Below are positions 1 through 64,000 of a DNA stretch of 64,000 nucleotides, in pieces. The notes below the pieces were generated by a model. The model was not told the origin of the DNA and ran no database searches. It saw only the letters and a list, made by a program, of their open reading frames with translations. The position numbers and the translations under genes are program-made. Within the stretch, counting starts at the first letter, position 1, and the number at the start of each line of letters is the position of its first letter. The stretch is from Promethearchaeota archaeon (GTDB taxonomy: Archaea > Asgardarchaeota > Lokiarchaeia > Sigyniarchaeales > SOKP01). The stretch spans positions 160,001-224,000 of the forward strand of contig JAHPZA010000009.1 in NCBI GenBank assembly GCA_019058445.1. The letters run 5' to 3'.

Positions 1-2
1 TA

Positions 3-971
3 AACATCATCGATGATCCCTTAACTGAGGAGTTTATAGTAATGATTAAGAATGAAGGTTTTAATACAGCTTCATATAAAATTCAAAATCAATTATCTGA
101 GAAAGTATCTAAAGCTACTATCATATTCAGTATTAGCTCCCTTAATACTTATCAATGGGATTTAATAAGAAAATTTATGAAATGGGAAAAAGGAAATGAA
201 AAATTTACAAACTTATATGTGGGTAGTGAAATCGGTCCATTTGCATCCTCACTTGGAAATTATTCACTAGCTTGTTTGAATAAAATGTATGTATTTCCCT
301 TGACAATCCCAGTTGTAGAATACAAGGGAAAGTTAAGTTTAATCACCCAAGCTAAGAATAAGATCGGAAAATTATTAGTATCACGTCAAAATAATTCACA
401 TCCATTAATTAACATTGATACTGGAGATGTTATAGAAATTAAAAATCAGGAAAAAATTCCGATAATTAGAGGTGAAATATTTCGATCAGCCTTTCGTCTT
501 AAATATCCTATCAATATTTCAAAAAAAGTCAAATCATCTGAAAATATAAATGTATTTGCTGGAGATTTATTTACTTTAAGGGAATTTGATATATTTGCCC
601 CTCGATATTTGTTGGATTGCCTAATTAATGGATGTAAGATTCAAACAGATTCTTTATTATTAGTAGGGGTACAAGATAATCAGGTTCCTTGGGAGTTATT
701 CCTTCCTGCTAATGAAGAAATTAAATGCATAAATAATGAGGAGATTCTTAAAACAATAAAAACTTGCCCATACGAGGAACAAATTGAAAACGCGATTCAA
801 AATAATTATCTTAATATAACGATGATAGATGAGCAGCCAGTTGATTTTAAAGCTACACGATTAGGGATTTTGAAAAAAGTTCAAAAAGGGATTATTCCCA
901 AGGGAATATTAAAAAAGTGGGCATTATATGTAGTCTTACCTACATCAATTTCGGAGGAAAAAATTTTATAA
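3..971 (+). CDS. 5'-truncated protein, possibly ANL-superfamily (acyl-adenylate/LuxE/GH3-like)
   Basis: Frame is open from the window edge; YVGSEIG and DTGD resemble adenylate-forming enzyme motifs. Confidence 0.4.
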   Translation, partial: NIIDDPLTEEFIVMIKNEGFNTASYKIQNQLSEKVSKATIIFSISSLNTYQWDLIRKFMKWEKGNEKFTNLYVGSEIGPFASSLGNYSLACLNKMYVFPLTIPVVEYKGKLSLITQAKNKIGKLLVSRQNNSHPLINIDTGDVIEIKNQEKIPIIRGEIFRSAFRLKYPINISKKVKSSENINVFAGDLFTLREFDIFAPRYLLDCLINGCKIQTDSLLLVGVQDNQVPWELFLPANEEIKCINNEEILKTIKTCPYEEQIENAIQNNYLNITMIDEQPVDFKATRLGILKKVQKGIIPKGILKKWALYVVLPTSISEEKIL

Positions 972-1100
972 CTGATAATTTAAAATCATAATTTACATGA
1001 TTAATATTATATAGAGAGAAATCTAATCTTAATAACGTCAGTAAATATATACCCAATTATGTGGTGAATTAAAATAAATATTAGCCTGTATGATTTATCT

Positions 1101-1820
1101 ATGCATGATCTATTACAGGGAAGTTTTAGTTTAATTTATGTCGTTATCTCTTATATTTTAGGGGTTTTAATCCTTTTAAAATATTTTAAATTTAAAACGA
1201 GAGATTATATCTTCGTTGGACTTGCCTGGATGGGGATTTCCAATCCATGGATCGGAGATGCCATATCTTTTCTTATGATAATTTTTATAGGATCCACCTT
1301 GAATCCTTTAATTTATTTTATAGTTGCATATGCAATTATCCCATTTTTCATTTTATGTTGGTTAATCGCATTTACAGATTTATTATATCCTAATAAGCAG
1401 AAACTACTTTTAATTTTATATTTGATCTTTACTGCTATCTTCGAAATCCACTTTTTTTATTTACTATATACAGATATTTCGTCAATAGGAGTTTTTGTTG
1501 GCATTTTTCGAATACGTTGGAGTCTTTTAATGGAAATTTATTTCAGTCTTTTCATTCTTACAGCAATTATTTCGGGGATTTTGTTTGCTCAAGTTTCAAT
1601 TAAATCTCATAATCCAGAAGTTAGTTTAAAAGGTAAACTTATATTGGCAGCATTTATCTCATTCACAGCAGCGGCAGTTACTGAAGCATTCGGCCATTTA
1701 GATCCCTTAACTGTAGTTCTAACGAGAATCATCTTAATATCAAGCTCAATCGAATTTTATTTAGGTTTTATATTACCAAGAAGAATTAGAGATTTTTTTC
1801 TAAAAGAAGAAAAAGCATGA
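1101..1820 (+). CDS. Multi-pass (~7 TM) membrane protein, Lokiarchaeal expanded family
   Basis: About seven hydrophobic segments; C-terminal SSSIEFYLGF..P shared with 7444..8205. Confidence 0.7.
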   Translation: MHDLLQGSFSLIYVVISYILGVLILLKYFKFKTRDYIFVGLAWMGISNPWIGDAISFLMIIFIGSTLNPLIYFIVAYAIIPFFILCWLIAFTDLLYPNKQKLLLILYLIFTAIFEIHFFYLLYTDISSIGVFVGIFRIRWSLLMEIYFSLFILTAIISGILFAQVSIKSHNPEVSLKGKLILAAFISFTAAAVTEAFGHLDPLTVVLTRIILISSSIEFYLGFILPRRIRDFFLKEEKA

Positions 1821-1926
1821 TTTTTATAATTTAAAATCTAAAATTTTTTTTATTTCTAATTTCTTCCATAATTAACTTAATACATATCATTAAAATGTCA
1901 TTTTAAGTCAAAGGTGGCAAAAAAGT

Positions 1927-2202
1927 ATGGGAGAACAGAAAAAAGTGGGCCATGCTCAACATTTAAAGGCAGTAAATCACCCAATTAGACGAAAAATGTT
2001 GACTTTCATAAATGAAGTAGAAAAAATCTCAGAAAAAGACTTACTGGAGAAACTTAGTAATAATAATATTCTAGATGATGAGAATATGTTTCGATATAAC
2101 ATGGGTTTTCTAATACAAGCTCAATGTGTTGAAAAAATTGATGGTGAAAATGGCACCTCTTACAAAATTTTACCGGGCGGAAAGGTAATTGAAAATTTTT
2201 AA
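1927..2202 (+). CDS. ArsR-like winged-helix protein
   Basis: LKAVNHPIRRKML helix; paralog of the next gene. Confidence 0.75.
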   Translation: MGEQKKVGHAQHLKAVNHPIRRKMLTFINEVEKISEKDLLEKLSNNNILDDENMFRYNMGFLIQAQCVEKIDGENGTSYKILPGGKVIENF

Positions 2203-2267
2203 TTTCTTTTCTTTTTTTATAATTTTATAGACGTGAAGAAAAAATATTTTACCATATTTATCTTACC

Positions 2268-2603
2268 ATGCCAGATGAGTTTGAATTTCGAGAATATAAA
2301 TCATTAGAGGACTATATGAAAACCTTAGAGGGCTCAACTTATTACCATGGCTTATTATTAAGAGCAGTGAATCATCCCATTCGAAAAGAAATTTTAAAAA
2401 TAGTAAATAGGCAAAAAAGAATAACTCATACTGAATTATTTTTAGAATTAAAAAAAGAAAATATATTAGATGATGAAAATGTTCTGAATTATAATCTAGA
2501 TTATCTTATTAAAGCACTCTGTATCAATGTGATAAAATACGAAGCTAGTGGTCAACTCATTTATGAAATTACCCAAAGCGGACAAGTTGTAGATTGGCTT
2601 TGA
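2268..2603 (+). CDS. ArsR-like winged-helix protein (tandem paralog)
   Basis: LRAVNHPIRKEIL and ILDDENVLNYNL match 1927..2202. Confidence 0.75.
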   Translation: MPDEFEFREYKSLEDYMKTLEGSTYYHGLLLRAVNHPIRKEILKIVNRQKRITHTELFLELKKENILDDENVLNYNLDYLIKALCINVIKYEASGQLIYEITQSGQVVDWL

Positions 2604-2873
2604 AGGAAGTGTGTAATTGATCTAGATGATTCAACAGATATTTTTAAAGCGAAAGAAGTTCTTGGAGACATATTCTGCATCTCTGGTAATGTTATGGAGA
2701 GGCTTCTTACATTTGGTACTCCTCAAAAAGTTGAGGATTATTCTAAAAAATTAATTGATATTGTCGGAGAGGGAGGAGGATTTGTTTTAAAAGGAGAGGC
2801 TCCAAGAGAAGCAAAAGCTGAAAATATTAAAGCTATGGTTAATGTGGCAAAAAATTGTAGAGCTGATACATAA
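2604..2873 (+). pseudogene. C-terminal fragment of a uroporphyrinogen decarboxylase/MtaA-like protein
   Basis: Translates KCVIDLDDSTDIFKAKEVLGDIFCISGNV...GTPQKVEDYSKKLIDIVGEGGGFVL...ENIKAM; N-terminal part absent. Confidence 0.75.
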
Positions 2874-3069
2874 TTTTTAAATCTTATTGAAAAGTTTTAA
2901 TGATAGACTTCAAATCAAATAATTTTTAATAGTAGCTAAATAATTAATTACTAATTTTTTCTAATTTTTACTCAGGATTACTTAATCTTTATAGATAGTT
3001 TTATATTAAAATAAGTTTCAAGATATAATTAAAACACTTCATTTAAAAACCAAATATATTTGATGTATT

Positions 3070-4470
3070 ATGAATGAGAGGAAAGAAGGATCATTAGAAG
3101 GATATTCAACGAAATTCGCTGTTTTTTATTCCTTCGGGCAATTGAGTGATGTAATCGGATACCAAATGTTTGTGTTTCTAATTTTCACATTTTATTACGC
3201 TGTTGTTGGATTAAATATCAATTTAATATCAATTGGATTTATTATCTGGAGCATTTGGAACGCGATTAATGATCCCATGATTGGAACTCTTTCAGATCGC
3301 ACAAATACAAGATGGGGTAGAAGAAAACCATATGTCCTTATTGGATTTATTCCCTACTGCATTATTACAGTTCTTCTCTGGACACCCCCAATAGACGCGG
3401 AAGTTCTAACTTTTATCTATTTTATAATAACCATACTTTTATTTGATACTATTTATACCTCATATTCTATGGGACAGGCAAGCATGTTTCCAGAGCTTTT
3501 TAAAAATGAAGAAGAACGAACTAAAGCAAATAACATTCGGCAAATTTTTACTATTATTGGTTTAATTGCGGCATTTGTAATGCCAACTTTCTTTATTCCT
3601 AAGCTTGATAGCCCTAAATATTTTTTGAATTACAGATATGCGGGAATGTTTGCGGCATTTTTAATATTTATTTTTGGCCTAACTTTTATTAAATTTGGAA
3701 CAAAAATACCTGCGGAATTTACAGAAGATTACAAGACAGCTCCTCCCTTTTTTAAATCATTAAAAACATCTTTGAAAAATAAATCGTTCAGATGGTACGT
3801 AATTATACATTTTACGAACTGGTATGTTTATTCAATGCTTCCTACTATTTTCCCACTTTACGGTAGTTTTGTGTTAGGGATTAAAGAAGGAGAATCTATA
3901 TTGATTGGATTGTTGTTAGCTTTGACATTTATATCTGCTGTTTTTTTTATGCTCATATGGCGTACTATTGGGCTAAAATTGGGAGTGAAAAAAGGGATAA
4001 TGATTTCTCAAACGGTTTTCATTTTAGCTTTATTGCCCTATATGTGGATATCAAGTTTCACTGAGGCTTTATTAGTATCTTTTCTTGTCGGACTCGGTCT
4101 TTCCGGCTCATTACTTTATTTAGATATTCTCATTGCTTCAGTTATGGATGAAGATGAATTAAATACAGGTGTAAGAAGGACTGGAGGAATTTATGGGATT
4201 AGCACATTCATTTTGAGATATGCTTCAATATTTATGATCCTTTCTATTAGTCTTGTATTCAATTCAGTAGGGTGGGCGGTTTTTGATCCAAAAGGGGCAT
4301 CCCAAGAAACCATATTTGGTCTTAGGCTTTTAATGTTTGCATTTCCAGCAACAGCATTATTTATAGGGATATTAGCTACGATTAAGTTTCCTATTTCCAA
4401 AGACAGATATACTGAAATAAAACAAAAATTGGAAAAATTACATCAAGAAAAAAGAGAGAAAACAGCTTAA
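3070..4470 (+). CDS. MFS transporter, GPH (glycoside-pentoside-hexuronide) family
   Basis: NDPMIGTLSDRTNTRWGRRKPY motif, about 12 TM, DEDELNTGVRR. Confidence 0.9.
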   Translation: MNERKEGSLEGYSTKFAVFYSFGQLSDVIGYQMFVFLIFTFYYAVVGLNINLISIGFIIWSIWNAINDPMIGTLSDRTNTRWGRRKPYVLIGFIPYCIITVLLWTPPIDAEVLTFIYFIITILLFDTIYTSYSMGQASMFPELFKNEEERTKANNIRQIFTIIGLIAAFVMPTFFIPKLDSPKYFLNYRYAGMFAAFLIFIFGLTFIKFGTKIPAEFTEDYKTAPPFFKSLKTSLKNKSFRWYVIIHFTNWYVYSMLPTIFPLYGSFVLGIKEGESILIGLLLALTFISAVFFMLIWRTIGLKLGVKKGIMISQTVFILALLPYMWISSFTEALLVSFLVGLGLSGSLLYLDILIASVMDEDELNTGVRRTGGIYGISTFILRYASIFMILSISLVFNSVGWAVFDPKGASQETIFGLRLLMFAFPATALFIGILATIKFPISKDRYTEIKQKLEKLHQEKREKTA

Positions 4471-4538
4471 TAATGAAAATTTAATATCAATTCTTTTTGT
4501 TTTCTTTATTATATTATATAACTTTGTAATATTGTGGT

Positions 4539-7115
4539 TTAAATCATTGAATGTTCAGTTCGGGATATTACTTCATCTTGAATTTCTTTTCCTAAATCAA
4601 CAAAGTATGCACTATAGCCCCCAACCTTAACGATAACATTTCTATATTTTTCGCGATCTTTTTGAGCTGCCAATAAAACTTCTTTAGAAACCACAGTGGG
4701 CTGAAGTTGTTCCCCTCCTAGTTCGAAGTATGTTTTTATCAATGAGATCCATTTATTCTTCGCCTCCTCCGTTTTTCCAATTCCAGAGGGATGCATTCGA
4801 ATATTCACGGCACAACCACAGACATGCTCAAAGTCAAGTGCTGCAACGGATCTTAAAACGCCAGTTACGCCATTCTCTTCTACATTATATGGATTACAAC
4901 TAGATGCTAATGGTTTTCCTGCTAATCTACCATCTGGAGTTGCTAATGATACCCTGCCCACATATGTATGACTTGTCATGCTAATGATAAATGGAGCATA
5001 AATGCCGTCCTTATATGTCTTGTACTTATATGTTTCTTCAAACATGCGAGATGTAACTTCTCTGGAGAGTTCATCGCATTCTGGATTTCCATTTCCCCAT
5101 TTACCATCAAGATCTAGGATTAACTGGTGAATCCATTCATACCCGTGTGTAAAATTATTATCAATCGCATCAACAAGCTCTTTCAATGAAAATTTTCTTT
5201 GTTCAAAAACTAATTTTTTTATCACGTACAAAGAATCAATAACATTAGCAATGCTAGCCAAAAAGAGGATACCTTCGCAATCGTAGATTGCTCCTCCTTG
5301 AGTCACATCCTTTCTATTTTCCAAACACCCTTGAACAAATGCAGATAAAAATGGTGAAGGCAAGAATTTAGCGTATATTTCATCTCTAATTTTTGTTGCG
5401 TCTACTATATGTTGGATAACATAATCCGATTGTTTATAAAAGGCTTGAAGGAACTCTTCAAATGTTTTAAATGATTCTGGTTCACCCGTTTTCGGACCGA
5501 TATCTTTTATAGGTCCTACTAAAGTCTTTGAATTCCCATTTCGTAGCGCAGTATCAAGTGTATTACATAATAATATTGCAGAGAAACCAATTCCCCCTGT
5601 CTTACCAGGAGTTGCCATGTCGACGCAGCCCGTGATGCAATATCCCTGAGCATCTTCTTCACTAACTCCTCGCTTAATTAACGCTTTTTTTCCAATATTA
5701 TCATTTAACATTGAGAGACTTGATACTCCCTTATATTGAAGGTCAGCAATTTTTAAATATAATTCATCTGGTGTTTCATCATGTAATCTTACTGCAAAGT
5801 TTAGGCAAGCCCTTGAACGTTCAACTGCGTCTAAAAGAAGATATGTCAATTTATTTGTGGCATCTTCTCCTGATTCCGTAAGCCCTCCTAACGTAACTGG
5901 TTCAGAGCCCTCATAACGTTGACTAAATTCTGAAAGAGCATCTGGATACGGACGTACATTATGACTCATTATTTTTAATATTAATTCTTCCAATAATTCA
6001 CGTGCTTCTTCAGGAGTAATTCTTCCTTCTTCCATATCACGTTTATAATAAGGGTAAAAGATTTGATCGAGACGACCAGGTCCATGAACATTAAAAGGAA
6101 GGGCTAAATCAACCGCAACTTTGAGAATCCAATATAGTTGTACAGCTTCTTGGAATGTTTTGGCAGGTTTTGATTTTACATTATTACATGCATCATACAT
6201 TTTAGATAATATAGCTTTTCTTATCGGATCATTGGTATTTTTAATTTCTTCCTTAAGTTTTTCAGTCAATCTCTTCCCGTATATCATTATCCCTTCCAGA
6301 GCTGTATCAAGGGAGGTTAAAAAATCTAGTTGTTCTGGTTTTAAATTATCATTCTTCTTGATTTCTTCCTGTACTTCTTCTCGCATGCCTAAAAATCCTT
6401 TTTGGATGGCAGTCTCATGGTCAAGAATTATATGTCCTTGCCAGCCCCCTATGACTGCATTATTTGAGATTATTGGTTGGTTTTGAGATTTTGTTATTGG
6501 TACATGACTAATGAAATCATAAAATTCACCTTTATAGATTTTTTTTTCTAAAAAAGTTTTCTCAATTAGTTCGGAAATCGTTTTTCCTTTCCAATAGGGA
6601 AATAACTCATTTAGAAGCATTTCTTTATCCTCTTCTTTTATTTGAAATGGATTTATCCTTCTTTGATCTAAAGGATGGCTTCCCATGGTTGGTATAGCAG
6701 CGCCCATCTCTTTTATCTCTTCTATATATTTAATAAGATCTATTCCTTTTTTATTCATATATTCTATAAAGGATTTGTTAAATTCCTTTTCAAATTTTCT
6801 CATGGCTTTTTTATCAATTTCAGTCTCGAGTATTTTGTTCCATATACCACGCTCTATATCAATAGGTATACCAAGGAAGCTTTCTGTCCATTTTCCCGCA
6901 ATACGATCATCAGGATTTATATAGATTTGCATCTTTTCATAAACATTTTTCATAGATAAAGCTATTCTAACACCAACAGATAAATTACTTCCCTCAGTTT
7001 CAGACCACTTTTCAGTGTAATATTTGGCTCTTTCAACAGAAATTAATGTCTTATCATCAAGAAACCTTCTACGAATATTTTTAATTCTTTCACTCGCATT
7101 ATCTATAATTTCCAT
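4539..7115 (-). CDS. Glycyl radical enzyme (PFL2/glycerol dehydratase-like superfamily)
   Basis: GRLDQ, ITGCVD Cys loop, ATPDGR, C-terminal VKVGGYSAYF glycyl loop. Confidence 0.92.
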   Translation of the reverse strand: MEIIDNASERIKNIRRRFLDDKTLISVERAKYYTEKWSETEGSNLSVGVRIALSMKNVYEKMQIYINPDDRIAGKWTESFLGIPIDIERGIWNKILETEIDKKAMRKFEKEFNKSFIEYMNKKGIDLIKYIEEIKEMGAAIPTMGSHPLDQRRINPFQIKEEDKEMLLNELFPYWKGKTISELIEKTFLEKKIYKGEFYDFISHVPITKSQNQPIISNNAVIGGWQGHIILDHETAIQKGFLGMREEVQEEIKKNDNLKPEQLDFLTSLDTALEGIMIYGKRLTEKLKEEIKNTNDPIRKAILSKMYDACNNVKSKPAKTFQEAVQLYWILKVAVDLALPFNVHGPGRLDQIFYPYYKRDMEEGRITPEEARELLEELILKIMSHNVRPYPDALSEFSQRYEGSEPVTLGGLTESGEDATNKLTYLLLDAVERSRACLNFAVRLHDETPDELYLKIADLQYKGVSSLSMLNDNIGKKALIKRGVSEEDAQGYCITGCVDMATPGKTGGIGFSAILLCNTLDTALRNGNSKTLVGPIKDIGPKTGEPESFKTFEEFLQAFYKQSDYVIQHIVDATKIRDEIYAKFLPSPFLSAFVQGCLENRKDVTQGGAIYDCEGILFLASIANVIDSLYVIKKLVFEQRKFSLKELVDAIDNNFTHGYEWIHQLILDLDGKWGNGNPECDELSREVTSRMFEETYKYKTYKDGIYAPFIISMTSHTYVGRVSLATPDGRLAGKPLASSCNPYNVEENGVTGVLRSVAALDFEHVCGCAVNIRMHPSGIGKTEEAKNKWISLIKTYFELGGEQLQPTVVSKEVLLAAQKDREKYRNVIVKVGGYSAYFVDLGKEIQDEVISRTEHSMI

Positions 7116-7443
7116 ATATCAATCACCCATCAAAATTTGTTTTTACTAATATATGTATATTATGATAAATAATGCATATTACAATATTTAAACGTTTGGA
7201 ATAATTGCGATTTATCAAACATTAGAAATCTACTGATATATTTATATATAATGATGATTAATCTTCTAATTAAAATTGAAGTTAATTGTGTTAATGAGAG
7301 AAAATTTTATTAGATATATAAGAGAAAGCAATGAAGATCTTTTTAAATAATAATCTATAAATTTATTGGTTATTAATATGAAAATATTTGTTATATGTTG
7401 ATTGAATTATATATTTTTTTAAAATAAATGAGTATAGTAAAAA

Positions 7444-8205
7444 ATGGGCATAGAAGAAATATCTCAAATTGAATTAACTATTGTATTTTTTGACATAATT
7501 TTTGTAATAATTTCAACAATTATATCAATTAAAACAATTCTTAAATATTTTGGTTTAAGGAAAAAAGTTTTCTTAACAGCTGGATTTACTTGGCTCTCTC
7601 TTAGTACTACATATTGGTCAACTTCACTGGCTTGTTTTTACCATCTTTTGTTTGAAAGACCCATTAATTCTCAATTTTATATTGTCGTAAATAATGTTCA
7701 AACTGGGTTTATACTAATGTTTTGGATATATACGTTTTGTCTCCTAATCTACCCAGAGAGAAAAAAAGCAATACTCATACCATTTTTTACAATAACTATT
7801 ATTTTAGAGACTATTCTGATAGTCTTAATTATTGTAGCTCCTTACTATGTTGCTACGACTACAGGCTATTGTATGATAAAACCTGAAATATATTCTATTA
7901 TATTCAAATTTTTTGTTCTTATTGTGATTTTTATTTCTATCGTTATTTTTTATAGAGAATCAATGAAATCTGAAAAGCCAGAAATTCGATGGAAGGCAAG
8001 TTTTTTACTACTAGCGATGATATCTTATGGTATTAGTTTATTTGAGATTGTATATGTCGGTTTTTTCATTGAATCAATAACAATTATTACTCTTATAGTG
8101 ATAATCATATTTAGATTTTTCTTAATATCGAGTGCCATTGAATTTTATCTTGGTTTTTTTTTACCAAATAAAATAGCAAAATGGATAATAAAAGAGGAAG
8201 AATAA
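7444..8205 (+). CDS. Multi-pass (~7 TM) membrane protein
   Basis: Hydrophobic segments; paralog of 1101..1820. Confidence 0.7.
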   Translation: MGIEEISQIELTIVFFDIIFVIISTIISIKTILKYFGLRKKVFLTAGFTWLSLSTTYWSTSLACFYHLLFERPINSQFYIVVNNVQTGFILMFWIYTFCLLIYPERKKAILIPFFTITIILETILIVLIIVAPYYVATTTGYCMIKPEIYSIIFKFFVLIVIFISIVIFYRESMKSEKPEIRWKASFLLLAMISYGISLFEIVYVGFFIESITIITLIVIIIFRFFLISSAIEFYLGFFLPNKIAKWIIKEEE

Positions 8206-8396
8206 TTTAATCAGGTTCTATAATTATTTTATAGTTAATTTAACAATAAAGATTTCAAATGTTCAAACCATAGAAGTAATTTATAAATTATTAATTATTT
8301 TTTAAAACTTTAATCAACCAATATAAGCTTGAAATTAAAAGGTTCTAAGAAAATTAGTAGCTAATTTGAAATTAAATAAAAAAATATTATAAAAAA

Positions 8397-9110
8397 ATGA
8401 CTGATATCGAAAAATTAATGGAAAAATTAAAGAAACGAATTGAATTCATGAAACTATTATCTAGCGTTCCTAAACTACGTATTTTGTTATTGCTTCTTAT
8501 ATTTCGAAAATTAAGCCTTGCTCAGCTAAGTAAGTTATTAGGAAGGACTAAGGCGACAGTAACTCATCATATTAAGAAATTTGAAACCTCCGGAATTATA
8601 AAAACCTCGAGAAAGGAAGCTCGTGGTTCCATTGATGCAAAACTTTATGAACTAGATCCTGATTTCTTTGAATTAGTAGAATTGAGTTTTGATAAGTTTC
8701 AGTCACTCGAACAAAATGAAAGTAGAGAATTATTACATTATGTGCTTTTGAGAGATAAATGGATGTTTGAAGTTTTTAGAAATATTCTAAATTTTGCTAA
8801 TCGATTTTATCAAGAGATTGATGAGAGGTTCTTAACAGATAATTCAGATTTTATTAAACAAACTAAAGATTTTTATTTTAAGAGTCCTGTCGATTATGAT
8901 ATTTGGTTTCTCACTGAAGATGGAAAAAAATCTTATGATAAAGCTGTTATCCAATTTAAAGAACGAATTAATAAAATTGTTGAGGACGATACTAAAAAAG
9001 GAAAATTAGTTGTAAGACCATATTGTATTCTTAATCTTGTTCTTCCTCTCAAAAAATTATCTGAGTTTGATCTTGAAAGAAAGAGAATAATGGATTTTTT
9101 AGGAAGTTAA
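8397..9110 (+). CDS. ArsR-family transcriptional regulator with C-terminal extension
   Basis: LSLAQLSKLLGRTKATVTHHIKKFETSGII HTH. Confidence 0.85.
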   Translation: MTDIEKLMEKLKKRIEFMKLLSSVPKLRILLLLLIFRKLSLAQLSKLLGRTKATVTHHIKKFETSGIIKTSRKEARGSIDAKLYELDPDFFELVELSFDKFQSLEQNESRELLHYVLLRDKWMFEVFRNILNFANRFYQEIDERFLTDNSDFIKQTKDFYFKSPVDYDIWFLTEDGKKSYDKAVIQFKERINKIVEDDTKKGKLVVRPYCILNLVLPLKKLSEFDLERKRIMDFLGS

Positions 9111-9237
9111 TTATATTATAATGATTTTAAATTTCCAACATTAAATCAGTTCGATTTAAATTATAATCGGATTATTGTAGGATTTATTTTACTATTTTAG
9201 GATTAAAATTAAGTATTTAAATGGAAGAATTTGTGTT

Positions 9238-10146
9238 TTAACGATTACAAACGACTTGAAAATTATATTGCTCAAATGTTTTAGTAATTTCTTCTAATTC
9301 TTCTTCAGTTAAATCTCCCATATCTTTATATAAGTGCCCTTTGCCCACTTTCTCATATTTCGTTTTCGCCATTTTATTATATGGCATTAAATGAACTGAA
9401 CCAGAATAATGGATTTTTTTTAAAAAATTTGCGATACCTTCAATAGTTTTAAGATCGGTATTAACGCCAGGAATAATGGGAATACGTGCGATAATTCTAT
9501 TACTTCCCACCTTGGAGTGAATTTTAGCAAAATTATTTAGGATTTTTTCATTAGAAACAAATGTGAATTTCTTATGTTCATATGAGTCAGGATGTTTTAT
9601 ATCGAATAGAAATAGATCAACTAAATTAACAAGATTTTCAATAAGATCTTCTTTAAAAAATCCACAAGTTTCTATTGCGGTATGAATTCCTTTCTGTTTA
9701 AACGATTTGAGAAGTTCTAATAGAAATTTTGATTGGAAGGTCGGTTCTCCTCCCGAAATGGTGATACCTCCCCCAGATGTTTCATAAAATGGTTTATCTA
9801 GTTCTGCTATATTCACAACTTTATCAACCAACATTGATTTCCCTATTAGCTGCATAACTTCATTCGGACAAGCTTCTACGCAATTTGCACATAAAGAACA
9901 TAAATCCTTATCTTTTATAACTCCATTAACTGTTAATTTAAGTGCTTTATTAGGACATGCTTCCACGCATAACCCACATTTTTTACATTTTTCTTTAAAA
10001 TATGAAATTTCTGGTTTTAACTCCTGAGATTCGGGATTATGACACCATAAACAGCGTAAAGGACAACCTTTTAGGAATATGATAGTGCGGATTCCAGGAC
10101 CATCATAAACAGCATAATGTTGAATATCGAATACTATTCCTTCCAT
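9238..10146 (-). CDS. Glycyl-radical enzyme activating enzyme (radical SAM with ferredoxin insert)
   Basis: DGPGIRT, GCPLRCLWCHNPE, two CxxCxxCxxxCP motifs, SGGEP. Confidence 0.95.
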   Translation of the reverse strand: MEGIVFDIQHYAVYDGPGIRTIIFLKGCPLRCLWCHNPESQELKPEISYFKEKCKKCGLCVEACPNKALKLTVNGVIKDKDLCSLCANCVEACPNEVMQLIGKSMLVDKVVNIAELDKPFYETSGGGITISGGEPTFQSKFLLELLKSFKQKGIHTAIETCGFFKEDLIENLVNLVDLFLFDIKHPDSYEHKKFTFVSNEKILNNFAKIHSKVGSNRIIARIPIIPGVNTDLKTIEGIANFLKKIHYSGSVHLMPYNKMAKTKYEKVGKGHLYKDMGDLTEEELEEITKTFEQYNFQVVCNR

Positions 10147-10301
10147 CGGACTTTCTTGTTAATTGTTATTAATTAAGTATTTCTAAAATTTCTAATGTAA
10201 TATTAATTAAATGAAATTTGATAAAAAAAAATGAATCTTCAATGAAAAATTATTCTTTTTAATTAAAAAATTAGGTTGATTAATAATAATATCTGGATTT
10301 T

Positions 10302-12884
10302 TTATACTCTGTCGTGTTCGGTTCTAGATATAATCTCATCTTGGATCTCTTTACCTAAGTCTGTAAAATAAGCAGAATAGCCTCCAACTTTGACAATGAT
10401 ATTTCTATAATTAACTGGATCCTTTTGAGCTGCTTTAAGAACTTCCGTAGAAACCACAGTGGGTTGTAGTTGTTCTCCTCCTAATTTAAAATATGTTTTT
10501 ATCAAAGAGATCCATTTCTTCTTACCATCTTCAGATTTGCCAATTCCGGAAGGATGCATTCGAATATTTACAGCACATCCCATAACATGTTCGTAGGGGA
10601 GAGCTGAAACAGAACGCAATACACCAGTTGGTCCATGCTCTTCAACATTATAAGGATTACAACTTGCTGCGAATGGTTTTGCGGCGAGTCTGCCATCGGG
10701 GGTAGCAATTGAAATCCTCCCATCATAAGTGTGGGTTGTCATGCTATTAATAAAGGGAGCAAAGAATCCATCCCTGAATGTCCGATATTTATAAGTTTCT
10801 TCAAACATGTGGGAACTGACTTTTTTTGCGAGTTCATCTGACTCTGGATTGCCGTTGCCCCATTTTCCGTCTAAATCCAGGATTAATTTATGAATCCATT
10901 CATACCCATTACTATAATTGTTATCAATGGCATCAATTAGCTCTCGTAATGAGAATTTTTTCTCTTCAAATACTAATTTCTTAATAACATACAGAGAATC
11001 TATAGTATTGGCAATACTCGTCATGAAAAGTATTCCCTCACAATCATAAATCGCACCTCCATCTGCAATATCTTTTTTATTTTCAAGGCAGCCCTGCATG
11101 AATGCTGATATTAATGGAGCAGGTAAGTATTTTGCATAAAGGCTATCTCTAATAATGGCAGCATCAACAATTTTTTTAATCATATTATCGGCTTGAGCAT
11201 AAAATGCTCCCAAAAATTCATCAAAATTTTTAAATGATTCTGGTTCACCTGTCTTTAGACCAACATTTTTAACGAGTCCAATCAGAGTCATTGCATCTCC
11301 ATTGCGAAGAGCCATATCAAGAGTTCGACATAGTAATATTGATGAAAAACCCTCTCCTCCTGTTTTTCCGGGAGAACACATATCAACACATCCAGTTATA
11401 GCATACCCATTGGCATCTTCATCTGTGAACCCTCGATTTTTTAATGCTTGAAGACTGATCTCGTCATTCATTAATGAAACACTAGAAACTCCATTATAAT
11501 GAAGATCAGCTACCTTCATTAACAATTCATCAGGAGTGTTATTATGGATTCTCACAGCAAAATTAAGGGATGCCTTTGATCTATCGGCCGCATCTAGCAT
11601 AATGTATGTTAGCGCATTTGTAGCATCTTCCCCCGATCCTGTAAGACCTCCCAAAGTCACTGGTTCAGAACCCTCATATCGTTGACTAAAATCACTTGAT
11701 GCGTTTGAATTTGGACGCATATTATGACTCATTACTTTTAAAAACAATTCTTCACATAGTTCACGCACTTCATCCTTTGTGATTCTTCCATCTTTCATAT
11801 CTTTAATGAAATAAGGATAAAATAATTGATCTAATCTTCCTGGAGCATGGACATTGAATGGAACTGCCAACTCTACAGCTGTTTTAACGGTCCAATATGA
11901 TTGAACTGCTTCACGAAACGTTTCAGCAGGATAGATAGGAACTTTGCGTGTGATTTCTAGTATCTTAGATAATATTTTCTTTCTTTCAGGATCTGATGTC
12001 CTATCTAACTCCTCTTCTATCTTTTTAATGAGCCTGCGTGCAAATATAATGACTCCTTCAAGAGCAATATCTATGGATCGTAAAAAATCCAATTCCTTTT
12101 CGGTGGAATAGGCCTTTTTATTTATCAATTCTTGGACATCCTGATGCATTGCCAGGATTCCCTTTTTAATCGGAGTTTCATGATCAAGGATTAAATGCCC
12201 CTGCCATACCCCAAGCGCGGATCCAAGTGATGTAACATAATCACTTTTGCCAGTCGTACGTGGTAAACTATCTATGAAATTTCCAAATTCGCCTGGATAA
12301 ATTCCGGATTCTTTAAATGCAATACCAAGTAAATCAGCAATAGTTTTTCCATTCCAATAAGGAAGTAATTCATTGAGTAGGAGATTTTTATCCTCCTCTT
12401 TAATTTGATAAGGATTTATTTTTCTTTTGTCCATGGTATCGGTTCCAAGACCAGGCATAGCTACTCCAATCTTTTTTGTATGAGTTAAGAGCTCTAATGG
12501 ATTTATTCCTTTGTTTTCCAAAAATTCCATCAAACATTTATTCCCATCACTGGCAAATTTACGCATTCGTTTTTTATCAAACTCAATCTCAAAAACTCCA
12601 TTAAATAATCCTCTTTCAATGTCTATCGGAATACCGAGAAAATTCTCCGTCCATGTCCCTACAATGCTATCATCCGGATCAACATCAAAATGCATGTTTT
12701 CATAGACATGTTTCATAGCCATTGCAACGCGAATCCCAACGGGAACTGGCTCACTTTTATTTTCTAATTCTTTCCACTTTTCAGTATAAAACTTCGCTCT
12801 CTCAATCGAAACGAAAGGAATTTCATCAAGAAACCTTTTTCGAAATCTTTTTATTCTTTCACTTGCATTATCTCTCAAATCCAA
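10302..12884 (-). CDS. Glycyl radical enzyme, paralog of 4539..7115
   Basis: GRLDQ, ITGCVD, VKVGGYSAYF; colinear similarity with the first GRE. Confidence 0.92.
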   Translation of the reverse strand: MDLRDNASERIKRFRKRFLDEIPFVSIERAKFYTEKWKELENKSEPVPVGIRVAMAMKHVYENMHFDVDPDDSIVGTWTENFLGIPIDIERGLFNGVFEIEFDKKRMRKFASDGNKCLMEFLENKGINPLELLTHTKKIGVAMPGLGTDTMDKRKINPYQIKEEDKNLLLNELLPYWNGKTIADLLGIAFKESGIYPGEFGNFIDSLPRTTGKSDYVTSLGSALGVWQGHLILDHETPIKKGILAMHQDVQELINKKAYSTEKELDFLRSIDIALEGVIIFARRLIKKIEEELDRTSDPERKKILSKILEITRKVPIYPAETFREAVQSYWTVKTAVELAVPFNVHAPGRLDQLFYPYFIKDMKDGRITKDEVRELCEELFLKVMSHNMRPNSNASSDFSQRYEGSEPVTLGGLTGSGEDATNALTYIMLDAADRSKASLNFAVRIHNNTPDELLMKVADLHYNGVSSVSLMNDEISLQALKNRGFTDEDANGYAITGCVDMCSPGKTGGEGFSSILLCRTLDMALRNGDAMTLIGLVKNVGLKTGEPESFKNFDEFLGAFYAQADNMIKKIVDAAIIRDSLYAKYLPAPLISAFMQGCLENKKDIADGGAIYDCEGILFMTSIANTIDSLYVIKKLVFEEKKFSLRELIDAIDNNYSNGYEWIHKLILDLDGKWGNGNPESDELAKKVSSHMFEETYKYRTFRDGFFAPFINSMTTHTYDGRISIATPDGRLAAKPFAASCNPYNVEEHGPTGVLRSVSALPYEHVMGCAVNIRMHPSGIGKSEDGKKKWISLIKTYFKLGGEQLQPTVVSTEVLKAAQKDPVNYRNIIVKVGGYSAYFTDLGKEIQDEIISRTEHDRV

Positions 12885-13180
12885 TATAAGTCCCTCACTA
12901 CATACTCAAATATCTGTGTATGATAATAAATGATCTTAATTAAATAAAATAGATTTTAGCAGTTAATTATTTTTTTCTTCAATATTTTATAATTTCAGCT
13001 TTATAAACAAGAAAGAGAAAGAATTAGGAATATTTATACTGCATTATCTTTTATAAATATTTTTGCCACTCTTTCAGGTAAAAGGAATCCGAAATAATAG
13101 CAAAAAAAGACTGATATTTTAACAGTTTAATAATGGCTGATAATCCAATCTCCAATTTGGACAGATAAAATAAGCAATTG

Positions 13181-13642
13181 TTAATCAATATTTTCAAAAT
13201 AAAGCTTGAAACACTTACAGCAAGGTATTCCAAAATCCAAATTCAATCTTTTAATTTTCTTATTTTTGTTAAGTTTCATGAGCTTAAACAATTTTTCCTT
13301 AATTTTCTCATTACTCTCATCAAAATAAATCTTTTTTAAATTAGACCAGTGCAAATTTTCTTGGCATATTGGACAAACAGAATAGTATTTCATAAAATCC
13401 ATATAATCCTTTTTTTCCTCTTCATTAAGATTTTTTAATTTTAAGTCAGGATGATTGGCTATTATTTCTCTTAAATTATTTAATTCATCGAGCATTTGAT
13501 CTCTTAACTGATTTGGGCTCAATTGAATAGGATCTTGATCAAAAACAAAATCTCTCTTGTCAAATTTGTTGAAATATTCGACAGCTTCATTAAAAAAAAG
13601 TAATTCTTTATTTTTTCTTTCTTTAAAACTATTTTCGATCAT
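13181..13642 (-). CDS. Hypothetical Zn-binding protein
   Basis: CPIC and CCKC motifs. Confidence 0.6.
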   Translation of the reverse strand: MIENSFKERKNKELLFFNEAVEYFNKFDKRDFVFDQDPIQLSPNQLRDQMLDELNNLREIIANHPDLKLKNLNEEEKKDYMDFMKYYSVCPICQENLHWSNLKKIYFDESNEKIKEKLFKLMKLNKNKKIKRLNLDFGIPCCKCFKLYFENID

Positions 13643-13778
13643 AGAATCTTTTTCTTTTACTTTGGAACTAATTTACTTCTCCATTTAATATTTAGATATT
13701 ATAGTTTAAATGTTTTACATTTATTTACTAATAATCAATTATATTAAGATAATTACATTAAAACATGTTTTCTTTAAA

Positions 13779-15062
13779 TTAGAAAAAATTAAAAAAATCC
13801 TTACTATGATAAAATAGGTCATTTTTTTTAGCTTCAGTTAGTCTCTTAATGTCCATTACTTTAGAGGGAGCAAAATATTCAAAATCAAATTTCACATCAT
13901 CTCCCGCTTTTTTACCTGGAATTGGCATTAATCTTGCTGTCAATGGTTTATTATGAGTAATGGCTATGGTACTTAGATCTAATAAGATATAAAATAATTC
14001 TCTTTCAGAAATATCCCCCGGTAAAGGAATACAATCAAGACCCGTGCCACAAACAGTTGAATATAATAAAAGCGAGTCAATGGTTAATTTTTTTTCCTTC
14101 AGTCTTAAAGCTATAGTAAAATCTTCAAACACGGGTTGCATGACTCCTGAAAACCCTATAACTTTTTCTTTTTTCGGAATACAGTTAGTTATTAGGCCAA
14201 TTGCAAATAAACTTCCGTAGCCCCCAAAATACTCTATGCCCAAACTTTCTACTGCTGTTCCAATACTTCTATCATACCTTGGAAAAGGAGCAGGTGTGAG
14301 ATCCATTCCTACAAATTCTATATCATGTTTATAACTCACTCTTTCAGAGATTTTTAAAACTTCCTCATATATTTCATCCAACCTATTTTTTAAATTCGTT
14401 TTTGCCTCGTTTAAGTTCGATGATTTGTGGAATGTTGTTATTACCTCGTCTGCCATTTCTAATGCTATTGAAAAGGCTGGCTTATCAGAGTTTCTATGAT
14501 AGGCTGCGGGAAAAAAAGGAGTATTTGGAGGTACGTTACAGCTTACACAGAATTGCAAGTTCTTAAAGGGGTCAGGTTCAGAAAGTCTTTTAATGATTTT
14601 TACCGCTGACTTTAAGGCGGGGAAACTTATTTTATTTTCCGAAATAACCGGGAGTGAAGTAAATAGAGTAGGAAACTCTTTTAAATACTTATCAAATTCG
14701 TTTAAGATTAATTTTTCAAAAATCCCAAAATGCCCTAATTCATCTGCTCGCATAGTGCTGCATGCAAAATAATCGATCTCAAATTTATTGAATAATGTTT
14801 GCAAAATTGAGAATTCTTCATGTAAAATTGACAGAGTCTCTTGTACATCTTTTCTATAGGTTAATTGGTTTTCATACATTAATAGTGGTTGGGAGCAGAT
14901 TCGTTTTGTATCTACTGGAATATTGATGTTTTTAAATTCTTCAATTAAGTCATTAAAAAACAGCTTAAATCTTTCGAGTTTTTCTTCTAAGAACGCTTCA
15001 ATTTCGAGGTATTCATACAAAATTGGAATTTTGTCCCCTAAAGTGATTGCTCTAATTCTCAT
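13779..15062 (-). CDS. DUF711/UPF0210 family protein
   Basis: Likely start MRIRAITLG; TPFFPAAYH, GFSGVMQPVFED, YSTVCGTGLDCIPLPGD, KPLTARLMPIPG. Confidence 0.85.
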   Translation of the reverse strand: MRIRAITLGDKIPILYEYLEIEAFLEEKLERFKLFFNDLIEEFKNINIPVDTKRICSQPLLMYENQLTYRKDVQETLSILHEEFSILQTLFNKFEIDYFACSTMRADELGHFGIFEKLILNEFDKYLKEFPTLFTSLPVISENKISFPALKSAVKIIKRLSEPDPFKNLQFCVSCNVPPNTPFFPAAYHRNSDKPAFSIALEMADEVITTFHKSSNLNEAKTNLKNRLDEIYEEVLKISERVSYKHDIEFVGMDLTPAPFPRYDRSIGTAVESLGIEYFGGYGSLFAIGLITNCIPKKEKVIGFSGVMQPVFEDFTIALRLKEKKLTIDSLLLYSTVCGTGLDCIPLPGDISERELFYILLDLSTIAITHNKPLTARLMPIPGKKAGDDVKFDFEYFAPSKVMDIKRLTEAKKNDLFYHSKDFFNFF

Positions 15063-15199
15063 TATTTTTATGGTGTTGATATTAAAGATTAATTCCACTT
15101 ATTATAATAAGATTATAAAAACTATTAAAAATCTTAATATTTTCAATGAATTACACAAAATAAAGGATAATACTCTTATAATTTTATTGAGAGTATTAA

Positions 15200-15718
15200 T
15201 TAATCTTGAGTCAGTATTCTGTCTATTTCTTGGCTTAATCTTAATGCTAGTTCAGAATGAGCATCTCCACAAGAATTTAAAATTATTTTTGCTTGTTTAG
15301 CATATGACTTTTGCTGATCCCTCGACCACGCATCTAAGGGCAGGTCAATTAGATTATCTAAACGATCTGCTAATTTTATAATTTTTGCCTCATTAGAGGC
15401 GTTTTGAAGATTTTTAAGATAATATTGTTTTTCTGTAGTAATAGGAATGCTCAGTTCATTTACGATGGAAGCGACATTTCTTCCAAATTTTTTTTCGATT
15501 TCACTTAGAGATGTATCTGTATCTTCAACTAAGTCATGAAACAGTGCGGCTATCATCATATTCTCATGGACAAATTCATTAAATCCCGCAGCTCTTAAAA
15601 TTAGGGTAATCCGAAGTGGATGGATAAAATAGTAAATATCTCCTGATTTGCGCTTTAAATCTCCATATTTTATCACAGCAAAGTTTAACGCATTCCAGTA
15701 CTTCAAGAAAGATTTCAT
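15200..15718 (-). CDS. HD-domain hydrolase, RelA/SpoT-hydrolase (Mesh1)-like
   Basis: HPLRI, AALFHDLVEDT, IKLADRLDNL. Confidence 0.85.
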   Translation of the reverse strand: MKSFLKYWNALNFAVIKYGDLKRKSGDIYYFIHPLRITLILRAAGFNEFVHENMMIAALFHDLVEDTDTSLSEIEKKFGRNVASIVNELSIPITTEKQYYLKNLQNASNEAKIIKLADRLDNLIDLPLDAWSRDQQKSYAKQAKIILNSCGDAHSELALRLSQEIDRILTQD

Positions 15719-18114
15719 ATTTCATTCAACCTTGCTTTTTCTTTTACTTGTAAATCTTTTTCTTTGAGAATAGGTCTTTTATATTCATTAGGTTTAATAG
15801 GACCTAACTTCTTTAATTCTTCCGTAAATTGAGCAACAACTTGAGCAAATTTTTCACCTTCTCCGGCAGATATACTTTCAATTCTCACTCTCTTTTCATT
15901 TATTCCTGATTCAGCAAGTACTTCTTTAATGCTTTCGTATCGAGTTTTGGCTTTAATGAATCCCTCCTTATAATGACAATCTTGCTCATGACAACCAGCA
16001 ATTAAAACTCCATCTGCACCATTAAAGAACGCATCAAAAACTAAAGAGGGATCAAGCATTGCGGTACACATAACATGAATTGCTCTAATATTTGTGGGAT
16101 ATGTTAATTTACTTGTCCCCGCTAGATCAGCTCCTAAATAAGAACACCAATTGCACATAAAAGCTATTATTAAGGGAAATTCACTTTTTTTTTCTAAGAT
16201 TGCTTCAAATTGTGCTGTAATTTGTTGTTTTGTGAATCCAGGTATATATAATGCATTTTGAGGACACATTGCAGCACATGCACCACATCCAGTACAATTT
16301 GCTTGAATAATTTCTAATGTTTTATCTTCAATTTTTAATGCATTATAGATACAAATATTTTCGCACAACCGGCACAGATCACATTTATCTTTATCGAGAC
16401 ACACGATATGAGGATCTAACTCTACTTTCCCTTTCGCAGTAAGAGCAATTGCCTTTGCTGCCGCACTTTCGGCTTGAGCAATGCTAGAAGGGATATCTTT
16501 TGGGCCTTGAATCATTCCTGCTAAATAAATCCCATTGACGGAGGTTTCAGAAGGTCTAACTTTAAGGTGTTTTTCAAGTAAAAATCCATATGGATCTTGT
16601 GATATATTTAAAATTTGACTTAACTCATCTGTACCCTCAGCGGGTTCTGAACCAACTGCCAAAACTACTAAGTCACATTTATTTTGGAAAATTTTATTTT
16701 CAATAACATCTTCCCCTCGCACTAATAATTGATCATCTAAATCGCTTTTTAAAACCGCAGAAACGTTGCTTTTGATAAACCTTATTCCAAAAACTTCTCT
16801 TGCTCTATTATAAAATTCCTCACAATTTTTTCCAACTGCACGTATATCGTTATAATAAATATTTATTTTTATATCCGGATGTTCCTGTTTTAATAGAACA
16901 GCTTGTTTAATTGCAGCATTACAGCATACTTGACTGCAATAGTCATGGTGAATTATTTCATTCCGAGATCCGACACATAAAATAAAGGAAACTTTCTTGG
17001 GAGGTGCTCCGTTCGAAGGTTTTATTACCCTTCCTCTGGAAGGGCCATCATTATTAAGTAATCGTTCCATTTCCATGGTGGTAATAATATCTGGATATTT
17101 TTGATAGTTTAATTCTCCTAATATGGAGGGATCAAATGTTTTGAAACCTGTAGCAACGATTATGGTACCTACTTTAATCTCTATATCTTGGGCTTTTTGA
17201 TCAAAATCAATAGCGTTTCGATCTCCACAAGCTTGCTGGCAAGCTTTACAGCCTATACAATGTTCTTCTAAAATATTAGGAAATAGAGGTATCGCTTGAG
17301 GATAAGGTACATCGATCGCCTTTCTTGGATAAAAGGTATTTTTTACGTCTATCGGACAAACATCTCTACAAATGTCGAAACATCCTACACAATTTTCTTC
17401 AATAATAAATCGAGGATTTTTTTGAATTGTAACATCAAAATTCCCAACATACCCCTCAACCCTTTTGACTTCAGAATATGTTAATAATTCGATATTGGGA
17501 TGCTCATTAATCTCACTCATCAAAGGTCCCAGAATGCAAATGCTACAATCTAATGTGGGAAATGTTTTATCAAAAAGTGCCATATGACCTCCGATTGTGA
17601 GATCGCGCTCTACTAAATATACCTTATATCCCGCATCTGCAATTGCCATGGCAGCTTTAATCCCCGCGATACCACCCCCAATTACTAAAGTTGAGGGCGT
17701 TATATTTGAAAATTGTACTTCTAAGGGCTCTAAAAGTTTTACCTGTTCAATGGCCATCGTAATTTGATCTATTGCTTTTAGGGTGGCTTTTTCAGGTTCT
17801 TGTGGATGCACCCAAGAATTTTGTTCTCGAATATTCGCAAATGAAACTAAATATCTATTAATACCAGCTTGTTCAATAGTTCTCCGAAAAAGAGGACCGT
17901 GTAATTTAAAAGAACATGCAGCGATAACAACCCGATCGATTTTATTCGTTTTTAATTCTTCTGTCAATTCATGTAAACCGGACTCAGAACATAAATATTG
18001 ATTTCCCATAACATAAACGTCCGGATAATCCTTAAAATGCTCAAGTAATTTATTATTATTGATAACACCTGAGATATTTTTTCCACAGTCGCATATGAAC
18101 AATCCAATTTTCAA
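15715..18114 (-). CDS. hdrA: Heterodisulfide reductase subunit A fused to MvhD
   Basis: NIREQNSWVH, GGGIAG, DKTFPTLDCSICIL, ferredoxin motifs, C-terminal FMCNWCSY.GAD...GCHEQDCHY (MvhD). Confidence 0.93.
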   Translation of the reverse strand: MKIGLFICDCGKNISGVINNNKLLEHFKDYPDVYVMGNQYLCSESGLHELTEELKTNKIDRVVIAACSFKLHGPLFRRTIEQAGINRYLVSFANIREQNSWVHPQEPEKATLKAIDQITMAIEQVKLLEPLEVQFSNITPSTLVIGGGIAGIKAAMAIADAGYKVYLVERDLTIGGHMALFDKTFPTLDCSICILGPLMSEINEHPNIELLTYSEVKRVEGYVGNFDVTIQKNPRFIIEENCVGCFDICRDVCPIDVKNTFYPRKAIDVPYPQAIPLFPNILEEHCIGCKACQQACGDRNAIDFDQKAQDIEIKVGTIIVATGFKTFDPSILGELNYQKYPDIITTMEMERLLNNDGPSRGRVIKPSNGAPPKKVSFILCVGSRNEIIHHDYCSQVCCNAAIKQAVLLKQEHPDIKINIYYNDIRAVGKNCEEFYNRAREVFGIRFIKSNVSAVLKSDLDDQLLVRGEDVIENKIFQNKCDLVVLAVGSEPAEGTDELSQILNISQDPYGFLLEKHLKVRPSETSVNGIYLAGMIQGPKDIPSSIAQAESAAAKAIALTAKGKVELDPHIVCLDKDKCDLCRLCENICIYNALKIEDKTLEIIQANCTGCGACAAMCPQNALYIPGFTKQQITAQFEAILEKKSEFPLIIAFMCNWCSYLGADLAGTSKLTYPTNIRAIHVMCTAMLDPSLVFDAFFNGADGVLIAGCHEQDCHYKEGFIKAKTRYESIKEVLAESGINEKRVRIESISAGEGEKFAQVVAQFTEELKKLGPIKPNEYKRPILKEKDLQVKEKARLNEI

Positions 18115-18389
18115 GGTATATCTTCCTCCAAAAGAGAAATACTCTATGATTTATATAAAGTTAAATTTTTAATAATTATTCGTAATAGAAAATAATAATT
18201 TCAGTTAGATTGCTTTTACAATAGCCAATATTATTTAAAAAACAAGTATATCTAAAATCTTATCTCATAAATAATTACCTATTAATAAATACTGTAAATT
18301 TAACATTTCTGTAAGCAATTCTTAAATAAGAGATCATCCCAATACATTTTAAGTACGATATTTTAATCGTATTAATTATCGATGATAAG

Positions 18390-19676
18390 TTGTTAAACAT
18401 GAGAAATCTAACCACAAATAAAAAAATACTTTTAACCTCTACTGTCTTAATATTTACTGCTATCCTATTAATTAGTTCTTTTCCAATGATTACAACTCCT
18501 ATGAATTCATCTGGCTCAGGAAAGGCAAGTTCTGAATCGGGATCAGAACCATCAGTTGCGTTCGCAAGTAGCGGTTCAAATACTATGAGTCCAAATAACC
18601 TTTTACCAGGAGATATTATTCTTTTAGGTACTGATGATACACTTTTCGACTTTCTCATCCCTGGGAAGTGGTCACATACAGTGATAGTTGGAGGGATAGC
18701 TGGATATCATGAAATTTGGGCCACCGAAGAAGGTACTTGGGTTCCAGAAGGTGAGACTTGGGTGGTTCACTCCACTAAGGATGATGATGGTGATGGATTA
18801 CGAACTTCCCGATTTAATACTGTTGTCAATGATCATGCTGGTAATGTTGTTGCGATAAGAATTTTAAAACCGGGTGGAGCATTGTTATCATCCTCAGAAA
18901 GAACGGCTATTGTTAATTTTGCTACCTCTAAAATAGGTTTAGATGAGGGTTATGACTGGAACTGGCTTGGTAAACAGACAGGTATTGATACTGCTGACCC
19001 CGAAATCGCACCAGATGGGTATTACTGCTCAGAACTAGCATGGGCAGCTTATAAATCCACCTTAGGCATTGATTTAGACGGAGATTTTTCACCTTTCAAT
19101 ATTGGAGTTTCACCGGAAGATATCTATTGGTCTCAATATGCTCAAGTGATCGCTCTGGAAATGAATTCAGATCCTAATGGAAATAGCGTCCCTGGAGGAG
19201 CTTATAAAATTGATGCTTCGAATGATTTATATAAATTAACTGTATTCGTTGATGAAGTATACTACGATGATGAACATGAGGGATGGCTTATGGGGGATGG
19301 TGAAATGTACCTCAAGCTCTGGATCGGTGAAGGTTATTTCCCAAGTTGCGCTGCCAATGGCTATAAAAACGATAACCACTTAGATAAAATTGATGATGCT
19401 GGTGATCATTATACAAGGGCAGGTTCTGGCGAAGCGATAGATTGGAATAATTATCACTATGCTCTTGTTAGCTTTAATTCTTATCTTAAAATAAGGATTC
19501 AAGCATCTGAATATGATTCAACTTCAGGTGATGATGACTATCCAACATTTCAGTGGTTCTGGGATGGATCTACTTGGCATAATTATATTGATAATGGGTG
19601 GTATTGGTCAGGCTCGCGGGTAGATTTAGGTGACTGCCGTTATACAATCTATTTTAGGATAGACGCAGTATATTAA
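18390..19676 (+). CDS. Secreted permuted papain-like NlpC/P60 (YiiX/YebB-like) enzyme with acidic C-terminal beta domain
   Basis: N-terminal hydrophobic signal; PGDIIL, WSH, YYCSELAWAAY. Confidence 0.8.
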   Translation: MLNMRNLTTNKKILLTSTVLIFTAILLISSFPMITTPMNSSGSGKASSESGSEPSVAFASSGSNTMSPNNLLPGDIILLGTDDTLFDFLIPGKWSHTVIVGGIAGYHEIWATEEGTWVPEGETWVVHSTKDDDGDGLRTSRFNTVVNDHAGNVVAIRILKPGGALLSSSERTAIVNFATSKIGLDEGYDWNWLGKQTGIDTADPEIAPDGYYCSELAWAAYKSTLGIDLDGDFSPFNIGVSPEDIYWSQYAQVIALEMNSDPNGNSVPGGAYKIDASNDLYKLTVFVDEVYYDDEHEGWLMGDGEMYLKLWIGEGYFPSCAANGYKNDNHLDKIDDAGDHYTRAGSGEAIDWNNYHYALVSFNSYLKIRIQASEYDSTSGDDDYPTFQWFWDGSTWHNYIDNGWYWSGSRVDLGDCRYTIYFRIDAVY

Positions 19677-19709
19677 ATATTAAGAGGTTTATAACATTCT
19701 AACATACGT

Positions 19710-19748
19710 CCTGCAAGCTATGAAATACGATCTTGCGGGTTTTTTTTT
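19710..19748 (+). terminator. Hairpin plus T-tract terminator
   Basis: CCTGCAAG...CTTGCGGG stem followed by T9, between convergent genes. Confidence 0.65.
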
Positions 19749-19763
19749 AATTTTTAAAAAATA

Positions 19764-20375
19764 TTAACAAGTAATATCTTTTGGAAGAAATTTATATACT
19801 TTGAAAATATTAAAATTATTCTTTTTCATTTTCAGAAAAAATTCCTTTTCCATTTCATATTCTTGAGTTGCTAACTTTATAATTTCATCTCTTGAGTAAA
19901 AATCTCCCTCATTTTCAAGAGAATTCCGAAGAGCAGGACATTTTTTTGAATAATCTTTAAAATTTGAAATACTATTTATTAACATATTCCATCCAACTGG
20001 AAATGCAATACATTGAAAGGGTCTTGCCTCATGAACTGTACACTTATTTTCTTCATCCAAAAATTCACAGTGTTCGTCATCACCAGTAAATTTAAACCCT
20101 AGTGTTTTAAATTTGTATCTTTTGCCCCTATTTTCTCCCTGCTCCTTCCAAAAAAAAGATGTATCAACTAATTTAATATATTTTCTAACGAACTTTTTTA
20201 AGCTTGAATTATTTAAATTTAAAAATTTTACAAGTCTAATAATATCAGTTTCATATACATATACTTCCCCCTCGTCAAAGCCTCGACAACAAGCACCACA
20301 CATCTTACATGAAAAATAAATTCCGTTCTCAAACTTTTTTGAAATTTTTATATTTGGTGTAGTCAATGAGTCCAC
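19764..20375 (-). CDS. YkgJ-family cysteine cluster protein
   Basis: CKMCGACC, CEFL...CTVHEARPFQCIAFP, CP. Confidence 0.9.
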   Translation of the reverse strand: MDSLTTPNIKISKKFENGIYFSCKMCGACCRGFDEGEVYVYETDIIRLVKFLNLNNSSLKKFVRKYIKLVDTSFFWKEQGENRGKRYKFKTLGFKFTGDDEHCEFLDEENKCTVHEARPFQCIAFPVGWNMLINSISNFKDYSKKCPALRNSLENEGDFYSRDEIIKLATQEYEMEKEFFLKMKKNNFNIFKVYKFLPKDITC

Positions 20376-20536
20376 TAAGTAAAGAAAATTTGAATAATAT
20401 AAAAAACAAATCCTTATTAAACTTTCACTAAAACTAATTTCTCGATAATATTAGATATTATTAGTAAGAAAAATAATTTATATTTCAATATTAAGGTATG
20501 ATTAATTAATCTTTCAATAAGAAAGGAGTATTATTC

Positions 20537-21457
20537 TTGAGCTATAATCTAAGTTCAACCCAAAATAATAAAATTGATTTTCTCCTCATTGAAGAAAAAA
20601 TCAAAGAATTAGAAAAAAATCTTCATGATAATAATATCACTGAAATAACAGAATATAGGAAATGGAAAAGGGATTTTGAAATAATTTATGGCTCAGAATA
20701 CATTGATATTAGACTTTACATAAGTTTTGCCTTGATATATTTCACTGGACATTTTTTTATATCAAAATACATCTTAAAATCATCTGAATTTCATGATACT
20801 AAGAAAAATTTTGCTTTATGTATTAAAGAACTACAATCTAATATTAAAATTAGATTTAAAGATTTCGATTTATTCAATTTTGAATATTTCAATCCGATAA
20901 TATCCCTCATTAATAAGAACTGTTTGAGTCCTTTTCCACCTTTAACTCGCATGTTGACTGCTTATCTTTTTAAATTAGATATCGAACCTGTATATATGTT
21001 TGATTATTTGATTCAAACCATTATTTCTTCTCTTATAAGACATGGAAGTGGAGAATTTTATACTATGCCTTTTCTAGTAGAAAAAATGGTAGATAATTGT
21101 TATAATTTCGGAGAAAGAGTGCTTGATCCATGTTGCGGTTCTGGCAATTTTTTAATAGAAATAATGAAGAGAATTCTATCATCAAACAAACTTGAAAAAC
21201 AAAAAATTTTAGCGATAAATAATATTTATGGTTTTGATATTAACCCTATTTCGATTTTCATAACTAAAATAAATTTTTTAATATTACTCAAGGGATATTC
21301 TTCCAAGGTTAAAATTAATCTCTTGGTTGCTGATTCGCTCTTCCCTCAACAATTCTCTTCTAGAAATAAAGTTTTTATTAAAAATTCTTTAAATTCATAT
21401 GATTTAATTATCGGTAATCCTCCATTTGCCTTAATAATTCAAACGCAGGTGTCTTAA
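20537..21457 (+). pseudogene. N-terminal half of an N6-adenine DNA methyltransferase, interrupted after GNPP
   Basis: GEFYT, VLDPCCGSGNFL, GFDINP, DLIIGNPP, then 10 unrelated codons and a stop. Confidence 0.88.
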
Positions 21458-21459
21458 TA

Positions 21460-24063
21460 ATGGTAACAAGACTAAAAAATTTAATTAAACATTTAGCAGA
21501 ACAAGCAAGAATTTTACAAGAAGAAATTTATAAAAGTCTATCTGATCTTTCTAATGAAAAAGATTATATCGAAAATAAAGTTACAAGAATATATATTGAA
21601 AATATTCCCAATTTTCTAAAGAAAACAACATTTAAGAACAATAAAATTAATATTGAACAGTTCTCAGATTTCTTTTCCCAAATAATTATTAATTCTATTT
21701 TTTTAGGTTGGATAAGGTCTTATATAAAGGGAAACTCACCAAAAGAATTTAGAATATCATTTTTACAAGATATTTTACCAACGGTTCCGTTTATTAAAGA
21801 AATTTTTTTTAGTCTTAAATCAATTCTTCCAACACAAATATATGACAAAATAATCATATCAGTTGAAAAATTATTACGTAAAACTCAATTGAATATCGAA
21901 GAAAAAACAATGGATATTTTTATTGCTACATATTATAGTGATTTCTTATTATTTTACGATAAAGAAAAAGCAAAAGCTCTAGGTATTATTGATACGCCTA
22001 CTGAAATTGTTGATTATATGGTTGATGGTATCGACAAAATTCTAAAAAATTATTTTAATGAATCAAAAGGGATTGCCTCTCCAAATATAAAATGTCTGGA
22101 TCCTGCATCTGGAACCATGACATATACATGTAGCATAATACGCAAAGCATATAAAAATCTAAAATTAGAATATGAAACCGATTTTACAAATTTAATGCAA
22201 AAATTTGAACGGTGGATAATAAATCAATTTCTTGAAAACACTTATAGTTTTGAGATTTTAGATGTTCCTTATACTTTAGGTTATTTAAAAACAATAATGG
22301 TAATAGAGGATTTTGGCATAAATATTAATTGGTCAAAGTATAAATTGAAATCATTTCTTAATAATATTCTAATGGAAAGATCTTTAGAATTGTTAGAGTC
22401 TTCCTTAAGAATAAAAAAAATAAGTCAAGAAATAACAAATTCATCATGCATAAAATCTTTTAAAAATATTTTGATTGTATTAGGAAACCCTCCCTATAAC
22501 ATTTCTAGCAAAAATAATTCAGAATGGATTAAAAATAAAATAAGAGATTATAAAAAGGGACTAACAGAGAGGAATTTAAAAATTCTCTCTGATGATTATA
22601 TTAAATTTATTAGACTTTCACATTGGTTGGTTGCTGAAAAAAACAAAAATGGAATAATTGCCTTAATTACAAATAACAAGTATTTTTATGGAGACATTTT
22701 TAGAAAAATTAGAGAATCTCTTAAAAAAGATTTTGATATTATTTATAGTGTAAATCTTCATGGTGATATGAGAAAAGGTGAAAGTGGAAATCCTTTTGAT
22801 ATTAGAGTAGGGGTTGGAATTATTTTCTTAGTTAGATTATTTAATCATTCGGATGAAAAATGTAAGATCTTTACATTAGATATACCAGATGAATCAAAAA
22901 TTAAAAAATTTGAAAATCTAAAAGAAGGATTTAAATTTGAAAAATTTCATCAATTGCAAAATCTTAAATATTTTATAGATTTGGATACTAACTCAGATAT
23001 AGAAAAAGAGTTCGATTCTTACCAAGATATTAATGATTTTTTTATTCATAGACCTAAAAGTGGAATAATGACTGGAAGGGATACTTTAGTTATTAATATT
23101 ACTAAAAGAGAGTTAAATGAGAACTATCAACTTTTCTATAATAAAGAACTAGGAAAACTAAAAGCTAAAAATATCGAATTTAATAATACTAAAAATTGGA
23201 ATATTGAAGAAGCTTTAGATAAAAAAATAAAAGAAAATCCCAAAATTATAAAGATAAATTATCGCGGTTTTGATGTAAGATATTTGTTGTATGATCCTCG
23301 ATTAATTGAAGGTCATAGAATGGGATATATAGATCAGATTTCTATTGATAATCTTGCAATATCAACAACTAAGTCCATACGCAAAAACTCTAGCTTTTCT
23401 CATTGTCTAATAACAAAATACCCTATAGAGAAATGTTTTTTGTCTATAAACGATACATCCTATGCTTTTCTACAAAAATTTAATGGAAAAAATAATATAA
23501 AAATTCCAGATAACATTAAATTTCAAGTAGATTCCAACCAATTGTTTTTCTATATCTATGCGTTATTATTTTCAACTATATATAGAACTCGATATTCATC
23601 TCAACTTTTAAGATACTTCCCTAAAATTCCTCTAACTAATAATAAAGAACTATTTTTAAACTTAAGTAATCTTGGTCTGAAACTTGGAAGAATTCATTTG
23701 TTTATGGAGGATGAAATTGATGTAAAATACTTTCCAATAAGCTCTACTAAAAATTTTCTAATATCGGATGACTTCTATTATGATGAAAAAAAACAAAAAA
23801 TATTTTTTGGAAAAGAATTTGATAGATTTTGGATTGGAAAAATCACCTTTAAAATATGGAATTTTAAAATCGGAGGGAAAAGACAACTTTATGAGTGGTT
23901 ATATTCTAGGCGATATTCATGTAAATATAAGAAAAATTCAATCAAGAGAGCTTTAACCAAAAAGGAGATTAATTATCTTTTAAAAATATGCGCATCAATT
24001 AAAAAATCATTAGAAATTATTGATTTGATTGATCTTGATATAAAAAAATTATTAAATATATAA
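21460..24063 (+). CDS. Type IIG/ISP-like N6-adenine methyltransferase with specificity domain, apparently lacking an N-terminal nuclease
   Basis: TPTEIVDYMV, LDPASGT, GNPPY, DDYIKFIR, NLHGD, YRGFD.R, WNFKIGG. Confidence 0.88.
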   Translation: MVTRLKNLIKHLAEQARILQEEIYKSLSDLSNEKDYIENKVTRIYIENIPNFLKKTTFKNNKINIEQFSDFFSQIIINSIFLGWIRSYIKGNSPKEFRISFLQDILPTVPFIKEIFFSLKSILPTQIYDKIIISVEKLLRKTQLNIEEKTMDIFIATYYSDFLLFYDKEKAKALGIIDTPTEIVDYMVDGIDKILKNYFNESKGIASPNIKCLDPASGTMTYTCSIIRKAYKNLKLEYETDFTNLMQKFERWIINQFLENTYSFEILDVPYTLGYLKTIMVIEDFGININWSKYKLKSFLNNILMERSLELLESSLRIKKISQEITNSSCIKSFKNILIVLGNPPYNISSKNNSEWIKNKIRDYKKGLTERNLKILSDDYIKFIRLSHWLVAEKNKNGIIALITNNKYFYGDIFRKIRESLKKDFDIIYSVNLHGDMRKGESGNPFDIRVGVGIIFLVRLFNHSDEKCKIFTLDIPDESKIKKFENLKEGFKFEKFHQLQNLKYFIDLDTNSDIEKEFDSYQDINDFFIHRPKSGIMTGRDTLVINITKRELNENYQLFYNKELGKLKAKNIEFNNTKNWNIEEALDKKIKENPKIIKINYRGFDVRYLLYDPRLIEGHRMGYIDQISIDNLAISTTKSIRKNSSFSHCLITKYPIEKCFLSINDTSYAFLQKFNGKNNIKIPDNIKFQVDSNQLFFYIYALLFSTIYRTRYSSQLLRYFPKIPLTNNKELFLNLSNLGLKLGRIHLFMEDEIDVKYFPISSTKNFLISDDFYYDEKKQKIFFGKEFDRFWIGKITFKIWNFKIGGKRQLYEWLYSRRYSCKYKKNSIKRALTKKEINYLLKICASIKKSLEIIDLIDLDIKKLLNI

Positions 24064-24122
24064 TGATGGTTAATAAAAAAGTTAATAATCTCTCTTTTAG
24101 CTCTTATACTCAAATTAATTTT

Positions 24123-26801
24123 TTAAAAATTCTGATAATAATTCTTAAAATAAAACATCAATTTTACAATCTCTTTCCCTTTACTATTCATATAATATAC
24201 AGTCTGAGTTTTACCCTTTCCATAATTAATTTTACCGTATTTCTCCAAAATTTCTTTCCTCGTATTAAAAAATAAATTTACAGCTCCACTTTTTACTCCC
24301 ATTTTATTAGCAAGCTCTGAACTTGTTACTAAGCCTTTTTCTTCTGAGATTTTAAAAATTGTAAAAAAGTATTTTATAAAAGTTCTAGTTATTCTAATAT
24401 CAATATCCAAAGGATCTCTAGTTAATTCTTTATTATAAATTAGATTTAGTTTATATTGAATAAATGTACTCTTATTATCCTCCAAAACTTTTTTAAGTAT
24501 GTCTTTATCATCATAAATTTCTTCAATGTTCGATAAATCTTCATGAATTACAAAATGGCAATTATGACACATAAAACATCCTATATGATGTCTTTTCTTT
24601 AATTCTCTTAATATTTCAATACATGATTTGCTCTCAAACAATTTGGAAATGGAATTATTTTCTCTTCTTATTCGATCTTCCATACTAAGTTCCTTTAATT
24701 TATATAAATGACTGTATTCAAAACCAGGCAAATGGTCTTTAGAATTAAATTCTCCACAAATAGGGCAAATACCCCCATAAAGAAAATCAATAAAGAATCT
24801 CTTTTTTAGAAATTCTAAAATATAGACCTTCACTTTATCCTTTCTTTCCCGTATTTCTGATTTGTCTTTTCTAAAAGATTCGCTTACTATTTTATCCAAT
24901 GGAATATTATCCACACAAATCATAATAAGTGCATGGATAATTTCTGCGGGAAGCTCAAATATATCTTTATAAAAAAAATAAGATGGTAAATTTTCCCAAT
25001 TGATAAGTTTTTTAAAATTATTGAAATGGGTGGAATGTAATAAAATGTGATGTACTCCACATTTTACTACTACAAACTCTCTCTCCATTTTACGGATTAA
25101 ATCTCTCAAAAAAAAAGGATTACCTCGATTACTTAAAAATAAACCATATAAATCTTCGACAGTATATGTCTCATATTTATCACCTTTATGATGAAATTCT
25201 TTAGATATTATTCTTGGAAAAGAGGAATTAATCTCCAATTTTTCATATAAACAATCCTCACAATAAGGAATCTTGCTTATTATATCAAAATACTTACCAT
25301 TGTAAATATATTTCATCACATAAAGTTTAATTCTGTTACCAATAATTCTTTTCTTTAAATTATTTGTCTCATCTTCACTATATAAAGTCTGACCAGTCCT
25401 TGTCGGAATGGGAAAAAAATTTGAATATTTTGAATTTTTTAAAAAATCAACAATTCTACCAATTTCTTTGGCAAGACTTGATTCTTTTAAAAACATATTA
25501 ATATTTTTAGACATAAGATATTTGGCAAAATCAGAAATTATAAATTCCGCCTTTATTGTAATATGGGATTTATTTGATAATATCAACATTTTTACTATTT
25601 CTATTAAATCAGAAAAATATTTATCAAAAGTATCTGAATAGTTAGCCCCCATATCTTTATATTTTTTAATTTCTCTCTCCGTCAAATGTTCGAGAAAAAT
25701 ATTCTCTTTTTGAGTCAATTGTTTCTCTGCGCCAATAAAAATCTCTCTTAAGCGTAAAACAATTTTTGATACATCAAAGTTCTCTAAATGTGAAATAAGA
25801 CTTTGCAAGTCAATCTCTGCGTTATTTAATAACTCAAAAAAATAAAGGGAAAAAATTTTTCTGGATCTTCCTAACTGAGCATCTTTAAAACTATAATCTA
25901 ATCTTGGTGCTAAATCTTTATACCATCTTTTATATATTTTTGGAATTGAAGTATAATATGTATCCACTAGAATTGATAACTTTTTTCCTGTTATTCGAGG
26001 TAAATCCTCATTTGATAAAATAACAGCATAAATGATTGCTCCCGCATGTGATTTTATATTTGTATCACGCTTAATAATAATTTCACCATTTTCCGCTCTT
26101 GAAATGTGCTTATCTAAAATTTCTTCGGATTTAGATAAAATTATTTTCTTTTGCTTATCAGCACAATCAATTGAAGTAGTAATCATTTTAATTTGTTCCA
26201 TTATTCTTTCTCGAAAATTAGGAACATTTATGTTTGGTTTTTCCATTTTGTTATTCACTAAAGTTTCTCTCTCCTTTGGAATTATATCATCATCTGTATT
26301 AATTAACTCCTCAGAAAATTCTTCCTCTTCGATAGTGTCATATTCAATTACCCGTTCTGGTATAATATCGTCTTCTGTCAAATTACTCACCCCTACAACA
26401 TGTTCTTCGGTCTCAAACTCTATTTTTATTTCCTCTTGCTCTTCCTTTATTTCCTCTTGCTCTTCTGGAATATTATTCCTTTCAATACGTAAAATATATA
26501 TCGGTCTTTCATGGAATTCTATATTGGGTACACCCGCTATATAATCTTCGGTTTCCCATTCCTCTTCTCTTTCTGGAACGTAGTCTTGTCCTGAGATCTG
26601 TTCCCAATCAATTCCGCCATCATCCTCTACGTTGGACACACCTACAATATGTTCTTCTGCCTCCCATTCTTCTTGTGGAATTATATTTTGTTGTAGAGGT
26701 TCTTCCCAATCACTTTCTCCATTATCAATATTACTAACACCAAAGATAAATTCTTCGGTTTCCCACTGTTCTTCCTCGTCTTTTCTATCTTTTTCTGACA
26801 T
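24123..26801 (-). CDS. Multidomain protein: acidic repeats, TFB/cyclin-like helix bundle, two HNH-like Zn modules, C-terminal wHTH
   Basis: WETEE...GVSN repeats; SHAGAIIY...ITGKKLS...SIPKIYK; CEDC..EFHH..CGVHH; CPICG..EYSH..CHNCH; VTSSELANKMGV. Confidence 0.6.
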   Translation of the reverse strand: MSEKDRKDEEEQWETEEFIFGVSNIDNGESDWEEPLQQNIIPQEEWEAEEHIVGVSNVEDDGGIDWEQISGQDYVPEREEEWETEDYIAGVPNIEFHERPIYILRIERNNIPEEQEEIKEEQEEIKIEFETEEHVVGVSNLTEDDIIPERVIEYDTIEEEEFSEELINTDDDIIPKERETLVNNKMEKPNINVPNFRERIMEQIKMITTSIDCADKQKKIILSKSEEILDKHISRAENGEIIIKRDTNIKSHAGAIIYAVILSNEDLPRITGKKLSILVDTYYTSIPKIYKRWYKDLAPRLDYSFKDAQLGRSRKIFSLYFFELLNNAEIDLQSLISHLENFDVSKIVLRLREIFIGAEKQLTQKENIFLEHLTEREIKKYKDMGANYSDTFDKYFSDLIEIVKMLILSNKSHITIKAEFIISDFAKYLMSKNINMFLKESSLAKEIGRIVDFLKNSKYSNFFPIPTRTGQTLYSEDETNNLKKRIIGNRIKLYVMKYIYNGKYFDIISKIPYCEDCLYEKLEINSSFPRIISKEFHHKGDKYETYTVEDLYGLFLSNRGNPFFLRDLIRKMEREFVVVKCGVHHILLHSTHFNNFKKLINWENLPSYFFYKDIFELPAEIIHALIMICVDNIPLDKIVSESFRKDKSEIRERKDKVKVYILEFLKKRFFIDFLYGGICPICGEFNSKDHLPGFEYSHLYKLKELSMEDRIRRENNSISKLFESKSCIEILRELKKRHHIGCFMCHNCHFVIHEDLSNIEEIYDDKDILKKVLEDNKSTFIQYKLNLIYNKELTRDPLDIDIRITRTFIKYFFTIFKISEEKGLVTSSELANKMGVKSGAVNLFFNTRKEILEKYGKINYGKGKTQTVYYMNSKGKEIVKLMFYFKNYYQNF
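26425..26465. repeat. 21-nt period tandem duplication (EEQEEIK x2)
   Basis: TTTATTTCCTCTTGCTCTTC at 26425 and 26446. Confidence 0.85.
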
Positions 26802-26852
26802 TTTAATTCTTTTCCCAAATCGTAATTAAAATTCAATTAATTTAATCATCAT

Positions 26853-27350
26853 TTATTTTTTTTGCTCCTTTAACCAATAATATGTCCCATCTGTCTTCAC
26901 ATCATACCCTGTAGGTTTTTTTATAGAAAGTCTAGAACCTTTTTTCGCATCTACTTTGCAAACTCCATCATCGTTACATGTTGAACTCCCTTCTCCATCG
27001 ACAACGTCAATTATTGGAGTTGGTGCTTTTTGCTGAGTTGCTTGAGGTTGCGGAGTCTCTTGAATTCGGCATAAAAATTTATCTAATTGCTGTGGTCTTT
27101 CTACAATTTCCCCGCCATATTTCTTATTTTTAACATAATAACTCATACCGTTTATCCCTGTCATCAATATACCTCCATTTATATTTTCATTTATTAATTT
27201 GTATAAATAATTATCGCTACCCTGTATATATTTATCTAAATATACGGTGTAATGATTACCATTCACGCAAGGCATACACACACGATTTTTGAACGGACTA
27301 TTCCCTATTTTATACCAATACCCATCTAACGCACGCATAAAACAAGCCAT
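26853..27350 (-). CDS. Hypothetical protein, virus/MGE-like
   Basis: 165 aa ORF preceded by an AGGAAGTG RBS-like sequence. Confidence 0.6.
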   Translation of the reverse strand: MACFMRALDGYWYKIGNSPFKNRVCMPCVNGNHYTVYLDKYIQGSDNYLYKLINENINGGILMTGINGMSYYVKNKKYGGEIVERPQQLDKFLCRIQETPQPQATQQKAPTPIIDVVDGEGSSTCNDDGVCKVDAKKGSRLSIKKPTGYDVKTDGTYYWLKEQKK

Positions 27351-29065
27351 TTTTTTATCACTTCCTTTTATTTTTTATTAGTTTATTCATTTCCTTAAAC
27401 CTGTTTTTCAATAAATTTAATCTCGAAAAACTATTTTTCACATATCTATTTTGATACAAAATTATGACACTAATTTAATTTAGTTAAACCCATAATAGCC
27501 GACCTCTCCAATGAACGATTTTACTTAATTTTCCACAATAGAAACATTAAGATTTTTTGCATCTTATTTTGTTTATCAACCACCTTTCATCAAAATTTTA
27601 ATACACTCATTTTATAAATCCCATCTTATTTAAATAAATATCAAATTTATTCAAAAATTATATTTTGAAAAAGATTATTTTTCACTTCATTATTAGTATT
27701 TTTAGTCATACCTTCTCTAAAAGGGCTGAAAATAGTTTTTTGAGAAATTTTTTAAGATTAGATTTTTAGTTATTTAATTTTTTATATAAACCTTTTTTTT
27801 TGATGATATGGAATTTTGAGAAATATCATTGTTACCATTTTACCAAAATTTAGGAAAAAACATCCTGAGAGCCTACTTTAAGTTTTAAAAAATAAAATCC
27901 AAAAAAATTACCTTCTGTTTTTGATCTTAATTTTTAATAAGTTAAATTTTGATTAGATGAAATCAAGAAAAAAAATTTTAAATTCAAATTTTCGAAGTAA
28001 AAATATAATTACTAAAAAAATTCAAGATTACCTGTAGTATTTTTAACAGTTATCAAAAAATCAATCCAAAAAAATTTTTTGAAGTCTTTATAAATAACAG
28101 CTTAAAAATAAATTTAAACTCATAGTACCCAATTTTATTATTATCATTGCAATTCTTGGTTATGATGTTATAATTATTTTGATTGGATTAAAGACATAAT
28201 TAGGACTTTTGAATCATTAATTTTCTCATAATTTAAAAATTAAAGCATAAAAAGAAAAAAGTAATCTCAAAAAAAGCTACTTATTCAACGAGATTGAACT
28301 ATACAAATAATATTGAGAGATAGTTGATTTGAGATTTTTTTCTTGATTAATGTATTTTCTCGTATTATGAAAATAGTTGTTTAACTCGATCTTGGAGTAA
28401 AACTCTCACAACCTAACTATATAGCTACCTAAATAGGACTTCCCAAAACATTGATTATCAATACGAAAAAGGGGCTATTTTCCACGAACAGCCCTATATC
28501 TACTATTAAAACCCTTCTTATATAAATTTAACTTACATATCTGTATATACAATTTTGGCTAATGTTCATATTCATAAGATTTCGCATAAAACACGTGGAG
28601 AATTACCCATGAGATATTAAAATTATTTTCGATCAAAATAATCAAACCATACAATACACACAAAAAGAAAATTTTTGCATTTTTTAAATCATTCATATAT
28701 AAATAGGAAAAAAAAATTGTATTTTTATTTTTATACTCCTATAGATCAGATCATTATGGTGCAAATTGTTGAACAAGATAGTAATATTCTAAAGATTTAA
28801 TGAAAGACGTTCATTTTTTGAAAAGGCGTGAAGTTAAATTTATAAATAAAAAGATATATATTAGATATTTTCGTTGTCAAAAATATTAACACTGAGAAAA
28901 TTCGTGGATTATAACTGCAGTAAATGAATTATCTTTTCGCTAGTGAGTTCTAAGCATATCTTTGAGATATTCTAAAAGCACTTCATTTTTTTGAGTTTAT
29001 TGATTCGCTTAATTTTTGGTTTACTTCTTCGCCTAAATTTTCAAACATATTTTTCAATTGAAATT

Positions 29066-29410
29066 TTATCTTTCTAAAAAATAATTTAAATCATTAATTA
29101 TCATATTGAGAAGATTAGGATCAGCTCCTGTTCTCATCAATTCCAACTCTAAATCCTTAAAGTCAGAAATCTTGAATCGAAAGGTAGGATTAGTAAAGTT
29201 TTTCTGTAAATCGTAAAACTCCTCATAACTATACTCAATACCCTGTTGTTCGATATATGTTTTAATAATGAAATAGAGTAATTCTCCTATGAGTTTTTCA
29301 AATAAATCTTGTCCGTACTTCTCTTTGAATTCGATACAAAATTTTTCAATTCCTCTCAAATCGGACAGAGTGCAGTTTAAAACCCTTTCCGATACTTTTT
29401 GTTCAATCAT
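29066..29410 (-). CDS. Hypothetical protein
   Basis: Last intact ORF of a tightly packed minus-strand operon; GGAGG RBS. Confidence 0.65.
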   Translation of the reverse strand: MIEQKVSERVLNCTLSDLRGIEKFCIEFKEKYGQDLFEKLIGELLYFIIKTYIEQQGIEYSYEEFYDLQKNFTNPTFRFKISDFKDLELELMRTGADPNLLNMIINDLNYFLER

Positions 29411-29420
29411 AATTTTTTAA

Positions 29421-29777
29421 TTACCTCCTTCTTTTTCTTAAAATTAATTTCTTTTTTGTAGAGGGTGTATGTATTTCCATTTGTTCGATAAATTCTTGTA
29501 TATCTATTTTCTCCTTCCTTAATAGCTTATAATGAATGGTTTTACTCCGATGTACTTCTTCTAATATCCCTTTCTTTTGTAAAAATTGGAGAGAACGCCC
29601 TATAAAGTTAATCTTTGACCTGTTAGACGAATCTACATTTAAATACTTCCTTACTTTTCTGGTATTTATATAAGAAATGTGTTTATCAATGAATAAATTA
29701 ATTGCGTATAATGTGTCTTCCAAATTTCTTACTCTTATATCAATTGTCATCTGTTTTCCCTCTTTTTTGCTTCTCAA
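29421..29777 (-). CDS. Small winged-helix-like DNA-binding protein
   Basis: INTRKVRKYL...FIGRSLQFLQKKGIL...Y pattern. Confidence 0.55.
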   Translation of the reverse strand: MRSKKEGKQMTIDIRVRNLEDTLYAINLFIDKHISYINTRKVRKYLNVDSSNRSKINFIGRSLQFLQKKGILEEVHRSKTIHYKLLRKEKIDIQEFIEQMEIHTPSTKKKLILRKRRR

Positions 29778-30318
29778 ATAGAGTATTCACAAATTGTTCT
29801 AACTCCTGTAAATCCTTGTCTTTAGAGAGATCTTCTTTATTTGCGGTAAATCTGTATTGTTCGCTTTCTGGGTAAAATTTGTTTTCAATACTGTTCTCAC
29901 CCTCATAATTCGGCTCAAACGATATTGTATGAGAGTTAATTTTATGCGTATATTCTATATCTTCCATTTCACTTTCTTCTGTATCATCTTCCTGCTCCGA
30001 ATAGTAATTATCATCTTCTTTGAAAAATAAAGAAAGAAACAAATAGACGGAAATTAACAATAGAAAGAAAAAAGTCATGGTAAATACAAATTTAAAATCT
30101 GCTCTCGGTGGGATCTGTGTTCCCTCTAAATTGGTAAATGAGCTTACCATGTAAAATATTAGAGATATAGCAATTAGGATACAAATGATAACTTTTAATC
30201 CCCTCCATTCGTGTCCTTTCTTATAGGTAATGTAGAAGAAAATAGCTAATCCGAATAAAATTAAGCTCACTATAAGATATACTACAAAAAACTCCATTGA
30301 ATCGGTAAAATCGGTCAT
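29740..30318 (-). CDS. 3-TM membrane protein with acidic tail
   Basis: Three hydrophobic helices followed by a D/E-rich region. Confidence 0.65.
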   Translation of the reverse strand: MTDFTDSMEFFVVYLIVSLILFGLAIFFYITYKKGHEWRGLKVIICILIAISLIFYMVSSFTNLEGTQIPPRADFKFVFTMTFFFLLLISVYLFLSLFFKEDDNYYSEQEDDTEESEMEDIEYTHKINSHTISFEPNYEGENSIENKFYPESEQYRFTANKEDLSKDKDLQELEQFVNTLFEKQKRGKTDDN

Positions 30319-30469
30319 TTTAGATATTCTACATATACCCTCTTTTTATTTTTTATTACATTCGGCTTTAGGGATAAAGAGGCTACCCCGCTCTTTAATA
30401 TCTTGCGAATATAAGAAACTTAGTTTGAGCAACTCTTTACCTTCCCCGCCTGTTAATAATATGGTAGTA

Positions 30470-30700
30470 TCATAAATCGAGAAGTATTATTTTCAAATCC
30501 TCGATAATCCTTTCTTTTCCCTCCAAATTTACAGTTTTTATTTCATTTATCAATTCTTCGACCAAAATCGGATTACACGATTGCCCACCTATAACTACGA
30601 CTTGAATAATAAAATCTAATTTCTGTTCCCACTCACGCTTTTTAGCTCGTTTAATTGATAGTCTTGCTCTGAATTTAGATCTTTTATCTTTATAATACAC
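30470..30700 (-). CDS. Small hypothetical protein
   Basis: Overlaps the upstream ORF; GTG start. Confidence 0.5.
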   Translation of the reverse strand: MYYKDKRSKFRARLSIKRAKKREWEQKLDFIIQVVVIGGQSCNPILVEELINEIKTVNLEGKERIIEDLKIILLDL

Positions 30701-31020
30701 TACTCTTTAATCTCCTCATTCTTTTTCTTTCATTTCTTAATATACTTCTCTTTCTTCTATACCTATTTACTCTTCTGGTAAGACGAGAAATAGAACGGTG
30801 TAATCTGTTCTTCCCCGCATCTAACATTTCTTCTTTTATTCTGTTTACCCTTATTGCTTGTTCTAACGCCATTGCTTCTAATTCTGCAAATGTATATTTG
30901 TTAGCAATTGTGCCAAGAATACATATCGCAAACTGTTTAAAAATTTCGGCGATTTTGTTTTTTTCCTCTTTTTTTTCTTTCTTGGGTGGTGGTAATTCTC
31001 CTAATACACTTAAATGCATT
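30690..31020 (-). CDS. Basic coiled-coil hypothetical protein (start uncertain, ORF extends to 31109)
   Basis: Arg-rich C-terminus; ATG near 31020 follows an AGGA RBS-like sequence. Confidence 0.5.
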
Positions 31021-31041
31021 TGTCTATCCTTACCATTATTT

Positions 31042-31866
31042 TTAAATTTGTGAGGGGGATTTGGTAAACGCTTGAAAGATAAATACCGCATACCAGCAAC
31101 TATTTTCAAAAAAAATCCGAAAGCACTTTGCTAACGGAGAGCTCTTAATTCTATTCTGTTTGACATCTGTGCGTATATCTACCACGCATAAAATGGAAAA
31201 TCCGCTAATCCCCGATTGTCTATTGACTTGATCTAAATGTTCATGGAATAATTCAGAGATAACTAATTCAATATCTTCGTGTTTGGACTTCTTGAGCAAT
31301 TTATCTTCAATCGGAATCCCATCAACTACGTGATCTACCATACCATCTGAAATTCTAACCTCGTTTTTTACTCGTTCTCCGAATTGTCCGCCTAAATAAA
31401 AGTTCATAAGCGGGTGCATGTCTTTTACCTCTGAGTTCCACGTTTGAGCTTTCATTCGCAAAAATTTTTTGTCATTATAAGAGGTATATAAACATCTCGA
31501 ATAAAATTGAATTAGATTAAACCATGCTGACATATGTTTTGTAAGTGTTGAATTGACTTCAAAAAACTTTAATTGTGCTAATTGGGTATTTAGTTTGGGA
31601 TTAATTGCAGGAACTCCTGTTTCTATGTAGATTTTTTGAGTTGGGTTTATCCGTAATTGATGTGACTCCAAAAGTGATATTGCTCGATATAGTAGAGAGG
31701 TTAAAACCTCTACTTTCTTTGAATAAAGCTGTACTTCTGATTCATACCTTTCATCTATTTCTAAAAAATCTTTAGTATTAAATTGTAGCTTTTCAATTCC
31801 CCTGCTCTCACTACTGACTATTGGATTTTTATTGGGAAACATTGCTACATCCCCCTCTTGTTTCAT
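31042..31866 (-). CDS. Putative PD-(D/E)XK nuclease-fold protein
   Basis: EVRISDGMVDHVVDGIPIEDKL pattern. Confidence 0.55.
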   Translation of the reverse strand: MKQEGDVAMFPNKNPIVSSESRGIEKLQFNTKDFLEIDERYESEVQLYSKKVEVLTSLLYRAISLLESHQLRINPTQKIYIETGVPAINPKLNTQLAQLKFFEVNSTLTKHMSAWFNLIQFYSRCLYTSYNDKKFLRMKAQTWNSEVKDMHPLMNFYLGGQFGERVKNEVRISDGMVDHVVDGIPIEDKLLKKSKHEDIELVISELFHEHLDQVNRQSGISGFSILCVVDIRTDVKQNRIKSSPLAKCFRIFFENSCWYAVFIFQAFTKSPSQI

Positions 31867-32255
31867 TTCTTATATGACCCCATGCTGAAATTTTTCTCAC
31901 ACTCCCTCAAACCTTTTAAATTATGCCTTTTTCCGACAAAAACTTCACTTAGTCGTGAATAAATTTTTATCAATAGTCTAATAATTATTAAATAAGTATT
32001 TAAATCTTGTGACAGTTTTCATAACCCTTCTTATATAGATTATAGAATATTTTATAATCATTAAAAATCCAATTAAAATACTATTTAGATAATCAAAAAC
32101 TGATTCTTAGTATAATAATAAAAACCATACTTATTCTTAGATAAATCAGAAAAATGTGTGGTAGTTATTATAAAAAGAATTAAATAATTCTCTGATCATT
32201 ATAAGAATCGTAATAAGTAAAATTAAATTAGGTACTTTATTATTGTGATATAATT

Positions 32256-32411
32256 ATGCCTTCGATTGATGTATCTGAAAACGTGAAGGAAAGGTTAGAA
32301 AAGGTTAAAGAAAAGTACGGATGTAAAACGTACTCGGAAGCTGTAAACATAATTCTCTTACTTTTAGAAGAAAAGGAAAAAGCAAACAAATCCTCTTCAA
32401 ATTCGCACTAA
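32256..32411 (+). CDS. Ribbon-helix-helix/antitoxin-like DNA-binding protein, 51 aa (not in ORF track)
   Basis: MPSIDVSENVKERLEKVKEKYGCKTYSEAVNIILL; divergent from the 31866 operon. Confidence 0.7.
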   Translation: MPSIDVSENVKERLEKVKEKYGCKTYSEAVNIILLLLEEKEKANKSSSNSH

Positions 32412-32653
32412 TCGTCTTTCGCTGTTTTTCGCTATTTTTATTCTTTTTCTCTTTTTAACATATAATATTGTTTTAATGTTTCCCTTGTAATTCTTGAAAT
32501 AAAAAAGGGATATTAGAGTCTAAATCATAATTCAAAAGAAAGACTTATCATTGATAAATGAATAAAGTCTTAAGTTAAAACTTAAATACATTTATGTGAT
32601 AAAATATATTATTATTAATAATAAAGACATTAATTAGAGGTGCAATTCTAAAA

Positions 32654-33130
32654 ATGAAGTTCAGATATGGTTTTGTTAGTAATTCTTCATCTATGAGTTT
32701 CATTGTTGCTTTTCCAAATGAAATAAGAACAACTGAGGATCTTAGAAAACTAATTTTAGACAATTTGAATGAATCATATCAGATAACTGATCAGGGAGGG
32801 GAGGTTATAGATAAAGAAGAAATATTAATTGAATTATTTAAGCAAATTGAGAATCAAACTCCTAATGATGGAGATAAAGCAATTGATAGATTGAACGGAT
32901 ATATACTAGTACCAAAAGATGCGGGAGTAAATTGGAGTAAATACAATATAACAATACTTGAAAAACAAACTCTTACAATGCAAGAGGCTACAAATATTTT
33001 CGATGAGCTTAAAAAGGATGATAAGTATATATATACATTTATTTTCGATACAAGTGATTATATATATCAAGCTATATCCAGAAGTCTTCTATTCATTAAT
33101 TTCGATCATGTCCATATTGTAAACCATTAA
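32654..33130 (+). CDS. Hypothetical protein with N-terminal MKxRxGFVSNSSS motif
   Basis: MKFRYGFVSNSSSMSFIV; GAGGTG RBS. Confidence 0.75.
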   Translation: MKFRYGFVSNSSSMSFIVAFPNEIRTTEDLRKLILDNLNESYQITDQGGEVIDKEEILIELFKQIENQTPNDGDKAIDRLNGYILVPKDAGVNWSKYNITILEKQTLTMQEATNIFDELKKDDKYIYTFIFDTSDYIYQAISRSLLFINFDHVHIVNH

Positions 33131-33145
33131 CTTTAGATTTTTTAT

Positions 33146-34177
33146 TTAAATTTTAAAAACTGGACAGATTCTTTTATTTCGTATTAATTTTTTTCTAAAT
33201 CTTTTAATTTTTTCATTAAACCATATGTCATCGATAAAATTATTTACCTTTATAACATCTATACCTTCATACATCAATTCTCCTTCTAAAAATGAGCAAG
33301 GGTATGCTATTCCCTCAACATTTATATATTGGCTAAAACAATTACTTTCACATGATTCTATCATCATTTCTAAGAATTTCTTTTTTTCATTATTTTGAAT
33401 TATTTTTAAGAATTTTTTTGCCGAACAGCTATCAAATCCTATTGAAATTTTTTGGTTAAGAGCATACTGGACTAGATCAGAAAATTCAACTTGAGATATT
33501 GCATGAAAATCTTTACCTCTTCCCTTCTGCTTTAGACTTAAGAGAATTATAGCATTTAAGCTACTTAATCTAACATCATTTTTTGTCTTATCTATTAAAT
33601 CATAACAACCTTTTAGCGTTTCTTTTGTTACTAATTTATGAATATTTACTTGTTTTATCCCAACATTGATCAATAGTTCTACTGCATTAAAACAATATTC
33701 ATCATTATAGTGGCTAACCGCAACCGCACCACAATATTTTGCTAATCGTTTTGCCCATTTTTCATTAATTTTATATCCATTAATTGTTATATTGGGTACT
33801 ACCTGATTTTTTTGACAATATTCAAACATTTTCCATAAATCTTGATTTGCATCTAAATCACCAATACCAAATGCGATTTGAATTAAATTCTTAGGAAATT
33901 TGTCAAAAATTAATTTAAATGTTTCAAAACTCATATTTTTTCCATTAGTTGTATTAGATTTATAGCACCAAGGGCAACTACCACTACATATTGTTGATAC
34001 TTCAATATCTAAGATTTCAGGTCCGAAAGGGCTATATTCTGGATCATCTCGTTTATTTTTTCCCCACCTTGCGAAAAATCCATTTTCCATATTAAATATA
34101 TAGTTATACTCTTCGCTTTTTACAAATTTCACATTATTTTTATAATAAATCTCTTGATTAATTAAAAAAATCACCAT
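33146..34177 (-). CDS. Radical SAM protein with SPASM/twitch-like C-terminus
   Basis: CSGSCPWCY, CES...YI...G..YPCSF, terminal CP; true start may be the GTG near 34132. Confidence 0.9.
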   Translation of the reverse strand: MVIFLINQEIYYKNNVKFVKSEEYNYIFNMENGFFARWGKNKRDDPEYSPFGPEILDIEVSTICSGSCPWCYKSNTTNGKNMSFETFKLIFDKFPKNLIQIAFGIGDLDANQDLWKMFEYCQKNQVVPNITINGYKINEKWAKRLAKYCGAVAVSHYNDEYCFNAVELLINVGIKQVNIHKLVTKETLKGCYDLIDKTKNDVRLSSLNAIILLSLKQKGRGKDFHAISQVEFSDLVQYALNQKISIGFDSCSAKKFLKIIQNNEKKKFLEMMIESCESNCFSQYINVEGIAYPCSFLEGELMYEGIDVIKVNNFIDDIWFNEKIKRFRKKLIRNKRICPVFKI

Positions 34178-34225
34178 TTTGTTCCTGAATATAGGCTTCG
34201 CTTTTTACAAATTTCACATTATTTT
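34111..34225. repeat. 30-bp direct repeat duplicating the radical SAM start region
   Basis: CTTCGCTTTTTACAAATTTCACATTATTTT at 34111-34140 and 34196-34225. Confidence 0.9.
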
Positions 34226-34313
34226 AAAGTAAAACTCCTAATTAAAGATATTTAGGATATTAAATTATGATTATCAAAAAATTTTTCATGATTGAAAAAT
34301 TTGAACTAGAGAA

Positions 34314-36302
34314 TTATAATCTCATTTTTCTTATAATTTCGCTAGATTTACTATTAATTTTTTTTAAGATTTTGATAAGATCTGCAAAATCTTGGCAATT
34401 TTCTTCATTTATATATTTTTTTAGTAATATAAATAAATCTAATTTTAACTGATGAGCACTTAAATTGCTAATATTAATGTCTTCAATCAATTTTGAGTCA
34501 AATTCACCATTTTTATCTCTTTCCTTGATATTGTTGATTATTTGTTTAATTTGAGGGGTAATTTTTTTATCTTCTAAATATACATTATTAGCTATTAAAA
34601 TGTTCCAAGGTTCAATTGATTTCTGAAGTTCCTTAAAGGTTCTTTTAATGATTTCAAAAGGAATTAAATCTTCAATTTCTTTATTCTTTTCAAGAATAAA
34701 TAAGAAATCAATTGCATTCTGATATTTCTCAGGATTTTTCTTATACTTTTTATATTTTTTTGAACCCTCATCATCATTATCTATTAAGGCAATGAAATTT
34801 ATATTCGATTCTTGTGCTACTCTAATAAATGAGTCCAAATTATTTATTCCATTTATTGGGATTATAGAGATATAATTTAGATCCAAGAGATCTTCATTAT
34901 TTTTTTTAGCATAGTTAATTGCTAATTCTTCAATTAGTATTTTATCGGTTATTCCCTCAACAAATAAGTTGACTTCTCCAAAATTAGAGATACTTGAAAA
35001 ACTAAATCCAAGTGTATTGGATAAGAGAACATCATCGAAAATTCCCTCTTTTCTTGGTTGCCTTAATTTAGTTATACCTTCTTCCTTGTTTAAAAATATT
35101 ATCCTTTCAGGATGGTTTCTATTTATCATAAATGGTAAATGAGTTGTATAAATTATTTGATTATAAAGAGATAGTTTTTCAATCTCTTTTAGTAAATCTT
35201 TTTGCCCTCCTGGATGTAGATAAATACCTGGTTCATCCAATAGAATAACACAATTTTTAAGTTCATTGCCAAAATTTGCGTTAAAATGCAGTAAAAATGC
35301 AAAGAACCACTGAAATCCTAAACTTCTTCTTTTAGGATCAATAGTTTGTTCATTCTCCAAAAATCCTATATAAAGGGCATTATCTGTCCCAAGATATAAA
35401 TTAAGTTTAATATCTTGATATTGTGTCCAGCTCTCGTTTAAAATTTTACTTACTTTTTGATTAACTCTTCTTAGTATATTAATCCTTCTACCCTGATCAT
35501 TCGTCTTAATAAAGTCACTTAGATTAATATTCGCAATCTTGAAAAAATTATCTATTGAACGGTACTTGTTAACATTTGATTGTAATTCGGTTAAAAGAAT
35601 TTTACTAGGGATATAGTATTCATCTTTAAAACTCCAATTTATTAATTTAACATTTTCTAAAAGAGTATCCAAAATTGTATTTTCAGAAGATTCCATTAAA
35701 ATATCATCAACTTTGAAAACGATATTTTGTTTATGTTGATGACTTGCGAAATAATTTATTACCTTATCAACTATTTCTTTTGAGTTAGTTGCAAATTGAT
35801 AGGTTTTATTTTGTTCAATATGATGATTAGAGGGTAAAGAGATATTTTCGATGATCTCTGGTAAGGTAATATGAATTTGACCTGTAGGTAGAGTTCCATG
35901 AAATGATATTTTATAACCAGCTTCTCCTAAATTTATTTTTTCAGGAGTTTCAATCGTTCTATTTTTTCCTTCTATTTTAACTTTTAATTTATTTATATCT
36001 AAATTCGATATTAAATTCTTAATTTTATCAATATTAAATTTAAATTCAATCTCTGGTTTTGTCTCAAAAATATCTTCAACATAACAGCAGGTATCGCTAT
36101 CTTGCAGAATGTTAGGATTACTTAATGATTCAAAAGCCAATAGAAGATTTGTTTTTCCACATTCATTGGGGCCAACTAATGTATGGATGTTTTTTTTAAA
36201 TTCAATTGTTAAAGCATCATAGGTTCGATAATTTTTAAGCGTAATCTCATTGATAAAAATGGGATTTTTGGGATTTGTGTCTTTATTACTTAATTTTATC
36301 AC
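34314..36302 (-). CDS. OLD-family ABC ATPase with TOPRIM nuclease domain
   Basis: GPNECGKT, RSLGFQWF, LLDEPGIYLHP, YTTH, FVEGITD, LIDND. Confidence 0.88.
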   Translation of the reverse strand: MIKLSNKDTNPKNPIFINEITLKNYRTYDALTIEFKKNIHTLVGPNECGKTNLLLAFESLSNPNILQDSDTCCYVEDIFETKPEIEFKFNIDKIKNLISNLDINKLKVKIEGKNRTIETPEKINLGEAGYKISFHGTLPTGQIHITLPEIIENISLPSNHHIEQNKTYQFATNSKEIVDKVINYFASHQHKQNIVFKVDDILMESSENTILDTLLENVKLINWSFKDEYYIPSKILLTELQSNVNKYRSIDNFFKIANINLSDFIKTNDQGRRINILRRVNQKVSKILNESWTQYQDIKLNLYLGTDNALYIGFLENEQTIDPKRRSLGFQWFFAFLLHFNANFGNELKNCVILLDEPGIYLHPGGQKDLLKEIEKLSLYNQIIYTTHLPFMINRNHPERIIFLNKEEGITKLRQPRKEGIFDDVLLSNTLGFSFSSISNFGEVNLFVEGITDKILIEELAINYAKKNNEDLLDLNYISIIPINGINNLDSFIRVAQESNINFIALIDNDDEGSKKYKKYKKNPEKYQNAIDFLFILEKNKEIEDLIPFEIIKRTFKELQKSIEPWNILIANNVYLEDKKITPQIKQIINNIKERDKNGEFDSKLIEDINISNLSAHQLKLDLFILLKKYINEENCQDFADLIKILKKINSKSSEIIRKMRL

Positions 36303-36411
36303 CGAATTTTTATTCTTTATAAAAAATTATGATTTATGATTTAAATATTTATAAAATAGTCAAAAAATATTTTCTAAAATTGTCTATTCTTTTAATTTTA
36401 ATTTTTTAGAT

Positions 36412-37188
36412 TTAGTTAAAATATTTTTCTTGATTGTCTTCTATTTCTTTAATTCCCATTTTATTAATTATTGCGCCTTCTTTATTTAAATGGATTAATT
36501 TTTCCTTGTATAAACCATTTAAGTATGTTGATATATAAGAAGCTTGTTTTGGTTTCAAAATTAAGTTTAACTCTTGTCGTGTCATTCTCTTTGGAAATTG
36601 ATATAAAATTAGTAATAATTCTTCCTTAAATTTCAATCCTTTTTTAAGAATCATTATTTCACCATCTTCGAATTGCTCAATAGTAGGTATTTTTCTTTCC
36701 ATAACTGAGTTAGTTAAAATTATGGCATCTTCAAAAGAAATATCGAAATATATTAGTATTAATTGAGATATTACCCAATTACACGCTGTAATAACAAATT
36801 CAAAATCGATTAAATCAGCATTAGTCATTTTTATATGTGCTACTCTTTTTTTACTCCTGATGGAAAAAATAGCTTTTAGAGTTTGTGGAATGACCAAATA
36901 TAACATTTCTTCTTTAGCAGAAGTTTTAGGTAATCTCAACAAGTCATTATAAAAATTTCCAAATTCTATCTTGTTTAAGTTAATATTTATTAATGGTTCA
37001 GATAACTGCTTGAGACATGCAATACAAATTTCACTAAACCTAGCAGCATGTAATAGCCCTTTGGTTACATCACCTAACCAGTAGGCGGACTTAGATCTTT
37101 CAAACTCAAAAAGAAGCTCTTTTGCGAATGATTGACCAAAAATATTTTGAAATTTTTTCATTAAAGATTTCTGACTCATAATTGACAA
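36412..37188 (-). CDS. HEPN-like protein with C-terminal wHTH
   Basis: RFSE helix, IRSKKRVAH (Rx-H motif), wHTH-like tail. Confidence 0.6.
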   Translation of the reverse strand: MSIMSQKSLMKKFQNIFGQSFAKELLFEFERSKSAYWLGDVTKGLLHAARFSEICIACLKQLSEPLININLNKIEFGNFYNDLLRLPKTSAKEEMLYLVIPQTLKAIFSIRSKKRVAHIKMTNADLIDFEFVITACNWVISQLILIYFDISFEDAIILTNSVMERKIPTIEQFEDGEIMILKKGLKFKEELLLILYQFPKRMTRQELNLILKPKQASYISTYLNGLYKEKLIHLNKEGAIINKMGIKEIEDNQEKYFN

Positions 37189-38546
37189 TCCTCTGTTTCT
37201 AAATATGTCTTTAGCATTTCAATAGCTTGGTTCTCACCTCCATGTGTCAGTTGCATAGCAGATTTAGGTTTATTTGCTGAAAAATACATCTTATAATATT
37301 TATTGCTGTTCAATAAATCCAATCGATCATAAGAAACCCCGCTATTCTTTAATAGAATTTTTCCAGAAAAATTCTTAACATCATATACTTTTTTTAATAT
37401 AACACCTAACAACATTAAGGTTTTGATTTGTATTCTTTTTCTTATATTTTCTCTTAATGGAACACACATTCGGATTCCATCATTCTGGAAATCAAATAAT
37501 GTTCTTAACTTTTCTTCATCTAATCCATTTCTTTCGGCAAAAAAAGTTATATTTTGATTTAATTCTTCTTCATTAATCGAGATTTTATCAGATTGTTCAT
37601 TTTTAATTTTGCTTTTAAATTTTAAATCAAAATTTGAAGTATTTTCTATAATATCTTTCAATAATATAATACCCTTCTGGAATCCAAGAGGTGTAATTCT
37701 ATAAGAGGTGTTTGTACTTCCTATAGGTCCCCGCTTATGCACTATATATGTAGAATAGTTTTTCAAAGTGGTGCTCATGTATTTTACTGGTACTCCTGCA
37801 TCTAATAAACATTTCCTAAATTCAGAAGATTGAATTTCATCCAAACCATACATTAATTTGTGAACTGTAAGGAATAATAAGGTTGCTTTAATATGGCTCT
37901 CTTTATTCGATACGCCTTTCCATCCTCTTAACAAAATAATCTCGTTATCTACAACATTAATTATTGAATGTAGATTATCCACAGTTAAATTGTACTTTTC
38001 AAGTTTGTTTTCCAATAATTCCTCATCCAATTTTTTATCTATTTTTTGTGATACTGGTTCAGAAATTTGTCTTCTTTTTGTAGATTTTTTTTTTACTGGG
38101 ACTCTTTGTTTTTTAGATGTCATTATGGCACTATTCTTTTCTTTAATCAGATATTTGTGAGTTAGGGTGTCTAATTGTTTCTCTATTTCATAGTATTTAA
38201 TGGTGTATGAATCATTTTCTATACCTACGATTTTATTTTTGACATAATTTCCTAATGGTCCAGATACTGTTGTCTGAGCAATATCAATACTTTCACTAAT
38301 AAACCTTGAAGTTATTTGTACATCTTTGTTAAGATTTAATTCCTTTGAGAAATAGATTCCGATAAGAAAAATAATTATTTTTTCTTTTACAGTTAATGGA
38401 AATTCTGGTGAAATGATGATTTTACCTGTTTTACTCTCTATTTTTAAGAAAGGTTTTGATTTTTCAACCAACCTTCTTAAGTCTTCAAGAGTGTGTTCTT
38501 CATCAACTATGAGGTCTTTTAGTATTTCAAGTTTTTTGTCGTCCAT
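37176..38546 (-). CDS. Protein with three wHTH-like modules, overlapping the HEPN-like gene
   Basis: Repeated units ending YTIKY / YRITPLG / MQLTHGG; 13-nt overlap. Confidence 0.55.
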   Translation of the reverse strand: MDDKKLEILKDLIVDEEHTLEDLRRLVEKSKPFLKIESKTGKIIISPEFPLTVKEKIIIFLIGIYFSKELNLNKDVQITSRFISESIDIAQTTVSGPLGNYVKNKIVGIENDSYTIKYYEIEKQLDTLTHKYLIKEKNSAIMTSKKQRVPVKKKSTKRRQISEPVSQKIDKKLDEELLENKLEKYNLTVDNLHSIINVVDNEIILLRGWKGVSNKESHIKATLLFLTVHKLMYGLDEIQSSEFRKCLLDAGVPVKYMSTTLKNYSTYIVHKRGPIGSTNTSYRITPLGFQKGIILLKDIIENTSNFDLKFKSKIKNEQSDKISINEEELNQNITFFAERNGLDEEKLRTLFDFQNDGIRMCVPLRENIRKRIQIKTLMLLGVILKKVYDVKNFSGKILLKNSGVSYDRLDLLNSNKYYKMYFSANKPKSAMQLTHGGENQAIEMLKTYLETEDCQL

Positions 38547-38848
38547 TTTATTTTTACTCCTTTGATTTATATTATTATATAATAATACACTTTAATAAAC
38601 TTTTTCATACATATTTACATAGTATGAGGTAATAATATGAAAAGCCAATAATAATCGTTCCTCATTTTATATTGTATGAATCTCTCTTAGAATCTGTTAT
38701 TTACCTTATAATTTTATTATTAATATTTTGTCTTTCAATTTGAATTAAATTATAAAAGAATTATAATGATTCATAGTAGTATGAACAATCAATATCTTCT
38801 ATTAAGAGAAAATTACATAGCAGTATAAAATATAAAATGAATAGAAGG

Positions 38849-38956
38849 ATGGTTAAGTTGTCAAGATTAAAGGGATATAGAAACAGGAGATAGACTCTAT
38901 TTTTGTCTATAGAGGGTGAAATCCAATGATATACCTAATGATTCTTGCTAATCCAT
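38849..38956 (+). repeat. Structured dispersed element, copy 1
   Basis: GGAGA-hairpin-AGAGGGTGAAATCCAATG inside an enclosing stem. Confidence 0.65.
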
Positions 38957-39020
38957 GTAATATTTTTACCTAAGAGTATATAAATACTACTGTAGATTAT
39001 TATTATTAGACCAAAAACCA

Positions 39021-39141
39021 TGACTCCTGCCACACCCTGGATTTTTGTCTTTTGGTTAGTGTATGAAAATACACTCTGATTTTGCCCTCCTCCCCCTATT
39101 TAATTTTTAACCTTGTATTGAGGTTGAGTGGCAAGGAGTCA
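39021..39141. ncRNA. Candidate multi-stem structured RNA/DNA element
   Basis: TGACTCCTGCCAC / GTGGCAAGGAGTCA closing stem, AGTGTAT-GAAA-ATACACT and AACCT...AGGTT hairpins. Confidence 0.55.
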
Positions 39142-39235
39142 CCTTTTCAAAAAATATTTATTCAAATTCAAAAATATTTATACTAAAGACAAAACACAGA
39201 TTTCAAAAAAAATTCAATTATAGGATTTATTTAAA

Positions 39236-41047
39236 ATGGTATGCCCAATATGTGGAGAAATTAGACTCTCAGATCCAGAAAAATATTTAATTTGTCCAAA
39301 ATGCGATAACTATTGCAAAATCTATTCTCGTGAAGAAACAAGGGAGTATATGAAGAAAAAAATTAGAGAAGGATATCGTTTGTTTTATAATTTAGTTGTT
39401 CCATATAATTTAAGCAAGATTATTATAAATCTTCATAATTTTAGAAATATTTCTTTTCCTGAAGGATCTTTTTTTAGTCGTTATTTTCATTCCTCATTAG
39501 GAATTGGTTTAATTTTAAAGAAATGGGACAAATTAAATAGAATTTCCAAAAATATTGATCTTGATTCATATCTCATGTCAAATATTATAATGCGATGCAA
39601 GGATATCTACTTAGTTAAACATTATTTATTTTTTACTAAGTTTGACGGTGTAAGATTAATAAACCGTTATTCTGACAATTCTGTCGGATTTAAATATACT
39701 GAGAATTGGAAACCTTATTTAAAAAGAGCAATTCTTAATGGATCTTACCCTAATGATAATTTAGATTCTTTATTTTTAAATAAAAAAGATTTTAATTTGT
39801 TTTCAGCAGTTTTATTTAAAAATATAATATTAAAAAAATTGCATGATAAAAATCCTGATTATTATTATATTACTGATGCATTAAAGAAATTTCAAAATTT
39901 TATTTTTCATTATCCTTGGAGAGATTATTTTAAGGTTAAAAAGACACAAAAAAGCATCGATAATTATATAGAATTTTGTGATTTTTTTAAGAATAAGAGT
40001 TTTTTTTCGCGAAGAGAAATCTCTGAGATTGGAATAAATAAAAAAAAATATATCAACAATAATTGGGTTTCTTCTCCTAATAATTCAACTAATTTTCCAA
40101 TAATAATAAGACTTAAAAGAAATTGGTATATTCCAAACGTTTTGTATGATTTTTGTAGAAGCTTTTATGATCTGTACTCTTCTAAAAAGAAATCTTTTTT
40201 TCGAAGATATCAGAACGATATTGGCAGCCTTTTTGAAGATAAAGTATCTATTTTATTAAAAATATTTAATCTAGACTTATATACACCTGAAAAACCAAAA
40301 AAAAAATTAGTTCGACTCCAATATCAAGGAAAAGAATTTTTAGATATAGGAGCATTTTATCATCCCTTAAAATATTTTTTTATAATAGAATGTAAAAATA
40401 AATCATTCGTAAAAATTAGTGATTATAATCCCGTGAATTTGAATCAAAATATTCTGAGTGAATTTGAAAAATTTCGAGATCGTGATATCCCTCGTATAAA
40501 AAAACTTCTCAATACATGGGATTTAGATTATACCATAATCCCCCTTTTTTTCAATTTAGTTCCTTTAGTAGGAGAATTAGCAGATAAATCTTATTTTTAT
40601 AATAAAGATGGAATAACTATAATTCAAAATTTTGCAGAAATCTCACTCTTTATTTATCATTTACTAAAAGAAAAAGGCAAATCATTTCATGAAATATACC
40701 ATTTTCCAGAAAAATTGATGAAGGTTATTAATGACAAAAATTTTTTAAAAGATGTAGATTATAAGCATGAGCAAGATATAGGTACGTTATTAGGAGAAAA
40801 ATCTGAACGATATCTAATCATACATGGAGAATTTATTAATTTTGATGATTTAGATATAAAAAAAGAATTGAATGTTAAGACAGAGTTCCAAGGCAAGAAA
40901 ATTGACCTATCAATTATTATTCCTCCAGAATTGGAAGAATATATCAAAGATCTTAATTTATATAAAGGAGATATAATTAGTATAATTGTTTATAGGTTAG
41001 AAGAACACACATCAATCTATTTTTTAGGAAGAATTTGGAAATTATAA
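39236..41047 (+). CDS. Zn-ribbon plus PD-(D/E)XK (NERD-like) nuclease protein
   Basis: CPIC..CPKC; GSLFED, EFLDIG, IIECK. Confidence 0.7.
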   Translation: MVCPICGEIRLSDPEKYLICPKCDNYCKIYSREETREYMKKKIREGYRLFYNLVVPYNLSKIIINLHNFRNISFPEGSFFSRYFHSSLGIGLILKKWDKLNRISKNIDLDSYLMSNIIMRCKDIYLVKHYLFFTKFDGVRLINRYSDNSVGFKYTENWKPYLKRAILNGSYPNDNLDSLFLNKKDFNLFSAVLFKNIILKKLHDKNPDYYYITDALKKFQNFIFHYPWRDYFKVKKTQKSIDNYIEFCDFFKNKSFFSRREISEIGINKKKYINNNWVSSPNNSTNFPIIIRLKRNWYIPNVLYDFCRSFYDLYSSKKKSFFRRYQNDIGSLFEDKVSILLKIFNLDLYTPEKPKKKLVRLQYQGKEFLDIGAFYHPLKYFFIIECKNKSFVKISDYNPVNLNQNILSEFEKFRDRDIPRIKKLLNTWDLDYTIIPLFFNLVPLVGELADKSYFYNKDGITIIQNFAEISLFIYHLLKEKGKSFHEIYHFPEKLMKVINDKNFLKDVDYKHEQDIGTLLGEKSERYLIIHGEFINFDDLDIKKELNVKTEFQGKKIDLSIIIPPELEEYIKDLNLYKGDIISIIVYRLEEHTSIYFLGRIWKL

Positions 41048-41271
41048 ATCAGTATTAGAAATGATATTTATAATAATTATGAAGACAATAGAATAATACT
41101 CAAGAATTAAGAATATAATTTTCAAGTTCCATATCTTAAGAATTTGAATAGATATGTGATTAAATAATATAAATTAGATTAAAGAGAGAATACTATGATC
41201 TCATTTCTTATTTTATATCAATAGGAAAAATAAAAAAAATGTAAATTATTTAAGAATTCTGTTTTATTTGC

Positions 41272-42657
41272 TTACTTTTTGGTCATAAAATAATATCCTA
41301 TAATAAACTCTATTATAATTAAGAATACTTGGTTAAATGCAATTATTGGAAGAATAAACATAAGACCGCATATAGCAACCATACCATTTACTGAAATACT
41401 GGCTACAAGATCTTTGGGTAAATACATTAAGAAATTTGTAGTCTTAATTTTATCTAATTGGTCTTCAATTTTTTCAATAGTATTCAATATATCATCTGAT
41501 AATTCTTCAACACTATCTGTTATAATAGTTAGTCCACCAATAATCTCATTAAATTGACAGTTTATCCACGGTTTTATATGGTTCATCATGATCTCTTGGA
41601 TATTTATTCCAAATGCTATAGTAATTAATGCTATAGTTGATGCAAGAATAATATTCAAAAAATCTAAAGGTTGATTGCTAGAGCTGATGAATAAAGCACT
41701 TAATACGATTGTAATGATTAAAATTATTATTAATCCTATTTGCTCAAGAAGACTCTTGCTTTTCACAGTTAATGTACTTACCAAATCTGTAAATGAATCT
41801 ATTTTTGCATTAACTTTTTCCCTTAAATTTTCGACTTTTCTCGTAAGTTTTGTTACATCTTTTTTAAATTCACGTAATAGCCTTAATGTCCAATCTTCTA
41901 TATCTTTTAATCGATCTTCAACGTTTTCAATTAAATCAGGGATAATTGGCATACGAGATATGGTTCCATACATTTCAGGTATATCCACAACGAATTGTTT
42001 AGGGAGAACATCTTTAGGTTTAATTCCATAATAAACTAAAATAATATTTAAAATAATTATAAAATGTAATGGAATAGTCAATAACGTAAAAATGTAATAA
42101 AGTGAAACAAAGGTCACACTTATCATGAGAATACCTCTTACTATCCCCCCAGGTAAAATTAATGTTTCTTTTTCACGATCCTTCTTTTTATTATTATTAT
42201 TCTTATCATCTTCTTTTTTAACAAGTAACTCCCAACAGTTTTCTTTTTCAGAAAGTAATTCTTCTAATTTATCTAAGTTTATTTTTTTAGAGATTTCTTT
42301 TACCATATCTTCTTTAAGATCTTTTCTATCTTTTATTTCTGCTCTACTTTTATCTATTTCTGTTTTGATTGGACCTAGCTGCTCTTTTATCTTATTTGTC
42401 TTGTTCTTTTCACTTTCAAGTTTTTGCTTAATAGTCTCAAAATTTCTGTTAAAAAAAAGACGGATTAAAAGTAAAAGTATTATGGAAATTATTATATATA
42501 CAATTAGAGCTATAAGATGTGGCATATAACTCTGAAAAAGAAACATATAAAATATTAACCCAGCAACTATAACATTCGAAATAATCCAAGTATATGTAAA
42601 AGTATTTTTTGACTTCTCTCTTCTTTTTAAATCAATATCTGAACTTTTACTAGACAT
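41272..42657 (-). CDS. Membrane protein with alternating TM hairpins and coiled coils
   Basis: Four TM pairs; LPGGIVRG and LPKDLVAS internal repeat. Confidence 0.6.
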   Translation of the reverse strand: MSSKSSDIDLKRREKSKNTFTYTWIISNVIVAGLIFYMFLFQSYMPHLIALIVYIIISIILLLLIRLFFNRNFETIKQKLESEKNKTNKIKEQLGPIKTEIDKSRAEIKDRKDLKEDMVKEISKKINLDKLEELLSEKENCWELLVKKEDDKNNNNKKKDREKETLILPGGIVRGILMISVTFVSLYYIFTLLTIPLHFIIILNIILVYYGIKPKDVLPKQFVVDIPEMYGTISRMPIIPDLIENVEDRLKDIEDWTLRLLREFKKDVTKLTRKVENLREKVNAKIDSFTDLVSTLTVKSKSLLEQIGLIIILIITIVLSALFISSSNQPLDFLNIILASTIALITIAFGINIQEIMMNHIKPWINCQFNEIIGGLTIITDSVEELSDDILNTIEKIEDQLDKIKTTNFLMYLPKDLVASISVNGMVAICGLMFILPIIAFNQVFLIIIEFIIGYYFMTKK

Positions 42658-43122
42658 CTAAAATACCCTCTATTTATTATTCAAATATGAACTTTGGAAA
42701 TTAAATTGAATTTTGAAGATTTTTGTAAAATTTTAGTACTTAAAATATTACAAAATTGTTATTTAAACTTTTTGAACTATAAGAATCAAAAATAACAATA
42801 TCTTATCTGTAAATAATTATTCAACTCCTTCTTAGTTTTAGACTAATTTAACAGTGTGAATTAATATTAAATATCAGCAATAAATAATATAAGGAAAATT
42901 CTTTCATAATTAACTAAAAGACAGAATTTATTTTTTTGATTTAAGACTAAATTCATAATTTTTTATGAAAAAAGCTGTCTAAAATCTTTTTAGTGGATCA
43001 AATAATGAGCTCATATAATCTACTTACATTGAAAATCGTATTAGATGAAGTTTAATGTAAAAATATTTAAAAACATGTACTTCATTTAGAGGTTAGCTTT
43101 TGATTAAAATTCCTTTAATAAA

Positions 43123-43509
43123 GTGTTTTATATGAGCAATGGTGAAGAAAATCAAGATGAGAGATTTTTAAGATTTCTTTCTGAAATTACAGGAATCGTC
43201 ATGGCTATTCTTATCTCTGCCTTTGTACAAATAGAGGACAGTATTAAAAACGACTCAATATATTTTTGGTATATTTTAGGTCTTCCTTGTATTTTTCTGA
43301 GTTTTATATTTTCAATTTGGGCATTCATCCTAGAAAATAGAAACGCATTTCAGAATAATGGACGTTGGTATCAAAGAATTAGTAGAAATAGGTTCTATAG
43401 GGTTATAATGGTTTTATTTATTTTGAGTTTGATTTTTTTACTCGCAATCCCTTATATAATAAGGAGTATATACTTTTGGAGTAATTTCAAGGAAATCATG
43501 TGTAATTAA
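43123..43509 (+). CDS. Small 3-TM membrane protein
   Basis: Hydrophobic helices. Confidence 0.6.
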   Translation: MFYMSNGEENQDERFLRFLSEITGIVMAILISAFVQIEDSIKNDSIYFWYILGLPCIFLSFIFSIWAFILENRNAFQNNGRWYQRISRNRFYRVIMVLFILSLIFLLAIPYIIRSIYFWSNFKEIMCN

Positions 43510-43736
43510 TAAGTAATTTAAAATGCTTATTTAATTTATTTTTTAAAAAAATCTCTAATTTTGCTAAAAATAACAACCTTATTTTATAACCTTACATTGA
43601 CTAATTTCATAAAAGATTTAGAGTTTTGTACAATTCAACAAATTTTCTTACAATACTAATATTGTTGTCTAAGGGCGGGAGTCATCTTTTTTCTATTCTA
43701 TTCTTAATTAAATAAATATAAATCTAAAAATAGAAA

Positions 43737-43846
43737 AAGAAAGGAATCCAAATTCAATCAGAAAAGCAAAAAAAGAGAGAGTTAAACTTCTTAAAAGTCT
43801 AACAGGGCGAAATCCAATGTAAGACTGAATTTTTTGATTCTTTCTT
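43737..43846 (+). repeat. Structured dispersed element, copy 2
   Basis: GAGAGA-hairpin-AGGGCGAAATCCAATG inside an enclosing stem. Confidence 0.65.
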
Positions 43847-44133
43847 ACTTAAACAAATAGAGGTAAAATTAATAAATTTACTGTATTTCTTTCTTTCAAA
43901 TTCTTTTTAGATCCGATTGAATTCTCTCCCTAATTTTTTGGGGAATGTCTATTGTCTCTTGAACTTTCGACTTTGGTTCTACCATTAAATCCTAATCTGC
44001 TTCTAATATGAATTGAATAAACACGTAAACACTAGCATAAAAAAGAAGTAAAAATGAAGATTGTATCAAGACAACATATCATAAAAAATAAAATTATAAA
44101 AAAAAAGTGAGATGAAATCTCACATTAAATTAG

Positions 44134-44577
44134 TTATTTTGGGGGATAAATCCTAAATTCCCCTTTAATTATATCAAATGGAATCCTATGAGTGTATAAC
44201 CACAATTCTGAGGGAATCAAATCCATATGATCTCGGAAAGTATCATTAGTCAGGATTGGGCAATCATCCTGGATGGCCTTTAATATGAGTAAAATATCGG
44301 CCTCTATCCCTTGAGGGGCTTCCAGTATGATCCTACGCCTTAAATAATATTCATAAGAAGGGCGATAGTCAATACAATAATATAATTCCCAATCAGCGAT
44401 TCCTGTAATATAATAATCATATTTTAAATTATTATACATTAGATTGATATTTTTAATTTTAGGGGGATTTTCATCATAATGCCCTGCGACATTAGAAATA
44501 TCTGAAAGTAATTTTGGCTTTGCTTTTCTCACCTTGAGTAAGTGATTTACGCATTGAAACCCCCTATATGCAAACAT
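44134..44577 (-). CDS. Zc3h12a/Regnase-like NYN (PIN) ribonuclease domain protein
   Basis: DISNVA, IAD, ADILLILKA...ILTNDTFRDH. Confidence 0.75.
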   Translation of the reverse strand: MFAYRGFQCVNHLLKVRKAKPKLLSDISNVAGHYDENPPKIKNINLMYNNLKYDYYITGIADWELYYCIDYRPSYEYYLRRRIILEAPQGIEADILLILKAIQDDCPILTNDTFRDHMDLIPSELWLYTHRIPFDIIKGEFRIYPPK

Positions 44578-44979
44578 CTGTACTGTATAACAATAAAATT
44601 TCTAACTATTTATGCAATATATCTTTTTCTTCCTATCTCACTCACTCACGGTTAATATTCTTAAAAAAGAGTATAATATCCTATATCTTCCCTATATCTG
44701 CTCAACAATCACTATACCATGCAGCTTTCTACCAATGAGGGGCCAATGCAGTTGGTCTTATAATAGACCTACATAAATGTAAGAAATCGTCTTTTATAAG
44801 TTTTGTTAAAATGAGTTATTTTCTTAATTTTTATCTAATTTTTGAAGATTGGAAAAAAGTGAATTTTTAATGCCTAATGTGAAATAGAGGAGCTCATGAA
44901 TTGAAAGAGTTATGAAGGATATATCTTTTTATGGATTAAATCCATAAAATGAGCTATTATTTTATTTCCAATGTTGGAT

Positions 44980-45750
44980 TTATAACTTCAATATCTTTAT
45001 TATATCTTCCTTAGTGGTTAATCTTGTATGAGAACAATCTCTAGTCCAAGAGGTAGTTGGGATATATGAGGTATTCTTACTATATAGTTTTTTTTTAATC
45101 ATATAATGTGTTCCTACTTCGTAATTTAATTGAATTAGGTAATTTCGATAAAATCCATCTTTTTCGCTTAGTGAGATCTCAACTGAGCCCTCTATTCTTA
45201 TATAATATTCTATAAAATCTAGATTTATTTGAGGGGTGATATAATTATTAAGAGCTTGGAGAAAGGGTTGCTCATCTATCTTCTCTATGTTGGTAATTTT
45301 ACCATTGAATTTATCGTTTTCTTCCCCAACTCCAATTTGAAGGAAAGCCACTCCTAAATTCTTTTCTTTTGTTTTATTATTTACTAAACTGAGCACATCT
45401 TTAATGAATTCGGCTTTTTGTTCTTGTTTTCGCTTTTTATCTAGAGAAATTATATCATACATTTGTGATTTGAAATCTAAAAACTCGCATTCTCGCTCCT
45501 CCAACAATTTTTTGATTAATTCCTTCTTTTTAAGTCTAGGAATTTTTCTGTATTTACCTGGAATCCTTAAATTCAAAAGATACGAACTAGTAATATATAC
45601 TATTGCCCCGAAGAATATAATTCCAAATACCAATAAGAATAATTGAATGTCGGGGTTCAACCTTATTATCATTGGATATGCTGCTATTGTTCCAATGGAA
45701 AAAAAAATAACAAAACACCCCATACATTTTTTAAAATTTGTTAATTTCAT
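44980..45750 (-). CDS. 2-TM anchored Schlafen/AlbA_2 domain protein
   Basis: ECEFLDFK, EFIKDVLSLVN, LQIGV, ITPQI. Confidence 0.75.
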   Translation of the reverse strand: MKLTNFKKCMGCFVIFFSIGTIAAYPMIIRLNPDIQLFLLVFGIIFFGAIVYITSSYLLNLRIPGKYRKIPRLKKKELIKKLLEERECEFLDFKSQMYDIISLDKKRKQEQKAEFIKDVLSLVNNKTKEKNLGVAFLQIGVGEENDKFNGKITNIEKIDEQPFLQALNNYITPQINLDFIEYYIRIEGSVEISLSEKDGFYRNYLIQLNYEVGTHYMIKKKLYSKNTSYIPTTSWTRDCSHTRLTTKEDIIKILKL

Positions 45751-46100
45751 TTGGACACCACATTCCCTTTGATTATTTTATAACTATAAGGAATCTTAGC
45801 TTAATAAATGATTTGGAACTATGGGATTATGTTCTAAATTGGAAAGTGCGATCCCATCCCCTTTACCATCTTCTTAATTAAAGAGGGAAATGCTATAAAG
45901 CACCATTTATCAGCTTCTTAATTACATAAGAAAATAATGGGAGATTTAATGAGTGCAGATATTATAGATCTTCGTCGACTAAATCCAAATATCAAAATTA
46001 TATAAAATAATTAATAGCAATATTTCTAAAAAGGCTAATTTTTATATGAGAATATCCTAATTAATATTAGCCAAAAAGTTCAAAATCGAGTTTAATAATA

Positions 46101-46712
46101 ATGTCAAATCAAGAGAAAATAGATTCATACCTTAACAATTTTGAAGTAAGATTAAATGAAGAGAAAAAATATAGTGGTTTAATAATTGCTTCCTCATTTT
46201 CAATGATGATTTTGTTACTTACTTTTATTTCTAATAGAGATTTTATTTTAGATCTTGGTATAGGTGCTATAATTCTCTCGATTTTTTTTCAATATTATAT
46301 ATTTAGAAAAGCTCCCCTAAATATAAAGAGTTTTAAAGAAATCGATGAAGCATTACAATTCAGTTTCAGAGAAATGAAAATAAGAGAAATTTGTCATTTG
46401 TTAGGAGAATATTTCTTTTTAATAAGTATTGCTTTAATATTGTCTTTTTTTAAATTATTTATTTATAGCTTTTTTTTAATTTTAGTTATAATATTAAAAG
46501 AACTAAAAAATATAATTAATGATTCGAAATATTTTAAACTTAATCGTGAATTTAAGGATCTTGGTGTTCCTATAGGTTCGGAGGATTATTTAATAATAAA
46601 ACACAACCTCTCTATTATTAAGATTACTTTTTTATTAAGTTCTTTTCATTTAATATTGAGTGCGTATTTTGTAATCTTATTACTTGACTACGGTTCAATT
46701 ATGTCTTTTTAG
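46101..46712 (+). CDS. Multi-TM hypothetical protein
   Basis: Four to five hydrophobic segments. Confidence 0.6.
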   Translation: MSNQEKIDSYLNNFEVRLNEEKKYSGLIIASSFSMMILLLTFISNRDFILDLGIGAIILSIFFQYYIFRKAPLNIKSFKEIDEALQFSFREMKIREICHLLGEYFFLISIALILSFFKLFIYSFFLILVIILKELKNIINDSKYFKLNREFKDLGVPIGSEDYLIIKHNLSIIKITFLLSSFHLILSAYFVILLLDYGSIMSF

Positions 46713-46835
46713 GCAACATAAATTAACTTTTATGAATAATATTTTTAAATAAACATTAAATTTACCTTTTCCTTTATTGAGATATTGATATGATACAATA
46801 TCTTGTAGAAAGAGATATTTTGAAAGTGTAGAACA

Positions 46836-47870
46836 TTAAAAATATTTAACAATTGCTTTAAACGCGGGTTCAAGTATTGAAAAAGAATCTTCATCTAGTA
46901 GACCTATATTAGAAATTCGTTTTTCATATTCCTGAAGATGAATATAATTTCTATAATCTCTAAAAATATTCTGTGCAATACCCCATTCTGTATCTTTTCC
47001 TATTTCAAAAGAGAAATTACTACCTGCAGTTTCGAGATAATAACACATCTTATCAAAAAATGTAGCCTTAGTTAAAGATTTACTATTAGAGATTTTTGAA
47101 TGATTAATTCTATTAATATTCTTATTTTCCAACCATTTTGTTAAGAGATATTCTAATATTGAGCCCATTTTAATACATGCATCTTTCCAATAGCCAAGTT
47201 TGATTAGGTCAACGATTGATTTATGCTCTTGTAAAACTAATTTTCGATTAGTGATAAATTGCTTTTGAAATAATTCATTAGAAGACTCATAAAATTTGAG
47301 GGATATTTCTTTTAATTTAGGATTAAATTCAATTAAAAACTTATCTTGGATATTTAGATTACAACAATAAAGAGAAATTAAAATTGCTGACAATATAGAA
47401 AGATAAAATCCGCTTTGGAGTTCAAAATTATATAATAAAAATTTTGTTGTAGGATTATTAGGAAAATCAATTAAAAATGGAAAAAATACACCACCTAATA
47501 ACCATATTAAACTTCCAGCTAGCAATAAAATAGAGGAAAATATCAATGAATATTTTTTTAACTTTATTTCTTCTAGTATAAAGTGTGAAAAATAAACAAA
47601 ACATCCAATTAGATAAATAATCAATCCCGCAACCAATCCATAAATGTTAAAGCTAACAAAATAAATTGGATCAATAGGAAAGAAAAATTCTGAATGATAA
47701 AACTTAGAGGAAGTTGTCCAAATTGGATTAAATTTTAAAACTCTCATAACTTTTTGACCATATAATTCTCCATAGATAACAATTTCAACCCACGGTAAGC
47801 AAAAACTTGAAATTAAACAACCAATAATGATAACTTCAAAAAACAAATTTATTCCTCTTAATTTTTTCAT
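46836..47870 (-). CDS. 4-TM protein with C-terminal HEPN (DUF4145-like) domain
   Basis: ACIKMGSILEYLL, RDYRNYIH. Confidence 0.7.
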   Translation of the reverse strand: MKKLRGINLFFEVIIIGCLISSFCLPWVEIVIYGELYGQKVMRVLKFNPIWTTSSKFYHSEFFFPIDPIYFVSFNIYGLVAGLIIYLIGCFVYFSHFILEEIKLKKYSLIFSSILLLAGSLIWLLGGVFFPFLIDFPNNPTTKFLLYNFELQSGFYLSILSAILISLYCCNLNIQDKFLIEFNPKLKEISLKFYESSNELFQKQFITNRKLVLQEHKSIVDLIKLGYWKDACIKMGSILEYLLTKWLENKNINRINHSKISNSKSLTKATFFDKMCYYLETAGSNFSFEIGKDTEWGIAQNIFRDYRNYIHLQEYEKRISNIGLLDEDSFSILEPAFKAIVKYF

Positions 47871-48030
47871 TGTACTACCCTGATTAAGATTAAATTATTA
47901 GTTTTCTATAATTATATTTAAAATATCCTTTTTAAAATAAATTGACAAAAAATTATTAATCTATGAAAAAATAATAGGTCTTTTCCTAAATCTAATGTTT
48001 TTATAATCATTTAAATTATATAATCCTAAA

Positions 48031-49509
48031 ATGAAAGAATTAAATTATGAGAAATTTATAGAATTCTGTAGAAAAAAAATCAAAGAAGGTAAATTTTTTG
48101 AAAAAGTATTAGGGATATATTATATTATTACTGCCATATTTTTATCTTCTTTATATTATTCTTTAGATTTTTTAATTTTTGTAACAATTCTTCTCATATT
48201 TACATTATCATTTATAGGGCCTTTAGTAATAATAGGTATAAGATTTAAGTTTCCTTGGAAAAAGAATGTTAAAAATTATAATGAAAAATTCTATAGAGAA
48301 GTAAAAATACTTTTTTCTGGAAATATACTAGATGATAAGAATTCTTTAGAGAGTTGTAGGTCATGGTTTTCTAAAGCTAGAATTTTTGATGGAATAAAAT
48401 TTAGTGGCTATATTCTTAGCATATTTCTATTAGTATATTACATTTTGTTATTAATAGAAATAGTTATATTGAATTTTTCAATGATTTATGTTGAAAAAAA
48501 TACAAATTTTATTTTCAAATTCCTCTTCAATCCTTTTTTAAAATATTATATATTTTGTTTAACATGGTTCTTATTGTTTAACATTACAGAACTATATATT
48601 AATCGATTAAAATTAACAATTGATGATATTATCAGAGAAGCTTATAATGATATTGAAGATAAGAATGATAATATTTTCTCTATTTTAAATAATCCAGATT
48701 CCATTAATTATGAAGATCTTCAAAAAGATATAAAAACAGAAATAATTAACATCCAGAATCTTTATTCTTTAAATATTCTTAAAGTATTAAAAAAATCAGA
48801 ACATCGATTTAAGCTAAAATATTTATATAAACAATTTAAAGTGGGGGGTAGATTTGATCTCATTAAAATAATAAACAGTTATTTAAAGTGTATTGAAATT
48901 ATCAATTCTAAAAATGAAGATTTTGAATATTATGACGTTTTCTATAATTATTCAACTATTTTAGCTAAATTAAAAAAAGAAATTATATTAGAGTCAGAAA
49001 GTATCATAAATGAAACTAAAGACTATTTAAATGAGTATAAAGAAGTAAGAGTTAATAAAACGGATATAAGAGAAAAAAAGAACACAATTAATAATCTAAT
49101 TAGTGATTTTGAATTAACAATTCGACAATTTATTAAAAATCAATTAAAAAAACATTTTAGTGAAGATTGGTGGAATCAAGGTATCCCCTCAAAAATACGA
49201 AAAGATGCTGAAGTCCTTAAATCAAAAAAAGAAATAATTGAACCTAAAAGAACATATCAAGTTATAGATTTTCTCACATTTATGGATTACTCTAATATTA
49301 TTTTAAATAAAAAGAATTGGAATAACATCTTCAGTGATTTTTTTAATCAAAAATACATCTTTCAAGCACCATTCGAAAAGTTAACATATATTAGGAATGA
49401 TCTTGCTCATAATAGATTTATAGAAGATGATTTTGAACGATGCAAAACTTATATTAAAGATATTTTGAAATATATACCAGATTTTAATCGGAACTGTATA
49501 TTAAATTAA
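48031..49509 (+). CDS. 4-TM protein with C-terminal Swt1-like HEPN domain
   Basis: FELTIRQFI, DWW..GIP, NW..IFSDFF, IRNDLAHNR. Confidence 0.78.
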   Translation: MKELNYEKFIEFCRKKIKEGKFFEKVLGIYYIITAIFLSSLYYSLDFLIFVTILLIFTLSFIGPLVIIGIRFKFPWKKNVKNYNEKFYREVKILFSGNILDDKNSLESCRSWFSKARIFDGIKFSGYILSIFLLVYYILLLIEIVILNFSMIYVEKNTNFIFKFLFNPFLKYYIFCLTWFLLFNITELYINRLKLTIDDIIREAYNDIEDKNDNIFSILNNPDSINYEDLQKDIKTEIINIQNLYSLNILKVLKKSEHRFKLKYLYKQFKVGGRFDLIKIINSYLKCIEIINSKNEDFEYYDVFYNYSTILAKLKKEIILESESIINETKDYLNEYKEVRVNKTDIREKKNTINNLISDFELTIRQFIKNQLKKHFSEDWWNQGIPSKIRKDAEVLKSKKEIIEPKRTYQVIDFLTFMDYSNIILNKKNWNNIFSDFFNQKYIFQAPFEKLTYIRNDLAHNRFIEDDFERCKTYIKDILKYIPDFNRNCILN

Positions 49510-49735
49510 GACGGAAAAAGATAAACAAAAACCAGTAATTTATGATTTAGGAATATCTTTTACGAGAGATGGTTCTTATACGAGATTAATTACTCAAGAT
49601 GATAGAAAAAAAATAATGAATCTAAAAAAAAGACATAACTTTTAATTGACTTTATTTATTTTTTAAAGAATTTACACTCTACTTATGATTAATTGCTTTT
49701 CATTATAGATTCATAAAATAGCTTTATTTTTCTAT

Positions 49736-51352
49736 TTATATTGGACTCACTTTTTCAATTATCCTTTTAATAAATCTTTTACCAATAAGTTTTATACAGA
49801 TACCTATGAACTGTTTCCGATTTATTCTACCTTCTTTGTAGTCTTTATATGCATCTTTAATCTTTTCCCAGTCAGAAGCAAGATGATCTACTAAGTATGC
49901 TTCTAAATCATCAACTTTATCAAAAATTTGTTCTATTTGTAGCGTATATTCTTTAATTAACTCTGTATCGCTCTTGATATCATCTAATTTTTCACTGAAA
50001 TCTCTTAATATCTCTGTAATTTTTTCTGTTTTGTCACTCATTGCCTTAATAATAATTTCTGAACTATCACCTACTTTATTTAGAGCAACAGATAATGCAA
50101 CATCCTGCTTGTCGTACAAACCTTGAGCATAGGCTTCGATTAACTTGAAATTATCATTCTGAATAGCATGTATTTCTTGAAGCAACTTAAAGTTACATCT
50201 CTTAATGATATTTTCTATTTCTGACTCTAAATTAATGATATCAATATCACTTTCAATAATTAGCTTTTGATCCTCCATAAATTGGGTTTTTTGGTCAAAT
50301 TCTTGCTTGCTTATCTGTTTAGGAATTAATAAATTGCATACATAACAAATTTTAAATGGTTCAATAAAACTAGACCGTGTTCTTCCACTGGGATCCATAT
50401 ATGTTACCATTCCTTCTATAGAATCACCCACACAACTTTGTGTTGCTATTAATTTGAAAGTTGGACTCTCAAAAGAATTTGGTTTTAGTAAATTGATTTT
50501 AGACCTATCTTTTTTTACTAATAAACCTGCAGGAGTTTGAGTTAATAAAATTTGAATATTATTTATTACTAATTTGGAGTTATTCTTTATCTTCACTTTA
50601 TAATAGAAAATGCTTTGATTACCTTCAATTTTCCAGTCTCCTCCGCGTAAAACTTCAATATCCTTCATATTAAAGTCCGTTGATATATCTTGAGATTCAA
50701 TAAAATTTTTATCCTGTGTGGATATAGATGATTCCATAAAAGAATAATCTCTCTTTTCCTTATTAAAACTAATGCAATATTCTATATCTATAATTTCTGG
50801 AGCATTATCTCTTAATGGGTATAATTCTTTAACTGCATTTAAAATAAGGGCATTATCTTCTTCTTTTAATTCTCTTAACTTTTCAGTATATTCAATAGGT
50901 GAATAAATTTCAAATGTACTAATAATGGAATGTAGTCTACTTCCAAAGGATGATGATTCTCTGACATTAGAATGAGATTGAAAAAGTAATCTAGATAAAT
51001 CTTCTCGACCTCTGTATTTTAGTATTTGTCTGATTTTTTCAATATCATTTTCAATTTCTTTTGAGATTATCTTTTTTTCTTTTAAAATAGGTTTAAAAAA
51101 TTCTAGATATTCTTTTAGAACTTTATTCCTAGATCTATGAAAATATCCATATGTATTCCAATTTGGTGTAAAAGAATTATTGGTTTTAATAATTTCCTCT
51201 AAAATTTGTAATGTTAAAGATAGATTTTCAAAATTAATATCATCTTCGTTAATACCATAATCACTAAGATTAAATTCTATTGGTAATCTTAAAAATTCAA
51301 TAATTTCTCTTTTGAGACCTCCAAACTTTAGTCGAGTTTCTTTTTCAATCAT
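49736..51352 (-). CDS. Multidomain protein with possible adaptin-appendage-like Ig/platform region
   Basis: RGGDW..YKVKIKN..CVGDSIEGMVTY beta-rich block followed by an alpha/beta block and coiled coil. Confidence 0.45.
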   Translation of the reverse strand: MIEKETRLKFGGLKREIIEFLRLPIEFNLSDYGINEDDINFENLSLTLQILEEIIKTNNSFTPNWNTYGYFHRSRNKVLKEYLEFFKPILKEKKIISKEIENDIEKIRQILKYRGREDLSRLLFQSHSNVRESSSFGSRLHSIISTFEIYSPIEYTEKLRELKEEDNALILNAVKELYPLRDNAPEIIDIEYCISFNKEKRDYSFMESSISTQDKNFIESQDISTDFNMKDIEVLRGGDWKIEGNQSIFYYKVKIKNNSKLVINNIQILLTQTPAGLLVKKDRSKINLLKPNSFESPTFKLIATQSCVGDSIEGMVTYMDPSGRTRSSFIEPFKICYVCNLLIPKQISKQEFDQKTQFMEDQKLIIESDIDIINLESEIENIIKRCNFKLLQEIHAIQNDNFKLIEAYAQGLYDKQDVALSVALNKVGDSSEIIIKAMSDKTEKITEILRDFSEKLDDIKSDTELIKEYTLQIEQIFDKVDDLEAYLVDHLASDWEKIKDAYKDYKEGRINRKQFIGICIKLIGKRFIKRIIEKVSPI

Positions 51353-51685
51353 AATCTTTTCTAATTAATAATAAAGTAAATAATATATATTAGCATAATT
51401 GAAATTAAGTTCTTTGATGGTGAATCCACATACTTCCCTTACCCTATATCGACTATGAACTTATCAGTTCTATAAAAAGGGGTTTCCCTCAATTTTATCT
51501 TTAAATAAACTCCAATTTTATATTAGTTTTACAAGTTCTTTTCTTAATATTAATTATTTTAATAAATTTACATGGTGTTAATGATAAATAAAAAAGAGAG
51601 AATTATAACAGAGATTATCCCATAAAATTTATTTAAATAGTCGTTTTTCCTTCTTTTTAGTAACAGTTAATAAATTAAATTTAAG

Positions 51686-51940
51686 ATGATAAAGCTGAAA
51701 GACGATTATAAATATCTTTTTGGTTTGGGAATACGCTCGTTCTATGATGCTATAAAATCAGATTTGAAAACAGATGAAAATGAATCTGCTTTTGATTTTG
51801 TTGAATCAATAGGAAAAGAGATTAGGAATGAACTAGAGAATAATCCTAAATATCAAAAAATCTATCAGGGAGCAGATTTAGCACGAAAAGCAAAAGAATT
51901 TGCAGATGAGCTTGAAAAATTATTCTCGGATTTCTTCTAG
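51686..51940 (+). CDS. Small hypothetical protein
   Basis: 84 aa helical ORF. Confidence 0.5.
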   Translation: MIKLKDDYKYLFGLGIRSFYDAIKSDLKTDENESAFDFVESIGKEIRNELENNPKYQKIYQGADLARKAKEFADELEKLFSDFF

Positions 51941-51960
51941 AAACCCATTTAATAAAGAAC

Positions 51961-52188
51961 TTATAGAAAGCTCATCTCATAATAATCTTTCTTTATTTTC
52001 ACTTTTTCTAAGATCGGTTTCAATTTCTCATCTATGTAGGTTTCGATTTTCCGAATAATCCTTTCATCCAACTCCTCTAATTCTGCATCTTCTATAATAC
52101 TTTCCTTACTATTAACTATAATCCTATAAATTACAGAAAGAAAAAGTATATAGAAATCGAAGCTGCATAAATTTTTAATTTTCAACAT
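51961..52188 (-). CDS. Small hypothetical protein or gene remnant
   Basis: 75 aa ORF. Confidence 0.35.
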   Translation of the reverse strand: MLKIKNLCSFDFYILFLSVIYRIIVNSKESIIEDAELEELDERIIRKIETYIDEKLKPILEKVKIKKDYYEMSFL

Positions 52189-52236
52189 ATCATGTAGATA
52201 TTACCCTATTAAAAGAGCTGAAAGAAAGAGACCTGA

Positions 52237-52493
52237 TTAAATATTAAAATATCTCAAATCATTAACGGGAAAGAACATAATTTAGCTTCAGAAGATGTAA
52301 ATAAGCTAATAGAATTTCAACAATTACGGAATGTTTATGCTCATGGTGATGGTACAATTACTCAAAATTATCTTGATAAAATTCCGAATTCTAATTTCAA
52401 GCTAGGTTAGCGACTAGAAATATCTCAAGAAATATTACTAAAGAGTTATTATATAGTAATAAAAACTATCAATAATTTAATAAAGCATTTATA
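52237..52493 (+). pseudogene. Degraded HEPN-domain gene
   Basis: LIEFQQLRNVYAHGDGTITQNYL...FKLG*RLEIS; in-frame TAG at 52408-52410; no start. Confidence 0.65.
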
Positions 52494-52559
52494 GAGAAAT
52501 ATCCTGAAATAATTTCCAATAAAAATAATTTGTGAAAATTATTAACTTGGTTTGAAAAT

Positions 52560-53498
52560 ATGATCCCTATTAATTCATTTCCAATTTGGAGAAAATTTTT
52601 TGATTTTAAGAAATACTCCGAATTGGTTGATAATAGTATTATTCAAATTACTGAAGACTTTAATGCAAGATATAAATTTATTGAAAAAGAAAACGCAAAA
52701 GATATTTTTTGGAAATTAGCAACATTGCAGAAAGAATTAGATCCGAATAATTGTTATGATATTTTTGCGTTATTTATTGGAAGAATGCTATTCTATGAAA
52801 TTCTTAAAAAAGAAAAAAGTAATGTTGAAGAACAATATCAAATCCATAAAGAATGGTTTGAATATATATCTAGACGAATCAAACCTCATGTAGCAAAATT
52901 ATCTGAAAAATTTTTACGGATATTATTCTCTTATTACCCCGCTGGAGATATTACAGAAGGAGTTTCGAAGTTAGAAATGACAAAAGATATGATTGAAGAA
53001 TTTGATATTCTTAATGTCCTCGTGAATCCAAGAATAAATGCATATAAAAAAGTTCGGGCTTTTAAAGAACAATATATGAACTTTTATGATCTCTTTTTAG
53101 ATCGATGTAAGTTAATTGGTGATGAACTGTCTAGATATGAAGGAAATAGGAAAGTTGGTAGATATGGAAAGGATCCTTATAACATTTTCCAATTAAGAAA
53201 TAATAATCAATATACACCTCCAGATTTTATCAAAGATATGATAATTGAACTTGTCCATATAAGAAATGCTTGTGCTCATTTGGGGATAACAGTCTTAAAC
53301 GAAAATGAAGTACAAATTATTGATAGATATCCTAATGGTGAAATAAGCTTTAATGAGACAGTTCAAATAAAAGATTTAATCATATATTTTATTAGATTAT
53401 TTTCACTTGATAAAGAATTTGAGAATTTAGCATTACTAATATATATAATTGGCTGGTTAAATGAAATAAGCCTAAAGAGAACTGAAGAGTCTAAATAA
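52560..53498 (+). CDS. HEPN-domain protein
   Basis: IRNACAH motif. Confidence 0.65.
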   Translation: MIPINSFPIWRKFFDFKKYSELVDNSIIQITEDFNARYKFIEKENAKDIFWKLATLQKELDPNNCYDIFALFIGRMLFYEILKKEKSNVEEQYQIHKEWFEYISRRIKPHVAKLSEKFLRILFSYYPAGDITEGVSKLEMTKDMIEEFDILNVLVNPRINAYKKVRAFKEQYMNFYDLFLDRCKLIGDELSRYEGNRKVGRYGKDPYNIFQLRNNNQYTPPDFIKDMIIELVHIRNACAHLGITVLNENEVQIIDRYPNGEISFNETVQIKDLIIYFIRLFSLDKEFENLALLIYIIGWLNEISLKRTEESK

Positions 53499-53578
53499 CT
53501 TTTATTATAAGGTTTTCTAAAAAGGTATTCACAGTATCCCAACAGTTATCTTAGAATTTTTCCCTTAATTCTCTTTTT

Positions 53579-53821
53579 TCAAATAATTTTTAAATCGGAT
53601 TTGATACTCTTTCTAATTTTTTGAAGAAGATCTATTGCTTCTTGAACTTTCGATTTAGCTTGTACCGTTAAATCCTTATCGGCTTTCAAATTAAATAAGG
53701 TCATGTTGGGAATGTCTTTTCGCAATTCGTTTAAATTTTCCATTATCATATCGACATTTTCAATTTCTTCAATTAGTTGTTTTTTGGTAATAATATGACT
53801 TTTAGTTATTCTTTCAATCAT
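53579..53821 (-). CDS. Small helical hypothetical protein
   Basis: 80 aa ORF. Confidence 0.5.
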   Translation of the reverse strand: MIERITKSHIITKKQLIEEIENVDMIMENLNELRKDIPNMTLFNLKADKDLTVQAKSKVQEAIDLLQKIRKSIKSDLKII

Positions 53822-54175
53822 TTCTTAATATTCTAAATTTCCTATGTTTACAAGAATATCTAAAAAAACCTATTTAAAGTAAGAATTAGAAATAAGAATA
53901 GTTCATAGAGGTATGTAATGTTGAGTATCAATTTATTGGAAAATACTTGATATATCTATAAAATATTAAATTAGATGATCATAGAATAAAGATAGACAAT
54001 AATTTATCGGTAAATTTTAGGACTTGTCTAATTATTGCTTTTATCCCTTCTATTATCAATATAATACACTTTTTTTGTATTAATTTTACGGGTATCAATT
54101 TCAATACAGTAACTAAAAAAATAATTCAAAAGGTTATGGATTTTTTTTTAAATAGTCACTCTTATTTTTATTAGA

Positions 54176-55561
54176 ACCTTTAGGGATATTTCATCAATAA
54201 AATATCAAAATCAAATAAAATTATTAGCAGAAAAATTAAGAATAAAGCCCTTACCTAAAAATATCTTGAATATTGAAATATCTGCACTTTTTTTTTACCA
54301 AGCAAAAGAAGTTTATTTAAAGAATAATGGTAAAATTTTCTTTGTAATAACCAAAGGAGTGATAACAGGTTCCCATACTTCTCGTTTTCGCAATTTTAGA
54401 GGATATAAAAACGTTAAAATATGGAGCTTTGAACCCCGGTTAGAGAAATTGTTCAATATTGGTTTCATCTGCTTATTTGCCCAGAAATCAGAAAATACCT
54501 CAAAACTTTACAATAAAAAAATTACACATTTTCACGTTGAATTAAAAAACGAAGCTTACCAGATTGAATATTTTAGTAAGTTGGAATTGAAAATTGTAGA
54601 GAAAGATGTATTATTACCTTATTTTATTGAGAAAAGAGGAAAGAAAATCTTTACAAAGAAACTCATTCCACAAAAATTGTCTAAGGATCTTTTACCATAT
54701 GCTGAAAGTGTATATAAAAAATTGTTTCATAAGGGGGCAGATATAAATCCCAGAAATCTCATATTTGTGAACTATGAAGAAATTGAAGATAATTTAATTA
54801 AAATAAACCCAGATAAAAGAATATTTAAGAGAGCTAAAGCTCCATGGAATCTGAAAGAGTTCAATGATGAAATTGTAGAGAAAAAATATATTTTTAAAGT
54901 TATCAAAAGCACGGAGTTAGTTAAATTTCAAGTATTTGACTATTATAATGTTTTCTTACCTCTTTCTAATGGAAATTTTAATTACGATTATAATGAATTA
55001 ACTGATAATGCTAAGCGTTTTTATAATAAAATCAATCAGGTTTATTTAAAAAAAAAGAAATCTACCACAAAACATTCATCACTTTTAGAAAATCTTAATC
55101 GATGGTCGAAGTTGATAAATCAGCGTCAGCAATCGAAAATAAAATGTGTATATAATAATTCGGGATCAATTTTGAATTCTGCAGTGGTTTTAGGAGATTT
55201 TTTAGTAACCGGGGATTTATCTTTTTATGATACAGATAGCCTTGATGAAGCTTATTATTTGTCATCAATATTAAATTCAAATTTAATGCAAAAGCAAGTT
55301 AAAATAAGAAAGAGTTCCAGACATATTTTTAAAATTCCCTTTGAAATTCCAATTGAAAAATATAATACACACAACAAAAATCATAAGCATTTAGCAGAGA
55401 TTGGAAAGCAGTGTCAAAAAATTGCAGAAAAAACAACAAAAAAGTTGATGTTAAAGAGTTCTCATAATATTTCAAAGATTAAACTTCAAAAGGCACTTAA
55501 AAACAGATTAAATCCTCTTCTAACGCAAATAGATGAGATATTAAAATTAGAGTTTAACTGA
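54176..55561 (+). pseudogene. C-terminal half of the interrupted N6-MTase (rest of catalytic domain plus TRD)
   Basis: Reads TFRDISSIKYQNQIKLLAEKL..., LKNNGKIFFVIT, EAYYLSSILNS; lacks SAM-binding motif I and NPP. Confidence 0.85.
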
Positions 55562-55639
55562 TTAATATTTCTAAGGGGATTCTGTAGAACGAATGATTAA
55601 AAATACCAAAATTAATAAAATTAAATCATTATTAATTAC

Positions 55640-56188
55640 ATGAGTACTCATCAAAACGGGGATCTATTCATGAATAAATTTTTTCTGTTCAAAATACTTA
55701 TCGGTGGCGATGCAAGTGTAGGTAAAACGACACTGTTGCGCAGATTCGTAGATGGCATGTTTGATGAGAGCACCATTATGACTGTGGGTGTTGATTTTTT
55801 TATAAAACAAATGAGTTTCGACGGTGTGAATTGTGCACTTCAACTCTGGGATTTAGGCGGTCAAGAACAATTTAGGCATCTTATGTCTAGTTATGTAATG
55901 GGGGCGAGGGGCGCATTACTTTTAATAGATTTAACTCGAATGCCAGAATTGAATAGAGTGTTAGAATGGGTAAATATAATTAGAATGCACGATATCGATC
56001 TTCCGATAATACTCGTAGGAACCAAATTAGATCTCGAGGAAATGATAGCGATAGATGATGAAATAGCCTTAAACATCAAGGACACATTTAATATGATTGA
56101 TTATGTAAAAACTTCTTCTAAAACTGGGCACAATGTTGAGAAAGCATTTAAAATAATGGCTGAAAGGTTGATTCATATTAAAGAGTAG
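55640..56188 (+). CDS. Rab-like small GTPase
   Basis: GDASVGKT, TVGVDF, WDLGGQE, GTKLD, TSSK; no C-terminal Cys prenylation motif. Confidence 0.93.
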   Translation: MSTHQNGDLFMNKFFLFKILIGGDASVGKTTLLRRFVDGMFDESTIMTVGVDFFIKQMSFDGVNCALQLWDLGGQEQFRHLMSSYVMGARGALLLIDLTRMPELNRVLEWVNIIRMHDIDLPIILVGTKLDLEEMIAIDDEIALNIKDTFNMIDYVKTSSKTGHNVEKAFKIMAERLIHIKE

Positions 56189-56295
56189 TAGAAATTTCTT
56201 TATTCAAGTTTTATTCTATGATTTAAAATCATAAAAATTATTTTCTTTAAACCCATTCAATTTAAATATACAAAAAAAACTTAAAAATTCGCATT

Positions 56296-57105
56296 ATGGA
56301 AGATGAAATAGTTATTCTTGGTTCTGGTGGGGGTAGACATCATATCAGAACGCAACATAGAGCTACCGGAGGGATATTATTCAAATTTAACGGTATTCAA
56401 GCTCATATAGATCCAGGACCAGGTGCAATAGTGAGATTAAATCAATACCATGAAGATCCGACGAAAACAGAAATGTTTATCGTAACGCACGTTCACATAG
56501 ATCATTTCAACGATTTAAGCGCAATTATTGAATCTTCCCGGGAATCTCTTCACGATAAAAAGTATGATTACTTCAGAAAGGGGATTTTACTTACTACGAA
56601 TGAAACTTTAAGATATGTTTCTGACTATCATTTAAATATGCTTGAAAAGGTCGTTCCTTTTAAAGCTGGAGATATCTTTCATTATAAAGGTGTAAAAATA
56701 ATTGGAACAAAAGTTTTACATTCACCAAAAAATGAAGGATTTGGCGTAAAATTCAATTTACAGGATTATTCAATTGCTTTTTCGAGCGATACAATGGTTT
56801 TTGATGGTTTTTCAGAGCAATTTTCAGGTGCAAATATCTTAATATTAAATTTATTAAGACCAGACTCAGTTACTTGCAAGCGACATTTATGCACAGATGA
56901 GGTTATTCCATATTTGAATAAATTAGAACCCTGTCTTGATGCTCTCATCATCACTCATTTTGGATCTTATATGGATGGACCACGATCTGAAAGAAATCAT
57001 GTTCCTAGTCAAGTGAAAAAATTTAAAGAGAAAACTAAAATAAAAAAAGTAATCCCTGCCGAAGATGGATTAAAAATTAAAATTTCTGATTTACTAAATA
57101 AATAA
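56296..57105 (+). CDS. Metallo-beta-lactamase fold hydrolase (RNase Z-like)
   Basis: LGSGGG, IDPGPG, THVHIDH, SSDT, ITHF. Confidence 0.9.
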   Translation: MEDEIVILGSGGGRHHIRTQHRATGGILFKFNGIQAHIDPGPGAIVRLNQYHEDPTKTEMFIVTHVHIDHFNDLSAIIESSRESLHDKKYDYFRKGILLTTNETLRYVSDYHLNMLEKVVPFKAGDIFHYKGVKIIGTKVLHSPKNEGFGVKFNLQDYSIAFSSDTMVFDGFSEQFSGANILILNLLRPDSVTCKRHLCTDEVIPYLNKLEPCLDALIITHFGSYMDGPRSERNHVPSQVKKFKEKTKIKKVIPAEDGLKIKISDLLNK

Positions 57106-57235
57106 AATCTAATTTTACATGAAATTTCTTTCTGAAATCGTCTTGAAAATTACCTTCTAAATGTGAGTACTATAAGAACATAAAATGAAATAATAATTGT
57201 ATCTTTTTATATTAAGATACTTATATGTAATCAAG

Positions 57236-57357
57236 GAAGGGAAATTACGTAATGATTAACAGGTCAAAACATTGGATTTCGCCCTCTATTAAACTCAATG
57301 GAGTTTAATTCTCTCCCTAATTTTTTACATAAATAGGCCTGCTTTTCGCTACCCTTC
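57236..57357 (-). repeat. Structured dispersed element, copy 3
   Basis: GGGAGAGA-ATTAAACTC catt GAGTTTAAT-AGAGGGCGAAATCCAATG, closed by GAAGGG/CCCTTC. Confidence 0.7.
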
Positions 57358-57406
57358 ACTTTTTTTCTTAAAAATAAATTAGTGTCTTAAGAGAGTTAAT
57401 CACATT

Positions 57407-58828
57407 TTATGATTGTTCATTTTTTATTTTGTTAATAATTCCATGGGCAGCAATAATTCCGGTAACAGCAGCTCCAATAATACCTCTCGACATTCCGGCT
57501 CCATCACCCGCAAAAAAAAGATTTTTAATTTTTTTAGATTCCAAAAACGAGTTTGTATCTATTCTTTTAGCACTGCGTTTAAATTCAGGGGCATATATTA
57601 AAGTGCTGTTATTATTTACTCCTGGAATTACTTTATCAAGAATCTCTAAACCTTCTATAATATCTTTTACGAAGCGATAAGGATATGCCATAGCTATATC
57701 CCCGGGAGTGGCATCTTTTAAAGTGGGTTGTACTGGATTACGTTCAATTAAGGATTTTCTGGAACGATGGCCTCTTCGCAAATCTCCAAGAGTTTGAATT
57801 AATGGTTTATATCCTCCAAGAATCGATGTTTGTTTCGCAATTGATCGTCCATATTCAGTAGTATCTTCGAGCGGAGATGTGAGTTGTTGTCGGATGAGAA
57901 ATGCAAAATTACTATTTTCAGATTTACCTTCAGTGGTAAGTTGATGACCATTTACACCTGCTATTTTTTCGCTATATGTTTCTTTTACTACATAGCCTTT
58001 ATGATTAACGCAAAACGTACGTACAAAATCATCATATGTATGAGTTATAATATGAAATTTTGGATCTCTTTGAATATGACATACTTGTTCCATAATAATT
58101 GCTGGTACCTCAACTCGTACCCCTATATCTAATGGCTCATAAAATGTTTTAATATCTAATTTATCGCATTGTTCTGCGAGCCAAATCATGCCCCAACGAC
58201 CGGGAGCAATAAGTAAATAATCAAAATTTTCTTTCTTTTCACCATCAAAATATAGATTTCCTTGCTCGTCGAACGTAGTTACTTTTGTATTGGGAATGAT
58301 TTCAATACTATAATTCGATTCAAGAAACTTTTGAATTGATCTAATTATATCAGCTGTTTTTTGGGACCCCAAAAGTCTTTGTTTAACTGGAACAAATCTA
58401 ATATCAACGGATGCACACCTACGCCTTAATTCTTTCAATTTTTCTTTTTTTTCTTTTTCAAGGGGATCAAAGATCTTATTGGGAGCGCCATTTTGAACAA
58501 AAAATTCATCAATTTGCTGAATGATTTTATCTGCGTTAAGATTAGCATTTTCACACAATTCTCCAAGGTTTCCACCAATATTTTTATTTAAATTTAAGAT
58601 CCCTGAAGAAAAACATCCTGCTCCACCCACACCGCTCATAATCCTACACGGATCACATAAAGCACATGCGAGTTCTTCTTCTTTAATAGGGCAATGTCTA
58701 TTTTCTATTTTAGGTCCTTGTTCAAAAATAGATATATCCACAGTTTCTACACCAGCCTTTCCAAGTTCATTTGCAGCAAATAAACCAGCTGAACCTGCTC
58801 CCACAATCCCTATTTTAATTGTTGTCAT
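57407..58828 (-). CDS. FAD-dependent oxidoreductase (COG2509-like)
   Basis: GAGSAG, GVGGAG, DIGVRVE, VRTFC, VNGH, FAGDGAG. Confidence 0.88.
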   Translation of the reverse strand: MTTIKIGIVGAGSAGLFAANELGKAGVETVDISIFEQGPKIENRHCPIKEEELACALCDPCRIMSGVGGAGCFSSGILNLNKNIGGNLGELCENANLNADKIIQQIDEFFVQNGAPNKIFDPLEKEKKEKLKELRRRCASVDIRFVPVKQRLLGSQKTADIIRSIQKFLESNYSIEIIPNTKVTTFDEQGNLYFDGEKKENFDYLLIAPGRWGMIWLAEQCDKLDIKTFYEPLDIGVRVEVPAIIMEQVCHIQRDPKFHIITHTYDDFVRTFCVNHKGYVVKETYSEKIAGVNGHQLTTEGKSENSNFAFLIRQQLTSPLEDTTEYGRSIAKQTSILGGYKPLIQTLGDLRRGHRSRKSLIERNPVQPTLKDATPGDIAMAYPYRFVKDIIEGLEILDKVIPGVNNNSTLIYAPEFKRSAKRIDTNSFLESKKIKNLFFAGDGAGMSRGIIGAAVTGIIAAHGIINKIKNEQS

Positions 58829-58953
58829 ATCTAATCATTTAATTTACTTAAATTTCCTTCTTGCTTAAAAACTCTTAAATGTTAAAATATTCTATAATAG
58901 TGAGGATTCAAATAGAATAAATAATTTATAATTTAATTCAGTATGAAAAGATC

Positions 58954-59091
58954 TTAGTCTTCATTCTCAGATTTCTTTCCAACAATATTAAAATCAATGA
59001 TTTTATCATTGGGTGGTCTTTGTTCTTTGATCAGAGAATCTTCCACTCCAATTATTTTAGGATGAGGTTTTTCTGAATTTTTCTCGCCCAA
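58954..59091 (-). CDS. Possible 45-aa small protein
   Basis: GGGGA RBS, TTG start, MGEKNSEKPHPKIIGVEDS... Confidence 0.35.
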   Translation of the reverse strand: MGEKNSEKPHPKIIGVEDSLIKEQRPPNDKIIDFNIVGKKSENED

Positions 59092-59378
59092 TTGAATCCC
59101 CAATTTGTATTATATATTTAATATGAAGATAATTTTATTTTTTTTTTAATGATGATTATATTAAAGTCAAACTCAAATTTAAATTAAAACATAGCGATAA
59201 TTTAAGAAGAAATAATAGATAATCAACATCATATCAAGATTTAAGTATGTCCATCCATAATTTAGAAGATTAAATTAGTGCGTTATTGATAAATCACTAA
59301 AAAAACTTTTATAATCATCTTGATATATTCTTAATATTAAATATTTCATAATAGAGGTTACCAATATATTCGTAAATT

Positions 59379-60332
59379 ATGATATCTAGAATTCTGATTA
59401 TGGCTCCGGGAGGTGTAATTTAGAAAGAATTCCTTTCTAAACGCTACCTCTGCTACAGCAAGAACTTTATCGGAGACATGCAAAAGGATGATAATTTAAT
59501 CGAAGAAGATTTAGTTGGGGGATTTCTTAATGCTATTAGTAGTTTTGCACAAGAAATACAAGGCGGAGCCATAGAGTCTTTAAATTTTAGAAATTTCGAT
59601 TTCATTTATTCATATGATGAAGAATTTGGGTGTATGTTTGTACTAGTTATAGACATCGGTGATCCAGAAGAGGTAGTGAGAGAAAAACTTGAACTTATGA
59701 AAAACAAGTTCATGGAAAGATATAGAGAAGAGATACGAACATTTAGTGGATGCATTTCTGTTTTTGATGAGTTTGATGAATTTGTAGAAGAGAATATATT
59801 TATACCACCAAAAGTATTATTAGTAGGTGAGCCGGGGGTTGGGAAAACAACGATTATGAATTTATTTCCCGGAGAGACAATCTTAGAATTAGATGAGGAT
59901 TTAAACGAGATCATTCAAAAACCAATAGATAATATTAATTTAAGAAGCATAAAACAAATTACATTAAGGGAAATGGACTTAAGTGAATTAGTGGATAAAT
60001 CAAAACTATATAGACCTCTATTAAACTCGATAGATGCCATTTGTATAGTTTCTAACTCAGCAGCCAGTAATTTGTCTAGAACAAAGAATTTATTTTCTCG
60101 ATTAAAACCATTAGTGAAAAATACTGATTTCTATTTAATCGCAAATTTCCAAGATTTAAAAGAATACGCTTTTGAACCAAAGAAAATCGAAGATATGTTT
60201 GACGGGATAAAGACCTATGGATATTCAGCAACTCAAGATGATGCGAAAAGTAATTTTCTTCAGATATTGACAGAAATCTTAGAAAAATCTGTAGTCGAAA
60301 AGATTGAAATGAAACAAAAAAATTCATCTTGA
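59379..60332 (+). CDS. Longin-domain/small GTPase fusion; predicted join(59379..59417,59448..60332)
   Basis: MISRILIMAPGGV+LCYSKNF; LVGGFLNAISSFAQE longin helix; GEPGVGKT, NFQD, SAT. Confidence 0.8.
59418..59447 (+). other. Candidate 30-nt archaeal BHB intron in mRNA
   Basis: Contains an in-frame TAG; 9-bp hairpin, two 3-nt bulges, 4-bp central helix; excision restores the ORF. Confidence 0.75.
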
Positions 60333-60390
60333 TGGAAACTTCATATGTTTTAGATTTTAATTAAAGTTTTTAACGAAATTTGATATAATC

Positions 60391-60879
60391 ATGAGTCTTC
60401 CAGATAAATACGTATTCCCCGTTTATATCTATAAGGACATCTTAGACGAAATTAAAAATGTGTGCAAAAAAGCGAAATTAGAAGTTTTTGGATATTTAAT
60501 AGGGACTATTCATACATGGAATAAAAAAACCTACATAATTATTGAGGACCAACTCTTTCTCATAGGAGCAGTCCATAGTGATAAATATTCAACTTCCCAA
60601 ATAGAGGGAACCGCGGGAAAATACGAGAAAAAATTTCAAAAATTAAAACGTAAAAAAAATAATCAAGAACTGAGAATTGTTGGATGGTGGCATTCACATC
60701 CAGGATTTTCCTGTTTCCTTTCAAGAACGGACCTTCATACGCAAGAAGCTTTTTTTTATGAATCCTACCAAGTCGCATTAGTAGTTGATCCGATTAAAAA
60801 AGAGCTTGCATTCTTTACCTTAGATGGAAAATCAGATAATAGATATAAAGAAATTAGCTATGCAGTTATAAAACCATAG
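60391..60879 (+). CDS. JAB/MPN+ metalloprotease (deubiquitinase-like)
   Basis: EVFGYL, GWWHSHPGFSCFLSRTD. Confidence 0.93.
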   Translation: MSLPDKYVFPVYIYKDILDEIKNVCKKAKLEVFGYLIGTIHTWNKKTYIIIEDQLFLIGAVHSDKYSTSQIEGTAGKYEKKFQKLKRKKNNQELRIVGWWHSHPGFSCFLSRTDLHTQEAFFYESYQVALVVDPIKKELAFFTLDGKSDNRYKEISYAVIKP

Positions 60880-60915
60880 TATTAAATATAAAATTAAATC
60901 ATAATATGTTTCCCT

Positions 60916-61794
60916 ATGAAGTTATCTGAAAATAAAGATGAGGAAGACTTTGAAGTTATATCTGAAGTATCGATTGATGATGATAAATATGATAGGCAAA
61001 AACGAATTGTAGGATGGGATCAAAGCAAAATATCGAACGCTACAGTAATGGTTGTTGGAGCTGGGGCAACGGGTAATGAACTGATCAAGAATTTAGTATT
61101 AACTGGAATCGGAAAACTAATTTTAATCGACTATGATACAATAAACATCTCTAATCTTAATCGATGCGTATTATTTGACAAAAAAAGTGCTAAAAAACAA
61201 GAGTATAAAGTAGACGTAGTGAAAAAGGCGGTAAAAAATTTAGGAGAAACAGAAATAGTTGCACTAAAGGAAGATTTAAATGATATTGATAAAGATTTCT
61301 ATAAAAAGTCTGATGTGATATGTTCTTGCGTAGACAATATTGAAGCTCGACTCCAATCAAATAATTATGCCTATTACTACGGAATTCCTTTCATAGATTC
61401 TGGGATAGATGAATTTTACGGAACGGTTCAGGCAGTCTATTCTGAAGTTAAGGATGCTGCCTGTATGCAATGTGGTGTTTCAGGTATGGATTTGGATCTT
61501 ATGTGGCAAAAATATTCCTGCACTGGTCAGGAGATTGAATCTGAAAATGGGGAAACTATCGGGAAAATGGCAACTCTTATCACCACCACTGCTATTATTG
61601 GGGGTATACAATCTCAACAAGTAATAAAATTCTTACTGGGATTAGATTATTTTAAAAAAACTGGAAAATGGAATCCAAATATTGGAGAACCTTTAATTGG
61701 TAAGCAACTTAACTATAATGGCTTAACCAATTCATTTGAAATTATAAACAAGATAAAAAATGAAGAATGTTGGGTGTGCTCTTATAAAAAGTAA
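60916..61794 (+). CDS. E1-like ubiquitin-activating enzyme (ThiF/UBA)
   Basis: YDRQ, GAGATG, SNLNR, CVDN..AR, CMQC, YSCT, CWVC. Confidence 0.92.
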   Translation: MKLSENKDEEDFEVISEVSIDDDKYDRQKRIVGWDQSKISNATVMVVGAGATGNELIKNLVLTGIGKLILIDYDTINISNLNRCVLFDKKSAKKQEYKVDVVKKAVKNLGETEIVALKEDLNDIDKDFYKKSDVICSCVDNIEARLQSNNYAYYYGIPFIDSGIDEFYGTVQAVYSEVKDAACMQCGVSGMDLDLMWQKYSCTGQEIESENGETIGKMATLITTTAIIGGIQSQQVIKFLLGLDYFKKTGKWNPNIGEPLIGKQLNYNGLTNSFEIINKIKNEECWVCSYKK

Positions 61795-61926
61795 ATATTT
61801 TTTTATATAATAGACCAAAATCAAAATAATATAAAGTTATTATTATAAACGAAAAAAATATATTTTTTAATATAAATTGTCATTATTAATAAAACAAATG
61901 GGTTAGGAATTAAAGAGGGTAATCAT

Positions 61927-62508
61927 ATGAGTCCAGAACTACCTCAAGAGATATGGAAAGACAGGCTCGAAAATGAGATTAAAGGATTAAGGAACTTAGC
62001 TGTTATTGAAGAAAATTCAATTATCAGAGAAGAAAACAGCATAGAGATAATGATTGATATTAAGGCTCTAGGGTTTGAATATGTAAAAGATAGTGAGGGG
62101 ATTGATTTAGTTCCGAAATGGAACCATCGAGTATTTTTAAAAATAAATAGAAGTTTTCCCTATCCAGGTGGTATTGATTTTGCTTGGTATTCTGATATAT
62201 TTCATCCTAATATTCATCCAGTTGAGTTATCTACTTCCGATCAACCTGGTACGGGGTACATATGTTTAAATGTGTTAAAGAAATGGTCCCGATTATCTGA
62301 TTTAGAAACAACGGTGAAAGCACTGAAATTGCTTGTAGAAAATCCAAATCCAGATGATCCATTGAATTATCCAATCTGCGGAGAGGCGGCTGAATTTTTC
62401 AAACAAAATACTATGGATGAGCTAAAAGTACAATATAATATTAAGGAGGAAGAAGAAAAAAAAGAAACTACAGAAGAATCTGATGATATTATTATTATTG
62501 ATGATTAA
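61927..62508 (+). CDS. E2 ubiquitin-conjugating enzyme
   Basis: FPY, IFHPNI, GYICLNVL..WS, LLVENPNPDDPLN. Confidence 0.93.
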   Translation: MSPELPQEIWKDRLENEIKGLRNLAVIEENSIIREENSIEIMIDIKALGFEYVKDSEGIDLVPKWNHRVFLKINRSFPYPGGIDFAWYSDIFHPNIHPVELSTSDQPGTGYICLNVLKKWSRLSDLETTVKALKLLVENPNPDDPLNYPICGEAAEFFKQNTMDELKVQYNIKEEEEKKETTEESDDIIIIDD

Positions 62509-62571
62509 AATAGTGTTTTATATCTAATTTACTTAAAATATCGTAAAAATAAGGAAAAAAAGAGGGTATTT

Positions 62572-62826
62572 TTATCCTCCTACTACTCTAGCCCATAATG
62601 CTAGTTTGTCATTTTCTTTTAAGCCAAATTTATGAATGGCATCCTTAACTGTAATATTGGTAGGTAATTCTTGACCATTAAGGACTAATGTGTAAGAGCG
62701 CTGCTCAACTGAAATGATGCCCATATGTTTTATTATGATATCCACGATTTTCTCGATTATATGATGCTCTTTGACATCCAATTTAATTAATTTGCCAGTT
62801 CGGCTATCTTCTACGGAAATTTTCAT
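62572..62826 (-). CDS. Ubiquitin-like protein ending in Gly-Gly
   Basis: Beta-grasp pattern; C-terminus RVVGG. Confidence 0.88.
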   Translation of the reverse strand: MKISVEDSRTGKLIKLDVKEHHIIEKIVDIIIKHMGIISVEQRSYTLVLNGQELPTNITVKDAIHKFGLKENDKLALWARVVGG

Positions 62827-63017
62827 GATTTTTACCCTTGATAATATTTTTTTACCAAACTTATTTTGGATTAATAGTTCTTGATTCCGATTCTATTTAT
62901 TAATTAACAAATAGTGTTAAGATATATATTAATTTTGATGATATACTCAAAACTAATTTTTAAGATTTTAAAATCCAGATCTTATTACAAATTGTTGACA
63001 GATTGTATTTATTCAAT

Positions 63018-64000
63018 TTATTTTGGAGTCTTTTTTTTGTACTTTGGTGTTTTTTTTGGAGGTATTTGAGATATATCAACAGGAATCTCAGTATCTTCCT
63101 CCTTAGACTGGTTTATCGGCCTGGATTTATCTATCGCTCCTAAACAACCCCAACACATATTATCAAGTTGAATTAACTCATTCGCACAATTTTTACAATA
63201 GAGAGATTTACATTCCGGACAAATATATATGCTAGTAAAGCCAATCTGAAGTGTCTTACAAACGATACAGAGCGTTTGGTCTCGATAATATTGTATATCT
63301 TCTTTTGAGAGATCATCCGGTCGTGAGTATGAAAGCGTTTGAATTAAGGTAATTTTAGGGCTTTCAAATGATTGGCGCTCTTTTAATGGCTCATTTTTAA
63401 GTTCAACACGTTCCTCTTTAATACTTAAATAAAATAAAATCCCTCCACTAATCATAATATATCTAATAGTTATTAAAGTAATATCGGGTAAAATAATCAA
63501 AACGTCTAATGACCCAACTCCGAAAAATAAAATAATAGCGAAGAAAAGGAATAACAGTTTTTTTCTTACAACACCTGAAGATTTAATACTCTGGCTCAAC
63601 AATATTATCTCTCCAACGAGTAATGCAGGAAATAAAGTCATTGATAGCAAAAAAAAGAGAGGAGACCATTCAATAAGAGTATTATCTATTAAATTTTCAC
63701 CTGACTTATTGGGATATTGGAAATTAATTGAATTAAAGGGATCTGTAAAGAGAAAAAATTCAAAAATTACACATAAAACAAAAATATAGATTAATAATAT
63801 TCGTTTTAGATGAGGATTAAGATCTGGAAATATAATGTCGGCTAAAAGATAGAACATAAAAACTAAAGGACCAAACCACATGTAAGTCAAAATACCATGC
63901 AATCCATAACTATTATCCAGATTTTTACCGGTTATGAGTATTAGCATAAAATCTAAAAATAAACCCAGAAATAGCAAACTGATAAAAATTACAATCAGCC
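63018..64000 (-). CDS. Multi-TM protein with C-terminal C4C4 RING-like finger (5' end outside window)
   Basis: TM helices, then CIVC..CPEC..YCKNC..CWGC. Confidence 0.75.
   Translation of the reverse strand, partial: LIVIFISLLFLGLFLDFMLILITGKNLDNSYGLHGILTYMWFGPLVFMFYLLADIIFPDLNPHLKRILLIYIFVLCVIFEFFLFTDPFNSINFQYPNKSGENLIDNTLIEWSPLFFLLSMTLFPALLVGEIILLSQSIKSSGVVRKKLLFLFFAIILFFGVGSLDVLIILPDITLITIRYIMISGGILFYLSIKEERVELKNEPLKERQSFESPKITLIQTLSYSRPDDLSKEDIQYYRDQTLCIVCKTLQIGFTSIYICPECKSLYCKNCANELIQLDNMCWGCLGAIDKSRPINQSKEEDTEIPVDISQIPPKKTPKYKKKTPK

Follow-up and report, generated by a model that had tools for sequence, protein, structure and literature searches.

The ways in which large blocks of genes enter and leave the genomes of Asgard archaea are, to our knowledge, little understood, and most described integrative elements depend on integrases and tRNA-type sites. 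The locus analysed here, in a window of 64,000 nt (the whole stretch of DNA under analysis, from one contig of a Loki-type Promethearchaeota genome), raises the question of how a large island came to lie inside a conserved methyltransferase-like gene, and what followed from it. The locus gives a clean before-and-after view: in relatives the gene is whole and flanked by the neighbours seen here, whereas in this genome a large defence island is found from which the usual machinery is absent.

The initial annotation had proposed that one methyltransferase gene is split at its NPP motif. The N-terminal half lies at 20537–21457 on the plus strand (a 306-aa open reading frame identified by Pfam, identity and synteny; N6_Mtase 1.8e-13, Eco57I 1.5e-7) and the C-terminal half at 54176–55561 on the same strand (461 codons and a stop); they are the two halves of a gene that, when intact, is of the Eco57I/N6_Mtase type and encodes ~750–760 aa. 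Residues 1–296 of the N-terminal half are homologous to the orthologues, up to GNPP, and the frame then ends as DLIIGNPP-FALIIQTQVS-stop, where the final 10 codons and the stop belong to the island side. Homology resumes at the T of TFRD (54176), in a frame that is open from 54152, and the C-terminal half is 79–81% identical to orthologues across its full length and free of stops and frameshifts. Residues 39–298 of the N-terminal half and 9–464 of the C-terminal half match adjoining parts of a single intact paralogue (734 aa) in the same genome, and the orthologues in relatives, single frames of mostly 739–787 aa, are matched by both halves. Together with the synteny in the related genome G003 (see below), these matches bear out the proposed split, and the two halves match one and the same gene in related genomes. 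The N-terminal half is 70% identical to the N-terminal part of the closest orthologue, and the ratio of N-part to C-part identity is as in pairs of orthologues. By these identities, which are those expected under vertical descent, both halves are vertical orthologues.

The motif GNPPW[YF]T occurs in 115 of 120 homologues among the matches listed. In the split gene the codons TGGTAT (W-Y) that follow NPP are absent, a target loss of 6 bp; about two codons had been estimated to be missing, and comparison with orthologues makes it exactly two. The chain ends 10 codons past NPP, so that motif I, NPPW and the downstream domain no longer lie in one polypeptide, as they do in the orthologues. The split gene cannot yield an intact enzyme, and the host enzyme is predicted to be dead, in agreement with the earlier claim that it is disabled. 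Both halves are still stop-free, which suggests that the insertion is recent. Database names for homologues of the host gene range from N-6 DNA methylase to tRNA methylase, and neither the window nor the compared G003 locus encodes a partner nuclease beside it.

We consider it extremely unlikely that the interruption is an artefact of assembly, or that the halves work as a two-piece or developmentally rejoined enzyme. The open frames kept in both halves would suit a two-piece enzyme; however, the C-terminal half has no start codon near the junction (the first canonical one is a TTG at 54266), the W-Y of the catalytic motif is missing, and the transcript ends show no trans-splicing pairing (duplex energy −19.8 versus a shuffled mean of −20.0). 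An artefact would be conceivable in a metagenome-assembled genome with a contamination of 4.3%, but the two junctions hit the same pair of codons in a single gene, and the left junction is bridged by an independent contig at even depth. This contig (13,376 nt) comes from run X1, in which the probable source reads were independently assembled anew, and crosses the left junction with 0 differences. Depth in X1 was 26.8 on the host side and 26–34 in the non-repeated bins of the island, and it was doubled over 29.6–32.7 kb. At the left junction the depth is even and no joint or loose end is listed in these contig-level data, from which rare variants are dropped. We conclude that the 32,751-nt insert (21425–54175, no strand assigned; borders accurate to about ±2 nt) is genuine.

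In G003 the orthologue DNA is continuous across the site, the flanking genes are collinear on both sides, and a single codon separates the adjoining matches of the two halves. The gene is likewise intact in related genomes, with the same neighbours on both sides. Among orthologues recovered from 61 sampled genomes, none (0) is interrupted at the NPP site; the matches all start at residue 9, and with three exceptions (two at a contig end and one with an internal stop elsewhere) they lie in open frames of at least 650 aa. The locus is nevertheless labile: the gene is intact in most genomes, replaced in one and missing in another. The congener G006 carries in the same slot, between a CxxCxxCC gene and a Ras-like GTPase gene, a 1081-aa full-length type IIG/ISP-like enzyme of the same family as the first gene of the island, with nothing left of the conserved gene; G013 lacks both the conserved gene and the GTPase and is empty at this locus. 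Among 36 genomes sampled from the family, the type IIG-like enzyme was found in no more than 3. The variability of the slot would also fit an older interrupted allele that arose in another lineage and was brought in by homologous recombination across the conserved flanks, as one of the alleles of a variable methyltransferase/restriction slot, and within the same study the junction indeed recurs in a second sample, in a 512-nt contig that covers 21375–21725 with about 1% sequence difference. We regard this origin as very unlikely, because the identities of both halves to orthologues fit vertical descent and the interrupted allele turned up in no other genome or metagenome contig. Searches for a donor sequence or a same-species empty site found none.

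The first gene of the island (21460–24063, plus strand) encodes a type IIG/ISP-like methyltransferase of 867 aa with a target-recognition domain. As the initial annotation had stated, it is a second NPPY methyltransferase that starts 2 nt behind the new stop: its ATG at 21460 follows the TAA of the N-terminal half (21455–21457), with AGGTG 9 nt upstream of the ATG, and the protein is unrelated to that of the host gene. The motifs NPPY and DPASGT place it in the gamma class of N6-adenine methyltransferases, and it matches Type_ISP_C (3.1e-46) and PADLOC REase_MTase_IIG (1.6e-73), the latter match being limited to the methyltransferase and specificity part. The N-terminal nuclease domain is absent, and the alignment begins at residue ~174–187 of long homologues. 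The N-terminus of 94 long homologues is 144–193 residues longer (median missing extension 167 aa), and no such piece lies elsewhere in the genome. About 12 distant short homologues begin at the same point, so that the start of the island enzyme is a natural domain boundary common to distant short forms and the left border could be something other than an arbitrary break.

The island consists mostly of defence-type genes and carries about 25 cargo genes. It encodes a radical SAM/SPASM enzyme as cargo (33146–34177, minus strand), an OLD-family ATPase-TOPRIM nuclease that is defence-type cargo (34314–36302, minus strand; AAA_15 4.9e-23, OLD-like_TOPRIM 6.4e-11, PADLOC Old 1.5e-26) and a HEPN (Swt1-like) protein (48031–49509, plus strand). 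In agreement with the earlier report of no recognisable integrase, a six-frame search revealed no tyrosine or serine recombinase in any frame of the island, and searches of its open reading frames against Pfam, PHROGs and NCBIfam gave no recombinase, with one weak NCBIfam match below the cut-off. In the whole genome, the six-frame search detected Phage_integrase (PF00589) at C9:114618 and C6:27026 only, both outside the islands, and no Resolvase (PF00239) or Phage_integr_3 (PF16795). The island thus does not show the recombinase expected of an integrase-mediated element (prophage, ICE or IME). Neither of the hallmarks reported missing by the initial annotation was found when both were looked for: there is no target duplication at the junctions, where 6 bp were lost instead, and the two ends carry no terminal inverted repeats of the kind that would mark a transposon.

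The most likely mechanism, which we hold with moderate confidence, is capture by break-and-join and not site-specific integration. A single insertion would have placed the integrase-less island in the motif-IV codons (NPP|WY) of the vertically inherited ~750-aa gene, with island DNA captured at a double-strand break by illegitimate or end-joining repair, and the break was possibly made by the island's own nuclease-like protein. A site-specific integrase was probably not involved, so the insertion would not be reversible. The island methyltransferase, with its own specificity domain and 2 nt behind the truncated gene, could be read from the host gene promoter in a presumed co-transcript, and the methylation pattern may have changed after the insertion. 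The presence of a type IIG/ISP-like enzyme in the G006 slot lends added support to the idea of such a swap.

The ends of the island hold features of their own. An 11-nt direct repeat, AATAATTCAAA, has just two copies in the window, at 21433–21443 (plus strand, 8 nt inside the left junction) and at 54120–54130 (45 nt inside the right junction), with a chance probability of about 0.0075 for two 60-nt end windows. The right end comprises a non-coding region (53897–54131, plus strand) homologous to the right end of a sister island on contig C1, a homology that stops at the right copy of AATAATTCAAA, followed by 44 nt (54132–54175, plus strand) that have no counterpart elsewhere in the genome, where matches are short and at chance level. 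A TATA-like TTTAAATA at 54147–54154 is directed into the C-terminal half. Between the two islands the junction-proximal bases are alike (left, TTTGCCTTAATA here versus TTTACTTAATA on C1; right, TTATTAGAA versus TGAGTAGAA). The two junctions themselves share no sequence. Against break-and-join, AATAATTCAAA near both ends could mark where a short attachment core lay, the similar junction-proximal bases hint at recognised ends, and the island methyltransferase starts at a natural domain boundary.

Site-specific integration by an unrecognised recombinase, either the signature protein described below or a factor acting in trans, would use a very short or degenerate core such as AATAATTCAAA and would leave excision possible. 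The right copy lying exactly at the end of the homology with the C1 island, the similar junction-proximal bases and the behaviour of family members, which act like integrative elements with a replacement gene part, all speak for it. We nevertheless consider it unlikely, because recombining the two copies, which lie inside the junctions, leads the frame into a stop and does not rebuild the gene; moreover, six target bases are missing, no recombinase was found in any frame, depth is equal in island and flank, and the member of the family in the genome G021 has no such end sequences.

The gene next to the island methyltransferase (24123–26801, minus strand) encodes the signature protein of the island family, of 892 aa within a family range of ~800–1000 aa, which we characterised by homologue alignment and an AF2 model. 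Its layout consists of acidic repeats, a TFB/cyclin-like region, two HNH-like Zn modules and a C-terminal winged helix, and alignment with 13 homologues (29–44% identity) shows invariant CxxC/HH/CxxHH columns. The AF2 model (pLDDT 74.7) gave weak matches to TFIIB/Brf2 and to MarR-type proteins. Its look-alikes by language model are phage HNH clusters (0.84–0.89), a lead only; Pfam HNH does not match the protein, and searches for a nuclease fold gave no clear match (Foldseek best E 0.43; VIA best Z 4.2). By its motifs and the language-model lead, the protein may be a nuclease.

Of 154 genomes in the order, 30 carry the signature gene at least once, often in multiple copies, and this genome has 3. 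The sister island (contig C1, about 52650–86213, 33.5 kb) shows collinear similarity with this one, and the two have in common the signature-protein homologue, a 3.2-kb block at 97% identity, the HEPN gene at 92% nucleotide identity and the right end; the block corresponds here to a backbone of small genes (29066–32486, minus strand; 97% over 29279–32480). Like this island, that on C1 combines defence-type cargo, no integrase and insertion in a conserved gene at a conserved patch of residues. Minimal members hold little besides the signature gene (about 2.9 kb in G021; about 4.5 kb at G000 C9:269650–274240). Other members also lie inside conserved genes at conserved residues, with the N-part duplicated; the sites are RRG|GG in a 342-aa gene, VGGIS|K in a SAM synthetase gene and VIVPI|EG in G021. 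The island is thus a member of a recurrent integrase-less family of Lokiarchaeial inserts, as shown by the signature protein and a collinear backbone. It is an atypical member in which the target was not repaired. Both the C1 island and the small member in G021 bring along a diverged replacement N-part, which leaves the target whole and a displaced fragment behind, whereas here the target is destroyed: the right end (53822–54175) is non-coding and holds no island-side copy of the methyltransferase N-part, the island supplies no part of the target gene, and both halves are host-type. Unlike in the C1 island, a methyltransferase gene stands between the signature gene and the border.

Homing elements typically enter a conserved gene where it is most conserved, which is exactly where this island lies and where other family members lie too. 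The patchy, multi-copy distribution of the signature gene and the HNH-type look-alikes of its product also agree with a homing-type insertion, in which the HNH-like protein would cut motif-IV DNA specifically and the island would be copied into the cognate target. We find this improbable, because no orthologue recovered from the 61 sampled genomes is interrupted here, the closest homologues of the signature protein are located in other genes, the replacement gene part is absent, and neither Pfam nor fold searches confirm the nuclease.

The locus ties a large island to a recurrent family whose sole constant gene encodes a transcription-factor-like protein with nuclease-like motifs. Tentatively, and with a low probability, this protein may be the mobility nuclease of undescribed integrase-less, gene-targeting archaeal islands that strike codons of conserved catalytic motifs; the strike here would have been a methylation swap, in which the host methyltransferase was killed and a nuclease-free type IIG-like one placed under the host promoter, with a similar outcome reached independently at this locus in the sister species. 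If it is the mobility enzyme, islands would spread by a new mechanism in the archaea most closely related to eukaryotes. As the locus also shows, the widely conserved methyltransferase is dispensable and has been exchanged twice for a type IIG/ISP-like enzyme, which makes a change in methylation pattern directly testable in the methylomes of close relatives.

Several known systems resemble this arrangement in part. Prophage-like elements that interrupt genes, such as the skin element (Bacillus subtilis sigK), SPbeta (spsM) and phi10403S (Listeria comK), carry a serine or tyrosine recombinase, have defined attachment sites and restore the gene when they are excised. The island is like them an element of tens of kilobases that divides a chromosomal gene into two open halves; unlike them, it has no recombinase that we could find, its target has lost 6 bp, and contig-level data revealed no excised form. 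In Helicobacter and Neisseria, restriction-modification genes substitute allelically at one locus and also insert into other genes. Here too, alternative methyltransferase and restriction genes occupy one locus among related genomes, but the new methyltransferase came in at the head of a multi-gene island of 32.75 kb and the resident gene was cut, not replaced. Free-standing homing endonuclease genes and their hybrids include the phage seg and mob genes and the fungal mitochondrial mobile ORFs with replacement gene ends. The island differs from them in its 32.75 kb, its number of cargo genes, its lack of a homologous replacement segment and a nuclease that is putative, whereas it shares with them highly conserved coding sites, a patchy multi-copy distribution, the absence of an integrase and minimal members that amount to about one nuclease-like gene.

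The initial annotation described one methyltransferase gene split at its NPP motif with about two codons missing at the junction, and comparison with intact homologues bore out both points. The N-half (20537..21457, 306 aa) is matched by the profiles N6_Mtase and Eco57I as far as motif IV, and after GNPP it runs on for ten unrelated codons to a TAA stop; the C-half frame (54152..55561, with the TFRD start at 54176) gave no match of its own in a Pfam profile search. Both pieces match single orthologous frames, as well as adjacent parts, with no gap between, of an intact 734-aa paralogue on the same contig (N-half residues 39-298, then C-half residues 9-464). The host gene has a match in 54 of the 61 sampled genomes, including the genome under study (G000; 4.6 Mb in 10 contigs, completeness 92.6%, contamination 4.3%), and clear orthologues with 50-79% identity, mostly single open frames of 739-787 aa, are found in about 27 of those 54; among the sampled genomes, every full match starts at residue 9 of the C-half query. 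The window covers C9:160001-224000 of G000, and public records name the homologues of its genes Promethearchaeota or Lokiarchaeia. In G003, the closest genome having a long contig, the genes to the left of the N-half and to the right of the C-half are collinear with the window and the halves abut, with one codon separating the two matches. The DNA at the site reads CCTCC-TTGGTAT-ACTTTTCGG in the orthologue versus CCTCCA, island, ACCTTTAGG in the window. Judged from GNPPW[YF]T, which is present in 115 of the 120 homologues listed, the loss at the split is exactly the codons W-Y. The nearest orthologue is 70% identical to the N-half and 81% to the C-half; this ratio is the one seen in orthologue pairs, indicating that both halves were vertically inherited. 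The 757 codons of this AT-rich gene contain no stops and no frameshifts, which argues that its inactivation is recent. Beside the split gene, a 428-aa C92-peptidase-like gene (18390-19676) is unmatched in the G003 locus, the collinear matches passing over it, and may mark a second small indel.

Misassembly, which the annotation had named as an alternative, is contradicted at the left junction by contigs from sequencing runs. A 13,376-nt Logan contig from the probable source run spans 16120-29495 with 0 differences and crosses the left junction at even depth (26.8 for the contig and 26-34 for non-repeated island bins). The bins at 29.6-32.7 kb show approximately double depth, as expected because this block occurs twice in the genome. 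The left junction is also present in a slightly different strain: in a second sample of that study, a 512-nt contig spans 21375-21725 and differs at three positions. In two further runs (X3 and X4), N-half pieces with about 99% identity (20890-21344 and 21137-21338) end short of the junction and island cover is low; at contig level, this pattern fits strains with the island as well as strains lacking it. Exact-pattern scans of metagenome contigs revealed no empty site and no other context of the island end, and no same-species empty site was found in the protein collection, in which the closest orthologue is only 81% identical.

The island encodes a type IIG/ISP-like methyltransferase with a Type_ISP_C specificity domain (21460..24063), a radical SAM/SPASM enzyme, an OLD-family ATPase-TOPRIM nuclease, a Swt1-type HEPN protein and, by a weak match, an NYN-like RNase, together with a block of small genes (29066-32486); many of its ORFs match nothing. 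Searches of the island ORFs against PHROGs and NCBIfam gave nothing of note, and the island contains no tRNA and no Rfam family. A provirus or plasmid was rejected on these grounds, as no PHROGs or NCBIfam hallmark was found either. The earlier statement that no integrase is recognisable held when all six frames of the genome were searched, which detected no Resolvase, no archaeal SSV-type integrase and two Phage_integrase matches, both distant from the island. Within the island, 1.7 kb (27375-29065) has no frame longer than 59 codons on either strand and no Rfam match, and holds decayed genes or else non-coding RNA. A dispersed repeat of about 120-240 nt lies at 38917-39167 and 43678-43847, with copies of 72-90% identity on contigs C1, C4, C6 and C9, and a direct repeat internal to the island (115-123 nt, 77-80% identity) lies at 43888-44013 and 53572-53696.

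The island family is marked by an 892-aa signature protein (24123..26801, minus strand), which belongs to no Pfam family and gave weak zinc-ribbon matches in Pfam. An alignment of 14 members shows invariant CxxC...HH...CxxHH and CPxC...H...CxNCHxxxH columns. The annotation had suggested structure searches of the island ORFs for recombinase folds; the signature protein was modelled by AlphaFold (pLDDT 74.7), and the whole model gave weak TFIIB/Brf2 cyclin matches and weak to clear MarR-type winged-helix matches, while fold searches with the Zn-module domain alone (pLDDT 79.4) gave no clear match. By language-model similarity it resembles clusters of phage HNH nucleases (0.84-0.89), which we treat as a lead only. 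Because the Zn-module fold is not clear, the Pfam matches are weak and the language-model result is a lead, "nuclease" is a motif-level reading of this putative function.

The first island gene was confirmed to be a second methyltransferase beginning 2 nt past the new stop; its ATG is preceded at 9 nt by AGGTG. Its three closest homologues are 54-57% identical and 961-1049 aa long, and 94 long homologues have an N-terminal extension of 144-193 residues beyond the island enzyme, in some cases with an HSDR_N nuclease domain. The start point of the island enzyme recurs in about a dozen distant homologues (808-890 aa). Since its N-terminal part is short compared with the long homologues and the missing part is found nowhere in the genome, the island methyltransferase is a form without the nuclease domain, either truncated at the insertion or short beforehand. 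Self-partition of an island gene in the manner of SSV was rejected, as the missing nuclease part is neither at the right end nor elsewhere in the genome. The surroundings of the closest long homologue (P0122) are an unrelated defence cluster. Judging from sequence, read-through transcription with re-initiation onto the island methyltransferase is plausible. The proposed replacement of the host methyltransferase by that of the island gained some comparative support from G006, a genome of the same genus (99% complete), with a change in methylation as its predicted outcome. There, a full-length 1081-aa enzyme of the island-methyltransferase family lies, in opposite orientation, between the CxxCxxCC gene and the Ras-like GTPase gene, and the conserved host gene has left no remnant. 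In G013, only 674 nt separate the CxxCxxCC gene from the metallo-beta-lactamase-fold gene, with neither methyltransferase nor GTPase between. The type IIG-like enzyme occurs in 3 of 36 sampled family genomes and in 1 of 9 other genus genomes, and it is unlikely to be chance that both genus members bearing it have it in the same slot. The G006 and island enzymes share about 38-42% identity, which indicates separate acquisitions.

Within the genome, a BLAST search with the island identified a collinear island on contig C1 (~52650-86213), with a 932-aa homologue of the signature protein, 3.2 kb at 97% nucleotide identity, a HEPN gene at 92% and a non-coding right end at about 73%. Its target is a conserved 342-aa helix-turn-helix gene beside the SAM synthetase gene. 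The host N-terminal ~130 residues persist by the synthetase gene as a fragment near-identical to relatives, and the island provides the working gene with an N-terminal part that has diverged (56% identity). Over 36 nt (G000:C1:52840-52875 and 86395-86430), the island-borne and host copies of this part do not differ at all, in contrast to their 56% protein identity, which could reflect gene conversion or a DNA site with a function. Of 154 genomes of the order, 30 encode the signature protein, often more than once (three copies in G000), and its gene lies at or near the island border in the members checked. A small member in G021 is an insert of about 2.9 kb with little besides the signature gene, and it duplicates the N-terminal 125 residues of its target. 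Another (C9:269650-274240) is an intergenic insert of about 4.5 kb that is absent in G005 and G009. The synthetase locus used by the C1 island holds a composite insert in G006 and G004. In this insert (L059, G006:C98, 9532-9762 and 11711-12946; the same in L060, G004:C121), the SAM synthetase promoter and first ~70 codons are duplicated upstream; the upstream copy ends ...VGGIS, the two copies are separated by a citrate-transporter gene, and a signature-protein gene lies farther upstream. Outside the window, a Mg-chelatase-like gene (L061, G000:C9:267404-269641) reads as 196 + 531 aa versus one frame of 738-754 aa in six genus relatives, which could reflect a frameshift, a mini-intron or a pseudogene. 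Separately, an alcohol-dehydrogenase-like gene (L064, G128:C78, ~14083-14113) has an in-frame interruption of about 31 nt between ...VKRCGI and CGSDVH..., which contains a stop codon and a palindromic stem of 9 bp; the gene runs uninterrupted in the G000 orthologue, and the insert looks like tRNA-type mini-introns.

As the annotation had noted, the target is not duplicated at the junctions, and no inverted repeat links the island ends. The 11-mer AATAATTCAAA has only two copies in the window, at 21433 and 54120 (P ~0.0075 for two 60-nt windows), the second being the point where homology to the C1 island ends, and the window and C1 islands have similar first bases and similar last bases. Mainly for this repeat and these resemblances, which are unexplained, we retain site-specific integration at the window site as a rival, but an improbable one, since recombination between the 11-mers does not rebuild the host gene and the ends of the G021 member are unlike those of the other two islands. 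The final 44 nt of the island (54132-54175) have no counterpart elsewhere in the genome and include a TATA-like TTTAAATA 22 nt ahead of the C-half; a short-word BLAST search of the genome with the junction-proximal bases yielded chance-level matches only. Like this island, further members of the family sit at codons of conserved residue patches, but a cognate target at the motif-IV site is not supported, as none of the other orthologues recovered from the 61 sampled genomes is interrupted there. A GGAGGA word common to the insertion points of three members is unexplained; Gly-Gly and Pro-Pro codons of conserved motifs account for it equally well, and the G006 site does not fit. Deletion of a replacement N-part once present is too unlikely, as one deletion end would have to fall within two codons of the insertion point. 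With 6 bp lost, no duplication, recombinase or replacement part, the unmatched 44 nt and even read depth, the best fit is that end joining would have captured island DNA at a double-strand break, possibly cut by the island's own nuclease-like protein. Trans-splicing or bulge-helix-bulge joining of the half transcripts was rejected, as the computed duplex of the N-half region's end with the C-half lead has an energy of -19.8 kcal/mol versus a shuffled mean of -20.0. This absence of pairing, together with the break-and-join reading, leads us to conclude that the host gene is inactivated for good. Overall, the original observation is confirmed and its interpretation partly supported.

The portions consulted of two accounts of Asgard mobile elements (PMC8813620; bioRxiv 10.64898/2026.08.12.739948) make no mention of HNH or of a comparable island, and the elements they describe bear integrases, occupy tRNA sites or are viruses without integrases. 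The window island belongs to an integrase-less family, of which it represents a new form that does not restore the gene it enters.

Follow-up and report, generated by a model that had tools for sequence, protein, structure and literature searches.

A 16-base core, AGGGYGAAATCCAATG, occurs three times in the window, the whole 64-kb stretch of archaeal DNA analyzed here, at 38913-38928 (+), 43804-43819 (+), and 57270-57285 (−), and the locus raises the question of what kind of element carries this core and from which strand it is read. Three matches compare with 0.05 expected, and none of 100 shuffles reached three, which bears out the triplicate core reported in the initial annotation; the end coordinates given there are 2 nt off for copies 1 and 3. 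Also as described, a hairpin of divergent but still pairing sequence precedes each core (38890-38910, 43781-43803, and 57288-57309), and the upstream flank pairs with the downstream flank to make a long outer stem around every element. The GRGA(GA) motif placed ahead of the element holds for the copies in the window and fails as a genome-wide rule, the copy at C6:689867 having AAAGAT in its place. The same genome contains 9 to 10 copies of the family, spread over four contigs.

Single-sequence folding energies are ordinary (z −0.2 to −2.1), and MAFFT followed by RNAalifold on the raw copies found no structure because that alignment was not structural. A structural alignment was obtained by means of a covariance model seeded from a single copy. 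Across 106 sequences from 53 genomes, two-sided changes occur at all 27 modelled pairs, 89.6% of cells are paired (shuffles, 65.8%), and covariation scores 0.538, compared with at most 0.117 when the partners are slid. The internal hairpin P2 (helix 4) has double changes in nine of nine pairs and is 93.7% paired, and the closing stem, of ~25 bp, drifts in sequence while its pairing is kept. The larger alignment thereby upholds the covarying stems first proposed from the window.

The strand first proposed is another matter. Three kinds of signal, namely promoter boxes, the U-tracts of terminators, and an asymmetry of G-U pairs, agree in pointing to the reverse complement, and the original choice is most likely wrong. 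TATA motifs resembling TTTATATA cluster 21 to 30 nt before the opposite-strand 5′ end, with 45 matches in the −30 to −21 bin on the reverse side versus 3 to 9 per bin on the side originally chosen, and T5 runs start 80 times at the reverse 3′ edge versus 8. Where the closing stem has an isolated transition mismatch, this reads as a G-U pair on the reverse strand in 64 cases versus 18 (13 versus 3 unique contexts), and the stem is more stable on the reverse strand in 69 of 93 cases. The hallmarks of an independently transcribed archaeal sRNA gene, a TATA box ~25 nt upstream and an oligo-U end, are found on the reverse strand only, and a palindromic regulator-type site often precedes the TATA box of family genes. 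With transcription from the opposite strand, the conserved RNA would therefore be CAUUGGAUUUCGCCCU and not AGGGCGAAAUCCAAUG. The likeness of GG-GYGAAAU-CC to a T-loop and the resemblance to a glycine aptamer were both read on the nontranscribed strand, and neither gained support from cmscan, nor the former from ARAGORN.

None of the known RNA classes compared accommodates the family. Rfam 15 gave no gathering-score match across the window, and permissive scans of all three copies returned only noise (E ≥ 1, 12.7 to 18 bits against cut-offs of 56.8 to 122 bits), the families considered including the glycine riboswitch RF00504, tRNA-like, Y RNA, 6S, H/ACA, and C/D models. ARAGORN detected no tRNA-like element in 38000-58000. 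A C/D box assignment was rejected, as the C box RUGAUGA and D box CUGA are not conserved in the 106-sequence alignment and CUGA is present in few copies. The core string was not found in the literature, nor was any relevant paper on Asgard sRNAs. The proposal of an unnamed, structured, covarying noncoding RNA family is therefore supported.

From 5′ to 3′, the RNA consists of a long variable closing stem, the strand AACAUUGGAUUUCGCCCUCU, the 9-bp P2 hairpin, a UCUCUCC strand continuing into a U-rich stretch, the returning closing stem, and a U-tract. With its ends placed by sequence signals, the predicted gene is about 115 to 135 nt long. The two strands flanking P2 form a large internal bubble that holds an invariant pyrimidine-rich box, with AACAUUGGAUUUCGCCCUCU as the 5′ strand and UCUCUCC(C)U as the 3′ strand. 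About 55 contiguous nucleotides, the P2 helix sequence included, are near-invariant across 12 genera and among paralogs. The U-rich tract has a run of at least four U in 51 of 67 members, and beside the box it may fit an Sm/Lsm chaperone site; 37 of the 67 have an internal run of at least five, which could halt archaeal RNA polymerase early.

Copy 3 of the window (57233-57366, +) was identified by covariance model match and synteny and ends in a U7 tract (57360-57366). Its TATA box, TTTTTATATTA (57204-57214, +), lies ~24 nt before the closing stem, and an imperfect palindrome of the TGTGA..N9..GAACA type (57162-57182, +) upstream of that box is a candidate regulator site. The invariant 5′ bubble strand AACAUUGGAUUUCGCCCUCU (57266-57287, +) is the reverse of the core as first annotated, its equivalents lying on the minus strand at the core positions of copies 1 and 2 (38913-38928 and 43804-43819). 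P2 follows (57288-57309, +; AUUAAACUC-AAUG-GAGUUUAAU), with counterparts at the two other hairpins listed above, and then the 3′ bubble strand (57310-57333, +), in which the alignment shows a conserved UCUCUCCCU and a variable U-rich tract. Copy 2 (43733-43853, −), also a covariance model match, is a young paralog of the copies at C9:384739-384862 and C1:55117-55240 and folds into closing stem, bubble, and P2 (z = −2.1). A TATA-like AAATTTATTAA (43869-43879, −) precedes its first closing-stem base by ~28 nt, and the remnant of an additional copy (AAAATTAGGGAGAGAATT; 43913-43940, −) faces it. Copy 1 (38843-38961, −; covariance model match G000:C9:198843-198961) has the most divergent outer stem and the box CAUUGGAUUUCACCCU, and an ortholog with a decayed core is present in the congeneric genome L107. 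The TATA box TATTTATATA (38977-38986, −), ~25 nt before copy 1, matches the family-wide positional TATA enrichment; the AT-rich block at this box is near-palindromic and also lies ~35 nt before a divergently oriented RNA of a second family.

This second structured small-RNA family has 5 to 6 copies in the genome, and its member at 39018-39143 (+), head to head with copy 1, has a fold z of −5.6 and carries the related box CUGAUUUUGCCCUCCUCCCCCU in a single-stranded loop. The box GAUUU(C/U)GCCCUC is common to both families and is single-stranded in the second, structurally different one, which shows GAUUUCGCCCUCC in genera g2 and g11. It resembles the anti–Shine-Dalgarno 3′ end of the host 16S rRNA, GGAUCACCUCCU, the likeness being GGAU..CCUCCU. 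Because the box is invariant while the stems drift, is still carried by short family variants lacking P2, and is present in the second family, it is probably the functional part of the RNA.

The family was found in 111 of 126 genomes of one uncultured Promethearchaeota (Asgard) family (52 of 60 in a first survey), with one to nine copies per genome, and in none of 24 genomes of other families in the class (0 of 40 outside in the first survey). No viral contig carries it. An sRNA copy adjoins the 3′ end of a metallo-β-lactamase (MBL)-fold hydrolase gene in at least 48 genomes, and orthologous copies keep their synteny across genera whose neighbor proteins share just 65 to 80% identity. In the window, this gene (56296-57105, +; PF12706) encodes a distant RNase Z-like protein scoring far below the family cut-off and belongs to the same conserved neighborhood as a Ras-like small GTPase gene (55640-56188, +); copy 3, which adjoins it, is the ancestral copy. 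The adjoining copy is codirectional with the MBL-fold gene in most genera and inverted in g3 and g4. The MBL-fold gene is also encoded in four of five genomes of a genus without the RNA, and a search for a divergent copy 3′ of it in that genus and in a sister family, with filters off, gave a best E of 0.15.

The reading that we favor, with a probability of roughly 45%, is that the copies are separate small-RNA genes on the opposite strand, each with its own TATA box, often a palindromic regulator-type site upstream, and an oligo-U end, and that they would be sibling regulatory RNAs working in trans, with the box as the part that pairs with purine-rich, Shine-Dalgarno-like RNA segments. Sibling sRNA families are known in bacteria, where they include Vibrio Qrr1-5, Listeria LhrC1-5, and the streptococcal csRNAs. 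Like these, the Asgard RNAs come from paralogous genes with their own promoters and a shared upstream regulator-type site, and have a single-stranded sequence that is identical among paralogs in an otherwise drifting molecule; unlike these, they are archaeal, have no sequence relation to them, and hold the shared sequence in a bubble closed by an end-to-end stem of ~25 bp rather than in a 5′ tail or hairpin loop. C/U-rich sRNAs resembling the anti–Shine-Dalgarno sequence include Staphylococcus RNAIII and RsaE, with their UCCC loops, and sRNA41 of Methanosarcina mazei. The Asgard RNA shares with them a single-stranded, pyrimidine-rich motif similar to the 16S 3′ end that could occlude purine-rich ribosome-binding sites, but in the Asgard RNA a hairpin divides this motif between two strands. 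A genomic search for sites complementary to the box only (12 to 14 nt, G-U allowed) found no enrichment over the reversed control (7 versus 7 and 34 versus 45). As for an rRNA target, the matching host 23S segment, GGAGCAAAAGGCUAAUC, lacks complementarity to the box; the rRNA operon is fragmented in the assembly, so that sites elsewhere in the rRNA may exist.

It is possible, if on balance doubtful, that the same RNA genes instead specify an RNP scaffold or decoy, with bubble and P2 together forming a protein-binding module, which might, for instance, imitate the 16S rRNA 3′ end and titrate a factor that binds there. The near-invariance of ~55 nt, including the sequence of P2, goes beyond what a pairing seed needs, and the lack of enrichment of complementary sites, the box in the second family, its likeness to the 16S 3′ end, and the conserved neighborhood with an RNase Z-like MBL-fold protein all favor a protein partner. 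However, no candidate partner matches the distribution of the RNA, the MBL-fold gene being present in the RNA-less genus, and variants without P2 survive. The RNA resembles 6S RNA (RF00013) and Y RNA (RF00019) in its paired ends, large internal loop, U-tract, and possible paralogs, but differs from both in having no Rfam match. No gene for Ro60/TROVE (PF05731) was detected in the 92.6%-complete genome, in which positive controls were detected, and a Y RNA identity was rejected; Y RNA has a conserved protein-site stem and a variable loop, whereas in the Asgard RNA the variation falls in the stem. 6S RNA is a bacterial mimic of the open promoter, and nothing in the Asgard RNA suggests that.

In the favored reading, the two bubble strands, because they flank P2, could clamp a single continuous target into a three-way junction. 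We consider as an improbable extension that the RNA is a two-handed clamp on one continuous stretch of mRNA, with the transcript of an additional actin gene as its target in this lineage. In favor of pairing, besides the likeness of the box to the 16S 3′ end, a genome-wide match-count scan for two-part complements gave as its best site a perfect 10+10(+5) nt in the mRNA of an actin paralog (C6:647867-647892), scoring 20/20 versus a background of at most 17 with the antisense of second-family genes set aside. The 5′ half of the target pairs with the 3′ bubble strand and its 3′ half with the 5′ strand, leaving one U unpaired. Pairing on either side of P2 would form the junction much as in an H/ACA pocket without that machinery, and the codons of the paralog may have shifted to the perfect 10+10+5 nt match, a shift that would include two amino-acid replacements, K to R and A to G, within the conserved motif NREKMAEIMFE. 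The exact two-part site occurs, among 131 genomes, only in this paralog and in its ortholog in the nearest relative. There it is identical, while 33% of degenerate codons differ over the gene as a whole, but the site sits in a run of 12 identical codons that is only the second longest of that gene, and synonymous-site constraint is at most weakly indicated. Conserved targeting of actin was rejected, since just 3 of 101 genomes have a site with no more than three mismatches. The main actin ortholog was likewise discarded as a target, with 4 to 10 mismatches in 33 nt and no closer match where the RNA is present than in the RNA-less genus. The complementarity is thus limited to one lineage-specific paralog.

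The initial annotation placed the elements in UTR or intergenic positions, and a riboswitch, leader, or 3′-UTR element controlling the adjacent gene in cis would explain why six or seven of the eight genome copies have a codirectional gene 77 to 1,076 nt downstream on the reverse strand and why a copy is invariably found after the MBL-fold gene. We regard such an element as very unlikely, because the copies are followed by genes unrelated to one another, every copy is preceded by a TATA box of its own, and orientation to the MBL-fold gene flips in g3 and g4; in addition, a terminator stands directly at the copy end, one of the window copies sits between convergent genes, and no Rfam riboswitch matches. 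More remote still is a hairpin DNA site or MITE-like mobile DNA, with the outer stem as terminal inverted repeats and the core as a protein-binding DNA site. The multiple copies, inverted-repeat flanks, and relic fragments would agree with this, as would four identical copies at contig ends in one relative and tandem copy pairs in several genomes. Variable arms around a conserved interior are, however, the opposite of a MITE; compensatory changes keep the pairing with a G-U bias to one strand, copy number is low (one to nine), no transposase is nearby, viral contigs lack the element, and the synteny in at least 48 genomes is stable across genera. The strand-specific G-U pairs and this stable synteny make a DNA site or mobile repeat unlikely.

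H/ACA guides have an ACA box 14 to 16 nt from the pocket, a K-turn or K-loop in the upper stem, and a pocket that differs between guides. Least credible of all is that the RNA is such a guide, its bubble strands forming a pocket that directs modification of the unpaired U: it shares with archaeal H/ACA guides a two-stranded pocket beside an apical hairpin, pairable on both sides with a continuous target, and the actin-paralog match has the topology of a pseudouridylation pocket, but the closing stem is followed by CUUUUUC or U-tracts instead of an ACA box and at ~25 bp is so long that the 14 to 16 nt spacing is impossible, P2 is a plain Watson-Crick helix of 9 bp with neither kink-turn nor K-loop, the pocket is identical in all paralogs, and the Rfam H/ACA models give no match.

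The elements of the window thus belong to an undescribed folded RNA family kept by nearly every genome of one Asgard family. Asgard archaea are the closest prokaryotic relatives of eukaryotes, and to our knowledge almost nothing is known of their regulatory RNAs; the present family is clearly delimited, is strongly selected, and has promoters of its own. For annotation, covariance models of the two RNA families would fill several "empty" intergenic gaps per genome. If the clamp on the extra actin mRNA were true, the cytoskeleton of an Asgard archaeon would be under RNA-level control. The binding partner of the GAUUUCGCCCUC box would expose a regulatory circuit extending across the lineage.

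The initial annotation had proposed a dispersed core with an associated hairpin, and both are borne out: the 16-mer AGGGYGAAATCCAATG is found in the window at 38913-38928 (+), 43804-43819 (+) and 57270-57285 (-), three matches vs. 0.05 expected and a number reached by none of 100 shuffles, and a hairpin is present at the core in all three copies. An outer stem of ~20-25 bp pairs sequence ~60 nt upstream of the core with sequence 10-40 nt downstream, and because this long stem encloses the core, the element spans 115-140 nt in all. The genome of the organism (4.6 Mb, 31% G+C), in which the window occupies C9:160001-224000, contains eight copies with at most one core mismatch, a ninth whose core has diverged (C1:91746-91868), and one weak candidate. 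Alignment of the raw copies with MAFFT and RNAalifold was unsuccessful, and a covariance model was therefore seeded with a single copy, its structure drawn by hand, and then rebuilt from the nine genome copies. Among 100 relatives, the model matched 52 of 60 genomes of the same archaeal family and none of 40 from other families; in a class-wide sample, the figures were 111 of 126 and 0 of 24. Genomes with matches have one to nine copies, and the search found none in the five genomes of one genus of the family, g8. The exact 21-mer of the box, an invariant pyrimidine-rich sequence in the internal bubble of the RNA, occurs in at least 118 stretches among 185,579 species genomes; the matches listed come only from Promethearchaeota (Asgard) metagenome-assembled genomes, and no viral contig was matched.

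The stems had also been predicted to covary, and all 27 modelled pairs changed on both sides across 106 aligned members from 53 genomes. In that alignment, the proportion of paired cells is 89.6% (65.8% in shuffles), and covariation scores 0.538 vs. at most 0.117 with slid partners; because the alignment was fitted to the model, it is biased towards the structure, yet the difference is large. Covarying variants of the inner stem are visible by eye (AACCAGAAU/AUUCUGGUU, CACUCGAC/GUCGAGUG, and AAUGCCAAUC/GAUUGCAUU). A search of Rfam 15, the check suggested at the outset, turned up nothing that reached the gathering score, scanning the three copies permissively gave only noise, and ARAGORN found no tRNA-like gene; identity as an H/ACA-type RNA is unlikely. 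These small RNA (sRNA) genes form a genuine family, strongly conserved, previously undescribed, and confined to one lineage.

The features of the element had been recognized correctly but, most likely, assigned to the wrong strand. Motifs resembling TTTATATA (at most one mismatch), counted in 10-nt bins upstream of the 5′ edge, reach 45 in the -30 to -21 bin on the reverse strand, whereas the originally annotated strand is flat at 3-9 per bin. Runs of five T start at the 3′ edge 80 times on the reverse strand vs. 8 times on the other, and isolated transition mismatches in the closing (outer) stem are G-U in 64 cases (13 unique contexts) vs. 18 (3 unique contexts). The closing stem is more stable on the reverse strand in 69 of 93 comparisons and on the other in 24. 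Three independent sequence signals (promoter, terminator, and G-U pairs) thus favour the reverse complement, from which we infer transcription itself, and in window coordinates they put copies 1 (38843-38961) and 2 (43733-43853) on the minus strand, with copy 3 (57233-57366) on the plus strand. The suggested analogies to a T-loop and a glycine aptamer fall away because they drew on features of the originally annotated strand.

In the consensus, a TATA box lies ~25 nt upstream of the sRNA, the closing stem opens on its 5′ side, often with GAAGG, and the invariant 5′ box AACAUUGGAUUUCGCCCUCU follows. Next come P2, a 9-bp hairpin (AUUAAACUC-N4-6-GAGUUUAAU) whose sequence is conserved yet has compensatory variants, and the 3′ bubble strand, UCUCUCC(C)U followed by a U-rich stretch that varies in sequence and is 12-20 nt long. 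The closing stem's 3′ strand and then CUUUUUC with a U-tract form the RNA 3′ end. A few members without P2 retain the box and closing stem (short variants at loci L088, L091, and L110, with 98-nt matches). At least four consecutive U occur in the U-rich stretch of 51 of 67 members, and at least five in that of 37 of 67; this internal run may yield a shorter isoform. Just 5′ of the TATA box, 45-75 nt upstream, many members have an imperfect palindrome of the TGTT..AACA or GTTC..GAAC type, which in copy 3 lies at 57162-57182 (+); a strict palindrome pattern was found at this position in 22 of 104 members, whereas two control regions gave none (0 of 104 and 0 of 103). The palindrome looks like a candidate site for a dimeric regulator or transcription factor. 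In copy 3 and at the equivalent position in many related loci, among them L060, L076, L081, L090, and L104, the palindrome is of the TGTTC-N5-9-GAACA type, 15-25 nt upstream of the TATA box.

A second, undescribed structured small RNA, ~125 nt long and with a different structure, lies head to head with copy 1 at 39018-39143 (+); it has its own TATA box and five to six copies in the genome, including C1:~55270-55400, C1:~72610-72740, C4:~351050-351180, and C6:~874880-875010. Its outer stem covaries (variants GACUCCUGCCAC, GACUCCUCGCGC, and AACUCCGGUAUC), there are two hairpins inside, and its CU-rich box, CUGAUUUUGCCCUCCUCCCCCU, is single-stranded; the fold is far stabler than shuffles (z = -5.6), and Rfam gave no match. 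Of 60 genomes from the archaeal family, 31 contain this 22-mer box with at most three mismatches. Its form in genera g2 and g11, GAUUUCGCCCUCC, is the first family's box, and the presence of one sequence in two unrelated scaffolds points to the box as the functional element. The box resembles the 3′ end of the organism's own 16S rRNA, GGAUCACCUCCU.

We assign a probability of about 0.45 to the bubble pairing with a purine-rich RNA. Sites complementary to the box alone were not enriched. A scan for complements of both bubble strands gave one clear outlier, AGGGAGAGAA-U-GGGCGAAAUC-AUGUU, in the mRNA of an actin paralog (C6:647867-647892, minus strand), which scores 20 of 20; the next matches, at 18, are antisense of second-family genes, and background reaches at most 17. 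Among 131 genomes, the exact two-part pattern recurs only in the nearest relative's ortholog. The paralog is an intact extra gene of 379 aa (locus L258, C6:646372-649390) present only in these two genomes. It encodes RERMG where the other actins of the family have REKMA (a few REKLA or REKMT), so that the conserved motif NREKMAEIMFE becomes NRERMGEIMFE, and both residue changes increase complementarity to the sRNA. The site is identical in both genomes, with 33% of degenerate codons differing gene-wide, but the gene contains one identical run that is longer. The main actin ortholog was rejected as a conserved target, with 4-10 mismatches everywhere, whether or not the genome has the sRNA. The actin complement is therefore a lineage-specific lead and not a conserved function. 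A 23S rRNA segment that seemed similar does not match in the organism's own sequence. The rRNA operon is split over contig ends (16S 3′ end at the end of C6; 23S pieces at C7:~1-60 and C1:~204424), which makes rRNA-target searches in this genome incomplete. A somewhat less probable alternative is that the bubble serves instead as a scaffold or decoy for protein binding. The genome yielded no Ro60, and a Vault-repeat search gave no match, but its control matched nothing either, so this negative carries no weight.

The genes beside the sRNA copies in the genome are unrelated to one another, and a cis-regulatory role is unlikely. Copy 3 lies ~130 nt 3′ of the stop of an MBL-fold gene, whose product (PF12706) bears a distant likeness to RNase Z, falling far short of the curated cut-off, and which is preceded by a Ras-like small GTPase gene (pair at 55640-57105, plus strand). 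This gene pair adjoins the sRNA in 7 of 37 loci compared, from four genera. In 47 other genomes, spanning nearly all genera, the 3′ end of the MBL-fold ortholog has an sRNA copy 70-520 nt away, codirectional in eight of nine loci examined in detail and inverted in genera g3 and g4. Since adjacency is kept while orientation flips, copy 3 is ancestral, vertically inherited, and its own transcription unit, and the same pattern argues strongly against a mobile repeat; a mobile-DNA reading is unlikely. The MBL-fold gene is present in four of five genomes of the sRNA-less genus, with nothing sRNA-like downstream.

Among the genome's copies, copy 2 is a recent paralog of two others, and an ortholog of copy 1 in a congeneric genome has decayed. 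Facing copy 2, a 28-nt relic of a further sRNA gene copy (AAAATTAGGGAGAGAATT..., 43913-43940, minus strand) is all that is left of that copy. Same-orientation gene pairs ~280-310 nt apart, start to start, occur in relatives (G008:C53:142-549, G023:C56:13749-14167, G012:C80:32541-32972, G007:C13:2687-3074, and G031:C168:1026-1442), and one pair ~1.3 kb apart lies in the organism's own genome (C6:688474-689942); the family seems to grow by local duplication. Another relative, G019, has four identically scoring copies on C16, C42, C64, and C76, of which at least the C16 copy is at a contig end; they are due either to an assembly repeat or to a recent burst within a segment that is itself repeated. 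Overall, the sRNAs are most likely trans-acting siblings with the pyrimidine-rich bubble as their active site.

What the first reader, a model, noticed from the sequence alone, without database searches (positions are those of the whole stretch)
59379..59477. Candidate bulge-helix-bulge intron in the mRNA of a eukaryotic-signature longin-GTPase gene
Seen: the frame of the 59478 ORF extends up to ATG 59379, reading MISRILIMAPGGV-[I*KEFLSKRY]-LCYSKNF, with a 30-nt block containing TAG. That block folds as an inner 9-bp helix TTTAGAAAG (59419-27)/CTTTCTAAA (59433-41), a 3-nt bulge UAA (59416-18), a 4-bp central helix GGUG (59412-15)/CGCU (59442-45), a 3-nt bulge ACC (59446-48) and a short exon helix GGA/UCU. 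Known: archaeal tRNA-splicing endonuclease cuts BHB bulges after the second nucleotide, and mRNA BHB introns are known mainly from crenarchaeal cbf5. Applying that rule excises exactly 59418-59447 and gives in-frame GGV-LCY, a typical first beta-hairpin of a longin domain. Inference: an EndA-spliced intron gates expression of a trafficking-type protein upstream of the ubiquitin genes. Caveat: a one-base-slipped alternative BHB register would excise 28 nt and shift the frame, which could be noise or a switch.
Basis: partly seen in the sequence, partly recalled or inferred. Interest (0 to 1): 0.95.

Follow-up and report, generated by a model that had tools for sequence, protein, structure and literature searches.

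The report
tRNA-type mini-intron in Asgard longin-GTPase gene
A 30-base insert carrying a stop codon splits a conserved longin-GTPase gene of an Asgard archaeon exactly where the tRNA-splicing enzyme would cut, and comparison with relatives indicates it is a real mRNA intron, a kind confirmed in the papers I could search for only one archaeal gene (cbf5), although no spliced RNA has been seen yet.

Summary
From ATG 59379 the frame runs to 60332 with one TAG, and a 30-nt insert (59418-59447) lies exactly between GGV and LCY, which are contiguous in about 300-aa orthologs.

The insert can form a canonical 3-4-3 bulge-helix-bulge (BHB). Cutting after the second bulge base restores the ortholog frame.

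Main evidence:
- A second lineage (66% aa identity) carries a homologous 30-nt insert at the same site, with four compensatory pair changes, two of them in the exon-intron central helix.
- Insert-bearing alleles evolve at dN/dS 0.06-0.09.
- Exon 1 and the 30 nt before the "annotated" ATG 59478 show only synonymous changes.
- One allele has no ATG at 59478.
- EndA and RtcB are present in the genome.
- The EF-2 gene of this genome and of five relatives carries the same 30-nt architecture.

Caveats:
- In this allele the BHB is a minority fold. A 7-bp competitor is about 7 kcal/mol better.
- A slipped 28-nt BHB register would shift the frame.
- The only RNA-library contigs found retain the insert.

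"Gating" of expression is untested. The scan has noted similar mini-introns before, in other genes of this genome and in other archaea.

Verdict: a probable spliced mRNA intron (confidence about 0.8) and a new member of a known kind.

The parts
59379..59417 (+). Exon 1: 13 codons, MISRILIMAPGGV (strand beta-1 and the turn of the longin domain)
   Evidence: it matches the N-terminus of about 300-aa orthologs. Only synonymous changes are seen among insert-bearing alleles.
59418..59447 (+). 30-nt BHB mini-intron, with in-frame TAG at 59421-23
   Evidence: absent from orthologs exactly here; a homologous 30-nt insert at the same site in L074-L076 with compensatory changes.
59448..60332 (+). Exon 2: 294 codons plus stop (rest of the longin domain and an Arf/Rab-like GTPase domain). 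The spliced product is 307 aa.
59409..59411 (+). Outer (exon-exon) helix, 5' strand GGA; pairs with 59449-59451
   Evidence: invariant in the three distinct sequences.
59412..59415 (+). Central 4-bp helix, exon strand GGUG; pairs with 59442-59445
   Evidence: pair 59414/59443 is U-G, U-A or C-G; pair 59415/59442 is G-C or A-U.
59416..59418 (+). 5' bulge UAA; predicted cut between 59417 and 59418
   Evidence: Geometry. The cut rule (between the second and third bulge residues) comes from PMC2738675.
59419..59441 (+). Intron hairpin: 9-bp helix 59419-27/59433-41 and 5-nt loop 59428-32
   Evidence: two pairs with compensatory double changes and one G-U change.
59442..59445 (+). Central helix, intron strand CGCU
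   Evidence: CACU in L001 and L002; UGCU in L074.
59446..59448 (+). 3' bulge ACC; predicted cut between 59447 and 59448
59449..59451 (+). Outer helix, 3' strand UCU
59419..59446 (+). Alternative slipped BHB register (28 nt). Excision would shift the frame, so it is presumed unproductive.
   Evidence: -12.0 kcal/mol; also possible in L074.
59478..59480 (+). Internal ATG that ORF callers take as the start (284-aa ORF). It is not a conserved start.
   Evidence: The codon is ATT in L002 and I or L in intron-less orthologs. The 30 nt upstream evolve as coding sequence.

Best explanation
The gene at 59379-60332 encodes a 307-aa longin-domain plus small-GTPase protein. Its pre-mRNA carries a 30-nt archaeal bulge-helix-bulge intron (59418-59447), 39 nt after the start codon.

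The exon bases GGUG pair with the intron's last bases CGCU to form the 4-bp central helix. This helix is flanked by two 3-nt bulges, an intron hairpin and a short exon-exon helix. The splicing endonuclease EndA cuts after the second base of each bulge. RtcB then joins the exons, removing the TAG and fusing GGV to LCY.

Shown:
- the geometry;
- the exact fit to intron-less orthologs;
- conservation with compensatory changes;
- selection on both exons;
- presence of the enzymes.

Inferred: the cleavage and ligation themselves. Because a stronger non-BHB helix and a slipped 28-nt register compete in this allele, splicing may be inefficient or partly unproductive.
For: 1. Orthologs at 83-90% identity, and 19 relatives' genomes, read MISRILIMAPGGV-LCYSKNF without a gap or stop. 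The insert is exactly 30 nt, and the BHB rule picks an in-frame register.
2. Independent assemblies L001 and L002 carry the insert.
3. A second lineage (L074-L076, 66% aa identity) has a 30-nt insert at the same codon boundary, 21 of 30 nt identical, with TAA and TAG.
4. On the three distinct sequences all 48 pair cells of the BHB are paired. Four pairs show changes on both sides, two in the central helix and two in the hairpin. Slid controls give 48-56% paired and 0-1 such pairs. The competing non-BHB helix is broken in L074.
5. Among insert-bearing alleles dN/dS is 0.06-0.09 at dS 0.33-0.68.
6. Exon 1 shows 2 synonymous and 0 nonsynonymous changes against L002, plus three further synonymous changes in the X20 contig.
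7. The 30 nt between the intron and ATG 59478 show 5 synonymous and 0 nonsynonymous changes against L001, and 2 and 0 against L002. No start codon lies between the TAG and 59478, and L002 has ATT in place of that ATG.
8. In the ortholog model residues 2-8 and 14-19 are strands beta-1 and beta-2 of a longin fold, so exon 1 is structurally needed.
9. The genome encodes EndA (N and C domains) and RtcB. Asgard EndA is reported as the broad-specificity (alpha-beta)2 type (PMC5829648).
10. The same 30-nt architecture (4-bp helix, 3-nt bulges, 9-bp stem, 5-nt loop) interrupts EF-2 in this genome and in 5 of 58 relatives. In two of them the intron lies 6 nt further on, and the intron strand of the central helix covaries with the exon (CUGU with ACAG; CUGA with UCAG).
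Against: - No spliced junction was seen. One RNA-library contig (X19, depth 2.7) bridges the whole insert unspliced. Another (X20, depth 61.7) bridges the 5' junction unspliced. Such libraries can hold DNA or pre-mRNA.
- In the window's allele the BHB is not the favoured fold: -10.2 against -17.3 kcal/mol for a 7-bp helix with a 3x3 loop, and central-helix pairs are about 3% of the ensemble.
- A slipped 28-nt register is slightly more stable and would shift the frame.
- Covariation rests on only three distinct sequences.
- Motif-only scans of the genome show no significant excess of BHB geometry over decoy geometries.
- An EndA beta subunit was not found with the two Pfam models used.
Confidence: 0.8

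Rival explanations
1. A recent 30-nt hairpin insertion disrupted the gene. The cell makes only an N-terminally truncated protein from ATG 59478 (or nothing), and the BHB-like fold is a coincidence.
For: - ORF callers find a 284-aa ORF from 59478.
- RNA-library contigs retain the insert.
- The BHB is a minority fold in this allele.
- BHB-like flanks are common by chance in this AT-rich genome in absolute numbers.
Against: - Exon 1 and the 30 nt upstream of 59478 change only synonymously across alleles that all carry the insert.
- L002 has ATT instead of that ATG, and in orthologs this residue is I or L.
- A truncated product would lack two core strands of the longin sheet.
- The exon-intron central helix shows compensatory changes in a second lineage.
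Confidence: 0.08
2. The insert is translated or skipped by the ribosome. Either TAG is read through (for example as pyrrolysine), giving a 10-residue insertion, or there is a programmed bypass like phage T4 gene 60.
For: - The window's insert has a single stop (TAG) and is in frame.
- ARAGORN proposed an intron-bearing tRNA with anticodon CUA.
- A hairpin with a stop soon after the take-off point recalls gene 60 (my own knowledge).
Against: - No PylS above the cut-off in a 92.6% complete genome.
- The homologous insert in L074 has TAA and TAG, and EF-2 inserts in relatives carry TAA or TGA.
- There are no matching take-off and landing codons (GUA against UAC).
- Ten extra residues would fall between strands beta-1 and beta-2.
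- Bypass does not explain covariation of the exon-intron helix.
Confidence: 0.03
3. The insert is an RNA element with another role (a regulatory hairpin, or a site cut by EndA without productive ligation) that serves to down-regulate the gene rather than to be spliced out.
For: - Competing folds and the frameshifting 28-nt register exist in both lineages.
- A high-depth RNA-library contig in X20 (depth 61.7) lies on the region upstream of the gene, exon 1 and the insert.
Against: - Selection on exon 1 in frame needs a productive in-frame join.
- The slip potential follows largely from fixed codon bases (Gly GGN, Val/Ile NUN, Leu CUN).
Confidence: 0.06

Closest known systems
BHB intron in the cbf5 pre-mRNA of Crenarchaeota (Watanabe 2002; Yokobori 2009, PMC2738675)
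   Same: - A short intron inside a coding sequence.
- A BHB at the exon-intron borders, with cuts between the second and third bulge residues.
- An (alpha-beta)2-type EndA host.
- Patchy presence among relatives, with gain and loss.
- Gene callers mis-annotate the gene.
   Different: - A different gene (longin-GTPase) and a different phylum (Asgard).
- Here a strict 3-4-3 motif and a fixed 30-nt size, against mostly relaxed motifs in cbf5.
- Presence only at two tips of the gene tree.
- No cDNA evidence here, whereas cbf5 splicing was shown experimentally.
BHB intron in the 5' UTR of Haloferax volcanii HVO_1309 (PMC7714728)
   Same: An EndA substrate in an mRNA close to the 5' end; its removal appears to matter for expression.
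   Different: That intron is 46 nt, lies in the untranslated leader and does not interrupt the reading frame. It was confirmed by circRNA-seq and in vitro cleavage.
tRNA introns of Asgard archaea (bioRxiv 10.64898/2026.10.13.758758; PMC5829648)
   Same: The same splicing motif and enzymes; many recent, repeated gains at the tips of the tree; the route of arrival is unknown.
   Different: Those are in tRNA genes. That preprint does not mention mRNA.
Unconventional cytoplasmic splicing of HAC1/XBP1 mRNA (Ire1 endonuclease plus tRNA ligase/RtcB) in eukaryotes
   Same: It works alike (my own knowledge; PMC8718801 mentions RtcB and XBP-1). A protein endonuclease cuts two sites in a small stem-loop structure of an mRNA, and a tRNA-type ligase rejoins the exons, changing the reading frame or product.
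   Different: A different endonuclease family and motif. The eukaryotic splicing is regulated by stress, and no regulation is shown here.

Membership tests
Archaeal BHB (tRNA-type) intron in a protein-coding mRNA | Canonical hBHBh' geometry: two 3-nt bulges on opposite strands separated by 4 bp, flanked by helices | tested here: met
   h 3 bp, H 4 bp, h' 9 bp, bulges UAA and ACC.
Archaeal BHB (tRNA-type) intron in a protein-coding mRNA | Cuts after the second bulge base give an exon junction that matches uninterrupted homologs and keeps the frame | tested here: met
   excising 59418-59447 gives GGV-LCY as in all orthologs. The cut rule is from PMC2738675.
Archaeal BHB (tRNA-type) intron in a protein-coding mRNA | The structure is kept by compensatory changes in homologous introns | tested here: met
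   100% of cells paired and 4 pairs changed on both sides (2 in the central helix). Only 3 distinct sequences.
Archaeal BHB (tRNA-type) intron in a protein-coding mRNA | The BHB is the predicted dominant fold of the pre-mRNA | tested here: not met
   In the window allele a 7-bp helix with a 3x3 loop is about 7 kcal/mol better. In L074 the BHB and its rivals are comparable (central-helix pairs 0.4-0.47 of the ensemble). This is not a strict requirement: the cbf5 structures also needed manual modification (PMC2738675).
Archaeal BHB (tRNA-type) intron in a protein-coding mRNA | The host encodes the splicing endonuclease and the RtcB ligase | tested here: met
   EndA, one 203-aa frame with both domains; RtcB. 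The beta subunit was not found with these models.
Archaeal BHB (tRNA-type) intron in a protein-coding mRNA | Spliced mRNA and/or circular intron observed | tested here: inconclusive
   only contigs of three metatranscriptomes were available. Those covering the site retain the insert, and no joint was seen. Raw reads of the source organism were not available.
Archaeal BHB (tRNA-type) intron in a protein-coding mRNA | Cleavage by EndA in vitro at the predicted sites | not testable with these tools
   Needs recombinant enzyme and a transcript.
Longin-domain plus small-GTPase fusion protein (Asgard 'eukaryotic signature' type) | N-terminal beta-beta-alpha-beta-beta-beta-alpha longin fold | tested here: met
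   Best PDB matches are TRAPP Bet5/Trs23, AP-2 sigma, Sec22b, Mon1-Ccz1 and Ykt6 (TM 0.5-0.63). The model has mean pLDDT 68, so confidence is moderate.
Longin-domain plus small-GTPase fusion protein (Asgard 'eukaryotic signature' type) | C-terminal Ras-superfamily GTPase fold with a P-loop | tested here: met
   (Arf/Arl/Rab/Gem, target-normalised TM 0.6-0.74); P-loop GEPGVGKT.
Longin-domain plus small-GTPase fusion protein (Asgard 'eukaryotic signature' type) | Pfam family membership above the curated cut-off | tested here: not met
   Roc, Ras and Fuz_longin_1 are all below their gathering scores.

The most novel reading that the evidence does not exclude
This intron is one member of a population of about 30-nt BHB mini-introns of uniform build (4-bp exon-intron helix, 3-nt bulges, an inner hairpin of 7-9 bp with a short loop). 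These introns colonise many protein-coding genes of this Asgard lineage and move, or are lost, quickly. Routine enzymatic mRNA splicing would then exist in close archaeal relatives of eukaryotes. In this gene the competing helices would make splicing partial or conditional.
Probability: 0.5. Interest if true: 0.85.

Novelty: new member of a known kind. Interest (0 to 1): 0.72.

Why it matters
In the papers I could search, splicing of an archaeal coding sequence is confirmed only for cbf5 of Crenarchaeota (PMC2738675, PMC7714728). None reports it for Asgard archaea.

Here a gene of a eukaryote-like trafficking type (longin plus small GTPase, next to a ubiquitin-type operon) needs such splicing to make its full-length protein. 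The same genome shows the same mini-intron build in EF-2 and other genes.

If confirmed by RNA data, three things follow:
- Gene catalogues of Asgard archaea systematically truncate or split genes.
- EndA/RtcB act on mRNAs as a matter of course in this lineage.
- Gain, sliding and loss of introns in protein genes can be studied in the prokaryotes closest to eukaryotes.

The mechanism itself is not new, and the spliceosomal question is untouched.

Tried and rejected
1. RNA evidence. Three metatranscriptome runs hold only small shares of the region. When laid as contigs they gave no joint, which cannot decide the matter. The reason why the X20 contig ends 6 nt past the 3' site is left unexplained.
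2. Motif-only census of the genome. I compared strict BHB against decoy bulge sizes in several ways: raw counts, with ORF-fusion filters, in a 7x7 bulge-size matrix around all hairpins, and with a codon-usage filter (one search timed out). There was no significant excess (for example 67 against 47-60 at one threshold). The AT-rich genome pairs too easily, so such scans lack power. Individual hits still restore textbook motifs.
3. More alleles. Two pattern scans of JGI metagenome contigs found nothing. One scan of GTDB genome contigs gave only a chance hit in a spirochaete. A second protein search around P0029 found no further truncated forms.
4. Apparent short forms P0084, P0087, P0098, P0101, P0103 and P0115, and the paralog in L031 with '2 TAA', are start-codon calls or alignment overrun, not introns.
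5. The intron sequence is unique in the genome, not a repeat family.
6. Pyrrolysine reading of TAG: no PylS.
7. Leads from earlier notes. RNase HII of this genome is uninterrupted. The chlD lead gave no hit at the coordinates I derived, and at the gyrB lead's coordinates only a 35-nt hit in non-coding-looking sequence appeared, so neither was confirmed.
8. Pfam gives no family above its cut-off for this protein.

Full report
**What is in the sequence**

The + strand frame opens at ATG 59379, just after an in-frame TAA at 59373. It reads MISRILIMAPGGV, then ten codons that include TAG (59421-23), then LCYSKNFIGD and the Met at 59478. ORF callers start a 284-aa ORF at that Met, ending at 60332.

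- Outer helix 59409-11 with 59449-51.
- Central helix 59412-15 with 59442-45.
- Bulges 59416-18 and 59446-48.
- A perfect 9-bp hairpin 59419-27/59433-41 with a 5-nt loop.

The window has about 29% G+C. Its nearest named homologs come from Promethearchaeota, Lokiarchaeia, Hermodarchaeota and Thorarchaeota MAGs, so this is an Asgard archaeon. The window is C9:160001-224000 of a 4.6-Mb assembly that is 92.6% complete.

**Fit to orthologs**

A protein search with the read-through product found 277 homologs, mostly of 298-310 residues. In the alignment of N-termini every full-length ortholog reads MISRILI(M/I)xxGG(V/I/L)-LCYSKNF without interruption. The window's ten extra codons form a clean gap exactly between GGV and LCY.

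Sixty relatives' genomes were searched, and 19 of them hold the ortholog. None has a stop inside it, including the closest species at 86% aa identity. Their DNA reads GGA GGA GTC CTC TGC TAC and the like.

Removing 59418-59447, as the BHB rule requires, gives GGT GTA|CTC, that is GGV-LCY. The rule places the cuts between the second and third bulge residues (PMC2738675). The spliced product has 307 residues.

**Not an artefact, and found in more than one lineage**

Two ENA contigs from other assemblies carry the same insert. L002 holds it whole and L001 holds its 3' part. Both have CAC for CGC at 59442-44, so the pair U59414-G59443 becomes U-A. Logan's own assembly of the probable source run holds it unchanged.

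A second, more distant lineage also has it: L074, L075 and L076, three contigs with 66% aa identity in the protein P0029. It carries a 30-nt insert at the very same codon boundary (GGI|LCY), with TAA and TAG in frame and 21 of 30 bases identical to the window's.

On the three distinct sequences every one of the 16 BHB pairs is kept in every sequence. Four pairs change on both sides:
- 59415/59442: G-C to A-U.
- 59414/59443: U-G, U-A or C-G.
- Two hairpin pairs: G-C to A-U and A-U to G-C.

Sliding the 3' partners by 1-3 columns leaves 48-56% paired and 0-1 such pairs. Compensation in the helix that pairs exon with intron is what a BHB substrate needs and a mere hairpin does not.

In the gene tree the two insert-bearing groups are separate tips, each nested among intron-less orthologs. 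So the intron was either lost many times or passed between orthologs.

**Selection shows that the upstream part is translated in this frame**

Insert-bearing alleles have diverged a good deal: dS is 0.33 (window against L002) and 0.68 (against L001). Yet dN/dS is 0.06-0.09.

- Exon 1 differs from L002 by two synonymous changes. A contig in run X20 has three more synonymous changes there (59394, 59408, 59414). None is nonsynonymous.
- The 30 nt between the insert and ATG 59478 would be untranslated leader if translation began at 59478. They show 5 synonymous and 0 nonsynonymous changes against L001, and 2 and 0 against L002.
- No start codon lies between the TAG and 59478.
- L002 has ATT instead of that ATG.
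- Intron-less orthologs have I or L at that position.

Translation must therefore begin at 59379 and cross the insert in frame.

**The protein**

An AlphaFold model of the intron-less ortholog P0006 (pLDDT 79) puts residues 2-8 and 14-19 in strands beta-1 and beta-2. A helix, three further strands and a long helix follow, and then a GTPase domain.

- The GTPase half matches Arf, Arl, Rab and Gem structures.
- The N-terminal domain folded alone (pLDDT 68) matches longin domains best: TRAPP Bet5/Trs23, AP-2 sigma, Sec22b, Mon1-Ccz1 and Ykt6, with TM 0.5-0.63.
- Pfam gives nothing above its cut-offs.

The intron falls between beta-1 and beta-2. A product starting at 59478 would lack two strands of the core sheet.

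Downstream lie JAB/MPN, ThiF/E1-like and UBC/E2-like genes and a small ORF ending in GG. The order GTPase, JAB, ThiF is kept in L074-L076.

**Machinery and precedent in the same genome**

The genome has one EndA gene with both Pfam domains, and RtcB. Asgard EndA is described as the (alpha-beta)2 type with the L1 loop that broadens specificity (PMC5829648).

Following a lead from earlier notes of this scan, I checked EF-2.
- The gene at C10 is open for 760 codons except for one TAG inside a 30-nt insert (684116-684145, minus strand). The insert has the same build: H ACAG/CUGU, 3-nt bulges, a 9-bp stem and a 5-nt loop.
- In 58 relatives with this highly conserved gene, five others carry a 30- or 36-nt insert with stops.
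- Of the three aligned here, two have the intron 6 nt further on, after a repeated CAGAU. There the intron strand of the central helix reads CUGA, pairing with UCAG, instead of CUGU pairing with ACAG.

An essential translation factor interrupted in six species is hard to explain without splicing.

My scans also turned up inserts whose removal restores textbook motifs:
- HWDRE|WY of GH38 (C9:6926-6955).
- GGG|NGG of a Rossmann protein (C4:159314-159342, 29 nt).
- AAPEY|MEQKA of a CooS-like protein (C6:396802-396833, 32 nt).

**What speaks against easy splicing**

- The minimum-energy fold of the window's allele is not the BHB. GGAGGUG pairs with UACCUCU, giving 7 bp, with a 3x3 internal loop. 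That core scores -17.3 kcal/mol against -10.2 for the BHB, and the central-helix pairs make up about 3% of the ensemble.
- A second canonical register, slipped by one base on each side (intron 59419-59446, 28 nt), scores -12.0 and would shift the frame. It is possible in L074 too. It arises largely from bases fixed by the Gly, Val/Ile and Leu codons.
- In L074 the non-BHB competitor is broken by two mismatches, and the central helix reaches 0.4-0.47 of the ensemble. The conserved fold is therefore the BHB, but this allele may splice poorly.
- The only RNA-library material found does not show splicing. A 207-nt contig (X19, depth 2.7) bridges the whole insert. A 218-nt contig (X20, depth 61.7) bridges the 5' junction and ends 6 nt after the 3' site. 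These are contigs of metatranscriptomes that can contain DNA and pre-mRNA, and contigs drop minor forms, so they do not decide the question.

**Chance**

- The local fold is better than all 200 shuffles (z = -3.4).
- Of 125,958 hairpin instances with 7 or more pairs in this genome, 0.19% have a 4-bp helix after a 3-nt bulge plus an outer helix of 3 or more pairs after another 3-nt bulge. Other bulge sizes are just as frequent. BHB-like flanks are therefore not enriched genome-wide, but they are rare per hairpin.
- In addition, the hairpin must sit at one of about eight offsets within the insert, with two acceptable registers. That gives odds of roughly 5 in 10,000 for a coincidence. This last step is my own estimate.

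**Rivals**

- A disruptive insertion with restart at 59478 conflicts with the synonymous-only pattern upstream of 59478, with ATT in L002 and with the covariation.
- Read-through or pyrrolysine conflicts with the absence of PylS and with TAA and TGA in the homologous and analogous inserts.
- Ribosomal bypass lacks matching take-off and landing codons.

**Literature**

- Splicing inside an archaeal coding sequence is confirmed for cbf5 only. Other cases were merely 'predicted' (PMC2738675). A 2020 study repeats this and adds a 5' UTR intron in Haloferax (PMC7714728).
- A 2026 preprint documents many recent gains of tRNA introns in Asgard archaea but does not mention mRNA.
- Searches combining BHB, protein-coding or mRNA with Asgard or Lokiarchaeota found nothing on mRNA introns.
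- Earlier notes of this scan list similar candidates in this genome and elsewhere. I used them as leads only, and tested the EF-2, GH38 and RNase HII leads myself.

**Verdict**

The intron reading is well supported by comparative evidence but unproven at the RNA level, and 'gating' remains speculation. This is a new member of a known kind, with a plausible wider story of mobile mini-introns in Asgard mRNAs.

Noticed in passing
G000 contig C10:684116-684145 (minus strand); relatives' loci L045, L047, L049, L071, L072: EF-2 is interrupted by a 30-nt BHB insert with TAG in switch I (QMTD|SDDEE). Five of 58 relatives also have a 30- or 36-nt insert with stops. Of the three aligned, two have it 6 nt further on, and the central helix covaries (CUGU with ACAG; CUGA with UCAG).
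   Followed up: yes
G000 contig C9:6926-6955 (+), about 153 kb before the window: A 30-nt BHB insert whose removal restores the GH38 motif PETHWDRE|WYLTF.
   Followed up: partly
G000 contig C4:159314-159342 (+): A 29-nt frameshifting BHB insert 11 codons after the start of a Rossmann-fold gene. Removal restores IAILGGG|NGG. The central helix is perfect (GUGG/CCAC).
   Followed up: no
G000 contigs C6:396802-396833 (-), C10:174168-174195 (-), C6:165873-165902 (-): Further BHB-flanked inserts of 32, 28 and 30 nt. Their removal joins long ORFs with plausible motifs: AAPEY|MEQKA (CooS-like), W|QISRERFWGTPLPIW (class I tRNA synthetase-like) and QLYHGGA|YAF.
   Followed up: no
window 60391-62826: Directly downstream lie JAB/MPN (60391-60879), ThiF/E1-like (60916-61794), UBC/E2-like (61927-62508) and, on the minus strand, an 84-aa ORF ending in GG (62572-62826, no Pfam hit). 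The order GTPase, JAB, ThiF is kept in L074-L076; in L073 another 303-aa gene lies between the GTPase and the JAB gene.
   Followed up: partly
window 59300-59453, running on upstream of 59300 (contig in run X20): A 218-nt contig of depth 61.7 in a marine-sediment metatranscriptome covers the upstream region, exon 1 and the insert, and ends 6 nt after the 3' splice site. It has a 9-nt duplication (ATTTCATAA) behind 59342. The reason for its depth and its end is unknown.
   Followed up: no
whole genome G000: With introns allowed, ARAGORN finds only 23 tRNA genes, 19 of them with predicted introns. This fits the heavily interrupted tRNA genes reported for some Asgard archaea. Some calls (SeC, Pyl, Stop) look unreliable.
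   Followed up: no
L011 and L012 (closest intron-less orthologs): These orthologs seem to start at a TTG shortly after a GGAGGT/GAGGT motif (M-K-I-I-S-R…). In the window, GAGGT lies about 30 nt before ATG 59379.
   Followed up: no
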